The translations under genes were made by a program, and so were the position numbers. A DNA stretch of 62,594 nucleotides, the filler included, from Candidatus Desantisbacteria bacterium CG1_02_49_89 (lineage in GTDB: Bacteria; Desantisbacteria; UBA1551), in NCBI GenBank assembly GCA_001871075.1. It is 5 parts of 5 records of this genome, joined end to end, with 100 filler letters (N's around TTAATTAATTAA, not from the genome) between each part and the next. Parts side by side here need not be neighbours in the genome. Positions count along the whole stretch, not along the records: positions 1 to 9,872 come from MNUP01000080.1; positions 9,973 to 15,580 come from MNUP01000024.1; positions 15,681 to 25,985 come from MNUP01000026.1; positions 26,086 to 49,733 come from MNUP01000091.1; positions 49,834 to 62,594 come from MNUP01000041.1. The stretch is one strand, 5' to 3'. Of the stretch, positions 1-62,594 are shown piece after piece. Each line of letters opens with the position of its first letter. Positions within the stretch are counted from its first letter, which is position 1. A model generated the notes under the pieces. It was not told where the DNA came from, searched no databases, and was given only the letters and a program-made list of their open reading frames with translations.

Positions 1-82
1 TTTTGGTTAAACTCGCCTACGGGCGAGTGGCCCCGGCTTTGTCGGGATGAGTAGCAGGAACGGTTTTACCCGCTACCCATAC
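1..82 (+). mobile_element. Possible 3' end (domain V/VI-like) of a divergent group II intron interrupting a CDS
   Basis: Hairpin ACTCGCC-TACG-GGCGAGT, then CCGGCTTT, then GGGATGAGTAGC...GCTACCCATAC ending in AC with an A at -8; the downstream reading frame has an in-frame TGA at 48-50, so 1-50 cannot code in that frame. Confidence 0.4.
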
Positions 83-416
83 AAAACTCGGAAGAACCAG
101 ACTGTATATCAGCACCCGCGCGGCGGTTTCCGGCATTTCCTGGGATAATAATAAGCTGGATTTCAGCCTGTCTTTCCCCGAAGGGGAGAGCGGGTATGCT
201 GTCATTGCCTGCATTGACGCACCTGATACGGTTGTCCTTAATGGGAATATAATAGAGAAGACCTCTAATTTAAAGAAATCAGACAAAGAGGGATGGCGCT
301 ATCAAAGGAACTGGCTGGAAGTGAAGATCCTGTCCTCAAAGGCAACGCTGGAGATAAGGGGCGCGAAATACAAATACGTTACCTCGGTCAGAAAGCCGGC
401 CAGTAGTTTGCAGTAA
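83..416 (+). CDS. C-terminal fragment of a paralog of the 1529-aa protein
   Basis: Frame 3 reads KLGRTRLYISTRAAVSGISWDNNKLDFSLSFPEGESGY...EGWRYQ...GAKYKYVT*, colinear with GTGKERLYINARAKVADIAWKENKLKFSALFPEGEGGGY...GWKYE...GAKYRYIT of 650..5239. Confidence 0.8.
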
Positions 417-420
417 ATGC

Positions 421-580
421 AGATTGAGATTAAGATTGAGATTGAGGAAATATATTAGTTTAACGGTTTGGGAGTAGGGGCTTCAGCCCCGTTATAGGAG
501 TAGGGCCTTTTCGTAGACCCGCCAGTTTTTAAGGAGGGAGGCCCGTTATTTAACGACCCTAAAGGGTCTACTCCTAAAGC
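421..580. repeat. GATTGA 6-mer tandem run plus GTAG-type REP-like hairpin cluster
   Basis: AGATTGAGATTAAGATTGAGATTGAG; GTAGGGGCTTCAGCCCC, GTAGGGCC..., GACCCTAAAGGGTCTAC. Confidence 0.7.
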
Positions 581-649
581 TCTACGATCCACAGCAGTGC
601 AGCCCGCCCGGAAAGCTTTAAAGGGCAGGTTTAACGCACCGGAGGCTTT

Positions 650-3600
650 ATGAAGAAGATTTTATTCCTGGTTCTTATTTTAACTTTTAACTTTTCCGAA
701 TGGATCCCTTTGGGACAACTTTTAACTTTGAACTTTTGCCGCGCGGAAAACGCGCAGGTTGTAAGCAACCCGGGATTCGAGGAGCTTGACCAGGACGGGT
801 GGGCTCCCGGATGGCAGCAGGTCGGCTCCCTGGTTGAGGTCAGCACTAAGGAAGCGCATTCAGGCAAGAATTCCCTTCACTTACTGCGCGCTCCGGGGAT
901 ACCGGATCCTGAGACCGGCCTGAACCGCGACTGGAAACCGGATTCAGGCGAGCAGGGAACAATGCTTTCCCAGAAAAAGGGATGGATCTCATTCTGGTAT
1001 AAGGCACCCAAAGCCAAAGGCAATATTAAGATACTTACTATCCCGATGAGCGCCCGCCCAATGGAAGACACAGGAGAGCAGAGATCAGAGTTCACCATTC
1101 CCTTAGAGCACGTCGGAGACAGCAAGTGGCACCAGGGATGGGTCAAATTCGATTATTCGAAGAACCCTAAGGTCAAATGGGTCCATATCTCCCCCAGGAT
1201 CACCGGGGGCGAGGGAGAGATTTATCTGGATGATTTCGCGTATTTTGACAAGAAAGAAGGACAGCCGAAACTGAGCGAGGGTTCTTTTTCAGAGCCTGAA
1301 TCAGCAGGAGAGCCGGGTGAGGTAAAAGCGGTTGTAGAAAATATCGGGGACCTGGCACTTGCAGGCGTTAAGGTTGAGCTGAAGCTTCCCGCAGGCCTTA
1401 AATCAGATAAACCGCTGGTCCAGACCATCACGAACATTCCTGCGTCAGGCCAGCACACAGCTGTCTGGTCAGTAACAGGCATCAGTGATAAAGCAGAGAA
1501 AGCTAAAATTCTAGTTTACGACAGCAAGGGTGAGGTCGCGCAGTCAAAGGACCTGACCCTTAGGATCAGCCCAGAAACTGATAAAGGCCTTATAGCGTGG
1601 TGGAAGTTTGACGAAGGCAGCGGGACCCTGGCAAAAGATTCTTCCGGGAACGCGTTTGACGGCGAAATAGTGGGGGACGCTGACTGGGATAAGGGTATTT
1701 CCGGCAACGCTCTGAAATTGAACGGCGGGCGCGTCGAGGTCCAGTATGACGAAAAACTGGCGCTGGGCAAGGCGCTCTCGATCCAGATGTGGGTCTGCCC
1801 GACCGATTATGAGCCGGACACATACAAGATCCTGGTCGCTTTGTGGGACAGCTACCTCCTGCGTTTTGACAACCCGCCTGAAGGCGGCAGGCCTTCGTTC
1901 TTTGTGTTTTTGGAAGGGATACCTGAACCCAGGATACAGGGTAAAGTCCCGGAATTGAACAAGTGGGTTTGCGTGACAGCAGTGTGGGACGGCGCGAAAG
2001 ACCAGATATGGATCAACGGTGTAAAAACAGAATCGGACAGGAAGGGGCAAATTACGACCAAACCGAATAATCTTATGATCGGGGAGAATTTCATCGGTTT
2101 GATCGACGACGTCAAGATCTTCAACCGGGCGCTGAAAGAAGACGAGATCGTGGCAAACCTTCCCCCGTCCCCGAAAATTTCACCCTTAAAGGTTTCAACA
2201 CCGCTTGCCGAGACCGGCAAGCCTTTCACGCTTTCCTGCGAGGTTTCAAACGCCGGCGGGAAATCCGCGAAAGACGGCGCAGCGGAGCTTGCGCTCCCCA
2301 AGGGATTCACCATAATTGACGGGACCAGCAAGGTGAATATCGCGCTTCTGAGCAGGAAATCCCCGCAGACATTAAAGTGGACCGTTAAGTCAGACGTTCC
2401 GATTGCGGGCAGCGCGGTAATCACGGTCGGGTTCAGCGGGATGGAACAGCTCACTGCAAACTCGAGGATGGTTGTGGCAAAGCCCATTACGAAAGAGGGC
2501 GCGGTGCCTATAAAACCCGAGATCAGCAGGTCAGGTGATGATTTCATACTTGCGAACGATAAGGTGCGCCTTGTATTTCCTAAAAACGATTTCGGGTACG
2601 GGGTATTCGCTGTTGACGTCAATAAGGACGGGAAATGGGAGAGGGTGGCTTCCGCAAGCTCCCTGAGCTACCTTGCGGTCAAAAAGGACCAGAATATAAT
2701 AAGGAAACATATATACTGCGGTTCGGGAAACCCGATCCAGCTTGATTCCGGAGAGGCAGGCATTGAATTCAGGGATACGATAGATGACGGGACAGGCACT
2801 AACTGGAAGTTCCGCTGCCTGTTCCTTATAGGAAAAGACGACAGGATAAAGACGGAATACGAAGCAGTGCCTGACAAGGACGGCAGCCTTGTTGTTTTGT
2901 ACGGCCCGATGCTTTACGCGGGAGAGGGAAGTTTCGGCTCAAAGAAGGACGACGGCCTGTTCTGCGGGCTTGAGTGGCTGGTGGGAGACGAACAGTCTTC
3001 TTCCAACCTTGACATGCACGACCCTGACTATTATTTAAGGTATGTTCCGCACGGGAACAAGCCTACTATCCCGTTCATGGCGGTTTCAAAGGACGGGACT
3101 GCGATAGCCCTTATGTGGGACGCTTTGCAGAAATGGGATGGCGCAAACATAAGGCCTGCCGCGGTCTATGCGTCTCCAAATTTCATTGACGGTCAGGAAA
3201 ACCATCTAATGGGATTGTTCCTGCCTTCCACGATCGAGTGGCTGGGGCAGAACAACCTTGAGGCGGTCAGCAACCCGTATCCTTTTAAAAAAGGAGTGCC
3301 GCTGAAGATCGTTTCCCATATAGTCGCGGCAACGCCTGTAAAAGAATCCATAGATTGCCTTAACAGATGGTTCAATACATACGGTGTGACTGATCCTGCT
3401 CCGCTTCCGAGAGGCAGCTATACAAAAGAGATAGAATTCAGCATGAAGGCGTACCTTGAATCTTTATGGGCTGAAGGAGAGAAGCAGTGGTGGACATCCA
3501 AAGGCGGAGGGGATATGAGCCTGAAAGGGGTTCCGCCTTCTTTCGCGTTCCAGCTTAAAATGGCTTCTGTAATGACAAAAGACGAAGAGCTGAAAAAGAA

Positions 3601-5239
3601 ATATCTTGATATGGTTGACCGCGCAATGAAAATAGGCGGATTTTCAACAGTCTGGGGGGATGACGCGGGTTTCACATGGGCAAACCCGGCTGCTGCGATC
3701 CTGGGATTCGGCGGGCAGGCAGGTTCTCAGCTGGACGGGATGTGGGAGGACGGTTCATGGAGGTTCAGGACAAGGATAGGCACGTCTTTCCCGTTCAAGG
3801 GCTATGACTACGGCTTGCTTGGCCCGGACAAGGCGGCTGAACTCGGGACCTGCGCGAGGAGCGCGTATGAAGTCCTGAGGTTCGTGCGCATGACAGGGGA
3901 TTGGGAAGTTTTCAACACCGTAAAGAAATCGCTTGAATTCATGAAGCAGTTCAACGTTCCCCGCGCTGCCCAGGTATGGGAGTGCCCGGTGCACACCCCG
4001 GACATACTCGCGGCTGCTGACGCTGTTGATGCCTATATCGAAGCGTATTGGTTCACCGGTGAAAAACAGTATCTTGACGAGGCGATAAGGTGGGCGTGGG
4101 CAGGCATGCCTTTTGTGTATGTCTGGAACCAGCCTGACCATCCCGTGATGCGGTACGCGTCTATCGCTATATTCGGCGGCTCCCAGTATGGTTCTTCCTG
4201 GATAGGCCAGCCTGTGCAGTGGAACGGGCTGCGGTATGCTTACGCGATCCTGAAGCTTGCTGACCTTGACAAAACATTCCCCTGGCGCAAAGTTGCCGAG
4301 GGAATAACAATCAGCGCCATGTACCAGCAGAATGAAGAAGGCAAGGATGTCGCGCTGTGGCCTGATAACTTCAGCACTTCGAACGGGAAGCTGTGGGTCA
4401 AGTGCCCCTGGGTTTTTGAGCCGGGGCAGATCCTGAAGAACGTTTATAAGCTGCTTGACAGGGACCTGGAGCCCGCGACATACATCGCAGGCACAGGGAA
4501 AGAAAGGTTGTATATCAACGCCCGCGCGAAGGTCGCGGATATCGCCTGGAAAGAAAACAAGCTGAAATTCAGCGCGCTGTTCCCTGAGGGTGAGGGCGGC
4601 GGTTATATTGTGATCACGAGCATTGGCAGGCCGGTAAAGGTCACGCTTAACGGTTCGGAGCTTGCTGAAAACATTAAGGTTTACGGGAACAGGGACATTG
4701 GCTGGAAATACGAATCCGGCATGGGCTTCCTGTCAGTCAGGATCAACCAGGGAAAAGGCGCTGACAAGGTTGAGGTTGAAGGCGCGAAATACAGGTACAT
4801 TACCGTGATCCCCAAGCAGACAGACAAGATAGCGTTCACGTTTGATTCTGACATGGAAGGCTGGTCTCCCGTGAACCAGATAGACAACTTGACTTCAGAG
4901 GACGGCGTATTGAAGGGTAACGCGACAGGCGGCGATCCCTACATGAACAGGTCGCGCGTTAAGGTTGACGGCAACCTTTACAAGACCGTGAAAGTCCGCG
5001 CTAAAAGCAATTTCGGCAACGGCATAGCCATCTACTGGATCACGGCTGACAGCCCAGACTGGGCTGAGGACAAGGTCATACACCTGCCGCTTGCGCCTGA
5101 TTACCGGTTCCGCGAGTTCGTGTTCGAGGTCGGCAGGGACAATATGTGGGCAGGCAAGACCATAACAGGCATACGGCTTGATCCTGTTGAGGGCGGCACC
5201 GGCGGCAAGTTCGAAGTGGACTACATCAGGGGCGAATAA
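650..5239 (+). CDS. Large secreted multidomain carbohydrate-active protein (CBM-like, LamG, Ig-like, putative alpha/alpha-barrel catalytic domain, C-terminal CBM-like)
   Basis: Signal peptide; NPGFE...AHSGKNS...YLDD CBM-like motif; WWKFDEGSG...FIGLIDDVKIFNRAL LamG motif; GGAGG RBS. Confidence 0.75.
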   Translation: MKKILFLVLILTFNFSEWIPLGQLLTLNFCRAENAQVVSNPGFEELDQDGWAPGWQQVGSLVEVSTKEAHSGKNSLHLLRAPGIPDPETGLNRDWKPDSGEQGTMLSQKKGWISFWYKAPKAKGNIKILTIPMSARPMEDTGEQRSEFTIPLEHVGDSKWHQGWVKFDYSKNPKVKWVHISPRITGGEGEIYLDDFAYFDKKEGQPKLSEGSFSEPESAGEPGEVKAVVENIGDLALAGVKVELKLPAGLKSDKPLVQTITNIPASGQHTAVWSVTGISDKAEKAKILVYDSKGEVAQSKDLTLRISPETDKGLIAWWKFDEGSGTLAKDSSGNAFDGEIVGDADWDKGISGNALKLNGGRVEVQYDEKLALGKALSIQMWVCPTDYEPDTYKILVALWDSYLLRFDNPPEGGRPSFFVFLEGIPEPRIQGKVPELNKWVCVTAVWDGAKDQIWINGVKTESDRKGQITTKPNNLMIGENFIGLIDDVKIFNRALKEDEIVANLPPSPKISPLKVSTPLAETGKPFTLSCEVSNAGGKSAKDGAAELALPKGFTIIDGTSKVNIALLSRKSPQTLKWTVKSDVPIAGSAVITVGFSGMEQLTANSRMVVAKPITKEGAVPIKPEISRSGDDFILANDKVRLVFPKNDFGYGVFAVDVNKDGKWERVASASSLSYLAVKKDQNIIRKHIYCGSGNPIQLDSGEAGIEFRDTIDDGTGTNWKFRCLFLIGKDDRIKTEYEAVPDKDGSLVVLYGPMLYAGEGSFGSKKDDGLFCGLEWLVGDEQSSSNLDMHDPDYYLRYVPHGNKPTIPFMAVSKDGTAIALMWDALQKWDGANIRPAAVYASPNFIDGQENHLMGLFLPSTIEWLGQNNLEAVSNPYPFKKGVPLKIVSHIVAATPVKESIDCLNRWFNTYGVTDPAPLPRGSYTKEIEFSMKAYLESLWAEGEKQWWTSKGGGDMSLKGVPPSFAFQLKMASVMTKDEELKKKYLDMVDRAMKIGGFSTVWGDDAGFTWANPAAAILGFGGQAGSQLDGMWEDGSWRFRTRIGTSFPFKGYDYGLLGPDKAAELGTCARSAYEVLRFVRMTGDWEVFNTVKKSLEFMKQFNVPRAAQVWECPVHTPDILAAADAVDAYIEAYWFTGEKQYLDEAIRWAWAGMPFVYVWNQPDHPVMRYASIAIFGGSQYGSSWIGQPVQWNGLRYAYAILKLADLDKTFPWRKVAEGITISAMYQQNEEGKDVALWPDNFSTSNGKLWVKCPWVFEPGQILKNVYKLLDRDLEPATYIAGTGKERLYINARAKVADIAWKENKLKFSALFPEGEGGGYIVITSIGRPVKVTLNGSELAENIKVYGNRDIGWKYESGMGFLSVRINQGKGADKVEVEGAKYRYITVIPKQTDKIAFTFDSDMEGWSPVNQIDNLTSEDGVLKGNATGGDPYMNRSRVKVDGNLYKTVKVRAKSNFGNGIAIYWITADSPDWAEDKVIHLPLAPDYRFREFVFEVGRDNMWAGKTITGIRLDPVEGGTGGKFEVDYIRGE

Positions 5240-5388
5240 TCCCTGAAAGACATTGCAAATTTCAAATTGTCTCAAAAGGACCCTTTCGGGATTTATAGAA
5301 AATTTGAAATTTACAATTTTCAATTTGACTTTTGAAATAGTTTTTAAACTCTGACACTTTGACACTTTATTTCAAAAGGAGGGGTAAC

Positions 5389-7326
5389 ATGACTGGAAGG
5401 GCACTGGTTATCGGTATCGTGTGCGTGCTGGCTCTGGCGTTCGCAATCCCGTATTGCGACCTGGTGATGCACGGGACGTGGGTCGGGCTGACGGCTTTTC
5501 CCATTTCATCGTTCTTTACGTTCGTGGTCCTGGTGCTGGGAATCAATTTTCTTCTGAAGTTATTGAAGATAGGGCTGAAACCCGGGGAACTGCTGACCAT
5601 TTACGTGATGATGCTTGTGGGAGCGGGTATCCCTTCGTTCGGCCTGACAGGGCTTCTTATACCGTATATCGCGGGCCCTTTCTATTTCGCGAGCCCGGAA
5701 AACAAGTTCGCGGAAACCTTCCACCAGTATATCCCGCAGTGGATGAAGCCTTCCACGCCGGAAGCGGTAACCTACCTTTATGAAGGCCTGCCCGCGGGAC
5801 AAAAGATACCCTGGGCAGCGTGGACCCAGCCGCTTATTATGTGGACCCTGCTCGCGCTCGCGGTCTATCTTGTTTTTTTCTGCCTGAGCACCGTGCTGAG
5901 GAAGCAGTGGATAGAGAACGAAAAGCTCATATTCCCGCTCACTTCAGTGCCGGTGGAAATGGCGGCGCAGGAAGAAGGGGATAAAAGCCTTGTCCCTCCT
6001 TTCTTCAAGAACAAGGTCATGTGGATGTTCTTCGCGGTTCCCTTTATAATCCACGCCATCAACGGGCTTTCATTCTATTTCCCCGCTATCCCGAAGATCA
6101 ACGTCCAGCTTATCGACATAGGCAGGTTCGTCGCGCAGAAGAAGCCTTTCAACCAGCTTATCTGCCTGTGGCTGCGGATCCCTTTCAGCATCATAGGCCT
6201 GACCTATATCCTGCCGGTCCAGCTTTCTTTCTCCCTGTGGTTTTTTTACATTTTCTTCAGGTTCCAGGAGCTGATCGGCGCTACGATGGGATTCCCAATG
6301 CCGTTCGTGCAGGCTTACCCTGTGCGCGCTTTTGTCGCGCACCAGATGGCAGGCGGGATATTAGTATTCGCCGTGATAAGCCTGTGGGCGATGCGCAAGC
6401 ATCTTAAGGATATGTTCAGGAAGGCGTTTACCGGAGACAAGGCAATTGATGATTCAGGCGAGATGCTGTCGTACCGGTTCGCGATCTTCGGGCTGATCAT
6501 AGGCATGGTCGGCATCTCTTTCTGGGGCAAAGCGATGGGCGCTTCGTTCTGGCTGACCCTGCTCCTTTTCGTGATCTATTTCCTGATGCACATCGTCGCG
6601 GTGCGGCTCGTGTGCGAGGGCGGCATGCTTTACGTCCAGCACCCCCTTAGGCCCTGGAACATGATCATGCTTGCCGGGGGAAGCGCGATGTTCAGCCCCG
6701 TCAACATAACATGGATGACCTTCTTTGACCATCTCTGGATGGTTGACAACAGAAGCCCGCTTATGCCTCCGATAATGCAGGGCCTTAAGATCTCCGAGGC
6801 GATCCCGGGCAAGAACCGCAGGCTGCTTGCGGTGGGGATGGTGGTGTCGGTGCTGCTTGCGATAGTGGTGTCCTACTGGTCATACATGAGGCTGATGTAC
6901 AAGTTCGGGGGAGTGAACCTTCACTACTGGTTCACCACGTATTACACGAAGAACCTTTTCTCCTCGTGGACCACGTACCTGATAAACACGGGTGAGAAAG
7001 CCCAGCCCATGGGCCTTGTGTCAATGGGGATCGGCGGAGCCACGATGTGGTTCCTTATGTTCATGCACCGCACGTTCCTGTGGTGGCCTTTCTCCCCGAT
7101 AGGGTACCTTATGGGAGCGTCCTGGCCGATGATAAACTTCTGGTTCCCGATATTCCTCGGTTGGCTGGTAAAGACCATAGTCATGAGGATCGGGGGTATC
7201 AAGGTTTACAGGCTGCTGATGCCGGGTTTCCTGGGTTTCATCTTCGCCGAGTTCCTAAGCGCCGGGATGTGGGTCGCGATCGACTTCTTCACCGGGGTCA
7301 AGGGCCACGAGATCTTCTCCTTTTAA
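5389..7326 (+). CDS. Polytopic membrane protein, DUF6785/DUF6784-like putative transporter
   Basis: Many TM segments; RKQWIENEKLIFPL and WWPFSPIGY...W.PIFLGWLVK motifs; AGGAGG RBS before ATG 5389. Confidence 0.7.
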   Translation: MTGRALVIGIVCVLALAFAIPYCDLVMHGTWVGLTAFPISSFFTFVVLVLGINFLLKLLKIGLKPGELLTIYVMMLVGAGIPSFGLTGLLIPYIAGPFYFASPENKFAETFHQYIPQWMKPSTPEAVTYLYEGLPAGQKIPWAAWTQPLIMWTLLALAVYLVFFCLSTVLRKQWIENEKLIFPLTSVPVEMAAQEEGDKSLVPPFFKNKVMWMFFAVPFIIHAINGLSFYFPAIPKINVQLIDIGRFVAQKKPFNQLICLWLRIPFSIIGLTYILPVQLSFSLWFFYIFFRFQELIGATMGFPMPFVQAYPVRAFVAHQMAGGILVFAVISLWAMRKHLKDMFRKAFTGDKAIDDSGEMLSYRFAIFGLIIGMVGISFWGKAMGASFWLTLLLFVIYFLMHIVAVRLVCEGGMLYVQHPLRPWNMIMLAGGSAMFSPVNITWMTFFDHLWMVDNRSPLMPPIMQGLKISEAIPGKNRRLLAVGMVVSVLLAIVVSYWSYMRLMYKFGGVNLHYWFTTYYTKNLFSSWTTYLINTGEKAQPMGLVSMGIGGATMWFLMFMHRTFLWWPFSPIGYLMGASWPMINFWFPIFLGWLVKTIVMRIGGIKVYRLLMPGFLGFIFAEFLSAGMWVAIDFFTGVKGHEIFSF

Positions 7327-7344
7327 ATTTATTCCCTGATCTTC

Positions 7345-7515
7345 TTCCCCCTCTGAAGGGGGAAGACTGAGATGGGGGTGTTGTTTGCGGGAGAGGGCTG
7401 GGGTGAGGGGCAGATCATCAGATAGATGTAACTCAGGCCTTTAGGCCTGAAGTCTGAAATGTTGACTTATGGCTAATGGTCTATGGTTGTGTTTAACGAT
7501 AAGCCATAAGCCATA
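7345..7515. repeat. Cluster of palindromic repeats (GGGAGAGGG-type, GTAA-REP, TATGGC/GCCATA inverted tandem)
   Basis: TTCCCCCTCTGAAGGGGGAA; GGGAGAGGGCTGGGGTGAGGGG; GTAACTCAGGCCTTTAGGCCTGA; TATGGCTAATGGTCTATGG...ATAAGCCATAAGCCATA. Confidence 0.7.
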
Positions 7516-7547
7516 TGCGGATTTATAATTTATGGACGGGAGGGATT

Positions 7548-9218
7548 ATGCGTAAAATTTTCTTGTTGTTAGTCTTAACTTTCAGCTTTCAGCTCCTTCG
7601 GGCTTTCAGCTGCAGTTACGCCGCCGGCCTGCCCTGGGTCCAGGGCCCGGGGGAATTTGCAAGCGGGTCAAGCACTAAAATTGAGAATTCGGTTCTCATA
7701 TTTCACCTGGATGAGGGCTCAGGTACATTTGCAGGCGATGTTTCCGGTTACGGAAACAACGGGACGCTTGGTGCCGCCCAGTGGGGGACGGGTAAAATAG
7801 GGGGGGCTGCGGATTGCGGCGCGGGCGGGTCTATATCAGTTGCTGATGCAAATTCTCTTGACCTGACCAATAAAATGACCATACTGCTCTGGGCAAGGTA
7901 CGACAGCGACAATTCAGATTACCTGCAAATTATCCGGAAAAGCAATTCGTTTGTTGTAAGGCGCGACAATTCTGGGGAAGGCCTCCAGATAAGCTCATTT
8001 ATCAAGACAGACGCGTCATTTGAGCCGAGGGCATCAAGCGGGTTCGTCCCGGTTTTGGGTGAATGGTTCCATGCAGCCATGACTTTTGACGGGACAACAA
8101 TGAAACTTTACATTAACGGTGAGCTGAAAGGTTCAGTCGAAAGATCCGGTTCAATTAACGTGGGCGCGGATCCTGTCCTGATCGGCAGCAAATGGCCCGG
8201 GCTGATAGATGAGGTTAAAATATATAACAGCTGTTTTTCTTCGGACGAGATAAAAGCTGATTACGGCGGCTCAGGGTTTTTCGGGCGTTTTCTTTCTCCC
8301 GGCGGCGTACTGGAATCAACTGAATGTGACTGCGAGGAAAGCGCAACGCTTGGCAGGATGGATTGGGTTGCCGACGTTCCGCAGGGCTGCACCCTGTCCT
8401 TTTACGCAAGCATAAAGGACGAACTGACAGGGTTGTGGGCCGAGACAGGCCCGTACCGTTCAAGCGGCAGCATCCTGCAGCTTCCGCCTTCCAGGTACAT
8501 AAAATACAGGGCTCAGGTTGAAATTCCGTCTAATTCCAGGGCCGAAGTCTTACTGAAAGAGGTTAAAATATATCCTGCTTTGCAGGGCATAGCATCGAGC
8601 AATGCCGCGGGTCCCACACTTATATTTAAAAATGAAGACAAGATGACGCTTGACCTGTATTTCAACGTGCCGATGGATTCAAACAACGGCAGCTGCTTTG
8701 TTGACCTGACCGATGAGAATAACGTTGTGATCCACATAAGCACCGGCGACGGGACATGGATTGATTCAATGCATTTTCAGACGAAGCCGTTTGATCTGTA
8801 CGGTCAGAATATATCAGGGGGGTTCGCAAGCCTGACGATCACCGGGCCCAATCCGGTCGGCAACACGAACACGAACACCCTTTACTGTTATGCGCCGCGC
8901 TATATCCTGGTAGATGCGGGCGGGAACCCTGTTCCAAATTCCTTTTTCCCCAATCCTTTTTCGCCCAACGGGGACGGCAAGGCAGACCAGACAACTCTGC
9001 TGCTTATGCTTCCTTCACCGAAGACCATTACCGTGAAGATCTATGACCTTAAAGGAAGGCTGGTCAAAGTCCTTGTTGAGAACAGGGTGGGTATGGGCGA
9101 AGGGATAATCTGGGACGGAACAGACGAGCTGGGCAGGATATGCCCGGTCGGGCTTTATATTTACCAGATCAGGATGGATAATGAATTCAAGAACGGCTCG
9201 GTCGTTTTAGCCAAATAA
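7548..9218 (+). CDS. Secreted LamG-domain protein with FlgD-Ig/T9SS-like C-terminal domain
   Basis: FHLDEGSG...GLIDEVKIYN LamG motif; C-terminal FPNPFSPNGDG...IYDLKGRLVK...WDG...GLYIYQI. Confidence 0.8.
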   Translation: MRKIFLLLVLTFSFQLLRAFSCSYAAGLPWVQGPGEFASGSSTKIENSVLIFHLDEGSGTFAGDVSGYGNNGTLGAAQWGTGKIGGAADCGAGGSISVADANSLDLTNKMTILLWARYDSDNSDYLQIIRKSNSFVVRRDNSGEGLQISSFIKTDASFEPRASSGFVPVLGEWFHAAMTFDGTTMKLYINGELKGSVERSGSINVGADPVLIGSKWPGLIDEVKIYNSCFSSDEIKADYGGSGFFGRFLSPGGVLESTECDCEESATLGRMDWVADVPQGCTLSFYASIKDELTGLWAETGPYRSSGSILQLPPSRYIKYRAQVEIPSNSRAEVLLKEVKIYPALQGIASSNAAGPTLIFKNEDKMTLDLYFNVPMDSNNGSCFVDLTDENNVVIHISTGDGTWIDSMHFQTKPFDLYGQNISGGFASLTITGPNPVGNTNTNTLYCYAPRYILVDAGGNPVPNSFFPNPFSPNGDGKADQTTLLLMLPSPKTITVKIYDLKGRLVKVLVENRVGMGEGIIWDGTDELGRICPVGLYIYQIRMDNEFKNGSVVLAK

Positions 9219-9235
9219 CGAGCAGGATGTTTTTC

Positions 9236-9760
9236 GTGTAAGGTGCCCGCCCAGACATCTGTCTGGGCGAGGTCTCGCCCCGATGAATATCGGGGCGGAT
9301 AAGGTGTAAGGCAAGATTATGCGTAGAGATATTTCGTAGGGCAAGCCTTCAGGCTTGCTGGTAGCCGCAGGCTTTAGCCTGCGATAGGTAGGGGCGCAAT
9401 TCATTGCGCCCGATTTGCAGCGGTCCCGATTCATCAGCACGTATTTTACAGGATTTCAATATAAATCCCCCTATTTCCCCCTTTTAAAAAGGGGGATGAA
9501 GGGGGATTTTATTTTCTTGACTTTTTCATATTTTTATGATATAATATTACCCTGTTTCAATTTGCAACATACTGAAACCACACGATTTCACAGATTAACA
9601 CGAGATTCTATACTAATCTGTCATTGCGAACCGAAGCCGCGAGCGAAGCGTGGCGGGCAGGTGAAGCAATCTTGTATTAGATTGTTTCGTCATTTCATTC
9701 CTCGCAATGACCCGCTTCTACGGCAGGTCATCTGTGGAAATCCGTGAGAATCTGTGGTTA
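9236..9760. repeat. Dense cluster of palindromic repeats (AAGGTGT tandem with 54-bp insert, GTAG-REPs, GTCATTGCGA...TCGCAATGAC element, 9-mer CACAGAT/ATCTGTG arms)
   Basis: GTAGGGCAAGCCTTCAGGCTTGC, GTAGCCGCAGGCTTTAGCCTGCG, GTAGGGGCGCAATTCATTGCGCCC; inverted element 9619-9711. Confidence 0.75.
9517..9545 (+). promoter_or_regulatory. Sigma70-type promoter upstream of argC
   Basis: TTGACT-N17-TATAAT with extended TG. Confidence 0.6.
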
Positions 9761-9771
9761 AAGGAGCTTTA

Positions 9772-9872
9772 ATGGTTAAAGTTGGAATAGCGGGTGTAAC
9801 AGGAATGGCGGGAGAGGAACTGTTGAAAATTCTCCTCGGCCACAATGGTGTTGAAATAACCTATATAGGCTC
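9772..9872 (+). CDS. argC: N-acetyl-gamma-glutamyl-phosphate reductase, N-terminal fragment (contig end)
   Basis: MVKVGIAGVTGMAGEELLKILLGHNGVEITYI; AAGGAG RBS. Confidence 0.75.
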
Positions 9873-9972
9873 NNNNNNNNNNNNNNNNNNNNNNNNNNNN
9901 NNNNNNNNNNNNNNNNTTAATTAATTAANNNNNNNNNNNNNNNNNNNNNNNNNNNNNNNNNNNNNNNNNNNN
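9873..9972. other. Artificial contig linker
   Basis: N-run flanking TTAATTAATTAA (stops in all frames). Confidence 0.97.
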
Positions 9973-9998
9973 TTCCGCACAGGAAAAAACCACACTTG

Positions 9999-10334
9999 TG
10001 TTCCGCAACATTCAAAAGCGGACATTTGGGAACCTTAAAACCGAACATTAATTAAAGATGGAACTCTCCAATTTTCTGCTCATCCTTTAAAACAATAATC
10101 TTTCTGTTGGGGATAAGACCCACGGTTACTTCCTGTTCTGGAAATCGTCCTACTTTCCAGGTTCTGCCTTCGAGAGTACCCACCCCCCTCACCCTACCCC
10201 TCTCCCTCGAGGGGAGAGGATAAAGGAGAGGGTGATTATTACCTGATTTTTAAACCAGCCAGCCTAAATAATTTTCCCCCGGCTATGTGACACTTTGATT
10301 GTTCCCAATGTGACCTTTTGATTATTTCCGCACA
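9999..10334 (-). mobile_element. 336-bp non-autonomous IS-derived element (TGT...ACA ends, IS481/IS1202-like), copy 1
   Basis: Imperfect TIRs TGTTCCGCAACATTCAAAAGCGGACA / TGTGACCTTTTGATTATTTCCGCACA with internal repeats; similar copy at 49402-49733; minus-strand ORF remnant EGRTWKVGRFPEQEVTVGLIPNRKIIVLKDEQKIGEFHL*. Confidence 0.7.
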
Positions 10335-10351
10335 TAAAAAAACGGGCACAT

Positions 10352-10407
10352 AAAAAAACGGGCTGGTTCCAAATCACTTAATGATTCAGAAACAGCCCGT
10401 TTTTTTT
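10352..10407. terminator. Bidirectional intrinsic terminator downstream of groEL
   Basis: AAAAAAACGGGCTG...CAGCCCGTTTTTTTT. Confidence 0.65.
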
Positions 10408-10414
10408 AAATAAA

Positions 10415-10517
10415 ATTATGAGTTATGAATTATGAGTTATGAATCAACGGCAAGGTATCGATTTAAATAAAATTCCATGCATTTGACTCATAATTCATCA
10501 TTCATAATTCATAATTG
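10415..10517. repeat. TTATGAR 7-mer inverted tandem element
   Basis: (TTATGAG/TTATGAA)n - core - (TCATAAT)n; relatives at 41919, 46848, 52888, 54605, 54862, 60311. Confidence 0.9.
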
Positions 10518-10525
10518 TTTTCTAG

Positions 10526-12181
<1,656 letters not shown>

Positions 12182-12187
12182 TTAACT

Positions 12188-12283
12188 GCGTATCAGCGTA
12201 TCAACGTGTCAGCGTATCAGAGCAAATGCAAGGAATAATTTATTTCAATAAATCCTTGTTACTGCGTTGACACGTTGACACTG
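12188..12283. repeat. TTGACACG 8-mer inverted tandem element
   Basis: GCGTATCAGCGTATCAACGTGTCAGCG - GCAAGGA...TCCTTG - GTTGACACGTTGACAC. Confidence 0.85.
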
Positions 12284-12285
12284 CT

Positions 12286-12576
12286 TTATTTAACGATGCC
12301 GAGGATATCTTCTTCTCTTATGATAAGATAATCCACACCATCGATCTTCACCTCAGACCCGCCGTATTTGGGGAAAAGAACTTTGTCTCCCTTTTTGACC
12401 TGCAGCGGGACCTTCTGACCGCTGTCCAAAAGCTTTCCGTCGCCGACGGCAATAACCTCGCCTTCCTGCGGTTTCTCCTTCGCCGTATCCGGTATTAAAA
12501 TCTTGCCTTTGGCTTGTTCTGCCACTTCCTCTAACGGCTTCACCAGAACCCTGTCTCCCAATGGAACTATCTGCAT
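12286..12576 (-). CDS. groS: Co-chaperonin GroES
   Basis: PLGDRVLV...[18 protein letters not shown]. Confidence 0.99.
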
Positions 12577-12602
12577 TTTACTCCACCTCCTTTCTTTTTT
12601 GA

Positions 12603-12723
12603 GATTACGGTGATTATCAACTTATGATTACGGTGATTATCAACTCATGATTACGGTGATTAAAATAATCACTGCAATCTCTTTCATAATCACTGTAATC
12701 ATCTTCTAAAAATCACTGCAATC
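12603..12723. repeat. GATTACGGTGATT inverted tandem element
   Basis: 3x GATTACGGTGATT then 3x AATCACTG(C/T)AATC; relatives at 18250, 35570, 42622. Confidence 0.9.
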
Positions 12724-12724
12724 A

Positions 12725-14656
12725 TTATTTATTGTCATCGCGGTGGAATTCCGCGTCAACAGCGCCGTCTTTCCCGGGCTGCGCCTGTTCGGAACCTTCG
12801 GCCTGCGCCTGCGCGCCGGCGCCCGGACCTGCGGCGCTCTCGGCGCCTGCGCTCTCCGCTCCGGGCTGTTCCTGGCCGGGTTTTGCCTGCCTTTTTGTCT
12901 GCGCTTCCTTATAAACAGCCTCGGAAAGGCGGTAAGTCGCGTTGGTGAGTTCCTCCGTCGCCTTCTTGATCTTTTCCGCGTCCTTTCCTTTCAAGGCTTC
13001 TTTCACTGTGTTTATCGAAGATTCGATCTTTGATTTCTCGTCAGCCTTGATCTTGTCCCCGTGCTCCTTGAGCAGTTTCTCGGTCTGGTAAACAAGAGAA
13101 TCAGCCTGGTTCCTCGCTTCCACTTCCTCCTTGCGTCTTGCGTCTTCCGCGGCCGCTTTCTCGGCTTCCTTGACCATCCTGTCAATTTCATCCTTTGAAA
13201 GCTTTGTGGGGGCTGTGATCCTTATGCTCTGTTCCTTACCTGTACCAAGGTCTTTCGCGGAAACGTGCAGTATGCCGTCCGTATCGATATCAAACGCGAC
13301 CTCGATCTGCGGGATTCCGCGCTGCGCCGGCAGTATGCCTGTGAGCTGGAAAGTGCCGAGTTTCGTATTGTCATCAGCCATCGTCCTTTCTCCCTGCAGC
13401 ACGACTATAGCAACTTCAGGCTGGTTGTCTGCCGCGGTCGAAAAGATCTGGCTTCTGCGCGCGGGAATAGTTGTATTCCTTTCGATCAGTTTCGTGAGAA
13501 CGCCTCCCAGCGTTTCAACTCCCAGGGAAAGCGGCGTTACGTCAAGCAGGACAAGGTCCTTGTCTTTCAGCTCTCCTGCGATCACCGCGCCCTGGACAGC
13601 CGCGCCCATTGCAACGCACTCCATTGGGTCAATGCCCCTTTCAACCTTTTTACCGACATAATCTTCAACGAATTTCTGCAGCACCGGCATCCTGGTGGGG
13701 CCGCCCACAAGTATTATCTTTGAAATTTCGCTGGGGCTTATCTTCGCGTCTTTAAGCGCCTGTTCTATTGAACCGCGGCACTTTTCTATGATATCCATAA
13801 CCAGCTCTTCAAGCTTTGCCCTTCTAAGGGTCAGCGCAAGATGCTTAGGGCCTGTCTGGGGGTCGCCTGTTATAAAAGGAAGGTTGATGTCAGTGGAGAG
13901 TGTGGTGGAAAGCTCTATCTTCGCCTTCTCCGCCGCCTCCCGCACCCTCTGCATTGCCATTTTATCCTTCTTAAGGTCTATGCCCGATTCCTTCTTGAAT
14001 TCCCCGGCAACGTAATCAACAAGGATGTTATCCATATCAGTGCCGCCCAGCTGTGTGTCACCGCTGGTTGACATAACCTTGAAAACACCCTTATCCATGT
14101 CCATTATTGTAACATCCAGAGTGCCGCCGCCGAAATCAAAAACCATGATCTTCTGTTCCTGTTCCAGCTTATCAAGCCCGTACGCAAGGCAGGCTGCTGT
14201 AGGCTCGTTGATTATGCGCACAACGTTCAGGCCGGCTATCGTGCCCGCATCCTTGGTCGCCTGGCGCTGGTTATCGTTGAAATACGCAGGGCAGGTTATG
14301 ACGGCTTTCTCTATCTTACCCCCTATGAACGCCTCAGCGTCCTTCTTGATCTTCTGCAGTATGAACGCGGATATCTGCTGGGGGGTATATTCCTTTCCAT
14401 ATATATTAAGCTTAATGTCCTGGCCCATCTTCCTTTTAACAGCCATAACAGTGCCTTCGGAGTTTGCGACTGTCTGGCGCCTTGCCGGCTCGCCGACAAG
14501 GAGCTGCCCGTCTTTCGTGAATGCGACGTATGAGGGAAACGCCTTACCTCCGATGGATGTGCCCTCGGCGCTCGGGATTATAACCGGCTTCCCCATCTCC
14601 ATTACTGACGCCGCTGAATTGCTTGTTCCCAGGTCTATTCCTATAATTTTGGCCAT
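12725..14656 (-). CDS. dnaK: Chaperone DnaK (Hsp70)
   Basis: [33 protein letters not shown] motifs. Confidence 0.99.
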
Positions 14657-14762
14657 TGTGCACCTCGCTTTCCAACTACAGTGTCAAGTAACAAGTGCCA
14701 AGTGTCAAGTAGAAACTGTTTTTACTAACTACTTGTTACTTGTAACTTGTTACTATTTAATA

Positions 14763-14779
14763 AGCAAGGAGAGTGCCAA
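14763..14779 (-). promoter_or_regulatory. Sigma54 -24/-12 promoter for dnaK-groES-groEL
   Basis: Minus strand TTGGCACTCTCCTTGCT = TGGCAC-N5-TTGC. Confidence 0.8.
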
Positions 14780-14906
14780 CTTGGTTAGAATTGCAAATTG
14801 CAAATTGCAGATTGCAGATTTATATTGATTTTATTGAGAAATAATTGAAACTATAATTATATAGCCGTGATAATCTGTGTAAATCAGTGTCTAAATATGC
14901 CTTGTA

Positions 14907-14947
14907 TGTTCCGTTTTGAAACAATTTATATGTTCCATCTTGATACA
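14907..14947. promoter_or_regulatory. Tandem upstream activator sites (TGT-N11-ACA x2)
   Basis: TGTTCCGTTTTGAAACA and TGTTCCATCTTGATACA, 24 bp apart, 130-170 bp upstream of the sigma54 promoter. Confidence 0.6.
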
Positions 14948-15110
14948 TATAAAAAGCTTTTTACAGGGATTTAGAGAGATTTAAAATACAGTCATGAGTC
15001 ATGTGTCATGAGCAAAATAAATCTATTTTCGTGTTTTCGTAGTTTCCTCGCCCATCCTTTTAGGTGGGCGAAGTCTCGCCCGCTGAAAGACGGGCGGAGT
15101 GCTTTCGTAG

Positions 15111-15580
15111 TTAATACTTGAGGCTGAATTTTTTCATTTTGCGGATGAGTGTTGTCCGGCCTATACGCAGTTTTTTGGCAGCCTGGCTTTGGTTGCCGTG
15201 GCATTTTACGAGGGTTTCCCTGATGGCTTCCTTTTCCATGTCTTCCATTGTCCTGAATTCAGGGGTAACAGGCTCGGGAAGGGCCTGCCTTGCCGGTATA
15301 AAGGCGGGAAGCTCGTTTTTCGTAATCGTATTGCCTTCGGACACTATGACCGCGTGCTGTATTATGTTGTCAAGCTCCCTGACATTTCCCGGATATTCAT
15401 AATTCAGCAGCATCACCATTGCCTCATCGGAAATGTTCGCGATATTTTTTTTGAACTGCTGGTTGTATGCGCGTAGAAAGTAGGCAAGCAGGAGCGGAAT
15501 ATCATCCTTTCTTTCCCTTAAGGGCGGTATGTGGATCTGGATAACGTTTATGCGGAAAAACAGGTCTTCCCGGAAAGTTC
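15111..15580 (-). CDS. Sigma54-dependent Fis-family activator, C-terminal part (contig end)
   Basis: FREDLFFRINVIQIHIPPLRERKDDIP...YPGNVREL...GNQSQAAKKLRIGRTTL. Confidence 0.95.
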
Positions 15581-15680
15581 NNNNNNNNNNNNNNNNNNNN
15601 NNNNNNNNNNNNNNNNNNNNNNNNTTAATTAATTAANNNNNNNNNNNNNNNNNNNNNNNNNNNNNNNNNNNNNNNNNNNN
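15581..15680. other. Artificial contig linker
   Basis: N-run with TTAATTAATTAA. Confidence 0.97.
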
Positions 15681-16369
15681 TTTTCATCCCCTTCGTCTCC
15701 GAGATGAGAAAGCACAATAACAATATCGGCCTTGCCTTTTGTGTCAGCAATGATCTTTTTCAAAACCGCTGCCGGGTCAAGGATCACAAGCCCTTCGATC
15801 TTTTCTTTGGGGAAGAAAAGGAACGCCCTGTCATTCACAACAGACGCTATCAGGATCTTAAATCCGCCTATATCCTTGATTATGTACGGCTTAGTAAATA
15901 ATGGGGACTGTCCCGATTTTTGTAAGTCAAAATCGGGACTGTCCCCTTTTACTGCGATCGTCGCTGACAGGAACGGGAAAGTTGCTTTCCCCATAAGTTC
16001 CTTGAGCGCTTCTTTCCCGTACATGAATTCCTGGTCACCCAGGCCGATCGCGTCGTAACCCATCAGGTTTACGGCTTTTATAGCGTATTCCGCCTGGTCC
16101 TGCGGCGCAAGCACCGGGAACAGGTCACCCGAATCCAGGACAAGGATATTCCGGTATTTCTTGCGCATTTCCTTTATGAACGCCGCGCGCCTGGGCATTC
16201 CGCCGTTAAGCAGGTTCGGGCAGGTCGGGCAGGCATTCAGCCTTCCGTTGGAGGAGTTAGTGAACAGTATTGTAAGTTCGCCTGATTTGTTCTCCTGCGC
16301 AAAAATTGAAAATGAAGAATAAATCGCCAAAGGTAAAAAAATTAGCAATACAATTTTTTTTAGTGACAT
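15681..16369 (-). CDS. Secreted 5'-nucleotidase-like metallophosphoesterase, truncated at contig end
   Basis: GGMPRR...LDSGD...MGYDAIGLG...FPFLSAT...IVLSHLG. Confidence 0.8.
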
Positions 16370-16425
16370 ACTCCTGCCTCTCTATACTGATATTTCTGTT
16401 CTATTTAAATATTTTTCGTAAAAAA

Positions 16426-17601
16426 TTAGAAAGTTTGGCAAAAACCTAAATTTATCTGATCGACTTTTAATGTAAAATAAGGAAGGAATCCGGATCCATT
16501 GCTGTCCTCTGAAACGTTGAAATTATATGCATCCAATGCCTTTTTTAAATGCTCATCTCCCTGTGCTCCGCAGATCCAGCCGCCTATAGGACTTATGATC
16601 CACATACCCCATCCTCCTGCACCACTCAGAATGGAACCTGCCACATAAAGTCCTGAATTATAGCTATAGTAAGCATAATTATATTGAAAAGAAGAGATCT
16701 GTAATACTAACCCAACCCAATACATAGCCTCAAAAACCGTCCCTGCTACCGCCCATCCCTCACAGGCTTTATACCATCCTATCGCTTCCTTGATCTCAAA
16801 TTGAGCAGATCCGGGAAAACCGCTTCCTTCAAGAAGTTGTTCTACAGTCTTAACATTTGACAGCTTTAACGTTTCGTTCAGGGTTCCATCGCCGTTTGCC
16901 CCGCAGATCAGCCCGCCTACCGGAGTAACAAAATACGCGTAAGGAATGAGGCCGAGTGGCACCCACGTGGCGCATGCTTTATACCAGCCTATCGCGTCCC
17001 TAAGTTTCTGCTGTACCGGAGGAGTAAAAGAACTCTGATAAAGAAGTGTATCAAAAGAAACGGCGTATCCTTTCTTGGTTTTTTCTTCTTTGATAATTCT
17101 CTGAGGGACTTTCTCAAGCGCGGATAATCCTGCTATCTTGCTTGCGATATTCCTGAGCGAAATAAGAAGTGAGTCCTCCTCACACCCGGCGCATTCTTCT
17201 GTCTCTGCTTTTTCTATCTGGCCCGACTGCACATCTATGATCTTAACATTGATCAAATAGGTACTGCCTATCTTGCCTATTGTGCCGGTAAATATCTTGC
17301 GCACGCCAAGCAGCTGGCCCATCTGTATAAGGCATTCCTGGGAAGTGCAGCCTGTCATCTGGAACTGCTGTTCCTTTAATATCTGTTCCATATTTTCTCT
17401 TGTCACAATGGTGAATTTTGCGGTATTAACAAGTTGCGTGCGCAGATAATCGGACAGCATAAATACCACGCCAGGAGAAACTCCTTCCTTTGCTTCCATC
17501 TCCATTACCGCAGCGGTCACTTGTATTTCCTGGGCGTATGCCGAAAGTATAAAATTTAACATTAAAAACAAGGTCTGGGCCACCACTACGGTCTTTTTCA
17601 T
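16426..17601 (-). CDS. Secreted/membrane protein with CsgG/HfaB-like N-terminal domain and duplicated Cys-containing domain
   Basis: RENMEQILKEQQFQMTGC..QECLIQMGQLLG motif; internal repeat IGWYKAC...P.GG.ICGA.GD. Confidence 0.65.
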   Translation of the reverse strand: MKKTVVVAQTLFLMLNFILSAYAQEIQVTAAVMEMEAKEGVSPGVVFMLSDYLRTQLVNTAKFTIVTRENMEQILKEQQFQMTGCTSQECLIQMGQLLGVRKIFTGTIGKIGSTYLINVKIIDVQSGQIEKAETEECAGCEEDSLLISLRNIASKIAGLSALEKVPQRIIKEEKTKKGYAVSFDTLLYQSSFTPPVQQKLRDAIGWYKACATWVPLGLIPYAYFVTPVGGLICGANGDGTLNETLKLSNVKTVEQLLEGSGFPGSAQFEIKEAIGWYKACEGWAVAGTVFEAMYWVGLVLQISSFQYNYAYYSYNSGLYVAGSILSGAGGWGMWIISPIGGWICGAQGDEHLKKALDAYNFNVSEDSNGSGFLPYFTLKVDQINLGFCQTF

Positions 17602-17668
17602 GGCGTCTCCCGGTGAACAATCATTCCATTTCTTTTTTACACGTTTATCTAAATATCTACGCTATAAT

Positions 17669-18226
17669 CTATTTCAGTAATTGGCTCAACTTCTCGTCAA
17701 GCTTCTTGTCTATTTCCTTGTCTTCTTTTGAAACTGACAGGATCTTGCGGTTCTTATCGATGAGTATCGTGTGCGGAACTGACTCAAAACCGTATTTCTG
17801 GAGTGTCTTCTGGTACATGTCAAGCAAAATGGGAACTTCAACGCCGTAATCTTTTATGAACTGAGGAAGCACTTCCTCGGGCTTTCCGTCAATGCTTATC
17901 AGGAACATTTTCAAGCCTTTGTCCTTATATTTTTCATAAATTCTCTGGAGGGCAGGCATCTCCTCCATGCACGGGAAGCATATGGTAGAAAAGAAATTCA
18001 GGATCACGACGGCTCTCTGTTTCTTTAGCGCCGGAGGGGTCTTAGTGTCATCAACGTCGCAGAAATTCTTGAGGGAAACGTAACTGCCTTCAAAATCGCG
18101 CAGCATAAAAAGCGGAGCCAGCTGTCCGGGTTTCACGGGTTTCAGTTCAGCGGCCTGAATAACAGCTGAAAGCTGAAAGCCCAAAGCTGAAAGTATGATG
18201 ATAATCAAAAAAATAAGCTTTTTCAT
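17669..18226 (-). CDS. TlpA-family thiol-disulfide oxidoreductase
   Basis: LNFFSTICFPCMEEMP CxxC; YGFESVPHT; start reassigned to MKKLIF after GGAG RBS. Confidence 0.9.
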   Translation of the reverse strand: MKKLIFLIIIILSALGFQLSAVIQAAELKPVKPGQLAPLFMLRDFEGSYVSLKNFCDVDDTKTPPALKKQRAVVILNFFSTICFPCMEEMPALQRIYEKYKDKGLKMFLISIDGKPEEVLPQFIKDYGVEVPILLDMYQKTLQKYGFESVPHTILIDKNRKILSVSKEDKEIDKKLDEKLSQLLK

Positions 18227-18407
18227 TTTTTCTCCTTTTTTTGATCTCTGATTACAGTGATTTCTGACTGCGATTACGGTGATTATTTGTTTATTATTTA
18301 AGCTATGACACTCTGATACGGCGCCTGCCCGCCGAAGCACCAACAAACCTTTTCGAATAGAAAATTTTAGGTTTGTTGGGTATTTGCGCAGGCGGGACAC
18401 TATGATA

Positions 18408-19052
18408 CTATGACTCTTTGAATCCTTTCTCCCTCAACAGGCAAGCGTCGCATTTCCCGCAGGGTTTTTTCCCGCCCGCGTAACAGGACCAGGTCAGATC
18501 AACCGGCACCCCAAGCCTTTCCGCGAGCCTGACGATCTGGGCTTTGTTCATTTTGAGAAGCGGCGCTATAATAGCCGCGGGCCTGCCCTTGATACCGCAT
18601 TTTGTGCCCAGCCTGGCAACGAGCCTGAAAGCGTTGAAATATGAAGGCCGGCAGTCCGGGTATCCGCTGAAATCAACAGCGTTCGCCCCTATAACCACCG
18701 CGTTCGCGCCTATTGTTTCAGCGCAGGAAAGCGCTATACTGAGGAATATAGTATTTCTTGCCGGCACATAGGTTGAGGGGATCCTGGATCTTATTTCTTT
18801 TAATGACGACGGCCTTGGCAGCCTGCCCGAGCCGCCGAACAGGGAACTGCCCTTCCACGGCAAATTTAACTTTACTATTTTCAGCTGACAGCCTGCTTTC
18901 CGTGCGACTGCAGCCGCGGACCTGAGCTCTCTTATATGGCGCTGTCCGTAGTCAAAAGCAAGGCACAGGCATTTCCAGCCTTTTGACCTTGCCCAAAAAA
19001 GCGATGTTGAGGAATCAATACCGCCTGATAAAAGAACCACTGCCTTTTTCAT
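18408..19052 (-). CDS. queC: 7-cyano-7-deazaguanine synthase
   Basis: LLSGGIDS, TYVPARN, GYPDCRP, CGKCDAC. Confidence 0.98.
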   Translation of the reverse strand: MKKAVVLLSGGIDSSTSLFWARSKGWKCLCLAFDYGQRHIRELRSAAAVARKAGCQLKIVKLNLPWKGSSLFGGSGRLPRPSSLKEIRSRIPSTYVPARNTIFLSIALSCAETIGANAVVIGANAVDFSGYPDCRPSYFNAFRLVARLGTKCGIKGRPAAIIAPLLKMNKAQIVRLAERLGVPVDLTWSCYAGGKKPCGKCDACLLREKGFKES

Positions 19053-19178
19053 AATCTTTTAACCACGAATTCCCACGGATTCTTTGCTTCGCAACATTCT
19101 TTGTGGGCTACGTCGATAAACGACGAATTTCACGAATTATAAACTTGTAAACTCTGTAAACTATGTAAACTGTATAAA

Positions 19179-19541
19179 CTATTTTTTTCTATAAACAACG
19201 CGCACGGAATCGGATTCTGAAACGCAAACTTCAACAAGGTTTGGCAGGATTTTTTTCAGGCCCGAAAAAATAAATTTCGCTATGTTCTCAGAGGAAGGAT
19301 TGTTTTTCCTGAAGAAATCGATCTGGTTCAGGAACGCATGGTCAAGATTTTTATTGACGAAACCTTCGGCTATGTCTTTTACTTCTCCGGCATCCCTCAC
19401 CATGCCCAGCTTGTCCAGTTTACCCGAACGCAGGAATACTTCAACCTTCCAGTTGTGCCCGTGAAGCTTCGCGCACCTGCCTTTGTGCCCGCGTATGCTG
19501 TGAGCCGCCGAAAAATCAGTCCCTACTCTCAATTCAAACAT
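19179..19541 (-). CDS. queD: 6-carboxytetrahydropterin synthase
   Basis: FSAAH...C..LHGHN...LDH..LN...PSSENIA. Confidence 0.95.
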   Translation of the reverse strand: MFELRVGTDFSAAHSIRGHKGRCAKLHGHNWKVEVFLRSGKLDKLGMVRDAGEVKDIAEGFVNKNLDHAFLNQIDFFRKNNPSSENIAKFIFSGLKKILPNLVEVCVSESDSVRVVYRKK

Positions 19542-19594
19542 CTTTTTCTCTCTTAAACTCTGACACGCTGATACACTGACACGTTGACACGCAT

Positions 19595-20404
19595 TTAGCT
19601 GTATTCCTCTATATCGATCTTTTCAACGCTGTCAACCTGGTGCCCAAGGAATGCGCCGCCTATTTTTTTGAATTTTTCCGGGTTATCGCTTACAAAAAAT
19701 TTATGCCAGCCCTTGCCTTTACCTTCGTTAGCAAGCCCTCTTTCGCGCAGCACGTCGGCGCACTCGCTGGCAACCCCGCCCGAATCTACTATTGAAACTC
19801 CGCTGCCCATAATTTTCTTTATTGTTTCCCTGAGTAAGGGGTAGTGCGTGCAACCGAGTATAAGCGTGTCAATTTTCTCCTTCTTCAGGTCTTTCAGGTA
19901 CTCGCCGGCTATGGACACGGTCTCTTTCCTGTTAAACCATCCCTCCTCAACCAGGGGCACGAACAGCGGGCAGGACTCCGGAAATACCTTTATGTCCGGG
20001 CCGCTGTTCTTGATCTCTCTCTCGTACGACCCGCTCGAAACAGTGCTTTCCGTGCCTATCACGCCTATTTTCCTGTTCTTTGTGCACAGGACCGCAAGCC
20101 TTGCGGCGGGCGCTATAACGTCAATTATAGGCACTGAAGGGAATTTCTCCCTCAGGAATCCCATCGCTGTGGCAGAAGCTGTATTGCATGCCACGATAAC
20201 AAGCTTGACGCCGTGAGTAAGCAGGAATTTTATGTTGCCTTTGCAGAATTTCCTTATCGTGTCCGCGCTTTTCGTCCCGTAAGGAACCCTTGCGGTATCT
20301 CCGAAATAAACCACGTTTTCATGCGGAAGGTGGTTGAATACTTCCCTGGCTACGGTCAGCCCGCCTATGCCCGAATCAAAAATCCCCACCGGCCTCTCAT
20401 CCAT
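19595..20404 (-). CDS. murI: Glutamate racemase
   Basis: FDSGIGG, ACNTAS, LGCTHY. Confidence 0.98.
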   Translation of the reverse strand: MDERPVGIFDSGIGGLTVAREVFNHLPHENVVYFGDTARVPYGTKSADTIRKFCKGNIKFLLTHGVKLVIVACNTASATAMGFLREKFPSVPIIDVIAPAARLAVLCTKNRKIGVIGTESTVSSGSYEREIKNSGPDIKVFPESCPLFVPLVEEGWFNRKETVSIAGEYLKDLKKEKIDTLILGCTHYPLLRETIKKIMGSGVSIVDSGGVASECADVLRERGLANEGKGKGWHKFFVSDNPEKFKKIGGAFLGHQVDSVEKIDIEEYS

Positions 20405-20419
20405 TTCTTCCTCACAAAC

Positions 20420-20505
20420 AGTTTACAGGTTTATAAGTTTACAAGTTTATAGAGTTATATCAAAATTATTGGACTTTGTAAACTATGTAAACTTTGTAAA
20501 CTCTA
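20420..20505. repeat. GTTTACAA/TGTAAAC 8-9-mer inverted tandem element
   Basis: Left arm AGTTTACAGGTTTATAAGTTTACAAG, right arm TGTAAACTATGTAAACTTTGTAAAC; relatives at 19140, 31778, 52780. Confidence 0.85.
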
Positions 20506-21612
20506 TTTACTACTGTTTTTTAAATATTCCCTTACGCCGTTATATATGGCTTCCGCTGCCATCTTCCTGAAAGACTCGGTCGCAAGCTTTGCTTCCTCCG
20601 GCGCGTAGGAGAGGAAAGCAACCTCCACAAGGACTGACGGCGCGGCGACTCCCCTCAGCACGTAAAAAAGCGCTGTCTTTACGCCGCGGTCCGTAAGCTT
20701 CAGTTTCTTTACCATATTAGCCTGGATGCTGAAGGCAACCATGCTGCTCTCGCGCACGAATTCGTGATAGATCATGTCTTCAAGGATGGACCTGAGGTAT
20801 TTGTCTTTTGACACCCCGAGCTCCCTGATCTCCAGGTTCACAACTGAGTTTTCAAGGACTTCAACCGCCCTTGCCTCTGGATCAACCGCCTCGGAAACGA
20901 AAAAAGTCTCGCATCCCTGCATCTTCGGCGAGAAAGCGGCGTTGCAGTGTATGCTTATGAAAAGCCCCGCTCCCTTCGAATTCGCGAAAGTTGCCCTGTT
21001 CGCAAGGGTCACGAACGTATCTTCATCCCTTGTCATCAGAACCCTGACCGGCAGGCGCATTGTGATAAGCCCGGCAAGTTTTCTCGCGATATCAAGATTT
21101 ATTTCCTTTTCCATCAAACCGTTCGGACCGATCGCACCCGGATCATGGCCGCCGTGGCCAGCGTCAACTATGATGAGATTGATCTTTGGAATAAATTGTT
21201 CTTCCTGCTCCTGCTTCTGCTCCTGCTCCTGCTTCTGTTTCTGCTCCTTTACCTCGTTTTTTACACCTGCTTTTGCTGATTCTCTAAGCAATCTGCCTGA
21301 AAACGCCTTGACCGCGAAACTGGACGGAACAAAAATAACGCCGTCTAAAATTTTAACCGGTGCTTCAAGGCTGAAAAGCCTGTTGTTAATAAGAGCGCGC
21401 TGGCCCTGCGGGAGCAGAACAACGGTTTCACCCGGCCCTTTCAGGACTATCCTTCCGGGATAGAACTTGTGCTGGTAGTTAAAACCATATCCCTTGCATA
21501 TATCTTCCAGCGCGATATATTCCCTGCCGTCGATCTCCGTTGTTTTCAACTCGGCCGCCTGGCAAAAAGATGCAATAAATATAAAAATCAGTATTGAAAT
21601 ATAGGATTTCAT
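20503..21612 (-). CDS. N-acetylmuramoyl-L-alanine amidase (Amidase_3)
   Basis: DAGHGGHDPGA, EKEINL, FISIHCNA, VLVEVAF. Confidence 0.95.
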   Translation of the reverse strand: MKSYISILIFIFIASFCQAAELKTTEIDGREYIALEDICKGYGFNYQHKFYPGRIVLKGPGETVVLLPQGQRALINNRLFSLEAPVKILDGVIFVPSSFAVKAFSGRLLRESAKAGVKNEVKEQKQKQEQEQKQEQEEQFIPKINLIIVDAGHGGHDPGAIGPNGLMEKEINLDIARKLAGLITMRLPVRVLMTRDEDTFVTLANRATFANSKGAGLFISIHCNAAFSPKMQGCETFFVSEAVDPEARAVEVLENSVVNLEIRELGVSKDKYLRSILEDMIYHEFVRESSMVAFSIQANMVKKLKLTDRGVKTALFYVLRGVAAPSVLVEVAFLSYAPEEAKLATESFRKMAAEAIYNGVREYLKNSSK

Positions 21613-21980
21613 TTGTTTTTGTCAGTTTCTCTTTTTTCTATTCCCAAAATCAGATTGGTAAGCATCCTGCAAACTATATCCAGATCGTTTCTGTAATTCT
21701 CAACCTCGATATTTGTTAAAATCTCGTTGCTCCTGCACATTTCCAATAAAGGAACGCACTCAAAAGCTGACCCTCTTGCTATCAGGAAAAATTGCTTTCT
21801 ATCATTCTTGCTGAACCTACCGTTCCCTTCAGCTATATTAAGGGATATAGACATTGAAGCTCTTCTTAACTGGTCTATCAAAGAATAATAACCCTTTATT
21901 TGCTCAGTTGATTTAGTAATTTTATTACTGAATTCTAAAGCCCTTTTATATACGTCTAATTTTTCAAAAAGAAATGGCAT
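21609..21980 (-). CDS. Four helix bundle protein (23S rRNA IVP / Avd-like family)
   Basis: FEKLDVY...DQLRRASMSISLNIAEG...FFLIARGSAFE; AT-rich relative to neighbours. Confidence 0.92.
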   Translation of the reverse strand: MPFLFEKLDVYKRALEFSNKITKSTEQIKGYYSLIDQLRRASMSISLNIAEGNGRFSKNDRKQFFLIARGSAFECVPLLEMCRSNEILTNIEVENYRNDLDIVCRMLTNLILGIEKRETDKNK

Positions 21981-22001
21981 AAATTCTCCGAAAAACGAAA
22001 G

Positions 22002-22230
22002 AGATTAAACAAATACTGAAAATAGAGCAATTGAGAATAGACCGTCCCAACATCTTGCTATCGCAAGATAGCAGTTGGGACTCCATTGCTCCAAATTTTC
22101 CCTTCGGGAAAAAGATTAAACAAATACTGAAAATAGAGCAATTGAGAATAGACCGCAATGTCGCTTTAATTTTAATCTATTCTCTATTTTCTATTGCTCC
22201 ATTGCTCCAAATTTTCCCTTCGGGAAAATT
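22002..22230 (-). repeat. Tandem duplicated ~110-bp element immediately 3' of tmRNA
   Basis: Two units AGATTAAACAAATACTGAAAATAGAGCAATTGAGAATAGACCG...CTCCATTGCTCCAAATTTTCCCTTCGGGAAAA; homolog at 61012-61102. Confidence 0.9.
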
Positions 22231-22232
22231 TA

Positions 22233-22575
22233 TGGAGGTGGGGGGAATCGAACCCCCGTCCGAAAATATCTCAACAGAAACGTCTACATACTTATTCCGC
22301 ATTTAATCTCGTCCCGCTCACTCCTGCGGACGGGATAAGAACGAGACCAACCTGTATTTGTTTTCGCCCCGCTTTCACAGGCATAAAGCAGAACTATCCC
22401 GCATATCTTGTGCCCTTTCCGGACCTGCGGGCGAAACCGGAAGGACATACCCGCCTAAGGCGGGTTACGCTACTAAAGTGTTCGCGTTTGAAATTTGCCG
22501 GAAATTTTACGAGGTTCCCGACATTCTCGGTATGCAGTTTCTGGTCTATATCCCCGTCGAATCCAGTTCACCCCC
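22233..22575 (-). ncRNA. ssrA: tmRNA
   Basis: 5' GGGGGTGAACTGGATTCGAC; 3' GGGGGTTCGATTCCCCCCACCTCCA with G3-U wobble; directly downstream of smpB. Confidence 0.95.
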
Positions 22576-22584
22576 ATTAATACC

Positions 22585-22650
22585 GTCGTACGTCGTAGGT
22601 CGTACGTTTTAAAGATTTATACGTACGACGTAAGACGCATGACGCGCGAC
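22585..22650. repeat. CGTACGT 7-mer inverted tandem element
   Basis: GTCGTACGTCGTAGGTCGTACG ... ACGTACGACGTAAGACGCATGACG; relatives at 23191-23270 and 44838. Confidence 0.85.
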
Positions 22651-22654
22651 GGAT

Positions 22655-23110
22655 TTAAACGTCTTTCCTGCCGCGCATCACTCTCTGCACTTCAATGTTA
22701 TCGGCTTTCTTCCTCAGGCTTTCCCGCTTGTCATGCAGGTTCTTGCCCTTGGCAAGCCCGATCTCCAGCTTGGCAACCCCTTTTTTAAAGTATAGCTTCG
22801 TTGGTATCAGGGTCAGGCCCCTGCGGGAGATCTTGCCCGCGAGCCTGTTGAGCTCTTCTTTATGAAGCAGGAGCTTCCTTGTGCGCACCGGGTCATAATC
22901 GCTCTGGTCGTATGAATAGGGGTTTATATGCATGTTATAAACGAACGCCTCACCCCTTTCTATCCTTCCAAAACCGTCCCCGATGTTCGCCTTGCCGTCC
23001 CTCAGGGACTTGACTTCCCCGCCTGTCAGCACCAGCCCGGCTTCATACGTTTCAAGTATGAAGTAATCGTGATACGCCTTTCTGTTTGTTACTATTATCT
23101 TTTCACCCAT
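22655..23110 (-). CDS. smpB: SsrA-binding protein
   Basis: NRKAYHDY...EAGLVL.GGEVKSLR...RKLLLHK...GKNLHDKRE. Confidence 0.99.
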   Translation of the reverse strand: MGEKIIVTNRKAYHDYFILETYEAGLVLTGGEVKSLRDGKANIGDGFGRIERGEAFVYNMHINPYSYDQSDYDPVRTRKLLLHKEELNRLAGKISRRGLTLIPTKLYFKKGVAKLEIGLAKGKNLHDKRESLRKKADNIEVQRVMRGRKDV

Positions 23111-23344
23111 TGTTTTTCAACTATTCAACTAAAGACTTTTTACAGGGAACCCTCCACTAAGATTGGCGGGCAGGCTTAAGAGAACTTATTTCGTCGTGCG
23201 TCGTAAGTCGTATGTCGTTCGCAAATGATTTTAATAATACGCAAGACGTTCGACACATGACGTATGACGGCATTATGAATCCCGCTGAATCCCTGTGAAA
23301 ATTGTATTTTCTATGAAAATCCGTGTAAATCCGTGGCTCAATTA

Positions 23345-23950
23345 TTATTTTGTTTTCTCGATTATCTCAATGTCGTCGATGGTCCACTCGACCGGTATCT
23401 CGGAGGCGTCCTCGCAGGCTATCCTGGGCGCGAGCATTATCCCATCCCTGGGCTGCGTGTAATAAAAGTCTATCTGCGCCTTGTGCCACCTTCGGCCGTC
23501 ATTTGCCTCTTTCAGGTATAAGATAGTGGTCTGGCGGGCGTCCACCTCCAGCATTTCCCAGCTCCATGCGACCATGTGGAAAACAAGTTGGCCTTCCTTT
23601 TCCGGCGATTTTATTTTATACCAGAAAGTAAGGGTCCCTTCAAGGGATTTTATGGGAACGAACCGGTTCAGCCAGACCGCTTCTCCCTTAGAAGTGATCC
23701 TAAGAGCCCTTTTGCCTGAGTGCGCGTCCTTGACGAATTCAAGAGAATCCCTGGGGTTCCCGCACCAACCGTCAGCGTTGTCCTTAGCAGGCACAGCCAT
23801 CTTCACCGGATCATTTTCCGGAACTATCTTTTCATTTTCCATATCGCCCTGCGGAAAAAGATTCTTCACGGTCTCTTTCTTTTCCGCCGCGAAAGCCAGC
23901 ATTCCCGCCGCCATGAACAGGCATAAAAGAACAACTGTTAATCTCCTCAT
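23345..23950 (-). CDS. Secreted protein with single CBM-like domain
   Basis: Signal peptide; DAHSGKRAL...FWYK...WH...DF...PRI...IDDI parallels the N-terminal domain of 650..5239. Confidence 0.65.
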   Translation of the reverse strand: MRRLTVVLLCLFMAAGMLAFAAEKKETVKNLFPQGDMENEKIVPENDPVKMAVPAKDNADGWCGNPRDSLEFVKDAHSGKRALRITSKGEAVWLNRFVPIKSLEGTLTFWYKIKSPEKEGQLVFHMVAWSWEMLEVDARQTTILYLKEANDGRRWHKAQIDFYYTQPRDGIMLAPRIACEDASEIPVEWTIDDIEIIEKTK

Positions 23951-24035
23951 CTTTGCCTCCTGATTAATTAGGGACAGACACTATTTATTTTGATATCTTG
24001 CTGAAAAAAAGTAGAAGCGTCCCCTTTATTTCAAA

Positions 24036-24054
24036 TGCCGAAGGGGGGAATCGA
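24036..24054 (-). mobile_element. tRNA-Leu 3'-end fragment (att site remnant)
   Basis: Minus strand TCGATTCCCCCCTTCGGCA matches the 3' end of tRNA-Leu at 60966-60984 (17/19). Confidence 0.7.
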
Positions 24055-24146
24055 CCGAGCACAAATCTTCTAACTCCTGTTATATCAATAAAAGTTAAGG
24101 ATTCCCCTCGGTATTACCCCTCCGCGATTCTTTTATTTCTTTTTAC

Positions 24147-24207
24147 TTGTTTTTATATTTTTGTGTTTGTTTTTGTCTGAACATGGCACAAATTTGGCAC
24201 AAATTTT
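24147..24207. repeat. 61-bp direct repeat, copy 1 (TGGCACAAAT x2)
   Basis: Near-identical to 25585-25645. Confidence 0.9.
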
Positions 24208-24258
24208 GTTTCCCTAATTTGCTTCAATGACTTGCTCAGCACTTTTGTATGTCTTTTC

Positions 24259-25482
24259 TTATAAGCCGATGCTTTTTAAAGGTTCAGCAAAGAAATCTTT
24301 CAGGCGAATTTGTTTTATTTTGCCTTCTACCCTATTTTTATAATTTGAAACAATAATGCCTTCAGCGTTTTTGTAACGTCTGACGAATATATTAATCCCA
24401 TTCGAAATTTTACCATCTGCCCCTGACTTAATTTCTAAAGCAATAATTCTGGACCCAACCTGAATTACGAAATCAACTTCCAATTGTCTTTCCCTCCAAT
24501 AGAAGAGGTTTCCGCCCAGGGCTTGCACCGCAAGATACAGTCTTGCCCCTGCTGCGTTTTCAACCATTCTTCCCCAGGATACCTTATCCGCTTTTGTAGT
24601 TTTGTAGTCCCTGCCTCTCATAGCGGAGATTATAGCATTGTCAAAAACAAGTAGTTTTGGTATTGAACCTTTTTGCTTCACCCTGCTTCCGCTCCACCTT
24701 TCCAAAGAACCTGCCAGAAAAGCATTTGACAGTAACTTCAGGTACGAAACCAGAGTAGTAGCGTTCCCCGCATCCTGCAGTTGTCCCAGCATTTTTTGAT
24801 AGCTGACTATTTCGGCAGGATGTGCAACGGCAAGGCCAAAAGTCTGACGCAGCAAAGCCGGCTTTGTCACGGGAGACATCAGAAGCACGTCTTTGGATAG
24901 AACGGTTTCTATCAATGAATCACGGATATAGCGCATCCACCTTTCCTCGTCCTTGCGCATGGGAAGCGCTCCGGGATATCCTCCAAAGTATAAATATTCA
25001 TTTAGATTAAGAGAAAAACACTCCCTGCATTCAGAAAATGACCACTGGTAATGCCGGTGGAGTTCAAACCGCCCTGCAAGACTTTCAGTAAGCCCCCTCT
25101 GCATTAAAAGAGCTGAGGAACCCAGCAGAACGGCTCTCAAAGGAGTTTTGTTTCTATGGTCTTCATCATATAACTTTTTTACTATTTCACTCCACCGAGG
25201 AATTTTTTGAATCTCATCTAATATAAGCAGTGTTTCCTGCTTTTTCTTTTTAGAAAGTAGTCTTGCTTTTAACCATTGTTCAGCAATCCAATTCGAAGAA
25301 GGCGTTTGAGGCAGGTCTGCTGCCTCGTAAATCTTATTGCCATTCCATTCATCCAGGATCTGCATGGCAAGGGTTGTTTTTCCCACCTGGCGCGGCCCGA
25401 CAACTGCCTGGATTAAATTGGGCTTGCAGTGCAACACCCGCCATAGAGAGTCGAATAATTTCTTTCTTTTATAGTTTTTCAC
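24259..25482 (-). CDS. AAA+ ATPase (AAA_14 + DUF4143) with PD-(D/E)XK-like C-terminus
   Basis: GPRQVGKTT, LDEIQ, ESLAGR, GGYP, EVDFV...LEIKS. Confidence 0.9.
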   Translation of the reverse strand: MKNYKRKKLFDSLWRVLHCKPNLIQAVVGPRQVGKTTLAMQILDEWNGNKIYEAADLPQTPSSNWIAEQWLKARLLSKKKKQETLLILDEIQKIPRWSEIVKKLYDEDHRNKTPLRAVLLGSSALLMQRGLTESLAGRFELHRHYQWSFSECRECFSLNLNEYLYFGGYPGALPMRKDEERWMRYIRDSLIETVLSKDVLLMSPVTKPALLRQTFGLAVAHPAEIVSYQKMLGQLQDAGNATTLVSYLKLLSNAFLAGSLERWSGSRVKQKGSIPKLLVFDNAIISAMRGRDYKTTKADKVSWGRMVENAAGARLYLAVQALGGNLFYWRERQLEVDFVIQVGSRIIALEIKSGADGKISNGINIFVRRYKNAEGIIVSNYKNRVEGKIKQIRLKDFFAEPLKSIGL

Positions 25483-25494
25483 ACCTGCCCCTAT

Positions 25495-25528
25495 TTACAA
25501 TTTGTTCAGTCGACTGAACAAATTGTAA
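25495..25528. promoter_or_regulatory. Perfect 34-bp palindrome, putative operator of the ATPase gene
   Basis: TTACAATTTGTTCAGTC|GACTGAACAAATTGTAA just upstream of the GTG start. Confidence 0.6.
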
Positions 25529-25584
25529 GTGATTATGTATAATATATTACTCATTTTTGATAAAAAGTCAAGAAAAATCAAAAT

Positions 25585-25645
25585 TTGTTTTTATATTCTT
25601 GTGTTTGTTTTTGTCTGGATATGGCACAAATCTGGCACAAATTTT
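25585..25645. repeat. 61-bp direct repeat, copy 2
   Basis: TTGTTTTTATATTCTTGTGTTTGTTTTTGTCTGGATATGGCACAAATCTGGCACAAATTTT. Confidence 0.9.
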
Positions 25646-25985
25646 ATTTCTCAAAACCAAGAATAACATTTATTTGTGTTGAATTAGGTAATGTGTCCCC
25701 GGAATCCTAAAAATTAAATGAACCCGTCCCCTTTATTCTAATTTTAGGAACTTCTTCAATTAATTAATAAATAGGCACAGCTGTCACATTTTTCTATTTT
25801 TCTTGCGAATTAAATTTAACCGTCACCTTCATTATTACCAGTCAGAAGGGACAAGGGCATTTCCTTCGCGCCACCTTTCAATAATACGTGTTTGAAAATC
25901 AACTTCTCCTGCAAATTCCGGGGACACAATACTTAATTGCCTTTTATATGGCACAAATTTAATTTCATCGCTATAGAGTAAGACA

Positions 25986-26085
25986 NNNNNNNNNNNNNNN
26001 NNNNNNNNNNNNNNNNNNNNNNNNNNNNNTTAATTAATTAANNNNNNNNNNNNNNNNNNNNNNNNNNNNNNNNNNNNNNNNNNNN
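25986..26085. other. Artificial contig linker
   Basis: N-run with TTAATTAATTAA. Confidence 0.97.
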
Positions 26086-26275
26086 GTCCCGCTATCCTGC
26101 AAGCGGACGTTCTTGTAGTGCTGCCCTTGTCTTTGAAAAGGAAAATTCTTATTCTCATCTACGTTCCTTGAGCGTGCTGCTTTTTGCTCAATTATGTATT
26201 AAGATGAATATTACTAAATATAAGTATAATGCTTTTTTCTGTTTTGTCAAGAAAATAATGATATTATGTCCTTTT

Positions 26276-26815
26276 TTACTTTCGCTTACTTTTCTTTACT
26301 TTTTCCTGTAACCACTGCTCAAGCTTCTGATGGCTGAACCTCCACTGTTTTCCCACCCTGGATGCTGGTATTTTGCCCTTGTTCGCAAGCCTGTAGATTG
26401 TCATACCGGTTACTTTTAGGAACTGGGCTGCCTCCTTTAGGGTCAAAATTTGAGTTATATCCTTAACAGGCTTCTCAAGGAAGTCTGAAGCGCCAAGCTT
26501 GAAAGCAGCCCTTATCCGGTCATCTATCTCATAGCCACTCATCATTATGGCGGTTGTCTTTGGGCTGATCCTTTTCAGTTCCTTCAGGACCTCTACGCCG
26601 TCCATGCCTGAAGGCAGGACCACGTCTATGAATGCAAGGTCATACTCTGTCTTTTCAGCCAGAGAAAGGGCATCTCTGCCTGTCAGGGCTACGCTTACCT
26701 CGCAGGTATCCCTAAATATACGCTTGAAGAACTCAAGCATAGCCAGCTCGTCGTCTACGACAAGGATCTTGAATTTGGATTCCGAGTGCGCTTCTTTTTT
26801 GTCTTCTTCCTGCAT
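26276..26815 (-). CDS. Response regulator with C-terminal excisionase-like (HTH_17) domain
   Basis: ILVVDDE...FIDVVLP...FLEKP receiver; LTLKEAAQFLKVTGMTIYRLANKGKIPASRVGKQWRF. Confidence 0.9.
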   Translation of the reverse strand: MQEEDKKEAHSESKFKILVVDDELAMLEFFKRIFRDTCEVSVALTGRDALSLAEKTEYDLAFIDVVLPSGMDGVEVLKELKRISPKTTAIMMSGYEIDDRIRAAFKLGASDFLEKPVKDITQILTLKEAAQFLKVTGMTIYRLANKGKIPASRVGKQWRFSHQKLEQWLQEKVKKSKRK

Positions 26816-26862
26816 GTCTCCGACTTTCTACCCAAAGTGTGATTTTTCAAACTCAACAAACA

Positions 26863-26902
26863 GAATGACGCAGAATGACAAGGAATGACACAGAATGACA
26901 AA
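26863..26902. repeat. GAATGAC 10-bp-period direct repeats (putative integrase arm sites)
   Basis: GAATGACGCA GAATGACAAG GAATGACACA GAATGACAAA. Confidence 0.7.
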
Positions 26903-26991
26903 TTATTACAATGCGTGGACATCAGTTGGATATACTAAAACCAAGTATTTACCTTATATTTCAACTCTTTTCCTATTTTACCAAAATAGGT

Positions 26992-27030
26992 TTTCAAGTC
27001 ATGCGCCATCAACCGCTCGGCCACCTCTCC
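26992..27030 (-). pseudogene. tRNA-Ser(TGA) 5' half ending at the anticodon loop
   Basis: GGAGAGGTGGCCGAGCGGTTGATGGCGCATGA-CTTGAAA, then non-tRNA sequence. Confidence 0.75.
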
Positions 27031-27224
27031 CGCCTCGACGGCGGGTCGCCGAAGCGGCGACCATACCATCGTAGTTTTATATATCGCTTTACTTAGCCGC
27101 CTGCCGAAGAGGCACGGCGGCTATTATCTTTTGCCTGAATGACGCGGTTCCTGGGTGCTCTGCATAAATGAATGTCGGTCGTTCCACTCTTCCACCCGTC
27201 GAAGACTTAAGTGATGTCTTCGAC

Positions 27225-27242
27225 CCACTCGGCCACCTCTCC
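27225..27242 (-). pseudogene. Second tRNA-Ser 5' fragment
   Basis: GGAGAGGTGGCCGAGTGG. Confidence 0.65.
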
Positions 27243-27363
27243 GAACTGCGAATTTGGTTTATTTTTCAACGTCTATATGCGAACTACACTTTATTTTACA
27301 CGATCAGATGATGACCACACTTCTGTCAATTAGAAAATACAGTAAAATTGATAAAGTCCAACG

Positions 27364-27783
27364 TCACAAATTTTTATTGGCAGATATGCGAAGTAGCTTG
27401 TTTACGACGTCGTTTATGATCTTGTCTGTCTTTTTATTGTTTGAAACCGTCCCTTCTATTGAAGTGCTCACTATTTCACCCGGCAGTCTTCCCGAACCTG
27501 CCTGACCTGTTACTTTGGAAACGCTATTCCTGCTGCCAGGATTTTGCGGCATAGACTTATCGCCTGAAACCACCGCGGGATCCTGTTTACGACCAGTATC
27601 TATCTTGCCCTTGATCAAATCATTGATCTCGCGTTTGTCAAAAAGAACACGACCGCCAAATTTATAGCAAGGCAACTCGCTTCGGGATACCTTGTTGCGG
27701 ATAGTACCAGGGGAAAGATTCGTGAATTCTGCTAATTGTTTTGTTGTTAACCAAACAATTTCTGCTTCTTTTGCTTTTTCCAT
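27364..27783 (-). CDS. Excisionase-like helix-turn-helix protein
   Basis: WLTTKQLAEFTNLSPGTIRNKVSRSELPCYKFGGRVLFD. Confidence 0.8.
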   Translation of the reverse strand: MEKAKEAEIVWLTTKQLAEFTNLSPGTIRNKVSRSELPCYKFGGRVLFDKREINDLIKGKIDTGRKQDPAVVSGDKSMPQNPGSRNSVSKVTGQAGSGRLPGEIVSTSIEGTVSNNKKTDKIINDVVNKLLRISANKNL

Positions 27784-27867
27784 TCTTTAATTTAACCTCC
27801 TTCTGGTTAATTCGGATGCTTACACGCCAAGCCAAAGGCTGCCTGGCCAAACGCTATTACCGCGTCG

Positions 27868-29040
27868 TCAGGCTGTTGCCACCAATTTATTCAGGTCGCT
27901 TACACTGCGAATGACAAATCTCTTTTTCGCTTCCAGACTGCTAAAAAACGCAAGTTGCTTTCCCGAAAGCTCGGTTTCATATTTAACCTCAATTAATTTT
28001 TTATCTTCCGTGAAAAAATCTATTTCCAGCTCGTTCTCATAAATATAGCGTGGGTTCAGGTCCTTAATTTTTAAAAATACGTAATTCTCAAACAGACTCC
28101 CCTTGTCCCTGAATCCCGTAAAAAATACCCTGATGCCCAGGTCAGCGGCATAAATTTTTCTGGGCGAAAGCATCGCTTCGTTGGTTTTTCCTTTCCTTTG
28201 AACGGAATAAATTAAATAAGAATCTATAAACATCTGCAGGAACCTTTTTGACGTGTCTGGAGAAATATTAAGAATGCGGGCTATCTTATTAATACTTGCT
28301 TTCTTTCCCGCCCTTTCCATTAAAAGAATGAAATAATCCTTCAGAACCTGGATATTCCTTATGTTGTGAACTGCGGCTATATCCTTGTATATTATATCGT
28401 CAACAAGGTCCTTTATATAATCTGTCTGCCCGTGCAGGACATATTCAGGCAGGCCGCCGGTGCCCAGATATTCCTCAAAATATCTTTCAACGAGATGACT
28501 GTCCGCCTTATTGATTTTAACACGCTTGAAATTCAGATATTCCTCAAAGTCCAGAGGCAGCACCTCAATTATATAGTTCCTTCCGGTTAGAAATGATTTC
28601 CTGCTTTTAAGAATGGAGGCGCTTGATGAAGACGCATAAATTTTTAAATTCTGGCTGTCATGAAGATTTTTAAGCTGGATTTCAAAATCATTCTGGTAGG
28701 CAATTTCATCAAGAAAAATAAAAACTTTCTCTTGGAAACCTAATTTATTGATTTTCCGATATTCTTCAATAATTTCCAGAATGGATTTTTTCAGAATCAG
28801 ATAATCATCAAGGCTTACGTAAAAAATATGTTTCGGGTCAATGCCTTTACTGTCAAGCAGTTTTTTAATAAAAAGTTTCATCAGGGTTGTCTTACCGATC
28901 CTGCGTAAACCTGTCAGAAAAATAACCGCTTTTGAAGAAAAATGTTTTTCCATCTTCCCCAGAAAAAATGGCCTTTCAATACCTTCCGGCTGATATTTTG
29001 CTTCCCACCAGGGATTATAACGATATAGCAGCTTTTCCAT
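27868..29040 (-). CDS. AAA+ ATPase (AAA_14 + DUF4143)
   Basis: NPWW, GLRRIGKTT, FLDEI, GGLPE, EIDF...IEVK; AT-rich. Confidence 0.9.
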   Translation of the reverse strand: MEKLLYRYNPWWEAKYQPEGIERPFFLGKMEKHFSSKAVIFLTGLRRIGKTTLMKLFIKKLLDSKGIDPKHIFYVSLDDYLILKKSILEIIEEYRKINKLGFQEKVFIFLDEIAYQNDFEIQLKNLHDSQNLKIYASSSSASILKSRKSFLTGRNYIIEVLPLDFEEYLNFKRVKINKADSHLVERYFEEYLGTGGLPEYVLHGQTDYIKDLVDDIIYKDIAAVHNIRNIQVLKDYFILLMERAGKKASINKIARILNISPDTSKRFLQMFIDSYLIYSVQRKGKTNEAMLSPRKIYAADLGIRVFFTGFRDKGSLFENYVFLKIKDLNPRYIYENELEIDFFTEDKKLIEVKYETELSGKQLAFFSSLEAKKRFVIRSVSDLNKLVATA

Positions 29041-29060
29041 AAAATTTACCTCTGGTATAT

Positions 29061-29089
29061 ATTATACGATAAAATCGTATAAAAGTCAA
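29061..29089 (-). promoter_or_regulatory. Sigma70 promoter with internal palindromic operator
   Basis: Minus strand TTGACT-N17-TATAAT enclosing TTATACGAT-N3-ATCGTATAA. Confidence 0.65.
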
Positions 29090-29140
29090 GAAAAATATAC
29101 GATTCCAGCTTTATTATCGTTTATGCAGCCTAAAACCTGG

Positions 29141-31519
29141 TCAATTCGGATTCTTATACGCCAGGCCGAAGGCTGCCTGGCCCAGCGATATTCCCCCGTC
29201 ATTACACGGGACCTGGCTGTGCGTGAAAACCGCGAATGATCTCTTCACAAGCTTGCCGGAAATCATTTCCAGCAGAAGCTTGTTCTGAAAAACACCCCCG
29301 CTGAGCACAACCCTTTTCAGTCCCGTTGACCTGCTTATCCGCCCGCAGGTTTCCACCACCATATCCGCAACTGTTGCATGGAATTTATACGCGATTTTCT
29401 CGGGGGGAACTTTCGCGGCCAGATCTTTTACTATTCCCCTGATTACCTGCCCCGTCTCTATCACCCTTACCCCATCTTGATTCTCTATCTTATATTTATA
29501 ACGTTGACACGTTGACACGTTGACACGTTGACACGTTTTTTCCGCCTCTGCCTGCAGCTCCACCGCCGCCTGAGCCTCATACGTGGAAATGTCGCATATT
29601 CCAAGCAAAGACGACACCGCGTCAAAGAACCTGCCCATGCTTGAGGTTAAGGGGCAGTTTATCTTTTGCTCAAGCATCCTGCTTATAAATTTTATTTTAT
29701 TTTTTCCGACCCTTCTAACTAATGGAACGCGCAGCCCGGTTAAACCGCTGCCGTATGCATCCGCCAGAAAACTCAACGCCATCCGCCACGGTTCTTCCGC
29801 GACTTTGTCACCACCAGGCATCGGGATATATTTAAGGCGGCCTGCCCTTTCAAATCCCTTATAACCCGCGATCAGGAACTCACCGCCCCATATATTTCCG
29901 TCAATGCCGTAACCTGTCCCGTCCAGGATAACGCCGATAACCCTGCCTTCCAGCTTATTATCCGCCATGCAGCTGAGCGCGTGCGCGAAATGATGTTGGA
30001 CCCCAAGCAGTTTCGCGCCTTTTTTCCCTGATTCAAGCGCGTATCCGGTGGCAAGATAATCCGGGTGGAGATCGTATGCCAGGGTGTCCGGATTTATGCC
30101 GAACATCTCCCTGTATTTCCTGATCTCATCCCTGTAGAAATCAAAGGTCTCCCTGTTCTTCAGGTCACCGATATGCTGGCTTACGAATGCAAGCCTTCCT
30201 TCCGCGAGGCAGAAGGTATTTTTCAATTCAGCCCCGCACCCCAGGACCTGCCGGCGGTTTCCCGGGCTTACGCCCGTTTCAACGGGCAGCGGGACAAACC
30301 CTCTTGCTCTGCGCAGGATCGCCGGCTTTCCGGCTATAACCTGCACTATGGAATCGTCGCAGCGGTTCTTTATGTCCCTGTCGTGGAGCAGAAAATAATC
30401 CGCTGTCCCGGAAAGTTTTTTAATTGCCTGCGCGTTATCTGCTACCAGGGGTTCGTCAGCGATATTCGCGCTGGTCGCGACAACAGCGGGAATGCGCAGC
30501 TCTTTCAGTAGAAGATGAAGAACGGGAGCGTACGGCAGCATCACCCCGAGATAGTTAGTGCGGGGCGCTATAGAATCTGCGACAATACCGGCGATCTGCC
30601 CCACGCGTTTCTTCAGGAGCGTTACGGGCCTCTGGGGACCGGCCAGCGCCTTTTCAGATTTTTTATCAATTTCACAATATTTCCCCGCTGTTTCGGCGTC
30701 CCTCATCATAACTGCGAAGGGTTTAAAGGGACGGTGTTTCAGCCTGCGCAGCTTCCGGACTATCCTGTTGTTTCCCGCGTCGCACATTATCAGGAACCCG
30801 CCCACCCCTTTCACCGCGACGATCTTTCCTCTTTCAATCAGCCTCGCCGCCTTCTTTATCGGATCAGTTATTCCGTCATTTTGCACTTTGCAATTTGCAT
30901 TTTGCAATTTGCAATCTTTATTCGCTTTAACAAGCCACACCCGCGGACCGCACGACCCGCAGGCGTTAGGCTGCGCGTGGTAGCGCCGGGTTGCCGGATC
31001 ATTATATTCCGACGAACAATCGGCGCACATTCTGAACTTGCTCATTGTCGTATGCCTGCGGTCATAGGGAAGGTCCGTTATTATAGTGAACCTGGGGCCG
31101 CAGTCCGTGCAGTTTATGAACGGGTACCCGGATCTCCGATCCGACTGGGAAAACAGCTCTCTGACGCAATTCCCGCAGGTGGCGATATCCGGAGAAACAA
31201 GAACTCTGTTTATTCCCTTCGTGATACTTTTCTTTATCTCGAATCTGCCGGGACCCGCGGGCCTCAGCATCCTGACGGTTTTTGCTGAAATACCGGCAAG
31301 CGGCGGCGGATTTTTAAGAACGATCTTGAGAAATTTTTTCAGCCGGCCTGCCGGGCCCTCAGCCTCTATAACGACTCCGCTCATGGAATTTTGCACAAAG
31401 CCCTTAAGGCCAAGTAAGACCGCTTCTCTGTAAACAAAAGGGCGGAACCCCACTCCCTGCACTACCCCGCCGAGTTCTATCCTCATCCTTTTCGCGCTCA
31501 ATTTATTCTTCCAGTTCAA
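29141..31519 (-). CDS. hypF: Hydrogenase maturation carbamoyltransferase (with two in-frame repeat insertions)
   Basis: GVVQGVGFRPFVY, CxxC zinc fingers, DLHPDY, QHHFAH, NDGGISLGQ. Confidence 0.98.
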   Translation of the reverse strand: MNWKNKLSAKRMRIELGGVVQGVGFRPFVYREAVLLGLKGFVQNSMSGVVIEAEGPAGRLKKFLKIVLKNPPPLAGISAKTVRMLRPAGPGRFEIKKSITKGINRVLVSPDIATCGNCVRELFSQSDRRSGYPFINCTDCGPRFTIITDLPYDRRHTTMSKFRMCADCSSEYNDPATRRYHAQPNACGSCGPRVWLVKANKDCKLQNANCKVQNDGITDPIKKAARLIERGKIVAVKGVGGFLIMCDAGNNRIVRKLRRLKHRPFKPFAVMMRDAETAGKYCEIDKKSEKALAGPQRPVTLLKKRVGQIAGIVADSIAPRTNYLGVMLPYAPVLHLLLKELRIPAVVATSANIADEPLVADNAQAIKKLSGTADYFLLHDRDIKNRCDDSIVQVIAGKPAILRRARGFVPLPVETGVSPGNRRQVLGCGAELKNTFCLAEGRLAFVSQHIGDLKNRETFDFYRDEIRKYREMFGINPDTLAYDLHPDYLATGYALESGKKGAKLLGVQHHFAHALSCMADNKLEGRVIGVILDGTGYGIDGNIWGGEFLIAGYKGFERAGRLKYIPMPGGDKVAEEPWRMALSFLADAYGSGLTGLRVPLVRRVGKNKIKFISRMLEQKINCPLTSSMGRFFDAVSSLLGICDISTYEAQAAVELQAEAEKTCQRVNVSTCQRYKYKIENQDGVRVIETGQVIRGIVKDLAAKVPPEKIAYKFHATVADMVVETCGRISRSTGLKRVVLSGGVFQNKLLLEMISGKLVKRSFAVFTHSQVPCNDGGISLGQAAFGLAYKNPN

Positions 31520-31751
31520 CCGACTCTATGGAAATACCCACGCCCTCAAATTCTTCCAGTTCGATCTCGGCGCCTGCCGCCGCAGTACCTTTCGCAAGCC
31601 GTGAAAATGCAAACTGCAGCGAATCCCCGATGATCATCTCCCCGATCCCCGCTTTTACCTTTATTTTAATGACTTTTTTGCTCTTCTTGGAGGATGTTGC
31701 CAGTTCAAGGGCTTTCTTCAGTATTCCCTTCGCGATCCCTATCTCATGCAT
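31503..31751 (-). CDS. hypA: HypA-like nickel chaperone lacking the zinc finger
   Basis: MHE N-terminal Ni motif, SLQFAF...GT.A.GA.IE, C-terminal ISIESVELE; no Cys. Confidence 0.8.
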   Translation of the reverse strand: MHEIGIAKGILKKALELATSSKKSKKVIKIKVKAGIGEMIIGDSLQFAFSRLAKGTAAAGAEIELEEFEGVGISIESVELEE

Positions 31752-31931
31752 TTTTACTCCCTGAATAGTCCGCAGCAGTTTACAAAGTTTATAAAGTTTA
31801 CAGAGTTTACAAAGTAAAATATTTCTCTGTGTCTCCGTGCCTCTGTGGTTTATCTTTTACTTTTGTTCCGAAGGAATCCCTTTGGGACAATTTACAATTT
31901 GCAATTTGACTTTTGCAATAATTTTCTATTA

Positions 31932-32687
31932 TCAGGCTCCACGGAGAATACAGGCTTTCACGAACGGCGAAGCCAGCTTTTTCATATTTTCAAGTTCATC
32001 CGGTTTGTAAGGAGCTATTTTCCTGAATTCCGGCTTCATTGCCTGTTTGTTTACAAAATTCTGCAGGCAATATTTCCTTGCCCCCTTTATTGACCTGGCA
32101 ATGGAAACCACATCATCAGCGGTGTGAAGCGAAGGCACAATGGTTGTCCTGAATTCGTATTCAATGCCGCTCTCCATTATTGTCTTTATGCTTTCTTTTA
32201 TCCTTCTAATGTCTATTTTTACTCCCGCCGCCTCTTCGTATTTTGTCTTCTTCCTTTTTTTCTCTGACACGTTGACACGTTGACACGTTGACACGTCATC
32301 TATTGGTGCCTTCACGTCCATTGCTATGTAATCAACCATCTTATTTTTTAGCAGGTCTTTTACAGTATCGGGCAGAGCGCCGTTGGTGTCAAGCTTTACT
32401 TTCATCCCAAGTTCCCTGATCTCTTTCAGCAATTCCCCTATATCCGCGTAGATGCAGGGTTCGCCTCCGGTCAGGCATATGCCGTCGATCCATCTCCTGA
32501 ATTTTTGGAGGTGTTCCTTTATCTTTGCAAGCGGGATCGTTTCATGCTTTTCCGGATGCAGGACAAGGCCCTGGTTCTGGCAGAAAGGGCAACGGAAATT
32601 ACACCTGGAAACAAAGAGCGTGGACACTATCCTGCCGTCCCAGTCAAGCATTGACGATTCGATCATTCCCTTAATTTCTATTTTCAT
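31932..32687 (-). CDS. Anaerobic ribonucleotide reductase activating enzyme-like radical SAM protein
   Basis: CNFRCPFC, TGGEP, KLDTNG, MDVKAP, EFRTT. Confidence 0.9.
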   Translation of the reverse strand: MKIEIKGMIESSMLDWDGRIVSTLFVSRCNFRCPFCQNQGLVLHPEKHETIPLAKIKEHLQKFRRWIDGICLTGGEPCIYADIGELLKEIRELGMKVKLDTNGALPDTVKDLLKNKMVDYIAMDVKAPIDDVSTCQRVNVSEKKRKKTKYEEAAGVKIDIRRIKESIKTIMESGIEYEFRTTIVPSLHTADDVVSIARSIKGARKYCLQNFVNKQAMKPEFRKIAPYKPDELENMKKLASPFVKACILRGA

Positions 32688-32793
32688 CTTTCATACCTAA
32701 AAAACTTTAACCACGAATTTCCACGAATTCTCACGGATTCTAAACTTTGACTCTCTGACTCTGTGACTCTTTGACTCTATCTAAGGAACCGGC

Positions 32794-33066
32794 TTAACCG
32801 GCCCTCGTGAACAACATACAATGACATTGCCCGTCCTTTTCGATCTCGTCCCTGTGGTATATGCAGGGGCATATGATGGTTTTATCCTTTTCCGTGTCAC
32901 CGGTGCGTATCCTGCAAGGGCAGTAGATCTCCCCGTGCTTCTCCTTGTTCCTGAGCAGGCCCTGGAGGATCCTTTCCGCGATTTTTTCGTCCGGGTTGAG
33001 CCTGAACCCGTTTTCCGCCGCGTATTTCTCCATCTTCTTTTTCAGCTCTTCCTTCTCGTTTTCCAT
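32794..33066 (-). CDS. Ferredoxin:thioredoxin reductase catalytic subunit
   Basis: YCPCR...ICPC...CHC motifs. Confidence 0.92.
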   Translation of the reverse strand: MENEKEELKKKMEKYAAENGFRLNPDEKIAERILQGLLRNKEKHGEIYCPCRIRTGDTEKDKTIICPCIYHRDEIEKDGQCHCMLFTRAG

Positions 33067-33122
33067 CTCTGCCTCTCTTTATGCTGACAACTCTCAACTG
33101 ACAACCGACAACTTTCTTAAAC

Positions 33123-33239
33123 ATTGTATCACAAAACCGCTGGTTTGTCAAAGAAAATAAGGCACAAACCCTGTCTCGCTTTTATATCAATATAAATATA
33201 GCAGAAATATTGACAAAATTGGTAAAATATGATAGACTA
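33123..33239. promoter_or_regulatory. Divergent sigma70 promoters
   Basis: Minus TTGACA-N17-TACAAT (33123-33151); plus TTGACA-N17-TAGACT (33211-33239). Confidence 0.6.
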
Positions 33240-33274
33240 TTTTATATATTAGCACTGAAAGGAAAAGCAGAAAA

Positions 33275-34675
33275 ATGCCGATTAGCGATATACTGAAAAA
33301 ATGGGCTGTCAGCAGGCTGGCAAAGCAGCTTCCTTATGCTTCCAAGGATAACCTTGTAAAACTGGCCGGGATGGTCGAGAAAATGGCCATCCTGCCTGAA
33401 GACAAGGAAAGAGCAAGGGTGGTAGGTGAAAAATTCAAGGCTGAGCACCCCAGCCTTATATACGCGAAAGAAATACTGGGAAGGCTTAACCCTAAATGCA
33501 GGGACAAATTCTCCGTGAACCTGGTGGTCAACCACCTTGCGATCGGTAACGGGATCAGGAAAAAATTCGCGGAAAAGAACGGTTTCCTCCCGCCCTCAAC
33601 GATACTCATAAGCCCTTCCATGAAATGCAACCTTAGATGCCAGGGATGTTACGCCGCGGACTACGAAAAAGAAACGGACATGGAACCCTCCGTCCTCGAC
33701 AAGATCGTGAAAGAAGGAAAGGAAATGGGCACCTTTTTCTACACCATACTCGGCGGAGAGCCCTTCATTTATCCCCACCTGCTTGATTTCATCGCGCGCC
33801 ATCCAGATTGTTACTTCCAGATATTCACGAACGGCACCCTTCTTGACAGCGAAAAAATAAACAGGCTCGTAAAGATCGGCAACGCGGCCCTGATGTTCAG
33901 CCTTGAAGGATTTGAAAAAGAAACAAATGAAAGGCGCGCGCCCGGAGTATACGGCAAGGTAATGGATGCGATGGAACACGCGAGGGAAGCGGGCCTGCTT
34001 TTCGGATATTCCTGTTACGTGACTAAAAATAACGTAGAGCAGATCGTCAGCGACGAATTCATTGACCTGATGATACAGAAAGGCGCGCTTATCGGTTGGT
34101 ATTTCCTTTGCATGCCCGTAGGCAAAAAGCCCTCGGTGGAATTTATGCCTACCCCCCAGCAGAGGCTTTACCTTAAAATGCGCAGGGACCACATAAGGAA
34201 CGCTAAGCCGATCTTTATAGTTGATTTCTGGAACGACGCTCCCTATGTAAGGGGGTGCATTGCAGGCAGGCAGTTCATACACGTAAACTCGCGCGGGGAC
34301 ATAGAACCCTGCATATTTATACACTTCGCCACGCACAACATAAAGAACTCATCGATCAGCGAGGCGCTCAAATCCCCGTTTTTCAGGGCGCTCAAAGACC
34401 GCCAGCCTTACGACGATAACCTGTATCTGCCCTGCACCATCATTGATAACCCGGAGGTCTTAAGGGAAACAGTCGAAAGAACAAATCCCTATCCCACGCA
34501 CCAGGGCGCGTCCACCCTCATCAACGACCCCGAGATACGCGGTCACCTGGACAGCTACGCCAGAGAGGTCCGGAGCTTATACAATAAAGTGTGGGAAGAA
34601 GATATCAAGAGAGGCGACTGGAAGCTCGCGAGGAAGCACACCGCGGAAAAAAGGATGGGCATAAGAAAGGAATAA
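33275..34675 (+). CDS. Radical SAM/SPASM domain protein
   Basis: CNLRCQGC, GGEPF, GCIAG...EPC.F.H...PCTIID. Confidence 0.92.
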   Translation: MPISDILKKWAVSRLAKQLPYASKDNLVKLAGMVEKMAILPEDKERARVVGEKFKAEHPSLIYAKEILGRLNPKCRDKFSVNLVVNHLAIGNGIRKKFAEKNGFLPPSTILISPSMKCNLRCQGCYAADYEKETDMEPSVLDKIVKEGKEMGTFFYTILGGEPFIYPHLLDFIARHPDCYFQIFTNGTLLDSEKINRLVKIGNAALMFSLEGFEKETNERRAPGVYGKVMDAMEHAREAGLLFGYSCYVTKNNVEQIVSDEFIDLMIQKGALIGWYFLCMPVGKKPSVEFMPTPQQRLYLKMRRDHIRNAKPIFIVDFWNDAPYVRGCIAGRQFIHVNSRGDIEPCIFIHFATHNIKNSSISEALKSPFFRALKDRQPYDDNLYLPCTIIDNPEVLRETVERTNPYPTHQGASTLINDPEIRGHLDSYAREVRSLYNKVWEEDIKRGDWKLARKHTAEKRMGIRKE

Positions 34676-34680
34676 CCGCC

Positions 34681-35184
34681 CTACTTTGAGCTTTCCGTTT
34701 GTTTTTTTAGGTCCCTCAGCGCCTTTCGCATTTTTATCTTGTCAATAATACCCATGCGATCGCAAAAAAGCACGCCGTTGAGGTGATCAATTTCATGCTG
34801 AATAATACGGGCCGCCAATTCGGCGGCTTTTATTTTTAACTTGTCCCCTTTTTCGTTAAGGGCCCCGAACTGCACTTCTCTCGACCTTCTGATATCCGCG
34901 AATATCCCGGGAAAGCTCAGACAGCCTTCCTTCATGACTATTCTGCCCTTTCTTTTGTAGATGCACGGGTTAACTAACTTGAGCACCTCGCTGCCCGCGA
35001 GCATTACCACGAGCCGCTTTCCGATACCCACCTGCGGAGCCGCAAGGCCAAGGCCTTTTGACGCGATCATCGCGTGGACCATATTTTCAAGGACCCTTCG
35101 GTCCTCATCGGTTATTTTCTTCAGCGGCTTGCACCGCTTCCTGAGCACGGCGCTGCCATAAGTTCTTATGCTGAAACCCGGCAT
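34681..35184 (-). CDS. def: Peptide deformylase
   Basis: GLGLAAPQVG, EGCLS, QHEIDHLNG. Confidence 0.98.
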   Translation of the reverse strand: MPGFSIRTYGSAVLRKRCKPLKKITDEDRRVLENMVHAMIASKGLGLAAPQVGIGKRLVVMLAGSEVLKLVNPCIYKRKGRIVMKEGCLSFPGIFADIRRSREVQFGALNEKGDKLKIKAAELAARIIQHEIDHLNGVLFCDRMGIIDKIKMRKALRDLKKQTESSK

Positions 35185-35550
35185 CTATTCCCCGCCCTTC
35201 TTTTTTATGATCCTGTTCCCGTGATCCACGAAAACGATCCTGGGCTTCCATTCCTTTGCCGCTTCTTCTTCAACGCCTGAAAACGAAAGCACCAGGATCT
35301 CGTCGTCCACCTCGCCCAGGTGCGCGGCAGGCCCGTTCAGGCACATCTCGCCCGAACCTTTCCTGCCTTTGATCGCGTATGTAATAAACCTTTCGCCGTT
35401 CCGCATGTTGAGGACCCAGACCTGTTCGCCTGGCAGGATGTCCGCGGCGGCCAGAAGGTCTTCGTCTATCGCGAGGCTTCCCTCGTAATCAACCCTTGTC
35501 GCGGTAACCCTCGCCCTGTGTATTTTTGATTTTAACATTATCCTCTGCAT
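35185..35550 (-). CDS. panD: Aspartate 1-decarboxylase
   Basis: LKSKIHRA...YEGS...NGERFITY...NGPAA. Confidence 0.98.
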   Translation of the reverse strand: MQRIMLKSKIHRARVTATRVDYEGSLAIDEDLLAAADILPGEQVWVLNMRNGERFITYAIKGRKGSGEMCLNGPAAHLGEVDDEILVLSFSGVEEEAAKEWKPRIVFVDHGNRIIKKKGGE

Positions 35551-35650
35551 AATTACCTCCGCTAAATACGATTACGGTGATTTTTAGATAATGATTACGG
35601 TGATTATTAAAAGGTATTAATCACTGTAATCTATTTTGAAATCACTGAAA

Positions 35651-37297
35651 TCATTTTCTAAAGAACATCGAGGAAGCGAATTCGTTCTGGAAATCAGCGC
35701 TGCTGGAAAGCTCCACGTATTCGCACCATCTTGCTATCTCGCCGGCTTTCCGCCGCTGTTCTTCAGAGAGGAGCGCGATCTTGGCCCCTGATGAAGCCGC
35801 GTTTCCTATGAACTTTATTTTTTCCAGGGGGATGTCCGGAAGCAGCCCTATCTCCCTCGCGTTCTCCCTCCTGATATAATTGCCGAATGCCCCAGCAAGC
35901 AGCACCTCGTCTATGTCTTTGTCCGTGATGCCCAGTTCCTTTTCCAGTATCTTTATGCCGGACGATATCGCGCCTTTCGCGAGCTGCAGCTCCCTTAGAT
36001 CCCTCTGGATTATGTCCACGGATCTGTTGGTTTCGGGATTGCCCGCGAGCGTAAAAACCCTGCCTCCGTTTTTTTCGGTTACCCTTTCCGCTATCGCGGA
36101 CTTTGTGCCGGCGGGTATCTCTGAACGGGCAAGCATCCTTCCTGTTTCGTCAAGTATTCCCGCTCTCAGCATTTCCGCGGCCGCGTCAAGCAGGCCTGAA
36201 CCGCATATCCCCGCTGGCGCGAGGTTATCGATCACGTTCACGTTCACGTCGTCGTTGAAAACAACCTTCTCGATCGCCCCGCCTGTGCCCCTCATCCCGC
36301 AGCTTATCCTTGCGCCTTCAAAAGCCGGGCCTGCTGCCGTGGAGGCGCACACGAGCCTGTCTTCGTTGCCCAGAACTATCTCGCCGTTTGTGCCTATGTC
36401 CACCGCGAGCCTTATTGATTTTCCCCTGTACAGACGGGCGGCAAGTATCACCGCGACCGTGTCCCCGCCGACAAACCCCGCGATGCTGGGAAAAACAAAA
36501 ACTTTTCCTCCGGGATTTATTGTAAGTCCGGCCTTCTCAGCGTCTATTTCCACGCTCTCTTTAACAAACGGCGTAAAAGGGACAAAACCCAGGCTCCTGG
36601 GCGACACGTTCAGGAATATATGCTGCATCGTGGAATTACCCGCAACCGTCACCCTGTAAATATTTACCCTGTTTATGCCCGCGGACCGCGCCAGTTCCCC
36701 TATGATGCTGTTGAATTCTTCAATGATGCGCCCGTGAAGGTCTTCCAGCCCGTTCTCGCTCTGAATTGAATGGTGGATGCGGGATATCACATCGTCGCCG
36801 TATACGACCTGCGGGTTCATACGCGCGCATACCGCTATATCCTGCCCGGTGTTGAGGTCCATCAGCGTCCCCACAACGGTAGTCGTACCCAGGTCGAAAG
36901 CCACGCCGTAGTCCGCGGCAGAAGCACTGCCTTTTTTTCGGGCCCCTTGGCTTACTTCCCTGCCCGCGGAAAGCACGTCGGAGGTAAGTATCCTCTGGGC
37001 GGAAAACCTCGAGGAGGATGGCACTTCTATCACCATACCGGAACTGACCCTTGTCTGGCAGGCAAGCCGGACGCCGCGGCGCAGGTCTTCCTTACTGACA
37101 AGTTTCTCTTCTGTGGGATTCGGGCTTGTCTTTCCCCTGTGAACTATGACCCTGCATTTGCCGCAGGTACCCTCGCTTCCGCAGGGCGATTCTATTATTA
37201 TCCCCGCTTCGCAGGCGGCTTCATACAGGGACGTGCCAGGGAGGACGTAAACACCTCTGCCTTCCGGCTGAAAAGTCACTTTTATGCGCTTTTCCAT
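35651..37297 (-). CDS. ASKHA-domain 2Fe-2S protein (RACo corrinoid reductive activator family)
   Basis: CGSEGTCGKC...RLACQ; DLGTTT; DIGTNGE; AGPAFEG; GICGSG; LAGAFG. Confidence 0.92.
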   Translation of the reverse strand: MEKRIKVTFQPEGRGVYVLPGTSLYEAACEAGIIIESPCGSEGTCGKCRVIVHRGKTSPNPTEEKLVSKEDLRRGVRLACQTRVSSGMVIEVPSSSRFSAQRILTSDVLSAGREVSQGARKKGSASAADYGVAFDLGTTTVVGTLMDLNTGQDIAVCARMNPQVVYGDDVISRIHHSIQSENGLEDLHGRIIEEFNSIIGELARSAGINRVNIYRVTVAGNSTMQHIFLNVSPRSLGFVPFTPFVKESVEIDAEKAGLTINPGGKVFVFPSIAGFVGGDTVAVILAARLYRGKSIRLAVDIGTNGEIVLGNEDRLVCASTAAGPAFEGARISCGMRGTGGAIEKVVFNDDVNVNVIDNLAPAGICGSGLLDAAAEMLRAGILDETGRMLARSEIPAGTKSAIAERVTEKNGGRVFTLAGNPETNRSVDIIQRDLRELQLAKGAISSGIKILEKELGITDKDIDEVLLAGAFGNYIRRENAREIGLLPDIPLEKIKFIGNAASSGAKIALLSEEQRRKAGEIARWCEYVELSSSADFQNEFASSMFFRK

Positions 37298-37384
37298 TTT
37301 CTCGTAACCTCGTAACCACGGATTAACACGGATTTACACGGATTCAACTTTTAACTTTTAACTTTTAACGTTCAACTTTCAACT

Positions 37385-38380
37385 TTATTTTAAGGAAACC
37401 GGCTTGCCGGTCTTCGCGGACTGCAGGATCGCGAGCGCTATCCTCAGGGCTTCCCTGCCGTCTTCTCCCGTGACAGCGGGAGTTTTCCCGCCTGCGGCGC
37501 AACAGTCTATAAAGTGGTCTGTCTGCTTCAGGAAACCGTCCATCAAACTGCTGCTCTTGACCCTGCCTGTCTTGCCTTTTTCTTTTTCGCTTGAAATAAT
37601 GAATTCTGTGTGATCCCCTTCAGGGGCTCCGAAGATCAGCGCCCCTCCCGGCCCCATTGTGTCATGAAGCCCCGAGGTGCCGCATCCGTCGGGCAGGCCC
37701 CATGACCAGGAAAGCATCTGCACGTCGCCTGATCTAAAAGTTATCACGGCCACGCCCGAATCAAGGGCGGTCCTGTCTTTCCTGAATTTTGTTATATTGG
37801 CGCATACCTCTTTTGCCTCGCCGAAAGTAAAGCGCGCGAAATCGTAGGAATGCACCGCACCGTCCACGAACGGGCCCCCGCCGATCTTTTCATCCATGAA
37901 CCAGGGGGCAGGTGGAGCCGAGCCTCCCGCAACATGGCGCCAGTATACCGGCCTTCCTATCGCGCCGGACTGTATTAGTTCCCTGTATTTCAGCCATTCG
38001 TCATCAAACCTTCTTACAAAACCGACCTGCAAGATCACCTTTGCTTTTTTGCTTTCCGCGATCATCTTATCGGCGTTCTCTATGCTCATACATATGGGTT
38101 TTTCGCAGAAAACGTGCTTCCCCGCTCTTGCCGCGTCAACAACGATATCCGTGTGGAAAAACGTGGGCGTGCAGCACAGTATGGCGTCCACCCCGGACTT
38201 AAGCAGCTCCCTGTGATCCTTGAAAGAATATTTCGCGCCCATCCTTGCCTTCGCGTCCGCTGCTTTCTTCTCGTCAACATCCGCGACCGCTATAACTTCC
38301 GCTTTGTCCTTGAGCTTCGCGAGCATGTCCATGTGCAGGCCCGCTATCCCTCCGCATCCGACGATCCCGATCTTTACCAT
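37385..38380 (-). CDS. Gfo/Idh/MocA oxidoreductase
   Basis: GCGGIA, HVFCEKP, DGAVH..D. Confidence 0.93.
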   Translation of the reverse strand: MVKIGIVGCGGIAGLHMDMLAKLKDKAEVIAVADVDEKKAADAKARMGAKYSFKDHRELLKSGVDAILCCTPTFFHTDIVVDAARAGKHVFCEKPICMSIENADKMIAESKKAKVILQVGFVRRFDDEWLKYRELIQSGAIGRPVYWRHVAGGSAPPAPWFMDEKIGGGPFVDGAVHSYDFARFTFGEAKEVCANITKFRKDRTALDSGVAVITFRSGDVQMLSWSWGLPDGCGTSGLHDTMGPGGALIFGAPEGDHTEFIISSEKEKGKTGRVKSSSLMDGFLKQTDHFIDCCAAGGKTPAVTGEDGREALRIALAILQSAKTGKPVSLK

Positions 38381-38403
38381 ATAGCCTCCATGTATGAGTT
38401 AAG

Positions 38404-38546
38404 GAGTCGGCTCGCTTTGAAGATCAGCGATCCCTGGAGTCAAGGGGTCAGCCAGCCTTCGGCTGTCTTTGGAGTCAAAATACAGTAATTTGACTCCTAG
38501 ACTCCTCAACTCCCAGTCCGATGTAACATCGGACAACTCCCAGACT
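38404..38546. repeat. Composite GGAGT/ACTCC element, copy 1
   Basis: Colinear with 39535-39686, including AGCCAGCCTTCGGCTGTCTT. Confidence 0.8.
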
Positions 38547-38551
38547 TTATT

Positions 38552-39511
38552 TTATAGTCCGAACTGCTTTGCCAGGCACTTGATCTTCTCCGCCTGGAAC
38601 GATGCGATCACTTCGTGCTTGTTATACGGGTAAACGCGGATCTCTTTCCGGGCGCTGACCCTGTTATACGCGGCGAACACTGTTGAAGGCGGGCAGATGT
38701 CGTCCCACAGCCCGACTGACCAAACCGAACGCCCTTTTATCCCCTGCGCGAGGTTCATCCCGTCAAAGTGACTGAGCGTATCGTATACCTTTTCAAGGTC
38801 CTCCGGGTACATTCTCAGGTAATCCGCTATCTCCAGGTAAGGATAACAGGGCGATAATTCCACGCCCCGCTGGAAATTGCACAGGTACGGTATGTCCGGC
38901 ATTGCCAGAGAAACCCTGGGGTCAAGCCCTGCCGCGGCGATCGTTATACCTCCGCCCTGGCTGATCCCGGTGACTGCAACGCGTTTTTTATCCACCTCGG
39001 GGCGGCTGAACACGAAATCCAGTATCCTTACCGCGTCCGTGTAAACTCCCCTGTAGTAGTATTCGTTTTTATCCAGTATGCCCTGCGTCATCCATCCCCT
39101 GACAGACGGGTTGCTGTAACCCATCATGTTGCCTGTGGACCCGCCCTGCCCTCTTGTATCCATTACCGCGACCGCGCAGCCCATCAGCAGCCAGGACGAG
39201 TAATCCCATACCCTGCCCCTTCCGCCTGTATACCCGTGATATACCACTACCGCGGGCAGGTTCTTTTTTCCCGCGGATCCCGGGACAAGGTACCACCCCT
39301 TTATCCTGTCTCCCCTGAAGCCCGAAAACGCAAGGTCAAAAGCCTCGATCTTCGCCCCGTAAAAATCACGGAACGGCTTAAGCTGCGGGCTGAGCGGGTG
39401 CTTCCTCGCATCAGCTATCGTTTTATTCCAGAAAGACCTGAGATCCTTCTTCGCTGTTAGCCGCGGCTTGTAAGCGCGCAGCTTTTCCAAAGGCATGTCA
39501 ATGGACGCCAT
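38552..39511 (-). CDS. Acetylxylan esterase / cephalosporin-C deacetylase (CE7)
   Basis: RGQ, GISQGG, GLWDDICPPST...HE. Confidence 0.95.
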   Translation of the reverse strand: MASIDMPLEKLRAYKPRLTAKKDLRSFWNKTIADARKHPLSPQLKPFRDFYGAKIEAFDLAFSGFRGDRIKGWYLVPGSAGKKNLPAVVVYHGYTGGRGRVWDYSSWLLMGCAVAVMDTRGQGGSTGNMMGYSNPSVRGWMTQGILDKNEYYYRGVYTDAVRILDFVFSRPEVDKKRVAVTGISQGGGITIAAAGLDPRVSLAMPDIPYLCNFQRGVELSPCYPYLEIADYLRMYPEDLEKVYDTLSHFDGMNLAQGIKGRSVWSVGLWDDICPPSTVFAAYNRVSARKEIRVYPYNKHEVIASFQAEKIKCLAKQFGL

Positions 39512-39534
39512 TCTTCCTCCGTAATAAGTTTAAG

Positions 39535-39686
39535 AGTTGGCTCGCGTTGAAAATTTGCGAACCTGGGAGTTGTGGAGTTAGCCAGCCTTCGGCTGTCTTG
39601 GGAGTAAAATAGAAAGAATTTGCTCCTAAACCCCTTAACTCCCAGTCCTGAACCCGAACAAAGTGAGTGGTCCAGCGGCAACTCCC
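39535..39686. repeat. Composite GGAGT/ACTCC element, copy 2
   Basis: Colinear with 38404-38546. Confidence 0.8.
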
Positions 39687-39720
39687 GCCCGCCGGTATTC
39701 ACGGCGGGAACCCCAAAACT

Positions 39721-40530
39721 CTATCTGCCCAGGATCTTGTCGATCGAAAGGGAAATGTGGTACAGGATGGTATCCGAATGGAACCTGTAAGGGCCGAATT
39801 CAGCTGTCAGGTAGTCATTGTATCCGATCTCATTTAACGCCTGAACGACTCCGGGCCAGTTTACGTTCCCCTCAAGTAAATTCACAAATCCCGTGATGTT
39901 CCCGGTGCTTGTATTGAAATCCTTTAAATGGATCTTCTTTATTTTTTTGCCCAGTATCCTTATCCACTGCTCGGGAAACCCGTTCACGAGCACGTTGCCC
40001 GTATCGAAGTATGCCTGGATATAGGGCTTGTTGATCTCTTCTATAAACCCCTTCATCTCCAGAGGGCTCAACAGGAATTTATTCCAGACATTTTCCGCGC
40101 CGATAAAAACCTTGCATGCCTCTGCCGCGGGAGCAAGTTCCAGCATTGCCTGCTTTGCCCTTTCATAAACCACATCATACGGAGTATCTTCTGAAACTAC
40201 TCCAGGGACGACCAGGACCGTATCAGCCCCAAGCCAGGAAGTCACTTCCAGAGCCTTTTTTACGTAGTCTATTGCCTTTTTCCTCTCGTCCGGGTTGTTG
40301 CTTGTAAGCGGGGGCCATCCCGCGCAGACGCTGCAGACCTTTATCCCCGACTCTTTTGCCAGAGAGGTTATTTTTTCCGCGTCACCCTTCGCGGTCTTGA
40401 GATTTACGTCCGCGCCTTCACCCGCGAAATTGATCTCCACCCCGTCAAAACCCGCCTTCTTCGCCAGAGCGAAACAATCCTTTATGCCCATACCACCCGG
40501 AAAAATACATTTGTTTACAGCTTTCTTCAT
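39721..40530 (-). CDS. Sugar phosphate isomerase/epimerase (TIM barrel)
   Basis: GFDGVE, ENVWN, FDTGN, HLKD. Confidence 0.92.
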   Translation of the reverse strand: MKKAVNKCIFPGGMGIKDCFALAKKAGFDGVEINFAGEGADVNLKTAKGDAEKITSLAKESGIKVCSVCAGWPPLTSNNPDERKKAIDYVKKALEVTSWLGADTVLVVPGVVSEDTPYDVVYERAKQAMLELAPAAEACKVFIGAENVWNKFLLSPLEMKGFIEEINKPYIQAYFDTGNVLVNGFPEQWIRILGKKIKKIHLKDFNTSTGNITGFVNLLEGNVNWPGVVQALNEIGYNDYLTAEFGPYRFHSDTILYHISLSIDKILGR

Positions 40531-40801
40531 CCTATTCCTCCTTCTTTTAACCACGAATTAACCCCTGCGGGTTTCTACGAAACCATAACGCTGGGGCCTG
40601 CGAACCAGAGCCATGTTGATGGTTCTCCGGCACGAATTTCCCCCTGCAGCTGCTACGCAGCTCAATGCAGGGACCTTCGGGTCAGAACCGAGTCGATGAC
40701 CCTATGGCACGGATTTTTGTAACTCAAGGCTTCAGCCTTGATATCAAAACTAAAGTTTTGAGTTACTCTAACCTGTGTTAACCTGTGTTAACCTGTGGTT
40801 A

Positions 40802-41908
40802 TTATTTTATATAGATCCTCGGGACAAGCATGCCCACCGTGGTGACCACCTCATATCCTATGGTATTATACCAGCCTGCGAGTTCCTCAGCCCTGATCTC
40901 CTCCCTGCCCTGCCTGCCGAACAGCACCACCTCATCCCCGACCTTTATCTTCGATATTCCCGTGACGTCAACAAGGCTCTGGTCCATGCATATCCTTCCC
41001 GCGACCGGAACCCTTTTCCCTCTTATAATAACGCTGGAACGGTTGGAAAGATTCCTGGCGTAACCCTGGGCGTAACCGACAGGGATCACGGCTATCAGGG
41101 ATCTCCGCTTCGTCCTGAAAGTCCTGCCGTAGCTTATGCTTGCGCCTTTGCCCACCTCTTTAAGCGACACGATCCTGGCTTTCAGCGACATTGCCGGCTT
41201 AAGGAACGCGCATTTTCTTTTTGTTCCCCACGGCGAGATCCCGTAAAGCATGATGCCGGGCCGTACTGCCGTCAGCCGCATTCCGGGGTATGCAAGAGTA
41301 GCAATGCTGTTAGAGATATGGATCAAGGGAATCCTAATACCTTGGCCTGCCAGCTTATCCAGGATATCCTTAAATTTCTTATACTGTTCCTTTGTGTATT
41401 TCCTGTCATCCCCGGCGCTTGAAAGGTGGGAAAATATCCCCTCGATCCTTATATTGGGAAGCTCCGCGATTTTCCGGGCGAAACAAACCGCTTCCTCAGG
41501 CATAACGCCAAGCCTGCCCATGCCGGTGTCAACCTTTATGTGGACCTTCGCGGTCCTGCCGGCCTTTCTTGCCGCAAGCGAAAGATTTTTTGCGGATTTG
41601 AGATCGAAAATAGTCTGGGAAAAACGATTTGCCAGCACTTCCCTGAAACGCTCGTGCGGCGTGTAGTTCAGGATCAGCACCGCGGCTTTTATCCCGCCTC
41701 TGCGCAGCTCTTCCGCTTCGTCTATGTTAGCAACAGCTAACATATCCGCGCCGTTTTTAAGCATAGCCTTGCCGGATGGAACCGCTCCGTGGCCATACGC
41801 GTCCGCCTTGACCACCGCGATTATTTTAACGTTCCTGCCAACGGTCCTGCGCACATACCGCGCGTTGGACCCTATGCTCCCAAGATCCACCTCAACCCAT
41901 CTTAGCAT
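40802..41908 (-). CDS. alr: Alanine racemase
   Basis: AVVKADAYGHG, KVDTGMGRLG, RICMDQ. Confidence 0.98.
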   Translation of the reverse strand: MLRWVEVDLGSIGSNARYVRRTVGRNVKIIAVVKADAYGHGAVPSGKAMLKNGADMLAVANIDEAEELRRGGIKAAVLILNYTPHERFREVLANRFSQTIFDLKSAKNLSLAARKAGRTAKVHIKVDTGMGRLGVMPEEAVCFARKIAELPNIRIEGIFSHLSSAGDDRKYTKEQYKKFKDILDKLAGQGIRIPLIHISNSIATLAYPGMRLTAVRPGIMLYGISPWGTKRKCAFLKPAMSLKARIVSLKEVGKGASISYGRTFRTKRRSLIAVIPVGYAQGYARNLSNRSSVIIRGKRVPVAGRICMDQSLVDVTGISKIKVGDEVVLFGRQGREEIRAEELAGWYNTIGYEVVTTVGMLVPRIYIK

Positions 41909-41918
41909 AACAAACCTT

Positions 41919-42021
41919 AATTATGAATTATAAATTATGAGTTATGAGTCAAAAACAAGGATTTTTATTTAAATTTAATTCCATGCTGTTGATTCATAAT
42001 TCATAACTCATAATTCATAAT
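41919..42021. repeat. TTATGAR 7-mer inverted tandem element
   Basis: Arms around core AAAAACAAGGATTTTTATTTAAATTTAATTCCATGC. Confidence 0.9.
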
Positions 42022-42025
42022 TGTC

Positions 42026-42607
42026 TTATTTGAGCTTGCGGCTGCCCGGCTTCACCACGGGGATCCCCTGCTTGCAGAGCGGGCAGTTCTGGGAATCAAA
42101 TGTCTTTATTTTTAATTTTACAACCGAGTGCACCGGCGCGTTGAAATTCAGGCTCTTTATGCTCCTATTAACGATCGAGCCTACGCCCGCCAGCTTTGCC
42201 CCGCTTTTCCTGACGATCTTGATTATTTCCTTTACCGAGCCGCCGGTTGTGAGCACGTCCTCAACAACAAGGACCCTTTCTCCATTTCTCAGTTCAAAAC
42301 CGCGCCTTAACGTCAGCCTGCCTTCGTCTCTCTCTGCGAAGAGCGACCTTGCCTTCAGCACCCTTGCGACCTCCTGGCCTATCACTATGCCGCCTATTGC
42401 CGGTGAAACAACCGCGTCTATTTTCTTATTGCCGAATTTCTTCGCTATCTCACTCGCGAGGAACGCGGCGTAGTTGGGATACTGCAGGACAAGCGCGCAC
42501 TGAACGTACCTGTTGCTGTGGAGCCCTGAGGTCAGCAGGAAGTGGCCGCTGAGAAGCGCGCGGCTTTTCCCCAGGATATCCATAACCTTCTTGCCATCGC
42601 TGCTCAT
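42026..42607 (-). CDS. pyrE: Orotate phosphoribosyltransferase
   Basis: GHFLLTSG.HS..Y, VVEDVLTTGGS. Confidence 0.97.
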   Translation of the reverse strand: MSSDGKKVMDILGKSRALLSGHFLLTSGLHSNRYVQCALVLQYPNYAAFLASEIAKKFGNKKIDAVVSPAIGGIVIGQEVARVLKARSLFAERDEGRLTLRRGFELRNGERVLVVEDVLTTGGSVKEIIKIVRKSGAKLAGVGSIVNRSIKSLNFNAPVHSVVKLKIKTFDSQNCPLCKQGIPVVKPGSRKLK

Positions 42608-42719
42608 TTTATGAACCTTTCGATTACAGTGATTTTATAAAAATGATTACGGTGATTATCTTCAGTATCAAGAATCAAGTTTAAAACTAATGACAAAAGA
42701 CTAATGACAAATGACTGCA

Positions 42720-43403
42720 CTATCCTATTTCTTTAAGGATTGAGACTGCGGCTGAGACAGGATCTGCGGCTTCAAGGATAGGCCTTCCGACGACTATGAA
42801 ATCCGCGCCTTTTCCGACCGCGTCGCGCGGGGTTACCACCCTTTTCTGGTCTCCGGTTTCCGCTGCTGCCGGCCTGACTCCCGGAACAACTATCAGGAAA
42901 TTCCTGCCGCACGCCTTGCGCACGGTCTTTATTTCCCGCCCGGATGCGACAACGCCGTCCAGCCCGCAGGATTTTGCCAGGCGCGCGAGGGCTACAACCT
43001 GCCTTTCCACGCCGCGGTTTATACCCAGCTCTTTCTTCAGGATGTTTCCATCAATGCTTGTAAGGACTGTGACCGCGACAACGCGCATCCCGCCCTTGTT
43101 TTTCGCCGCCTCCCGCATCATCTCGGTGCCGCCGCCTGCGTGCACGGTAAGCATATCAACTCCCAGAGAGAGCGCGGATCTCACGGCCATGCCGACCGTG
43201 TTGGGTATGTCGTGGTATTTCAGGTCAAGGAAAACTTTTTTATTGAATTTCTTGACCATCTCGACGATCCCCGGGCCTTCCTTAGTGAAAAGTATGCTGC
43301 CTATCTTGAACATGCCTGCGCAGTCTTTCAGCATCGCGACAAATTTTTTCGCTGCGCCGTAGTCCTTGACATCCAGCGCGACTATTAACGGATTGTTTTT
43401 CAT
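42720..43403 (-). CDS. pyrF: Orotidine-5'-phosphate decarboxylase
   Basis: FLDLKYHDIPNT, VPGVR, DQKR, VGRPI. Confidence 0.98.
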   Translation of the reverse strand: MKNNPLIVALDVKDYGAAKKFVAMLKDCAGMFKIGSILFTKEGPGIVEMVKKFNKKVFLDLKYHDIPNTVGMAVRSALSLGVDMLTVHAGGGTEMMREAAKNKGGMRVVAVTVLTSIDGNILKKELGINRGVERQVVALARLAKSCGLDGVVASGREIKTVRKACGRNFLIVVPGVRPAAAETGDQKRVVTPRDAVGKGADFIVVGRPILEAADPVSAAVSILKEIG

Positions 43404-43469
43404 TTAGATAACTCCGTCATCCTCTTTCTTCCTCTCCCTTAACGGGAGAGGAAGGTGGTGAGGGTGAAT

Positions 43470-44456
43470 TCATTTTGCCTTCAATGATCCCACAAGCAAA
43501 CCTATTTTTTTGATCCTGTTTTCAACCATATATTTCCTGATGCCGTCTATTATTTCCGGTATCGCGCGGGGATTAACAAAATTCGCCGTGCCAACAGCTA
43601 CTGCTTTCGCCCCGCACACCATGAATTCAAGGGCGTCGCGCGCGTCCATGATCCCGCCCATGCCTATTATTGGTATCCTGACGGTATTATATACTTCCCG
43701 GACCATCCTCAGCGCTATCGGTTTTATTGCCGGGCCTGAAAGCCCCCCGGTTGTGTTGCTTAGGCAGGGTGTTCTTTTTTCAAGGTTTATCGCCATACCA
43801 AGCGGCGTGTTTATCAGGGAAACCGCGTCAGCCCCTGCCCTTTCAACCGCCCTCGCTATTATTTTTATGTCGGTCACGTTCGGGGAAAGCTTTACTATAA
43901 GGGGAAGTCTGGTAATTCTGCGCACCCTTCGGACCACGCCAGCCGCTGCTTTTTCATCCTGGGCGAACATTCTTAACCTTTCCTTTTCTTTCCTCTCCCT
44001 TGACGGGAGAGGACTAAGGTGAGGGTGAAGGTTTGGGCAGGAAATATTCAGTTCTATTCCCGAAACACCCCTGACACCCTTCAGCTCCCTTGTTATATCT
44101 GTGTATTCCTGCTCTGTTTCCCCGCCGATACTCACTATTATGGGTATTCCCGGCTTCCTGAGAACAGGCATCTTATCTCTTATGAACGCTTCTGTTCCCG
44201 GGTTCTGCAGGCCGATGCAGTTGAGCATCCCGCTGTATGTTTCTTTTATCCTCGGAGGCGGATTTCCCTTCCTGGGCTTCAGGGTGATCGTCTTTGTCAC
44301 TATGGCGCCCATCTCTTTAAGATCAAAGAATTCCGCGTATTCCTCGCCGAACGCGAACGTGCCGGACCCACACATTACCGGATTTTTCATCTTTATCCCA
44401 GCTATATTTACTGATAAATCAGTGGTGAGTGGTGAGTGGTGAGTGGTGAGTTTCAC
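43470..44456 (-). CDS. pyrD: Dihydroorotate dehydrogenase 1B catalytic subunit (with repeat insertions)
   Basis: GNPPPR, ELNISCPN, KLSPN, GGLSGPAIKP. Confidence 0.97.
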   Translation of the reverse strand: MKLTTHHSPLTTDLSVNIAGIKMKNPVMCGSGTFAFGEEYAEFFDLKEMGAIVTKTITLKPRKGNPPPRIKETYSGMLNCIGLQNPGTEAFIRDKMPVLRKPGIPIIVSIGGETEQEYTDITRELKGVRGVSGIELNISCPNLHPHLSPLPSRERKEKERLRMFAQDEKAAAGVVRRVRRITRLPLIVKLSPNVTDIKIIARAVERAGADAVSLINTPLGMAINLEKRTPCLSNTTGGLSGPAIKPIALRMVREVYNTVRIPIIGMGGIMDARDALEFMVCGAKAVAVGTANFVNPRAIPEIIDGIRKYMVENRIKKIGLLVGSLKAK

Positions 44457-44612
44457 TTCTTATCTCCTGGCTTTGACCTTTGAACTTTGTGCTATTATTT
44501 CCAAATGATCTTTCCCTTTACACGTTACACCTTATCCGCCCCGATCAATATCGGGGCGAGACCTCGCCCTGCCTTTACGCAGGGCGGGCACCTTACACGT
44601 TATTTAGACTCA

Positions 44613-45500
44613 TCAGACGATCTCTCCCGCGTTGAAGACCGGGCCGTCCTTGCACACAAGCTTGTAACCTTGTTTTGTATTAACGGGGCAGCCGTAACAG
44701 GCGCCAATCCCGCATGCCATATCCTCTTCAAGCGATACCTGGCACGGTATTTTATGCTTCGCTGCGATCCTAGATACTTCCCTGAGCATTGCTTTTGGCC
44801 CGCACGCGTACACCGTCGAGCGTTTGTTTTTTCGTATAACGTATGACGTACGACGTACGACGTTTTCTAAAAGCCCAGTAACCAGACCCTTATAGCCTTT
44901 AGAGCCATCGTCGGTACTGACCTTTACCGTACAACCTAGGTTCTTGAATTCGTTCTCGCACAGCAGTTCTTTCTTTGTCTTCGCCCCTATTAAAACTATG
45001 ATCCTGGATCCTGGATGCTGGATGCTGGATGAAGGATTTAAATTTAACTTTTGCAATTTACAATTTGACTTTTGCAATTCTTCTGCTAACAGCAGAAGAG
45101 GCGCTACCCCCATCCCTCCTGCGACCAGTATAGCCGAATTTATTTTTCTGGGTATACTGAACCCGTTTCCAAGAGGTCCGATAACATTTATGATCTCACC
45201 CGGTTTCTTCCGCGCAAGCGCTTCTGTTCCCTTCCCTACTGTCTTATAAAATATTTCTATCCATCCTTGCTTTTGCGCTGACACGTTGATACGTTGATAC
45301 GCTGATACGTTTGCATTATTGATTTTATGGATGCTGAACGGCCTGCGCAGCAGGATCCCCGCAGGTCCCGAACACCTTATATGAACAAATTGCCCCGGTC
45401 TTGCCTTTATGGCAATAAGCGGGGCAATGATCTTTAACCTGTAAAAATCCGGCCCTACCTTTTTATTTTCAATTATCCTGCACTTTTCAGTCTTCACCAT
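44613..45500 (-). CDS. pyrK: Dihydroorotate dehydrogenase electron transfer subunit (three repeat insertions)
   Basis: PGQF, RRPFS, AGGMG.AP, MACGIGACYGC...CKDGPVF. Confidence 0.95.
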   Translation of the reverse strand: MVKTEKCRIIENKKVGPDFYRLKIIAPLIAIKARPGQFVHIRCSGPAGILLRRPFSIHKINNANVSAYQRINVSAQKQGWIEIFYKTVGKGTEALARKKPGEIINVIGPLGNGFSIPRKINSAILVAGGMGVAPLLLLAEELQKSNCKLQKLNLNPSSSIQHPGSRIIVLIGAKTKKELLCENEFKNLGCTVKVSTDDGSKGYKGLVTGLLENVVRRTSYVIRKNKRSTVYACGPKAMLREVSRIAAKHKIPCQVSLEEDMACGIGACYGCPVNTKQGYKLVCKDGPVFNAGEIV

Positions 45501-45558
45501 GCTCCGTCTTTACAATTTGCAATTTAAAATTTACAATTTACAATTTGAAATTTGTAAT

Positions 45559-46833
45559 TTATAAGGAATACAACACTCTTCCCCCCACTATCGTCGTCAC
45601 CACCCTTCCTCTCACTGTCCTGCCGATAAAAGGCGAGTTCTTGCACGGACCCGCGAAATCCGCCGGTGCTATCGTCCATTCAGCGCCCGTGTCAAATATG
45701 ACAACATCGGCATCCTGATCCGGCGCTATGACTCCCTTTTTCAAACCAAGGATCCTCGCTGGATTTACCGTCATCTTGGCAACCGCGCTCTTCAGTGTGA
45801 TCACCCCTTCTCCGACTATTTCTGTCAGGATAAGCGCCAGGCAAGTTTCAAGGCCTACCATTCCGAACGGGGCTGAGCGGTAATCATCGTCCTTTTCTTC
45901 CTGGCTGTGCGGCGCGTGGTCCGTCGCGATGGCGTCTATCGTTCCGTCGCGTAATCCCTTCCTCAGCGCGGATATGTCATCCCTGGTCCGCAGCGGCGGG
46001 TTCACCTTTGTGCTGGTATCGAATCCCCTTACCAGGTCATCGGTAAGTATGAGATGGTGGGGTGTAACCTCGGCGCTGACATTTACCTTCTTTCTTTTCG
46101 CCTGTTTCAAGATCTCGACTGTTCCCCTTGTGCTTGAGTGCGATATGTGCAGGGCGCCGCCGGTCATGGCGGCAAGAGAGATATCCCGGTACACTATCAC
46201 TTCCTCGGCCTCTGCCGGCATTCCCGTTATTCCCAGCACAGTCGAATTATAACCTTCGTTCATCACGCCGTTCCTTGAAAGCTGCTTGTCCTGGCAGTGG
46301 GACATTATTGGCAGGCTGAACATTTTCGCGTATTCAAAAGCCCTGCGCATTACAAGCGCGTTCATAACGCTGTCCCCGTCATCAGAAAGCGCCACTACGC
46401 CCGCGTCCTTCAGCTCGCTTATCTCCGCGAGCTCCTCGCCCTTCCTTCCTTTGGTTATGGCACCCACCGGGAAAATCCTTACCGTCCCGCCCCTGTTCTC
46501 CTTAGCTTTTTCAAGGATGTATTTCACGGTCCCGGGGCTGTCGATGGGAGGATTCGTATTAGGCATGCAGCATATGCTGGTAAAACCGCCTTTTAACGCG
46601 GCAAGGGAGGTCTGCGCTATCGTTTCCTCGTCTTCCCTGCCAGGCTCCCTGAGATGGCAGTGCATGTCGATAAGGCCCGGGGCCACGGTTTTACCTTTTG
46701 CGTCTATGACGCGGGCGTTCTTTTCCCTGATGTTCTTGCCTACGGCGGCGATCTTATCATCCTTGATAAGGATGTCCAGTTTTCCTTCTTTTCCGCCCGG
46801 GTTTACGACCCTTCCGTTCTTTATAAGTATCAT
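45559..46833 (-). CDS. pyrC: Dihydroorotase
   Basis: DMHCHLREPG, MPNT, KVNPPLR, ATDHAPH. Confidence 0.98.
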   Translation of the reverse strand: MILIKNGRVVNPGGKEGKLDILIKDDKIAAVGKNIREKNARVIDAKGKTVAPGLIDMHCHLREPGREDEETIAQTSLAALKGGFTSICCMPNTNPPIDSPGTVKYILEKAKENRGGTVRIFPVGAITKGRKGEELAEISELKDAGVVALSDDGDSVMNALVMRRAFEYAKMFSLPIMSHCQDKQLSRNGVMNEGYNSTVLGITGMPAEAEEVIVYRDISLAAMTGGALHISHSSTRGTVEILKQAKRKKVNVSAEVTPHHLILTDDLVRGFDTSTKVNPPLRTRDDISALRKGLRDGTIDAIATDHAPHSQEEKDDDYRSAPFGMVGLETCLALILTEIVGEGVITLKSAVAKMTVNPARILGLKKGVIAPDQDADVVIFDTGAEWTIAPADFAGPCKNSPFIGRTVRGRVVTTIVGGRVLYSL

Positions 46834-46984
46834 TCTTTTTCCTTAAATTATAAATTATGAGTTATGAATTATGAGTTAAAAGCAAAGGATGTTATTTAAA
46901 GTCAATTCGTGAAAATTCGTGTTAATTCGTGGTTAAAAATTATGCTTTAGCGGTAATCTTAAACTTTCAGCTTTCAGCTTTGAG

Positions 46985-47926
46985 CTAAATTTGCTTCTGT
47001 GCCAGAAGCAGGTATAGCACCGCCATCCTGACCGCTATGCCGTTGGTGACCTGTTCCAGTATCACCGAACAGGCACCGTCTGCCACGCTGCTCGAGATCT
47101 CTATCCCGCGATTTATCGGGCCCGGGTGCATAACAAGGCAGTCGCTCTTTGCAAGCTTCAGCCTTTCCGGCGTGATGCAGAAATCCTTCACGTATTCATG
47201 TATGCTGGGGAAGAAATTGCTGGTCTGCCTTTCCAGCTGTATCCTGAGGCCCATAATAACGTCCGCGTCTATGAACGCCTCCTCAGGCCGGTAAAAAACC
47301 TGCACTTTAAGGTCCTGAGCCCTGGGCGGGATGAGCGTTGGCGGGCCCACAACCTTTACCACCGCGCCCATCTTGGTAAGCCCCCAGATGTTGGAGCGCG
47401 CCACCCTGCTGTGCAGGATGTCGCCTATTATCACCACGTTAAGGCCTTCTATTTTTTTCTTTTTTTCCCGGATAGTGAACATGTCAAGCAGCGCCTGGGT
47501 TGGATGCTCGTGCGAGCCGTCCCCGGCGTTCACTAACGACGCCTTCAGGACCCTGCTCAGCAGGAAAGCCGCCCCTTCCACCGGGTGCCTCACGACAACA
47601 GCGTCAACCTCCATTGCCTGGATGTTGCGCGCGGTGTCCGTGAGGCTTTCTCCCTTCACAACGCTGGAAGCTGAAGAGGCAATGTTGATCACGTCTGCGC
47701 TCAGCCTTTTTGACGCGAGTTCAAATGAAATGCGGGTTCGGGTGCTGGGTTCGTAGAAAAGATTTACAACGGTTTTACCCCTAAGGGCAGGCACTTTCTT
47801 GATGGGGCGGATGGAAACTTCCTTGAATCCTCTTGCGGTATCAAGTATGAGTTCGATCTCTTCCCTGCTCAGTTCTTCTATTCCAAGAAGGTCTTTTCTT
47901 TTAAACACAATCTTCTTGCTGTTCAT
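46985..47926 (-). CDS. pyrB: Aspartate carbamoyltransferase catalytic subunit
   Basis: [24 protein letters not shown]. Confidence 0.99.
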
Positions 47927-48028
47927 TCCTCTTCCTCATTCCTGCTGCATGCATTAACTATTCGTTTAAATTTATTCCTTGTTTTTGCGTTGATACGTTG
48001 ATACGCTGACACGTTGACACGCTTTATA

Positions 48029-48580
48029 TTATGGACTGTTAACAACAACTTCATCCCTTCCATCCGACTCTTTCATCCTTACTTCCACTATTTGGCGGTG
48101 TGTTGTTGAAATGGACACTCCGGAATAATCCGCCTGTATCGGCAGTTCCCTCAGGCCCCTGTCAACCAGCACCGCGAGCTGTATGTTCCTCGGCCTTCCG
48201 AAATCCACAAGCTCATCCATCGCGGCGCGGATGGTCCTGCCGGTGTAAAGCACGTCGTCAACAAGGACTATTTTCCTGTCCGTAAGGTCAAAACCTATCT
48301 CCGTGCTCCTTACGATCGGCTGGGCTGAGATCGTTGTGAGGTCGTCGCGGTACAGGGTTATGTCAAGGATACCCAGCGGGACCTCAGCCTTATATTTGCT
48401 TTTTAACAATACGGCGATGCGGTCCGCGATATGGGCGCCCCTCATCCGGATGCCTACTATCGCAAGGTCTTTCAGCCCGTTCTTCGCGCTGTTCCTCTGC
48501 GCTATCTCATCGCAGATCCGTGCGATCGTCTTGCTTACCCCGTTTTTATCCAGTATTACCTGTGTCTTATTTGTCTTCAT
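48029..48580 (-). CDS. pyrR: Pyrimidine regulatory protein / uracil PRTase
   Basis: LDITLYRDD, LVDDVLYTGRTIRAA, DRGLRELPI. Confidence 0.97.
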   Translation of the reverse strand: MKTNKTQVILDKNGVSKTIARICDEIAQRNSAKNGLKDLAIVGIRMRGAHIADRIAVLLKSKYKAEVPLGILDITLYRDDLTTISAQPIVRSTEIGFDLTDRKIVLVDDVLYTGRTIRAAMDELVDFGRPRNIQLAVLVDRGLRELPIQADYSGVSISTTHRQIVEVRMKESDGRDEVVVNSP

Positions 48581-48752
48581 TTTTTCCTGGCTAACTTATC
48601 CTGCTGTACCCACCCTTGTCCGCCAATTCTTAAGGTGGAAATCTTTAAGGAGTGTGATTTGATATTACGATAAAATTCCTTGTTGTTGCGTTGACACGCT
48701 GATACGTTGACACGTTGACACGCTTTAAAAAGGAAACTGACTTAACTGTCTT

Positions 48753-49151
48753 TTAAACGAACAGCTTCGCTATCTTCACATTATCATTTGAGCTTATTAT
48801 AAGAAGCGATTTCCCGCTTATGGAAGAAGTTGTTCCATATATATGGGTCAGGTTCGCTTTCTCGCTTGAAAGTTTCCTGCACACCTCTGATATGGCGCCG
48901 GTCTTGTCTTCAAGCTCCAGGAACACGATCTCCTGCTCTTTCATGGTGAACTTCAGGGGTTTTAACGTATCCATGGTTTTTTTGTTGTCTGACGTCACTA
49001 TCCTGAATTTGGCTTTCCCGCCCTCACCGTATCCGCAGATCGCCTGTATGTTGATACCCGCGCCTGCAAGCACCGTGCTTATTTTCGCGAGCATTCCCAC
49101 TTCATCAGGCGTCTCTACATAAACCTCCTTTCCTAATCTCGCGTTTACCAT
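48753..49151 (-). CDS. Tandem ACT domain protein
   Basis: DEVGMLAKI...AGINI and DKTGAI...NL..IY; start reassigned to ATG 49151. Confidence 0.85.
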   Translation of the reverse strand: MVNARLGKEVYVETPDEVGMLAKISTVLAGAGINIQAICGYGEGGKAKFRIVTSDNKKTMDTLKPLKFTMKEQEIVFLELEDKTGAISEVCRKLSSEKANLTHIYGTTSSISGKSLLIISSNDNVKIAKLFV

Positions 49152-49294
49152 ATCTTCCCCCTGCCCTTTATGGCTATGCAGCGTTCCGCCTTCAGATAAT
49201 ACAAAAGATTTCTTTTTATATATAGCATAAAGTCTATTCTTATCCAATTAATCATGCTGCAATCTGCATATAATCTGAATAATCATCTTTATCC

Positions 49295-49385
49295 AAAAAA
49301 ACCCCACTTTTTAGTGGGGATTTCAAAGCTTTTTCCTGTCCAACAACCCAACATATATTCTATCATAATTTCAGAAAAATGTCAA
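49295..49385 (-). promoter_or_regulatory. Sigma70 promoter followed by a short leader with an intrinsic terminator
   Basis: Minus TTGACA-N17-TAGAAT (49357-49385); CCCCACT-AAAA-AGTGGGG-TTTTTTT (49295-49319). Confidence 0.55.
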
Positions 49386-49401
49386 GTTAAAAAGTATTTA
49401 G

Positions 49402-49733
49402 TGTTCCGCAACATTCAAAAGTATACTTTTGGGAACCTTAAAAGTATACTTTCTCATAAATGATATTCCCCGATTTTCTGCTCATCTTTTAACACAATAA
49501 TCTTTTTGTTGGGGATAAGACACACGGTTACTTCTTGCTCCGGAAATCGACCTACCTTCCAGATTCTGCCTTCGAGAGTACCCACCCCCCTCACCCTACC
49601 CCTCTCCCTCGAGGGGAGAGGATAAAGGAGAGGGTGATTATTACCTGATTTTTAAACCAGCCAGCCTAAATAATTTTCCCCCAGATATATTCACTTTTAA
49701 TTGTTCCCTATGTCCGCTTTTGATTATTTCCGC
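49402..49733 (-). mobile_element. Non-autonomous IS-derived element, copy 2 (runs into contig end)
   Basis: Colinear with 9999-10334; ORF remnant EGRIWKVGRFPEQEVTVCLIPNKKIIVLKDEQKIGEYHL*. Confidence 0.7.
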
Positions 49734-49833
49734 NNNNNNNNNNNNNNNNNNNNNNNNNNNNNNNNNNNNNNNNNNNNTTAATTAATTAANNNNNNNNNNN
49801 NNNNNNNNNNNNNNNNNNNNNNNNNNNNNNNNN
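49734..49833. other. Artificial contig linker
   Basis: N-run with TTAATTAATTAA. Confidence 0.97.
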
Positions 49834-50112
49834 TTTTATATCGCTTCACTCGGGGAAATTGCTTTTACGGAAGCTTTCAAGGTCGCTGACCGCCTGCGCA
49901 GGAGCGGTTTCAGAATCCTGTCATCCGGTTCAACAAAAAGCCTGAAAAGCCAGATGAGGGAGGCGGACAGGTTAAAAGCAAAATATACCCTGATACTGGG
50001 CGGGGATGAGCTTGCAAAGGGAATAATTATGCTCAGGGATATGAGATCCAGCACCCAGAAGGAAATACCGCTTGCAGATCTAGAAGATGAGCTCAAAAAA
50101 TCGATATCTTAA
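49834..50112 (+). CDS. hisS: Histidyl-tRNA synthetase, C-terminal anticodon-binding fragment
   Basis: KSLKSQMREADRLKAKYTLILGGDELAKGIIMLRDMRSSTQKEI. Confidence 0.8.
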   Translation, partial: FYIASLGEIAFTEAFKVADRLRRSGFRILSSGSTKSLKSQMREADRLKAKYTLILGGDELAKGIIMLRDMRSSTQKEIPLADLEDELKKSIS

Positions 50113-50136
50113 GAAATTACATAATTTATTAAATAT

Positions 50137-50214
50137 TGTCATTGCGAGGAACGTAAGAGACGAAGCAATCTCGTATGGGATTGCCGCGCCCTTCGGGTCC
50201 AACGGACAATGACA
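50137..50214. repeat. GTCATTGCGAG...CAATGAC palindromic element
   Basis: Same family as 9619-9711. Confidence 0.75.
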
Positions 50215-50230
50215 CGCGGGTAAAAAATTA

Positions 50231-51703
50231 ATGATAAAATTGGAAAATAAAAATTTGATATTAGCTATTACCTGTTTGCTGTCAATAGCATGCTTGCCGG
50301 TTGCTGCGTTTTGCGAACAGGCGCCTGAAGAGATATGGTCAAAGAGATATGACAGGGCGGGCGAGGACAGGGCGAAAAGGCTGTGCGTAGACAGGGACGG
50401 CAACATATATGTTGCTGGATATTCAAACAACGGTTCAAATAATGACCTGACGATCATCAAATACAGCCCGAACGGCATACCAATTTGGGTCAGGAACATT
50501 GACAAGGGCGGAGTTGATGAGGGCCATGATATCATTCTGGACGATCTGGGTTATATCTATGTGGCAGGTTGCACGAAGGGAGCAAACCTTGATGGTTTTA
50601 TCGTAAAGATGGATTCAAATGGAGATACGGTCTGGGAAAGGTCTCACGACGTTTCGGGGAGCAAGTTATATAGTTTAACTTCTGACAATACCGGGAATAT
50701 ATTCGTATGCGGCTATTCCGACGCAGGGGGCGCGAGCAAGAATTTTTTTGCGGCTAAATGCAATGTTTCTGGTGAGACATTCCTCTGGACATATACATAT
50801 GACAGCGGTAACAATGATGAGGCAAAAGCTATCGCCGTTGCGCCAGACGGCTCCTCTTACGTGACCGGGGTTGCCAATGACAATAATATATTTACGGTTA
50901 AACTTGATTCCTTTGGAAACACAGCCTGGACCGCGGCGGTCGCAGGCAGTAGCTCAAATGTAGCCGGCAACGATATATCTCTAACTTCGGACGGTAGTAT
51001 ATTGGTAGCCGGTACATCTAATACCGGATTTACAGATAACTGCATACTGATTAATTACCGTTCTGACAGCTCCGTGGCATGGACCCAGACTATTGATAAG
51101 GGAGGGATAGACCGCGGTTTCAGCGTCATGGTGGACCAAAGCGGTTATATATATATCGGGGCGGAATCCTATAACACTGCAAATTTTGATTTTGACTGGC
51201 TTATAGCAAAATTTACTTCAGACGGTAGTCCGCTCTGGACGAGGTATTATGACAGTGGCGACACGGACAGGGAGCCTGACCTTAAAACGGACGCCAGCGG
51301 TTATGTTTACCTTACCGGTTATTCTCATAATGGCGCGAATAATGATTTCCTGACGATTAAATATACAACAGTACCCGGGATACTGCCGCCCCAGAGCACG
51401 GGCGAGGTAAGGATAGGTTCAACGGGAAAACAGGGGATAGTTTATCCTCTCCAGGGTGATAAGGCGATAATAGCGGTAAAACCGGCAACCGCCGGGAGAA
51501 TAGTGGTGAAGATATATACTGTTACGGGGAATTATGTCACCGATAATGTTTTTGACGTGCTTGACCCGCTGGACAGTTCAAAGAACTACTGGCTGTGGGA
51601 TTGTTACAACAGTCAGGGAAGCCCGGTTGTTTCAGGGACATACATTGTTTACGTTGAAGGCCCGGGCATAAGGGTTTCGAAGAAAGTGATAATAATACGC
51701 TGA
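50231..51703 (+). CDS. Secreted SBBP-type beta-propeller protein with FlgD/T9SS-like C-terminal domain
   Basis: Repeats D..GNIYVAG...KY...G...W; C-terminal KIYTVTG...WD..N..G.PV.SGTY. Confidence 0.85.
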   Translation: MIKLENKNLILAITCLLSIACLPVAAFCEQAPEEIWSKRYDRAGEDRAKRLCVDRDGNIYVAGYSNNGSNNDLTIIKYSPNGIPIWVRNIDKGGVDEGHDIILDDLGYIYVAGCTKGANLDGFIVKMDSNGDTVWERSHDVSGSKLYSLTSDNTGNIFVCGYSDAGGASKNFFAAKCNVSGETFLWTYTYDSGNNDEAKAIAVAPDGSSYVTGVANDNNIFTVKLDSFGNTAWTAAVAGSSSNVAGNDISLTSDGSILVAGTSNTGFTDNCILINYRSDSSVAWTQTIDKGGIDRGFSVMVDQSGYIYIGAESYNTANFDFDWLIAKFTSDGSPLWTRYYDSGDTDREPDLKTDASGYVYLTGYSHNGANNDFLTIKYTTVPGILPPQSTGEVRIGSTGKQGIVYPLQGDKAIIAVKPATAGRIVVKIYTVTGNYVTDNVFDVLDPLDSSKNYWLWDCYNSQGSPVVSGTYIVYVEGPGIRVSKKVIIIR

Positions 51704-51748
51704 AAACGTGTCAGCGTGTCAGCGTATCAACGTGTCAGAGTAAAAGCA

Positions 51749-52672
51749 ATGAATAAAAACATAAAGATTTATTTAATTCTTGGGATTTTAACTTGTAACT
51801 TGTCACTTGTTACTTGTCACTGTTACGGCTGGGGCGGGGGAGTGACGGCAGGCGCGGGTCTTGAGTTCGAATACCTTGCGGGCGCGCGCACCGGAGCGAT
51901 GGGCGAGATAGGCAGCGCTCTGGAAAATGACATATCGCTCCTGCCGTATAATCCGGCGGGGCTCGCGAATCTTACGGAGTCCCAGGTCGGTTTTGACTAT
52001 ATGCTGGGTTTCGGGGATCTGAGCTTCTGCAGGTTTGTTTACAACCTGCCGACTGACATCGGAAGTTTCGCGGTTTCTCTTTCTTCTTTCGACGCGGGCA
52101 GCGCGGAGCTGAATTTCGCTGACGGAACGGTGAGGGTCATCAAAGCCCAGACCGACGTCGTATTCACGTTTTCGTACGCGAAGGAGTTTTTTAAGGGCAT
52201 ACCTATCGGTTTCAGCGGCAAGGTGATCTCTTCATCTCTTGCGGAAAGGTCAGCGGTCCAGGCGTTCGCGATAGACGCCGGCGGGCTTTTCAGGGTCCCG
52301 GTCGAAGGCCTCAGGGTCGGGGTCTGCCTGCAGAATATGGGCGGCGGGCTGAACTACCTTACTCAGGCCGAACCGCTCCCAGCCACGCTCAGGGCGGGCC
52401 TTTCGTATGAACTGCTTGAATTCGGGATGATAGGCGGGCTTGAGTTCAAATGGCTGCTGAACGAAGGCAAGATCATACCAAGCCTCGGGGGCGAATACAA
52501 GTTCAGCGAGAACCTCGCGTTCAGGTTCGGCTACATATTCGGGAACACAGAGGGTATGACATTCGGCCTGGGTTTTAACATCAAGCGCTATACTTTTGAT
52601 TACGCGATAAGCCTTGTGAAGGATATAGCGCCGTTCGGCAACCAGCGCCTTGGTTTTAAAATGCAGTTGTAA
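51749..52672 (+). CDS. PorV/PorQ-like (UPF0164) outer-membrane barrel
   Basis: GARTGAMG...NPAGLA...D.G...QNMG...LPATLRAG...EY...RFGY...DYA. Confidence 0.85.
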   Translation: MNKNIKIYLILGILTCNLSLVTCHCYGWGGGVTAGAGLEFEYLAGARTGAMGEIGSALENDISLLPYNPAGLANLTESQVGFDYMLGFGDLSFCRFVYNLPTDIGSFAVSLSSFDAGSAELNFADGTVRVIKAQTDVVFTFSYAKEFFKGIPIGFSGKVISSSLAERSAVQAFAIDAGGLFRVPVEGLRVGVCLQNMGGGLNYLTQAEPLPATLRAGLSYELLEFGMIGGLEFKWLLNEGKIIPSLGGEYKFSENLAFRFGYIFGNTEGMTFGLGFNIKRYTFDYAISLVKDIAPFGNQRLGFKMQL

Positions 52673-52956
52673 ATAATCACCACGGAAGCACGGAAAAATA
52701 ATTCAGCCACGGATTCTTTGCTCCGCAACATTCTTTGTGGGCTGCGTCGATAAACGACGAATTTCACGGATTTTAAACTGTGTAAACTTTATAAACTCTG
52801 TAAACTATATAAACTGCATATATAACCACGGGTGAACACAGGTTGACGCAAGTTAACACTGTTTAGAATAAGAATCCTTGCTTTTGATTCATAACTCATA
52901 ATTTTTTACTAATGACTAATGACAAATGACAAATGACTGTATTTAAAGGAGGGCAA

Positions 52957-53691
52957 ATGTCGGAGTTCAGGCTGGGTATGCAGAGTTACACGTTCAGGAA
53001 TTTCAAGACCCTGGACGAGGCGATCGGGCTTACAAAGAAGGCGGGGCTTTCTTACATGGAGTTGTTTTCAGGCCACCTGTCATGCGACGCGGACGACGCG
53101 ACCGTGCAGGCAGGCCTTGACAAGCTGAAGGCGGCGGGAATAACGCCTGATTCATACGGGGTGCACGGTTTTTCAAAGGACGAAGCCGCCAACAGGAGAG
53201 CGCTTGGATTCGCAAAGAAGGCCGGCATTAAAGCGCTTAGCGCGGACATAGAGCCGGACGCGCTGGATATGGCGGAGAACCTGAGCAAGGAATACAACGT
53301 AAGGCTCGCGATACATAACCACGGGATAAACCACAGGTACGGGACCGTAAAACAGCTGAAGGAGCTGTTCGGGAAGACCGGGGCGAATATAGGATTGTGC
53401 CTTGATACCGCGTGGATGCTGCAGACCAAAACAGACCCGGTGAAAGCGGCGAAGATCTTCGGCGAACGCCTTTACGGAGTGCATCTGAAGGATTTTGTTT
53501 TCGCGGCTGACAGCTCACCGAAAGACGTAGTGCTGGGCGAGGGCGGGTTGAAACTGGAGCAGCTCTTCCAGGCTCTTGATTCAATGAACTTCAGCGGGTA
53601 TCTTTCGATAGAATACGAGGGTGAGCCGGATGACCCGCTTCCCGCGGTTTTAAGGTCCGTCGCGAAAATTAAGAAGGTCCTGGGCGACTGA
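52957..53691 (+). CDS. Sugar phosphate isomerase/epimerase (TIM barrel)
   Basis: QSYTFR, AIHNHG, LDT.W, HLKD, SIEYE. Confidence 0.9.
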   Translation: MSEFRLGMQSYTFRNFKTLDEAIGLTKKAGLSYMELFSGHLSCDADDATVQAGLDKLKAAGITPDSYGVHGFSKDEAANRRALGFAKKAGIKALSADIEPDALDMAENLSKEYNVRLAIHNHGINHRYGTVKQLKELFGKTGANIGLCLDTAWMLQTKTDPVKAAKIFGERLYGVHLKDFVFAADSSPKDVVLGEGGLKLEQLFQALDSMNFSGYLSIEYEGEPDDPLPAVLRSVAKIKKVLGD

Positions 53692-53809
53692 GTAGCTGCA
53701 AAGGTTGCTTTGCTATAGGTTAAAAAGGTTAAAGGTGTTAAAAGTTAAAAAGGTTGAAAACTCAATCTGTGAAAATCCGTGTTAATCCGTGGTTACAGGA
53801 GGTTTTGTT

Positions 53810-54610
53810 GTGGAAAATGTAAAGCTGGGGAATCTTGAGGTCAGCAGGTTTATACTCGGCGCGAATCCGTTCTGCGGTTTCTCGCACCATTCGATCGAAA
53901 AAGACTGGGAGATGCGCAAATATTTCACGGTTGACAGGATAAAGCAGCTCCTTCGCCAGGCCGAATCACTGGGCGTGAATTCGCTTATAGCCAGGGTGGA
54001 TTTCCATATCATGCGCATGCTTCTTGAATACTACGGCGAGGGAGGGAAGATCCAGTGGATCGCGCAGGTATGTTCGGATGTTGCCGGAAATATAAAGTCC
54101 GGGATCGAAGCCGCTATTAATTACGGCGCGAAAGCCTGTTTCATTCACGGTGGGCACATGGATTATATGGTCTCGCAGTCCAAGGCTGACATTGTAGGCC
54201 CGGTCCTTCAGATCGCGAAAGACAAAGGTATCCCGGTCGGCGTTGCCGGGCACAACCCGGAAGTTTTCAAGTGGGCTTTAGAAAACCTTAAACTTGATTT
54301 TTACATGTGTTCCCACTACGACCCGATACCGCGCGAGGACAATCCCCAGCACAGGTTCGGGGCTAAAGAGGAATTCAAGGAAGAGCAGAGGCAGGCAATG
54401 GCAAAGGTCATAAAGGGCCTTCCCGCACCGGTAATACACTACAAGATATTGGCAGGCGGAAGGAATGACCCCCGTGAGGCGTATGAGTTCACGGCGGGCA
54501 TAATGCGCCCGGGGGACGCGGTGTGCGTGGGAATTTACCCGCCGGACAAAAAGGATATGATGAAGGAGAACATAGAACTCTTAGAGAGCAGCTTGAAAAA
54601 ACAATTATGA
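53810..54610 (+). CDS. Hypothetical protein, aldo/keto-reductase-like fold
   Basis: LGNLEVSRFILGANPF.GFSH, GVAGHNP, HYKILAGGR; GGAGG RBS before GTG. Confidence 0.7.
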   Translation: MENVKLGNLEVSRFILGANPFCGFSHHSIEKDWEMRKYFTVDRIKQLLRQAESLGVNSLIARVDFHIMRMLLEYYGEGGKIQWIAQVCSDVAGNIKSGIEAAINYGAKACFIHGGHMDYMVSQSKADIVGPVLQIAKDKGIPVGVAGHNPEVFKWALENLKLDFYMCSHYDPIPREDNPQHRFGAKEEFKEEQRQAMAKVIKGLPAPVIHYKILAGGRNDPREAYEFTAGIMRPGDAVCVGIYPPDKKDMMKENIELLESSLKKQL

Positions 54611-54708
54611 ATTATGAATGATGAATTATGAATTAAAAGCAAGGATTTTATTTAAAGTTTTTGATTCATAACTCATAACTCATAATTAATTTTGAAAGGG
54701 AGGGTGTT

Positions 54709-54858
54709 ATGACAGAGGGAAGATGCATGAAGTGCAAGAAGCAGGTGGAAATGAAGGACGGGAAAGAGATCGAGATGAAAGGCGGCAGGAGAGCGATGCA
54801 GGGTTGCTGCCCGACCTGCGGGACAAAGGTTTTCAGGATCCTCGGTAAGAAGAAATAA
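54709..54858 (+). CDS. Small basic Cys-containing protein, DUF5679-like (49 aa; absent from ORF track)
   Basis: MTEGRCMKCKKQVEMKDGKEIEMKGGRRAMQGCCPTCGTKVFRILGKKK; GGAGG RBS. Confidence 0.85.
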   Translation: MTEGRCMKCKKQVEMKDGKEIEMKGGRRAMQGCCPTCGTKVFRILGKKK

Positions 54859-55001
54859 TAGTTATGAATGATGAATTATGAATTATGAATGAAGGAATCA
54901 GGGCTAAAGCCCTGAGTTACCCCGAAGGGATCCCTTTGGGACAATAAAATTCCATGCCGTTGATTCATAATTCATAACTCGTAACTCATAACTAAATACA
55001 A

Positions 55002-56165
55002 ATGGGGAAGGTAAAAGTAGCCATAGTGAGCTGCAAAAGCTATGGCTACAGGGAACTCAGGGAAGCGATCGCCAGATCCCTGGATCTGATAGGTGGGCTC
55101 GGAGCGGTAATGAGAAAAGGCGATAAAGTACTGCTCAAGCCCAACATGATGGCATCCAAACCCCCTGAAAAGGCCATAAACACGCATCCTGCTTTTGTAA
55201 GGGCGCTGTTTGAGCTTATCAGGGATTTTGGCGCGAAGCCCGTAATAGGCGAAAGCCCTGGCGGCGCGATATTCGGAACAAAAAGGGTCTGGAAGAATTC
55301 GGGAATGGAGGAGATGGCGAAGGAAGCCGGCGCTGAAATAGTAAGGCTGGAATCCAGCGGCATCGTCAAAGTAAAGCCCCCGTTCGGAAAGAAGCTTAAG
55401 GAATTCTACATTGCCAGGCCGGTGCTTGACGCGGATGTTGTGGTCAGCGTCCCGAAGTTCAAGGTCCACGGGACAATGCTGCTCACGGGCGCCATCAAGA
55501 ATTTTCTTGGCACGATCCCGGGGATACATAAAATAGATTTCCACAAGGCAGCTCCCAAGCCGGACGAGTTCGGGGATGTGCTTTCGGACATCCTTTCCGT
55601 TATCAAGCCGAAGCTCGCGGTAATGGACGCTGTCACCGGAATGGATGGTAATGGTCCGACTTTCGGCCGGGCAAGGGATGTCGGGTTTGTGATCGCCAGC
55701 CCGGACTGCGTGGCGCTGGACGCGGTTGCAGCCACAATGATGGGCATAGAGCCGATGAAAGTCTATGCCACGAAACACGCGGCTCGCAAAGGCCTTGGGG
55801 TCGCTGACCTGGCTATGATTGACATAGAAGGGGTCCCGCTTTCCGAGGCGAAGATCCCTGACTGGAAACCGGATTTCATTTCAAACCGGACCGTTTCCAG
55901 GATCCCCAGGTTCCTCTTGAAACTCTACGGGTGGGGGTTCAGGGCTTACCCGCTCCTGAATGAGCGCAAGTGCAAAAAATGCGGTGAGTGCATTGAAGGA
56001 TGTCCGACAGGCGCCAGGTTCCTGGACAACCAGGTGCCGAAAGTGGATTTCAAGAAATGCATACGCTGTTTACAATGTTTTGAAAAGTGCCGGAACAGGG
56101 CTGTAAGGCTTAAATTCAGTTACTTCGCAAAACAATGGCTGAAGTCGCAGGCGGGCGGTATTTAA
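55002..56165 (+). CDS. DUF362 protein with C-terminal 2x4Fe-4S domain
   Basis: VLLKPN, THP, PKFKVH...TGAIKN; CKKCGECIEGCP, CIRCLQCFEKC. Confidence 0.9.
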   Translation: MGKVKVAIVSCKSYGYRELREAIARSLDLIGGLGAVMRKGDKVLLKPNMMASKPPEKAINTHPAFVRALFELIRDFGAKPVIGESPGGAIFGTKRVWKNSGMEEMAKEAGAEIVRLESSGIVKVKPPFGKKLKEFYIARPVLDADVVVSVPKFKVHGTMLLTGAIKNFLGTIPGIHKIDFHKAAPKPDEFGDVLSDILSVIKPKLAVMDAVTGMDGNGPTFGRARDVGFVIASPDCVALDAVAATMMGIEPMKVYATKHAARKGLGVADLAMIDIEGVPLSEAKIPDWKPDFISNRTVSRIPRFLLKLYGWGFRAYPLLNERKCKKCGECIEGCPTGARFLDNQVPKVDFKKCIRCLQCFEKCRNRAVRLKFSYFAKQWLKSQAGGI

Positions 56166-56291
56166 ATGCAGTTGTTTGTCATTAGTCGTTTGTCATTAGT
56201 CTAACTCAGTGAACTCAGTGCATTCAGTGGCAAAAAGATTTCTCTGTGCCTCCGTGCCTCTGTGGTGATCTTTAGTGTTTTTGGGAAAAAT

Positions 56292-59108
56292 ATGAAAAGA
56301 ACAGGTTTAGCGATCTCTATTCTTGTTTTTATGTTATGCGCGCAGAGTTGCCGGGCGTTCAAGATGGACACTGACGGTTCGTATCCTACTGAGCACGAGC
56401 TACACTGGCTTTCGTCCGCGATCCCGGTTAAATATTACATAGGCGAAACTCCGCCTAAGGACGTTGCGCTTTCAGATGCGGTCAATGCAGTTACCAGCGC
56501 GTTCCAGGTGTGGGAGAGCGTACCGAGTTCTTTTATCGCGTTTGATTACAAGGGCACGACTACAGCGAACCCGGTAGCAGGCACAATGGACGGCAAGAAT
56601 CTTGTCAGGTGGGTTAAGGAAAGCGAATGGGGAGAAAGGCCTGCAAACGCTATTGCATATGTCTGGGTGTTCAGCAGTCAGGTGGACGGAAGGATCCTTG
56701 AATGCGACATAGATTTCGCCGATTCATGTTCCTGGTCAACTACGGGCCTGACTCAGACATTTGACATCCAGAACGTAGCCGCGAACGAAGTCGGAAAATT
56801 CATCGGTCTTGGGTCGCTGAACGGTTTTCACGATAAAGAAAAAACTATGTACGGTTCTTTTTCAACACAGGAAATAAAAAAAAGGACGCTCGACGAGGAC
56901 GACGAGGCAGGCGCGAACCATATCTACCCGGTTATAGAAGAGCCTAAACTCGATCATATGCCTTATTACACCCGCACAGGGGATTATACGGTTTCGTGGC
57001 AGGGCGGTTCGAATACCGATTACTACGAACTGCAGGAAAGCGACACGCCTATATTCATTGCTCCGGTGTCGAACACAATAACGTTGAATTCTAAGGTTTA
57101 TTCAGGTAAACCGGAAGGGAACTATTTCTACCAGGTGCGTTCCCACGGAGACACGGAAGGGAACAGCGAGTGGTGCGCGGGGGACAGCATATTTGTTGAC
57201 TGGACGCCGCCCGTAGGCAGCATTTTAATTGACAGCGGAGCGGAATTCATAAACACTGTCGGGGCAGTGCTGTATTTTACCTGCATTGAAACCCTGAGCG
57301 GCATTGACACAACAGTTGTGAGCAACCTTGCGGATTTTTCGATTTCCGACACGTCGTTTTACTCAGACACGAAAGCATGGGTGCTTGAAAGCGGTTCTGA
57401 CGGCACCAGGACCGTTTACGTAGTTTTTTACGACGAAGCCGCAAACACGTCCGTTGTTTATTCTGATACGATAGTGGTGGACAGGGTGCAGCCGTCCACA
57501 GTCACTTTTGCGCCGGTGCCTGACTGGACCGATACCAATTCAGTCGTGCTGGACTGGGATGACACGCTGGATACCATGGCAGGATTGCTACGCTACGCGG
57601 TCCTGAGAAGCGATTCATATTCAGGCCCATATTCCGAGATCATTTCCTGCGATACCTCGGCCTGTGCGGATACGGATGTGCTTGACGGGCAGGAATGGTT
57701 CTACAGGATCAAGGCATATGACAGGGCGGGTAATTATTCGGTTTCAGATCCGGACAGCACTTTCGTAGACGTTGCCGCGCCCGGGATACCTGTTCTGACA
57801 TTCCCGCAGGACAACGCGAAAATAAACGATGCCACACCGCTGTTTACATGGAGCATTGCTGATACGGGTTCACCCCTGACCTTCAGGATCGAAGTTTCGG
57901 AAACGATTTCGTTTCCGTCCCTGACGTATGAGAATACCGTTACATCCCAGAGCTGCGGGCTGACAGAAGCGCTGGCCGTCTATACGACGTATTACTGGCG
58001 GGTTTTTGTGTGGGACGTTTTCAGGAGCGGGACAGTTTCCGCGACCTACAGCTTCAGCATGGATACTTACCCGCCGCAGGTTTATATACAATCACCTGAA
58101 AACGGCAGTATCACGAACGCGGCAGTTGCAGTATGCACGGGAACAATAGAAGACAGCAGCCCGGTTAATACCGCGGTTCTTTACCTTAACGGCGCGGCGC
58201 AGGTTATAAATATCAACACCGGGACTTTCTTTGAAACCATAACGTTTAAAAAAGGTTTCAACGAGATCAGCGTTCTTGTGTGCGACGCATACGGCAATAC
58301 AGGTTCCTCCGCGGTCAGCATCGACTGCATAACGGTTATAAGCGGGGCGATATTCCCTTCATCCGCGGAAACAACTGTTCCGAGCGCTTACGCTGAAATA
58401 ACAGTGCCGTCAGGCGCTTTTTCCGAAACTGTCGAAATCGCGATAGCGGGAAGCCCGGTTTATGACAGCATCGCTGTCGCGAACAACGCGGCCGCCGCGG
58501 ATAGGAACTTAAGGCTTGTAACCGAGCTTGGCGGGACAATATGCGAGGCGCTCGCGTTCAGGATAATAGACGGGGTCTTTTCGTGCACGCAGGTCCTGAC
58601 AGGCCTTTTCAACAAAGATTTAGAAATAGCTGTTTTCTACCCGGTATCGCAGGCTATCCTGCTCGCAGAGGACGCCCTGCGCGCGTATTATCTGGACACA
58701 GGCACGCTCAGGTGGGTTATTGTGCCGGGAGCCCAGACTGTTGATAAGGTGAGGAGATGCGTTAGTTTCAACGTGAACCATTTGAGCATATTCAGGATCA
58801 TGTCGCTTTCTTTCGCCGCGCAGGACCTGACGGGGGTGCTGGTATACCCCAATCCGTTCACGCCTTCTTCCGCGGTGGGAGGAAAGCTGAAATTCACAAA
58901 GCTTACCGCGAAAGCGGTTATCAGGATATATACGGTGTCGGGTGAGCTGGTTTACACAATAGATAAGGCAGGGGACCCAACCGACAGGGCTGAATGGGAC
59001 GGAAAGAACACCGCGGGCGAAAACGCCGCGAACGGTCTTTATTATTACGTTATCACGACAGAAGGCAGCGCTGAGAAAAAGATAGGCAAGTTCGTCGTGC
59101 GCAAGTAG
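56292..59108 (+). CDS. Secreted matrixin-like (degenerate) + Fn3/Ig protein with FlgD/T9SS-like C-terminal domain
   Basis: AFQVW, DG.N...DIDF, DIQNVAANEVGKFIGLGS, TMY, L..DD..G...IYP; C-terminal VYPNPF...IYTVSGELV...WDGKN. Confidence 0.8.
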   Translation: MKRTGLAISILVFMLCAQSCRAFKMDTDGSYPTEHELHWLSSAIPVKYYIGETPPKDVALSDAVNAVTSAFQVWESVPSSFIAFDYKGTTTANPVAGTMDGKNLVRWVKESEWGERPANAIAYVWVFSSQVDGRILECDIDFADSCSWSTTGLTQTFDIQNVAANEVGKFIGLGSLNGFHDKEKTMYGSFSTQEIKKRTLDEDDEAGANHIYPVIEEPKLDHMPYYTRTGDYTVSWQGGSNTDYYELQESDTPIFIAPVSNTITLNSKVYSGKPEGNYFYQVRSHGDTEGNSEWCAGDSIFVDWTPPVGSILIDSGAEFINTVGAVLYFTCIETLSGIDTTVVSNLADFSISDTSFYSDTKAWVLESGSDGTRTVYVVFYDEAANTSVVYSDTIVVDRVQPSTVTFAPVPDWTDTNSVVLDWDDTLDTMAGLLRYAVLRSDSYSGPYSEIISCDTSACADTDVLDGQEWFYRIKAYDRAGNYSVSDPDSTFVDVAAPGIPVLTFPQDNAKINDATPLFTWSIADTGSPLTFRIEVSETISFPSLTYENTVTSQSCGLTEALAVYTTYYWRVFVWDVFRSGTVSATYSFSMDTYPPQVYIQSPENGSITNAAVAVCTGTIEDSSPVNTAVLYLNGAAQVININTGTFFETITFKKGFNEISVLVCDAYGNTGSSAVSIDCITVISGAIFPSSAETTVPSAYAEITVPSGAFSETVEIAIAGSPVYDSIAVANNAAAADRNLRLVTELGGTICEALAFRIIDGVFSCTQVLTGLFNKDLEIAVFYPVSQAILLAEDALRAYYLDTGTLRWVIVPGAQTVDKVRRCVSFNVNHLSIFRIMSLSFAAQDLTGVLVYPNPFTPSSAVGGKLKFTKLTAKAVIRIYTVSGELVYTIDKAGDPTDRAEWDGKNTAGENAANGLYYYVITTEGSAEKKIGKFVVRK

Positions 59109-59234
59109 CGGCAGGGCTTGCCCTGCTATTTTGAAAGCGTGTCCCGCCCAGCAAGATTGGCGGGCAGGCGCTGTGTCAACGTGTCAACGCAACTGCAAGG
59201 TAGCCGCAGGCTTTAGCCTGCGAGGATGTAAAGT

Positions 59235-60254
59235 ATGAAAAAGAAGATTTTAATAATCTTGTTTTTAACTTTTAACTTTTCCGAATGGATCCCTTTGGGA
59301 CAACTTTTAACTTTTCCGCCCACCATGGGTATTGGTGGGCGAGACCTCGCCCAGATGAATATCTGGGCGGGTAGCTGCGCCTGGGCGCTCAGCCCGGGAA
59401 GCAGCGGGGTGAATTTCCTAAGGCTCGCGGTGGGCGCAAGGGCCGCGGGAATGGGCGAAGCATTCACTGCGGTCGCGGATGACGCAAGCGCGGTCGGCTG
59501 GAACCCGGCAGGGCTGACACAGATCGAAGACAAGCAGATATTTTTTGTCCACGGATTGCTGCCTTTATTTGTAAACCAGGATCTAGTAAGCTACGCGCAA
59601 TCCTGGGACAAATATTCGTTTGGGTTCAGCGCGAACTTTCTTTCAAGCGGCAAAATGTACAGGACCACGGAGAACGCTTCGGGGGATTACACCGGGACTA
59701 ACGGGCAGTTTGAAAGCGTTGATTCCGCGTTCATGTTTTCCTTCGCGCAAAGAACGGGAGGTTTCGGGTTCGGCGCCACTCTTAAGATATTACGCAGCGT
59801 TATAGATAGTTATTCCGGAAATGCCATAGGGGTGGATGTGGGTTTCCTTTACAGGTTTGGGAACAACAAAAATTTCAAGCTGGCAGCGGTCTTGCAGAAT
59901 TTCGGCTCCAAGATGAAGTATTCAAATGACGTGCAGGACGGCCTGCCCATGGGCATGCGCCTGGGCGGTTCTTACGCGGTCGGCACTGAACTGGGAAAGA
60001 TGAACCTGAGTTTTGATCTGAATTTGCCTATTGATCATTCCGCGGGAGTGCATCTGGGGTTAGAATACTGGATACAGGACATTGCCGCGATAAGGATAGG
60101 GTATAAAACTGACAGGATAAACGATCTGGACGCTCTTTCCGGGCTCTGCTGCGGCGGCGGCGTGAAGTTTGAGAACTTCGAGGTGGATTACGCCTACGTT
60201 CCTTACGGGGACTTGGGCCAAACGCATCGCATCTCCATACTTGCTAGCTTCTAA
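59235..60254 (+). CDS. PorV/PorQ-like outer-membrane barrel
   Basis: FLRLAVGARAAGMGEAFTAVADDASAVGWNPAGL...DYAYVPYGDLGQTHRIS. Confidence 0.9.
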   Translation: MKKKILIILFLTFNFSEWIPLGQLLTFPPTMGIGGRDLAQMNIWAGSCAWALSPGSSGVNFLRLAVGARAAGMGEAFTAVADDASAVGWNPAGLTQIEDKQIFFVHGLLPLFVNQDLVSYAQSWDKYSFGFSANFLSSGKMYRTTENASGDYTGTNGQFESVDSAFMFSFAQRTGGFGFGATLKILRSVIDSYSGNAIGVDVGFLYRFGNNKNFKLAAVLQNFGSKMKYSNDVQDGLPMGMRLGGSYAVGTELGKMNLSFDLNLPIDHSAGVHLGLEYWIQDIAAIRIGYKTDRINDLDALSGLCCGGGVKFENFEVDYAYVPYGDLGQTHRISILASF

Positions 60255-60355
60255 AATTAACCACAGGTTAACACAGGTAAACACAGTTTCAGATAAAAAC
60301 CTTGTTTTTGATTCATAATTCATAACTCATAATTCATAATTAGAAAGAGGGAAAA

Positions 60356-60787
60356 ATGAATACGGCGCCGAGTTTAAAAGCAATGCTGACCTGCGACAAC
60401 ATTATAACAGAGCAGGGCACAGGCAAAAAAAGCCTGATAGGGATATTCGAAAAAATACATTCGCAGAGGTTTCCCTGCATGCATCCGGCTTTAAGCGTGT
60501 ACGTGAATTTTACGGATGCCGTGGGGAAATACAATTTCAAGCTGGAATTATACGACGTTGAAAAAGAGAAGGTGCTTGCCGGAGCGGAAATAAAAGACAT
60601 TAACATACCGGACAAGCTGGGCATAAGCGAACTCGCGTTCAACCTGAGGGGACTCGGGTTCGAGCACCCTGGAAAATACGAGTTCAGGATCTCAGCGAAC
60701 GGCAGGTTTTTCGGGATGAAGTCTTTTATGCTTGAGCAGGCTAAAGCGCAGGGCGCTCAGCAGCATCCCGGTGAAACCATCAACTAA
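60356..60787 (+). CDS. DUF6941-like hypothetical protein
   Basis: MLTCDNII.E..TGKKSLIGIF...F..PG.Y. Confidence 0.7.
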   Translation: MNTAPSLKAMLTCDNIITEQGTGKKSLIGIFEKIHSQRFPCMHPALSVYVNFTDAVGKYNFKLELYDVEKEKVLAGAEIKDINIPDKLGISELAFNLRGLGFEHPGKYEFRISANGRFFGMKSFMLEQAKAQGAQQHPGETIN

Positions 60788-60900
60788 CACAAACAATTAA
60801 GAACGCAGGATAAACCACGGAGACACAGAGGCACAGAGAAGAATTTCTTGGTTTTAAACTGGATACTGGATACTGGCAACTGGTAACTGTAGTTAAGGAT

Positions 60901-60984
60901 GCCGAAGTGGCGGAATTGGCATACGCCTACGGCTCAGGACCGTAGGGGCGAAAGCCCTTGGGGGTTCAACTCCCCCCTTCGGCA
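60901..60984 (+). tRNA. tRNA-Leu(CAG), CCA not encoded
   Basis: GCCGAAG/CTTCGGC acceptor; TACGG-CTCAGGA-CCGTA anticodon arm; long variable arm; GGTTCAACTCC. Confidence 0.95.
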
Positions 60985-61011
60985 TGTCCTTTTCGCAAAA
61001 CGAAAAGGACA

Positions 61012-61102
61012 GAGCAATGGAGCAATGGAAAATAGAGAATAGGTTAAAGACAAGGCGACATTGCGGTCTATTCTCTATTGTTCTATTCTCAGATGTTTTT
61101 AA
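61012..61102 (+). repeat. tRNA-3'-linked element homologous to 22113-22210
   Basis: GAGCAATGGAGCAATGGAAAATAGAGAATAG...GCGACATTGCGGTCTATTCTC. Confidence 0.85.
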
Positions 61103-61224
61103 TTAGCTCCCCGGTAGAAGCGGGGGAGTTGAAAGGCACTTTCCGCTTATATTAAATGAATCCGTTGTTCACAATTATTACTCAGCTTGATCGATGGAAT
61201 CAGGTATGACAAATCAGAATTTAT

Positions 61225-61290
61225 TTGACTTTTGAGCCAGGTTATGCTATAATGTTCTATAAAACGAACAATTGTTCGCAAAATAGAACA
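61225..61290 (+). promoter_or_regulatory. Sigma70 promoter and palindromic operator of the MNT-HEPN operon
   Basis: TTGACT-N17-TATAAT; TGTTCTAT...CGAACAATTGTTCG...ATAGAACA. Confidence 0.7.
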
Positions 61291-61299
61291 TAGGAGAAA

Positions 61300-61905
61300 A
61301 TGATGAGGTTTCATGATATATTAGAGGATATTTTTTCCAGCAAGGTAAAAATATCCGTTGTTAAAATATTGTTTCGCTATCCAGAAAAGAAATTTAGCGG
61401 CAGAGAATTAGCGAGAGTTGTCAATGCTTCTCCCTCTAGAGTGTGGGAGATCCTGAATTTTCTACAACGATACGGAATAATTGAAAGCGCGAGAATTGGA
61501 AATACAATTGCATGGAATTTGAACAAAAGCAGTATATTTTCAAAAGAGTTAAAAAGGGTTTTTCATTTAGAAAAGAAAATGTTTGGAGATTTAAAACATA
61601 AAATAGCACATTTGTTCAAAAAACGGCTATTTGTCAAAAGGGTAATACTTTTTGGCTCGGTTGCTCATGGAAAAGAATCGCCTGAAAGTGATATAGATCT
61701 CCTTGTCGTAGTTAAGAAAGAAAATGATAAGAAAATTGCAGGAGATATAATTCAACAACTGAACCCAGTTTTTCTATCTTTATACGGAAATATGATTTCA
61801 GAAATTATTTATTCTGAGAAAGAATGGTTGGCAAAGAGAAACACGCCCCTTGCAAAGAATATAGAATCTAAGGGAGAAATTCTTTTTGAAAGGGAATCAG
61901 CGTAA
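61300..61905 (+). CDS. wHTH + minimal nucleotidyltransferase (MNT) antitoxin
   Basis: FSGRELAR HTH; LFGSVAHG...SDIDLLVV. Confidence 0.9.
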   Translation: MMRFHDILEDIFSSKVKISVVKILFRYPEKKFSGRELARVVNASPSRVWEILNFLQRYGIIESARIGNTIAWNLNKSSIFSKELKRVFHLEKKMFGDLKHKIAHLFKKRLFVKRVILFGSVAHGKESPESDIDLLVVVKKENDKKIAGDIIQQLNPVFLSLYGNMISEIIYSEKEWLAKRNTPLAKNIESKGEILFERESA

Positions 61906-61916
61906 ACAAAATAAAA

Positions 61917-62312
61917 GTGTATGATATAGAAGAGGAGCGTTATAATATATACTGGAAAAAAGCTAAAGAATTTTATCAGATAATGAAGTTTGCGGAAGAT
62001 AAAGAATTATGGATAGGCGCAGGGCTTCTTGGTATCCACTGTGCCATTTCACTTTGCGATGCATTAACAACTTTCTATTTAGGGGCAAGGTCAAGAAGTG
62101 AAAAACATCAAGATGTGGTTGTATTGCTTAAGAAAATCAAAGTGAAAAATATAGATGAAAAAATAAGGCACGTTCTATCTATACTTTCTGTAAAAAATCT
62201 TGTAGAATATGAAGCAAGAGAATTCAAAGAAAGTGATTCAAGGAAAATTATAATTCAGGTAGAACGCTTGTATGTTTGGGTAAGTCAACTTCTTCCCATA
62301 AGAGAAGATTGA
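61917..62312 (+). CDS. HEPN domain protein
   Basis: KA.EF...A...IH..I...DA...H...KN..EY; follows MNT gene. Confidence 0.8.
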   Translation: MYDIEEERYNIYWKKAKEFYQIMKFAEDKELWIGAGLLGIHCAISLCDALTTFYLGARSRSEKHQDVVVLLKKIKVKNIDEKIRHVLSILSVKNLVEYEAREFKESDSRKIIIQVERLYVWVSQLLPIRED

Positions 62313-62378
62313 CAGAAATATAAAAGTAGCTTTAGAATTCCGCAGACAGAGCAACGGGGAAGATTATGGTGATTAGGC

Positions 62379-62594
62379 GAGCGCCAAGCTAAGCTGTGGC
62401 TAATCCAGTCAGTTGCAAATAACTGACCCAGATAAGATTTGGCAGTCTGGTAGCAAGAAGCCAGAAAGGAAGGAGCAATCTTTCTTTTCTAAGCGGCTTG
62501 ACAAAGTCCGCCTCGGGCGGGCGATGCAAAAGACGGGTTGCAACGAAAGTGAATCCAGGTGTAGCTTCGTAAACATTAAAGGGTGAGGAGGGCG
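62379..62594 (+). mobile_element. Probable group II intron 5' region (domain I), truncated by window end
   Basis: GAGCG start-like motif; hairpins TCAGTT-GCAAAT-AACTGA and CCAGA...TCTGG; TAGCAAGAAGC-[GCAA stem-loop]-AAGCGGCTTGACAAA; GCAACGAAAGTGAATCC...AGCTTCGTAAA. Confidence 0.6.

Follow-up and report, generated by a model that had tools for sequence, protein, structure and literature searches.

The window, a 62,594-nt stretch of DNA from the groundwater bacterium Candidatus Desantisbacteria bacterium CG1_02_49_89 (hereafter G000), is a scaffold of five contigs with runs of N between them, for which TRF returned 133 rows. Several of the arrays lie around chaperone genes. A palindromic element just 3' of the groEL stop codon (10414–10516) consists of a four-copy TTATGAR arm (10414–10444), a core of the form CAACGGCAAGG...CCATGCATTTGA, and the inverse arm (10488–10516), while the groES-groEL spacer holds a hairpin element (12188–12281) with a four-copy GCGTATCA/ACGTGTCA arm, a GCAAGGA-loop-TCCTTG core, and two CGTTGACA units as the inverse arm. 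The same spacer in G001, the sole relative compared, has no array. The dnaK-groES spacer (12603–12725) is filled by 2.6 copies of a 23-nt GATTACGGTGATTAT-type unit and 2.8 inverse copies, and this type of unit also flanks a GxxExxY gene on contig C45. Further along, an ACTTGTY-type arm pair (14680–14710 and 14730–14754) is followed by a solo TTGCAAA array (14789–14820, the whole spanning 14680–14820), and a composite element (19063–19182) combines a CCACGAATT 10-mer array with a GTTTACA 9-mer array in an order that recurs at many loci. A CGTCGTA-armed hairpin lies downstream of smpB (22584–22650), with another hairpin from that unit family upstream (23191–23270). The window also encodes, on the minus strand, a four-helix-bundle protein of the 23S rRNA intervening-sequence family (21609–21980), which matches PF05635, TIGR02436, and PDB chain 2GSC_A. 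Arrays of GGAGCAAT and TCTATTC stand upstream of this gene only (22176–22209), and a downstream arm was not found.

Other arrays sit inside genes or make up whole gene junctions. On the minus strand, hypF contains two in-frame arrays, one of 4.6 ACGTTGAC copies (29501–29537, about aa 661–673, within the HypF_C_2 domain) and one of 5.1 TTTGCAA copies (30880–30915, about aa 202–214, between the zf-HYPF and Sua5 domains), and a radical SAM gene, also on the minus strand, has four in-frame copies of TGACACGT (32265–32296) at a site where G001 has five copies of AGCTCAA and a hairpin. One entire junction, beginning in the stop codon, is composed of three arrays (37298–37386: AAAGTTG six times, a AATCCGTG 10-mer three times, and GTTACGAG twice). 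The pyr genes are especially rich. TRF detected a TTATGAR palindromic element in the alr-pyrE junction (41919–42022), and the pyrD reading frame opens with 4.4 copies of CACCACT as its first codons (44421–44451, minus strand); pyrD of G001 starts without an array and overlaps pyrK. Three in-frame inserts occur in pyrK (44839–45311, minus strand), namely 48 nt of four AACGTATC copies with a GCAAAAGCAAGGA half core (45264–45311), four ATTGCAAA copies, a loop, and four TCCAGCA copies (45000–45079), and 3.6 copies of ACGTCGT (44839–44863). The pyrC-pyrK junction is filled by 7.6 copies of TTTACAA (45509–45561), these two genes abutting in G001, and the pyrB-pyrC junction (46846–46986) is made of AATTATG, AATTCGTGAA, and CTTTCAG arrays (4.7, 2.8, and 3.3 copies). 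Arrays of 4.2 CGTTGACA copies stand on either side of pyrR in direct orientation (47988–48722; arrays at 47988–48023 and 48689–48722). The last contig has further arrays between 51707 and 61097 (51707–51826, 52774–52938, 53717–53790, 54603–54685, 54862–54993, 56170–56264, 60257–60341, 60816–60889, and 61012–61097).

All positions named in the original prediction were borne out, most of them being the start of a TRF array; for the six starts absent from the TRF output (5252, 18250, 35570, 42622, 53765, and 60860), direct reading of the sequence shows the units that had been given. The genome holds 1373 tandem arrays with at least three copies and a period of 6–10, versus 18 in an equal-size third-order Markov simulation. 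Genome-wide, there are 2787 non-overlapping arrays, with period 7 the commonest (1022), followed by 8 (511), 9 (383), and 10 (312). Their length is narrowly bounded at around 30 nt irrespective of period (medians of 30, 32, 36, and 30 nt for periods 7, 8, 9, and 10). The expectation that almost every intergenic gap carries an element was too high: counting arrays of at least 2.8 copies, we found one in 27 of 44 window gaps (N-free and at least 30 nt) and in 701 of 1333 gaps in the genome. Reverse-complement copies were likewise said to follow often, and an inverted partner (a reverse-complement match of at least 15/18 within 200 nt) does accompany 302 of 1381 arrays, compared with 5, 20, and 53 for reversed, complemented, and direct controls; 78% of arrays have none. 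The figure of about 20 units survives only as perhaps 20 related sets when units are grouped by eye, since canonical consensus units number 408, including 241 singletons, and the commonest family, AATTATG, comprises 99 arrays. Arrays within genes had been overlooked: crude ORFs contain 387 of 1577 arrays.

STRRs are tandem repeats of cyanobacteria, and LSSR-rich genomes, reportedly described by Mrazek in 2007, are dominated by heptamers. The arrays of G000 resemble both, with tandem units of 5–11 nt, mainly intergenic and with heptamers dominant, in a class of repeats that the available text of PMC4679880 describes, for LSSR, as abundant in scattered lineages. They could thus be ordinary simple-sequence repeats, made and resized by slippage in the absence of mismatch repair, with small genes lodging in the tracts or nucleating them. 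Such an origin would suit the heptamer dominance shared with LSSR-rich genomes (PMC4679880, as far as its available text goes), the large share of singleton units (241 of 408), the different units at orthologous sites, the arrays that substitute coding sequence in place without a change in length, and our failure to find MutS or MutL in G000. However, neither MutS_V nor MutL was found in G001, also a draft genome, yet that genome has one eighth of the array density of G000 and no recurrent families. Slippage would also be expected to spread copy numbers broadly rather than to stop at a narrow ceiling of about 30 nt, and in-frame heptamer arrays persist in genes although a slip of a single unit shifts the frame. 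STRR and LSSR genomes further differ in having a few unit types rather than hundreds, whereas here array length stays close to 30 nt, inverted pairs account for a fifth of arrays, many arrays lie in frame inside genes, and there is a link to cassette genes, described below.

Also against slippage, in one family the variant order AATTATG-AATTATG-AGTTATG-AATTATG is identical at dozens of loci together with the adjacent non-repeat core, and this core also adjoins arms of another unit family. Each array family has a fixed polarity, directed to the center of its gap. Copy number was constant across three independent metagenome contigs that are 99.8%–99.99% identical over up to 11 kb, which excludes an assembly artifact. 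Among these three consensus assemblies we saw no within-array difference, no filled/empty polymorphism within the population, and none of the slippage-driven copy-number variation between close strains that is a trait of STRR and LSSR; no array differs among them, and therefore no current activity is seen. Taken with the spacer gain and PyrK inserts set out below, the shared variant order and core uphold the prediction that the arrays are dispersed, inserted elements on a common architecture and not the outcome of slippage alone. We regard slippage as the sole origin as unlikely. Beyond this population, a GroEL search of genome contigs found no close relative, the matches being just 57%–69% identical and from other phyla.

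Comparison with G001 points to a gain of DNA. The spacers of 267 syntenic gene pairs have medians of 107 nt (G000) and 21 nt (G001), arrays are present in 131 versus 5 of these junctions, and the median excess over G001 is 98 nt for junctions with an array and 0 for those without. Arrays occupy these junctions from the stop codon to the ribosome-binding site, in addition to their in-frame positions in genes. For 144 of 163 testable arrays within genes, both flanks read best in the ORF frame, a minimum count obtained from arrays deep in ORFs with a period not divisible by 3. Enzymes including PyrK, HypF, and CarA thereby contain repeat-encoded peptide inserts; those of PyrK are missing both from Lactococcus PyrK of solved structure (chain 1EP3_B) and from G001, so that in-frame insertion into conserved genes occurs here as it does for Rickettsia palindromic elements (RPE). 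RPE are about 100–150 bp long and lie in frame in conserved protein genes, where, as here, small repeats are tolerated as extra peptide; they are not built of tandem units, and the likeness is one of behavior. Insertion does not describe all sites equally well. In giant repeat proteins, arrays fill a slot whose length is unchanged relative to array-less paralogs and to G001, and among 65 orthologous in-gene sites, length is equal at 20 and greater in G001 at 18. Such slots and sites agree better with in-place rewriting than with insertion. Because orthologous G001 sites carry arrays of other units, and because replacement occurs without length change, in-place turnover by slippage or conversion also appears to shape the arrays. 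Kinship of the G001 units with G000 families was considered and dropped, as chance likeness is too probable among some 400 unit types.

Four classes of gene had been put forward as possible occupants of the space between arms, and two were found there. In G000 there are 11 matches to PF05635, equivalent to about 10 genes, and 5 genes for PF13366 (GxxExxY), versus 0 for each in G001, absences that rest on a single pair of draft genomes 93.5% and 87% complete. By eye, 8 of 10 PF05635 genes stand between inverted arrays that share one unit, which differs from gene to gene, and 6 of 9 testable genes pass at a strict ungapped score of at least 14. The two without matching arms are the window gene and one on contig C55, whose arrays are direct. 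All five GxxExxY genes lie between inverted arrays of 8–10-mers or 23-nt units, again with a unit type that differs per gene, and three of the five pass the strict score. As a control, only 19 of 2147 ORFs are bracketed by inverted arrays of the same unit, six of these 19 being PF05635 genes and one a GxxExxY gene. RAYT-type HUH genes do not lie between arms of arrays, and a reverse-transcriptase link was rejected, the genome offering one partial RVT_1 match only. The 15 small cassette genes exist alongside about 1400 gene-less arrays, of which about a fifth are arm-loop-arm hairpins and the remainder single or mixed arms. No gene-bearing member of the AATTATG family, with its 99 arrays, occurs in this assembly.

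On this evidence we favor, with a probability of about 0.55, the reading that the arrays are arms, and lone leftover arms, of hairpin cassettes of the type known as intervening sequences (IVS). A full cassette would measure 0.4–0.7 kb, with a single small gene flanked by a pair of inverted arms, each about 30 nt long and probably comprising about four tandem units of 7–10 nt, and a distinct unit in each cassette lineage. The putative cargo would be either a four-helix-bundle 23S rRNA intervening-sequence/Avd-like protein (PF05635) or a GxxExxY protein with a PD-(D/E)XK nuclease fold (PF13366). The units that flood gene junctions are of the same kinds as those bracketing the 15 cassette genes, and G001, the nearest relative, has neither the cassette genes nor the flood of arrays. 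Weighing against this reading are the 78% of arrays with no inverted partner, the AATTATG family with its lack of gene-bearing members, the two PF05635 genes without matching arms, the in-gene sites where length is equal or greater in G001, the constancy of arrays among the three population assemblies, and element ends that show no target-site duplication or fixed target. Derivation of gene-less arrays as miniatures of whole cassettes is not supported either: cassette leader and trailer segments are not found beside them, and only the arms are shared.

The same layout extends beyond this genome. PF05635 occurs in 59 of 151 diverse genomes, and for 21 of 27 PF05635 genes of other genomes and phyla, we found an inverted match between the flanks that is made of tandem 7–8-mers. 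Of 54 position-shifted pseudo-genes only 1 has such a match, and a reversed control gave 0 of 28. Two Nostoc plasmids likewise show the gene-plus-arms layout. In G012, a genome with one PF05635 gene, three tandem copies of the arm unit match 114 times versus 0 for the control pattern; for the pattern count in G040 the control is invalid, the reversed unit being a rotation of the unit itself.

IVS are excised from rRNA by RNase III. The gene-bearing form seen here has a counterpart in the IVS in helix 45 of Coxiella burnetii 23S rRNA, in which, according to the available text of PMC4990558, terminal inverted repeats give rise to a 28-bp stem, tandem heptamers (GACAGAT) precede the S23p ORF, and RNase III cuts at the first repeat; ORF-bearing IVS of Leptospira, Brucella, and Xanthomonas are cited there as well. 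Shared features are thus an S23p/PF05635 ORF inside terminal inverted repeats with a stem of about 28 bp, and tandem heptamers as the ORF-adjacent arm, in an element regarded as selfish. In contrast, all cassettes examined in G000 sit between protein genes rather than in helix 25 or 45 of 23S rRNA, arrays lie inside protein genes too, there is a second cargo gene (GxxExxY) and hundreds of gene-less arrays, and RNase III was not detected. Small selfish gene cassettes of this kind have hitherto been known mainly from ribosomal RNA genes, and our searches found no paper on such cassettes outside rRNA. The suggestion that the system is undescribed is only partly right: its ORF-bearing form corresponds to 23S rRNA intervening sequences, and abundant heptamer repeats already go by the names STRR and LSSR.

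The arrays might instead serve the host, as cis-regulatory or RNA-processing sites read by the four-helix-bundle proteins in a post-transcriptional regulon, for instance to punctuate operon mRNA. Their position in transcribed junctions between stop codon and ribosome-binding site would suit such a role, as would the solo families locked to the transcribed strand (AAAGTTG 12:0, AAATTGT 12:1) and the single protein gene with many cognate sites in G012, and a regulatory role has been proposed for TAACTGA repeats (PMC4679880). Nonetheless, at least 144 arrays lie inside coding sequences, where they add only peptide, one cassette gene is a pseudogene, and in G001 the same operons have abutting genes and lack arrays. 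Stem mismatches on the sense strand are also unbiased (71 of G.U type versus 79 of A.C type in 60 elements), and selection on RNA structure in the stems was rejected on this count. We therefore consider a host regulon improbable.

Movement by a known transposase, whether of REP/REPIN or MITE elements by RAYT-type Y1 HUH enzymes or from an unassembled insertion sequence, seems similarly improbable. The genome does contain ten Y1_Tnp matches, REP-type hairpins are nested within array elements, and contig ends carry a roughly 400-bp repeat, in about ten copies, that could be the end of an unassembled insertion sequence. However, the element ends of 45 listed copies in this draft assembly show neither a target-site duplication nor a fixed target, and self-BLAST of the draft found no repeat above 300 bp, a class with few members, that has array ends. 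None of the ten Y1_Tnp matches is a cognate gene flanked by the arrays; the RAYT link was rejected, as these genes are flanked by their own REP hairpins. The REPIN-RAYT system, as set out in the available text of PMC3116915, is alike in that a protein gene is flanked by its own repeats, with many dispersed gene-less palindromic copies between genes, and unlike in that the protein here is no HUH transposase, the arms are tandem arrays, and the RAYT genes of G000 have other hairpins.

Under the favored reading of IVS-type cassettes, the small proteins would work in trans, each on arrays of its own unit, by analogy with the action of RAYT transposase on REPINs. The GxxExxY protein, given its nuclease fold, would be the better candidate for DNA cleavage, with the four-helix-bundle protein as a predicted nucleic-acid binder. 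Spread may take place at the DNA level, by copy-and-paste or recombination; among the genes considered, none encodes an enzyme that could be tied to element movement, and nothing in the evidence points to a synthesis system, as had been suggested. Once inserted, an array would keep its periodicity even as out-of-register conversion or slippage alters its unit, a drift that a genome without MutS and MutL would favor.

To our knowledge, the origin of abundant heptamer repeats has gone unexplained through decades of cataloguing, examples being the STRR of cyanobacteria, LSSR, the TAACTGA repeats of giant sulfur bacteria, and the GGGNATC repeats of Xanthomonas. G000 is an extreme case that links such repeats to small cassette genes, and cassette arms are a possible origin of bacterial heptamer repeats. 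TAACTGA repeats in Beggiatoaceae (PMC4679880) and GGGNATC repeats in Xanthomonas and Nostoc (PMC4692102) are, in the available text of these sources, arrays of 2–6 heptamers that separate co-directional genes, lie near a start or stop codon, and are co-transcribed, GGGNATC preferring four units. Unlike the arrays here, the same text gives them a single unit per genome, has them almost never inverted, and reports no associated gene. A bolder and distinctly speculative extension is a two-component repeat system without a known transposase, in which each four-helix-bundle or GxxExxY protein would recognize its own 7–10-nt unit and drive the copying as well as the rewriting in place by which tracts of about 30 nt become four tandem units, within genes as well as between them and at times length-neutrally, and which would have run away here after loss of RNase III removed the penalty on long mRNA stems. 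Such a system, if real, would account for STRR-type heptamer repeats in bacteria at large and give PF05635/Avd-like proteins a function beyond diversity-generating retroelements. The apparent absence of RNase III may also, on the favored reading, have lifted the cost of long mRNA stems. The enzyme is present in G001, but neither two Pfam models nor the G001 protein itself detected it in the draft genome of G000, where its syntenic place is a 340-nt spacer filled with repeats.

Short tandem arrays are abundant in the draft genome of Candidatus Desantisbacteria bacterium CG1_02_49_89 (G000; 2.48 Mb in 150 contigs, five of which, linked by runs of N, form the window scaffold). TRF reported 133 rows in the window; most positions listed in the original prediction coincide with a TRF array, and the six without a TRF report carry the units named for them when read directly. 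Genome-wide, we counted 2787 non-overlapping arrays, with period 7 the most frequent, and 1373 arrays of at least three copies and period 6–10, where a third-order Markov simulation of equal size produced 18. Array length was strikingly constant across periods (~30 nt). Among 1577 arrays with at least 2.8 copies and a period of 6–12, 1072 were intergenic, 118 lay across an ORF end, and 387 fell within crude ORFs; arrays account for 1.97% of the genome and 9.7% of crude intergenic DNA. The predicted extent of the phenomenon needs adjustment: arrays occupy 27 of 44 gaps in the window and 701 of 1333 across the genome rather than almost every gap, a reverse-complement partner within 200 nt accompanies 302 of 1381 arrays (controls: 5, 20, and 53) rather than following often, and 408 consensus units were counted, many visibly related, instead of about 20.

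Growth of each array from local sequence by slippage does not by itself account for these elements, which are dispersed copies. In the largest family (99 arrays), the order of unit variants, AATTATG-AATTATG-AGTTATG-AATTATG-AAT, is identical at dozens of loci, and identical arms (arrays flanking a gene or loop) are dispersed through the genome. The arm of this family adjoins a non-repeat core conserved as CAAC(A/G)GCAAGGA, which is followed by an AT-rich loop and TCCTTGC(T/C)GTTG, with REP-type small hairpins nested within the loop; the same core also adjoins arms of another unit family, including the groES-groEL element of the window. Some families recur in fixed order in G000, each family has a fixed polarity pointing to the middle of the gap it occupies, and certain solo families keep to the transcribed strand. 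Arrays often start in a stop codon and end just ahead of the next ribosome-binding site.

Among 30 relatives, only one (G001) belongs to the same order, the others sharing only the domain; its GroEL is 88% identical to that of G000 over the 353 residues matched, and its GC content is 0.38. Array density was 0.066 per kb in G001 (1.53 Mb examined) versus 0.553 per kb in G000, no recurrent unit families were found in those 1.53 Mb, and a three-unit TTATGAR pattern with 121 matches in G000 had none in G001. Arrays are absent from the dnaK-groES-groEL spacers of G001; pyrC, pyrK, and pyrD also abut or overlap there, the corresponding gaps in G000 being 58 and 156 nt long and filled by arrays. Across 267 syntenic adjacent gene pairs, the median spacer was 107 nt in G000 versus 21 nt in G001, arrays were present at 131 junctions in G000 and 5 in G001, and the excess spacer length in G000 was 98 nt at junctions with an array and 0 at those without. 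Gene junctions in G000 have gained DNA relative to G001. One G001 locus (contig C1, 7103–7379) holds 7.7 copies of a 17-nt unit between two heptamer arrays, TCGTGCA ×4 and TTTGTCA ×3.

Arrays also form in-frame inserts within genes. In the window, pyrK carries three such inserts, all of which correspond to gaps in the Lactococcus PyrK chain 1EP3_B, while hypF carries two and a radical SAM gene one. Across G000, we counted 227 arrays situated 90 nt or more inside ORFs of at least 200 aa, 166 of them with a period not divisible by 3; the ORF frame was the best frame for both flanks in 144 of the 163 testable arrays of this kind, using a frame caller with 98% accuracy. When 100 array-bearing ORFs were compared with G001 by tblastn, 78 were matched, with alignments spanning 91 of 114 arrays. 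Leaving aside giant repeat proteins, 65 sites had good flanks and were compared for length: G000 was longer by at least 5 aa at 24 sites and by 3–4 aa at 3, the two were equal within 2 aa at 20, and G001 was longer by at least 3 aa at 18. Where G000 has arrays, G001 often has hairpin inserts of its own. One such G001 element is a GTAG-tagged hairpin (TGTAGTGGCAGAGT..ACTCTGCAAGTAG) that lies in frame within conserved genes (for example, in the counterparts of G000 C122:3781–4872 and C22:17834–18979); the CSGRV(N/H)SA peptide it encodes is recurrent, and it is often located at sites of G000 arrays.

Arrays persist at a site while their units turn over. At 12 of 49 sites, the G001 counterpart also showed periodicity exceeding the 95th percentile of a control, and unit and even period can differ at equal length, as in TACGACG ×4 (G000) versus TTGCAAA/TTTCAGA ×4 (G001). 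At another site, ACGTCCG in one genome faces ACGCACG in the other, with two positions differing and each change present in every unit. In several giant repeat proteins (G000 C58:4196–20011, C21:5563–18369, C138:1–7596, C91:23–7384, and C49:1–2694), four different heptamer arrays occupy the slot GxPV(I/L)T...DTQTE of a repeated domain, and slot length is unchanged compared with both array-less paralogues and G001. An array that keeps its tandem form through a change of unit must be homogenised or rewritten in place; no array differences were found among three population assemblies, so this turnover is not fast. Separately, 10 nt of the window pyrF (43368–43377) are absent from a metagenome contig (L137), a difference that would shift the reading frame and reflects either variation in the population or an error of assembly.

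The original prediction had named four gene types to look for between arms, and two of them were found there. The first, PF05635 (23S rRNA intervening-sequence protein; TIGR02436 four-helix-bundle protein, with 2GSC as the nearest structure), has 11 matches in G000, corresponding to about 10 genes, and no match in G001. By eye, inverted tandem arrays of one unit bracket 8 of the 10 genes, the unit differing per gene; the window's gene has arrays upstream only, and the flanking arrays of the gene on C55 are direct. A strict score (ungapped inverted flank match of at least 14) was reached by 6 of 9 testable genes, the gene on C25 being cut by a contig end and that on C114 scoring 13, just below the threshold. 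Of the second type, PF13366 (GxxExxY, PD-(D/E)XK fold), G000 has five genes and G001 none; each of the five is enclosed by inverted arrays of 8–10-mer or 23-nt unit types, and three reach the strict score. As a control, 19 of 2147 ORFs were bracketed by inverted same-unit arrays, and 6 of these 19 were PF05635 genes and 1 was GxxExxY. Cassettes, that is, small genes between inverted arms, measured 408–677 nt. Of the two remaining types, reverse transcriptase yielded only one partial match in G000, and RAYT-type HUH genes (Y1_Tnp, IS200/RAYT-like) have REP hairpins of their own: the ten matches include C23:1740–4248, C111:7531–8076, and others on C13, C100, C38, and C114, several flanked by REP hairpin arrays (TCAAACCTGAAGGTTTGAGTTACG, TAACTCAGGGCTTTAGCCCTGA) or TAGGGACAG-type inverted repeats. 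The small hairpins flanking Y1_Tnp genes were also seen nested in array-element loops.

The packaging of a gene between arms recurs across phyla. PF05635 was present in 59 of 151 diverse genomes, and an inverted match of tandem 7–8-mers between the flanks was found for 21 of 27 PF05635 genes from other genomes, compared with 1 of 54 position-shifted pseudo-genes and 0 of 28 with a reversed control. In a genome of another lineage with a single PF05635 gene (G012), three tandem copies of that gene's arm unit matched 114 times (control: 0). Two Nostoc records, out of four plasmid matches, contain four-helix-bundle genes with inverted heptamer arrays on either side, and a Pseudanabaena plasmid record has direct arrays on both sides of such a gene. 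In the latter (P. galeata plasmid pPg_01, record 45777–46992), the gene sits between cas6 and cas4, with ~14 copies of AAAAGCT before it and ~9 copies of AAAAGCC after it.

Similar components are known from rRNA. The IVS (intervening sequence) in 23S rRNA of Coxiella is termed a selfish element whose terminal stem measures 28 bp and in which three tandem heptamers, variable in number among strains, precede the S23p ORF and the first repeat is the place of RNase III cleavage; earlier proposals of present or past IVS mobility are cited there (PMC4990558). PF05635 is described as a relative of Avd (PMC10053308). Heptamer repeats in Beggiatoaceae (PMC4679880) and in Xanthomonas and Nostoc (PMC4692102) are described, in the portions of those papers seen, without any associated gene, and our literature search found no paper in which heptamer arrays dispersed outside rRNA are tied to PF05635 or GxxExxY genes. 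The layout, in which a single small gene has its own repeat on each side and many copies lack a gene, would work like REPIN-RAYT; however, the cassette proteins here are not RAYT, and no transposase is known.

The best-supported reading is that the arrays are arms and lone arms of IVS-type cassettes. Cassette proteins would act on their own unit, gene-less arrays may depend on these proteins, and copies would presumably arise by copy-and-paste or recombination of DNA. Against this account, only the arms are common to gene-less copies and cassettes, the commonest family has no gene-bearing member, the majority of arrays are solo, and some look rewritten in place rather than inserted.

Loss of RNase III together with missing mismatch repair may have favoured array expansion. 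Neither G000 (93.5% complete) nor G001 (87% complete) yielded a match to MutS domain V or MutL. RNase III was not detected in G000 with PF14622 or PF00636 and is present in G001 (C14:1128–1841), whose protein had no tblastn match in G000. The G001 genes downstream of rnc correspond to contig C27 of G000 from position 680 onward; the stretch ahead of them (C27:1–680) contains the final part of a fabF-like gene followed by a 340-nt repeat-filled spacer. Coming from one draft-genome pair, these absences are a lead and not a result.

Two further repeats were observed. Arrays of GGAGCAAT and TCTATTC recur beside tRNA genes and beside the window's four-helix-bundle gene (window 22100–22210 and 61012–61097; G000 C47:53985–54856 and C88:35469–35687). 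A ~400-bp repeat with about ten copies, mostly at contig ends (window 9973–10343 and 49402–49733), may represent one end of an insertion sequence that was not assembled, and it explains 13 of 14 mismatches between the window and a metagenome contig (L135).

Follow-up and report, generated by a model that had tools for sequence, protein, structure and literature searches.

The 3′ ends of tRNA and tmRNA genes are general hotspots of insertion, and the integrative elements that target these genes insert there. In Coxiella and Leptospira, intervening sequences of the 23S rRNA carry an S23p (23S_rRNA_IVP) ORF. In the available part of PMC4990558, this ORF has heptamer repeats just 5′ of its start codon, and a role in mobility is merely hypothesised. 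Avd, known from DGRs, is a nucleic-acid-binding pentamer that binds reverse transcriptase (RT), according to an excerpt of PMC5758913. In Methanopyrus kandleri, a palindrome of about 19 bp lies downstream of about half of the tRNA genes, which the accessible text of PMC5217627 reports for one species.

Here I describe a locus of Candidatus Desantisbacteria bacterium CG1_02_49_89 (GCA_001871075.1) in which an IVP gene lies behind a tmRNA gene. The window, i.e. the whole stretch of DNA that was analysed (62,594 nucleotides, filler included), consists of several contigs joined, and the locus lies entirely within one of them, C34 (window 15681-25985).

Layout of the locus

On the minus strand, the order is smpB, tmRNA, two copies of a short module, a 123-aa ORF and an amidase gene (Table 1). 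A preliminary description had given the order from the tmRNA through a hairpin, an element and its second copy to the gene, with the middle of the second copy replaced by another hairpin and an AT-rich four-helix-bundle gene overlapping the amidase start. All of this was confirmed. The GC content of the gene is 0.34 versus 0.49-0.51 in the amidase gene, smpB and murI, and its stop and the amidase start have 4 nt in common (21609-21612). The tmRNA gene encodes no CCA past its discriminator at 22233 (positions 74-76 are TAA), and the hairpin that was first noticed (22231-22209) starts two bases past this discriminator.

Table 1. Features of the tmRNA-IVP locus and of the second module site, in window coordinates
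Feature	Position	Strand	Remarks
smpB	22655..23110	-	PF01668, 191.6 bits; host context, 5′ of tmRNA; same order in relative G001
tmRNA gene, tag ANTLVA	22233..22575	-	ARAGORN; Rfam RF00023, 195 bits
Module copy 1, hairpin P1	22209..22232	-	begins at about tRNA-equivalent position 74
Module copy 1, stem P2 (form A)	22151..22208	-	22205 pairs with 22155
Module copy 1, pyrimidine-rich repeat tail	22114..22150	-	complementary to the loop repeats
Module copy 2 (form B)	21997..22113	-	P1 shorter; P2 swapped for a nested hairpin (22081-22044); core and tail retained
Spacer	21981..21996	-	GGAG 5 nt ahead of ATG, candidate ribosome-binding site
Four-helix-bundle / 23S_rRNA_IVP gene, 123 aa	21609..21980	-	PF05635, TIGR02436; tRNA-element-linked branch
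N-acetylmuramoyl-L-alanine amidase	20503..21612	-	PF01520; host context; directly after tmRNA in G001
Gene-less module copy behind tRNA-Leu(CAG) (60900-60985)	60982..61094	+	model R1; training-set member

The P2 stem of copy 1 holds 7-8-nt repeats in its loop and is closed by a conserved core, GA-G / C-GG-UC. The two copies (about 22232-22114 and 22113-21997) are 100% identical over a 5′ block of 32 nt and 98% identical over a 3′ block of 48 nt. A search with model R1 gave 83.5 bits for copy 1, which is a member of the training set, and 28.9 bits for copy 2. The region has a folding z of -6.1, with 0 of 200 shuffles equally stable. In the window, R1 finds the module at two sites only, the tmRNA locus and tRNA-Leu, and all copies belong to the tRNA-end family.

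No consensus promoter or terminator was found between the tmRNA and the IVP gene, and the matches of that scan are not taken as evidence. Neither an integrase nor a duplicated tRNA end, the hallmarks of tRNA-targeting integrative elements, is present between the tmRNA and the amidase gene. In two RNA runs, contigs cover the tmRNA only (22239-22566) and not the module or the gene, and the DNA runs continue through. As contigs are unable to show absence, this is at most a weak hint of trimming. Two DNA runs contain no deletion joint across the IVP gene.

Other repeats were seen close by. Inverted heptamer arms whose unit resembles that of the paralog arms on C39 lie between smpB and the tmRNA 5′ end (22577-22659), and a hexamer repeat within the amidase gene (21203-21248) is in frame and encodes a Q/K/E-rich linker. 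Direct 11-nt doublets on either side of an AAA_14/DUF4143 gene (24184-24206 and 25622-25642) look like the edges of a small island.

A module at the 3′ ends of tRNA genes

ARAGORN finds 45 tRNA/tmRNA genes in the genome. The module lies directly at the 3′ end of 34 of them (33 of the 44 scored and tRNA-Asn), and at two further tRNA genes a later insert has produced a duplicate of the tRNA 3′ end, with the module following that duplicate. Among 34 strict matches to the core motif, 32 follow a tRNA gene at a distance of up to 421 nt, and the remaining two lack the rest of the module. The module, about 115 nt in length, consists of hairpin P1, GA-G, stem P2, C-GG-UC and a tail of 7-8-nt repeats, and its orientation is always sense relative to the tRNA. 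Its left join is sharp; the tRNA-end duplications in this genome belong to other inserts. P1 starts at tRNA positions 72-76 (mode 74) in 27 of the 29 copies without an encoded CCA and at 77-78 in three of the four copies whose tRNA gene encodes CCA. This shift from 74 to 77 is as expected if the join follows RNA ends.

Thirty copies were parsed. In 17, the loop of P2 contains repeats (form A); the other 13 retain the core and tail and have a different hairpin in place of P2 (form B). P1 is likewise replaced in three of the 30. Thus, neither the swapped middle nor the tandem doublet is a peculiarity of the tmRNA locus, since form B is found genome-wide and doublets also occur at other tRNAs.

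Base pairing of P2 is conserved. With anchors set by sequence alone in 46 elements, P2 positions 4-8 are paired in 212 of 230 cells, compared with a mean of 142 and a maximum of 162 in 2000 shuffles, although relatedness among the elements inflates such tests. RNAalifold recovers P2 unaided. An alignment of 27 short-form elements shows 91% pairing in P2, with double changes at five pairs, and a second pairing, of the loop repeats with the tail, reaches 82% and would give a pseudoknot or an alternative fold. Empty copies retain their pairing. The P2 mismatches (three G-U and five A-C) have no RNA-strand bias and are uninformative on RNA versus DNA. In Rfam searches of the locus and of 20 loci, only tRNA and tmRNA scored above the gathering score, with no family for the module and no ribozyme match. 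The Gut-1 RNA motif (RF01706) was not among the matches at E values of up to 10 at the locus and up to 0.5 in the 20 loci.

Some further traits of the genome were observed. All 17 form-A copies have tandem G-A / A-G mismatches at P2 pairs 7-8, where most relatives have G-C / A-U. A small AT-rich ORF, GIY-YIG nuclease-like by eye, lies between tRNA-Ser(GGA) and its module (C81:19747-20091), with a 14-nt tRNA-end duplication. Most tRNA genes of the genome lack an encoded CCA, yet no RNase Z scores over the family cut-off.

The IVP protein and its paralogs

The 123-aa protein matches PF05635 (93 bits; cut-off 33.8) and TIGR02436 (87.6 bits; cut-off 24). Its predicted structure (pLDDT 91) has four helices and resembles the IVP structures 2GSC and 2RLD (Xcc0516 / BT_0352 fold; TM 0.75-0.82). 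By analogy with the solved homologs, the product is likely to be a homopentameric ring. The family had been described beforehand as homologous to DGR Avd. A distant likeness was found: the predicted model shares its fold with the Avd structures 4DWL and 8UB7 (TM 0.67-0.71), and the proteins are similar in size and basic pI. On the other hand, the protein is not a DGR Avd, because the identity is 11-13%, it matches PF05635 and not PF22296 (bAvd), and no RT is adjacent at the locus. The genome search for PF22296 lists two other paralogs, both under the cut-off. The one RT of the genome is a DGR-type fragment at the end of another contig (C119:37001-37624; L312), and no bAvd scores over the cut-off in the assembly.

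Proteins of the branch to which this one belongs are basic (median pI 9.1). The genes are under purifying selection, with a median dN/dS of 0.12 over 101 non-independent pairs from 82 genes and no pair reaching 1. Broken copies are common; 4 of 15 Omnitrophota matches have internal stops. A search for viral relatives gave 89 pattern matches, of which 0 were confirmed.

The genome has ten IVP loci (11 matches), and the tmRNA locus is the only one attached to the tRNA-end module. The nine others are on contigs C96, C39, C55, C114, C56, C23, C25, C6, and C125; the C125 gene is frameshifted, and the C25 locus is cut by the contig end. By eye, the eight other loci with both flanks assembled have complementary arms on both sides, and by script the reverse unit was found downstream of the gene in seven of these eight. 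The nine paralogs have nine different 7-8-nt units, with 2-38 arrays of each in the genome versus 0 in a shuffle. Thus, the expectation of the preliminary description that paralogs go with repeat arms was borne out. At the tmRNA-linked gene, no downstream arm was found, and the tail pairs with the stop region at -6.5 kcal/mol against a control mean of -11.8, which rules out that the gene is enclosed by arms there. Among homolog loci, only a minority have an arm-like repeat on the downstream side.

This gene had also been put forward as the sole candidate partner of the tandem repeats in the window, a claim that found no support. Three of the nine paralog units have arrays inside the window, so that those repeats point to other paralogs, and the genome offers more candidates in five GxxExxY and ten Y1 genes, which are flanked by repeats of their own. 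The gene is probably not the partner of any window repeats other than the tRNA-end family.

The GxxExxY (PF13366) genes, on C114 (two), C17, C56, and C45, are AT-rich and lie mostly within inverted arms with units of about 10 nt. The Y1/RAYT-like genes form several subgroups (C13, C100, C38, C114, C80, C23 (two), C111, C83, and C51), and by eye their flanks mostly carry inverted or tandem repeats of their own and not the tRNA-end module. Many 7-9-nt arrays of the window have about 4-5 copies, near the five subunits of the IVP ring.

Homologs form a branch linked to the module

In a relatives panel of 21 genomes, the best two matches (54-55%) are both from G008, and both lie behind tRNA-Ser genes with the same core. 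A wider genome scan found a same-strand tRNA ending no more than 310 nt upstream in 19 of 62 loci, including the top five; these are records of Planctomycetota, Auribacterota, UBP3, and Omnitrophota. For metagenomes, the best 80 of 486 confirmed matches were taken. A tRNA or tmRNA lies within 400 nt in 44 of the 67 metagenome loci that have 250 nt or more of flanking sequence and in 10 of the 14 Omnitrophota loci with enough flank. Of the 74 metagenome loci whose flank is 150 nt or longer, 58 have the module next to the gene according to a motif finder, which reported it in 6 of 2224 control windows. The module is upstream in 53 of the 58 and on the far side in reverse in five. The core stands about 30-50 nt from the start codon in most loci.

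Is the module tied to a particular lineage of the protein? A FastTree phylogeny was built from 148 proteins, 26 of 174 having been dropped as short, duplicated or without flank. A branch of 80 (support 96) includes this gene and 67 of the 68 module-positive loci; the module is present at 67 of 80 loci inside the branch and 1 of 68 outside, in a sample in which the branch is over-represented, the metagenome loci having been picked by likeness to the query, and in which the labels played no part in the choice. The branch holds 60 tRNA-adjacent loci from several phyla, with ten kinds of tRNA/tmRNA by amino acid, counting tmRNA. Hence this clade of the protein goes with this one module. In a smaller IQ-TREE run, the gene grouped, among the sequences listed, with five tRNA-linked loci at a clade support of 99/93.

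The gene is reversed in 9 of the 80 metagenome loci. Eight of these converge on the tRNA and/or module, the contig of the ninth (L252) is too short to tell, and three of the nine adjoin integrase-like remnants. Riding on the tRNA transcript is therefore not universal. With one DGR-type fragment as the query, 0 RT-like genes were found in 181 homolog loci (624 kb), and a Y1 transposase was found at one site only among these loci.

A second tRNA-linked IVP branch exists in Bacteroidota and Patescibacteria (L037, L038, L040-L044, L049, L050, L053, L064, and L136), with other repeat units or none. Two of its members follow tRNA-Ser by about 30 nt or less and have no module.

Co-occurrence of gene and module across genomes

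In 301 genomes of Omnitrophota, the phylum of G021, ten were gene-positive at E 1e-30. Model R1 found the module in nine of these ten versus 7 of the 148 gene-negative genomes searched (of 291), counts that overstate independence, as they do for the loci above, since the genomes and loci are related. R1 training drew on four of the ten gene-positive genomes, and five of the remaining six were positive. Module copies away from the gene were found in six of the ten, and in G215, G258, and G290 the copy next to the gene is the only one. G021, which has the gene, shows few module copies (directly at 1 of 36 tRNAs; six model matches), and its best gene copy carries a stop.

Among the module-bearing gene-negative genomes, G040 (L289) has a tRNA followed by the module and a 7-codon stub of the gene. 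Six of the seven have neither gene nor stub at the copies examined, in assemblies that are incomplete, and four of the five checked have only more distant IVP genes. At least two of 20 model matches inspected (L283 and L286) are not behind a tRNA-like end.

Among the 21 genomes of the relatives panel, only the present genome (G000; 23 matches) and G008 (20 matches) have the module, and both have this branch. In G001, the only other genome of the same order (87% complete), smpB, tmRNA and the amidase gene are adjacent, with no match to the IVP protein and no module at the 34 tRNAs seen. Absence from a sister genome, a check suggested in the preliminary description, was thus seen; this one relative cannot tell a gain of gene and module from a loss.

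Different inserts were also encountered. The G001 tmRNA (L016) is followed by a different insert of about 110 nt and has its 3′ end duplicated. Several tRNA ends of G021 (L093-L122) carry another hairpin-led repeat family whose first hairpin pairs with the encoded CCA. In G310, a module copy (L286) follows the stop of a gene whose end, going by a motif, is presumably that of guaA, another known integration site.

Comparison with described systems

The locus resembles the rRNA intervening sequence in its protein family, in the position of the gene on a stable-RNA precursor and in the short tandem repeats ahead of the start codon. Judging from the available part of PMC4990558, it differs in that the host RNA is tRNA or tmRNA and the element is appended past its 3′ end, not inside. 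Moreover, the hairpin does not contain the gene, and there are about 35 copies of the empty module. The locus is not within an rRNA gene, and no terminal inverted repeats enclose the ORF.

One gene flanked by a repeat with many gene-less copies is the pattern of REPIN-RAYT and MITE-transposase pairs, as far as the accessible text of PMC5581495 goes, and the module is likewise short, non-coding and multi-copy with inverted arms. Unlike in those pairs, the gene encodes no known transposase and has no recognised catalytic motif, the targets are almost all tRNA ends, and no cognate transposase is linked, given the different flanks of the Y1 genes and the single Y1 site in 181 loci. Tandem inverted repeats next to RAYT genes, looked for by term in both versions of Bertels 2017 (PMC5581495 and 10.1101/119735), did not turn up there as a described arrangement and are not used for comparison. 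Theta ribozymes, as the excerpt of PMC10879173 presents them, are also structured RNAs starting a few bases from the tRNA 3′ end at many tRNA types, and the 5′ end of the module is within 5 nt of that end. The module, however, is not HDV-like by Rfam or by layout (hairpin, stem and tail), is chromosomal, and has tandem repeats and a partner gene. The M. kandleri palindrome, so far as its source describes it, is similar in that one motif recurs, at a constant position, after many tRNA genes of a single genome, but it is about 19 bp in length, is reported in one species and has no partner gene. Compared with integrative elements that target tRNA/tmRNA genes, the locus lacks an integrase and a duplicated tmRNA end, and the module is not restricted to one tRNA sequence.

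By these analogies, the system appears to work most like an rRNA intervening sequence relocated to the tails of tRNAs, and it shares with REPIN-RAYT the pattern of one gene and many empty copies. It lacks a defining feature of each of the rRNA intervening sequence, REPIN-RAYT, theta ribozyme and Avd. The pairing of module and protein is real, spans phyla and is built from known parts. Its specificity to one branch is new here; no description of it was found in the literature searched, whose coverage leaves out most subscription journals and supplements.

Discussion

The preliminary description had proposed that the locus may be a gene-bearing version of the element. The confinement of 67 of the 68 module-positive loci to one branch and the absence of both parts from G001 agree with this. 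On balance, I favour the reading that the locus is the single gene-bearing master copy, beside about 35 gene-less ones, and that the protein is the element's own non-catalytic helper. The gene is a likely partner in the spread of the module because it sits at the only gene-bearing copy and comes from a branch found beside the module in several phyla.

I infer that the protein acts in trans. The gene would be expressed as the tail of the smpB-tmRNA transcript, and its product, by homology a basic five-subunit ring, may bind the 7-8-nt repeats or the fold of the module, with catalysis borrowed from another enzyme. It is possible that the module RNA is released at position 74 by 3′ processing, that a borrowed RT makes cDNA from it and then switches to another tRNA at its free 3′ end, and that the joined cDNA recombines into the gene of that tRNA. 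Empty copies could come from helper action or later gene loss. This route, from module RNA by template jumping to cDNA and a tRNA gene, is tentatively the likeliest means of copying. In its favour are the position of the join (74, or 77 where CCA is encoded), the lack of any preference for a tRNA sequence, the unvarying sense orientation of the module and the Avd-like fold. It is weakened by the lack of a linked RT in 181 loci (one query) and by the unlinked RT fragment of the genome.

Could the module instead serve its host or its gene? It might be a cis-acting device for 3′ processing, kept for maturing the host's CCA-less tRNAs, either as a self-cleaving RNA or as a platform for cleavage at 73/74 by the IVP ring or a host nuclease. 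The module begins at the processing site, its invariant core adjoins the base of P1, either stem can be exchanged entirely for another hairpin with the core retained, and the loop-tail pairing could give a pseudoknot. In addition, RNase Z is below the cut-off in this genome, and theta ribozymes, as far as the excerpt of PMC10879173 goes, are a precedent. I consider this unlikely, since RNase Z scores over the cut-off in 0 of 50 other genomes tested, with or without the module, and G001 has many CCA-less tRNA genes and no module; evidently, hosts manage without it. The missing Rfam ribozyme match and the free variation of the bases at the would-be cut site also argue against it. A slightly less probable view makes the module a mere leader RNA of the IVP gene, for expression control or autoregulation, with passive empty copies as by-products of duplication, gene conversion and gene loss, and a protein unrelated to spread. 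The near-fixed spacing between core and start codon, the deletion stub in G040, the three genomes with a gene-adjacent copy only and the frequent broken genes suit this view. However, from one tRNA gene to another there is hardly any common sequence at the acceptor end, so that ordinary recombination fails to account for arrival at 34 ends, all different, in a near-fixed position; moreover, reversed genes keep a module that cannot serve as their leader, and empty copies keep their pairing.

It is improbable that the module is a REPIN/MITE-like DNA element moved by an HUH (Y1) transposase or an integrase, which would recognise the tRNA arm in single-stranded DNA, with the IVP gene as cargo. The ten Y1 genes of the genome, the mismatches without RNA-strand bias, the flips in gene orientation and the integrase-like remnants beside three reversed loci are consistent with such an element. 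The other repeats at the Y1 genes and the one Y1 match among 181 loci are not, and cargo would not be expected to be confined to one branch in 67 of 68 cases. Least credible is that an IVP gene fell by chance into a tmRNA insertion hotspot beside an unrelated repeat. Other inserts do occur at such ends, as at the G001 tmRNA and tRNA-Ser(GGA), but the counts of 58 of 74 versus 6 of 2224, and of 67 of 80 inside the branch versus 1 of 68 outside, refute this unless the motif finder is biased.

As a more speculative possibility, the locus may represent a class of mobile elements that home, by structure and not by sequence, to processed 3′ ends of tRNA or tmRNA of any kind and combine a conserved RNA module, possibly catalytic, with an Avd-fold ring. 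The locus also points to a hitherto undescribed structured element with which most tRNA genes now end in some bacteria; this is relevant to the maturation of tRNA and to the ways in which DNA arrives at so many different tRNA ends. For the IVP family, which is found widely, has solved structures and lacks an assigned function, this locus offers a specific candidate ligand: a short conserved module with covarying pairs, tied to one branch, with nine sibling pairs of paralog and repeat for comparison. More widely, the IVP paralogs may each act as specificity factor of a separate family of 7-8-nt repeat elements; this would account for the orphan protein family as well as for the swarms of heptamer repeats that many bacteria have.
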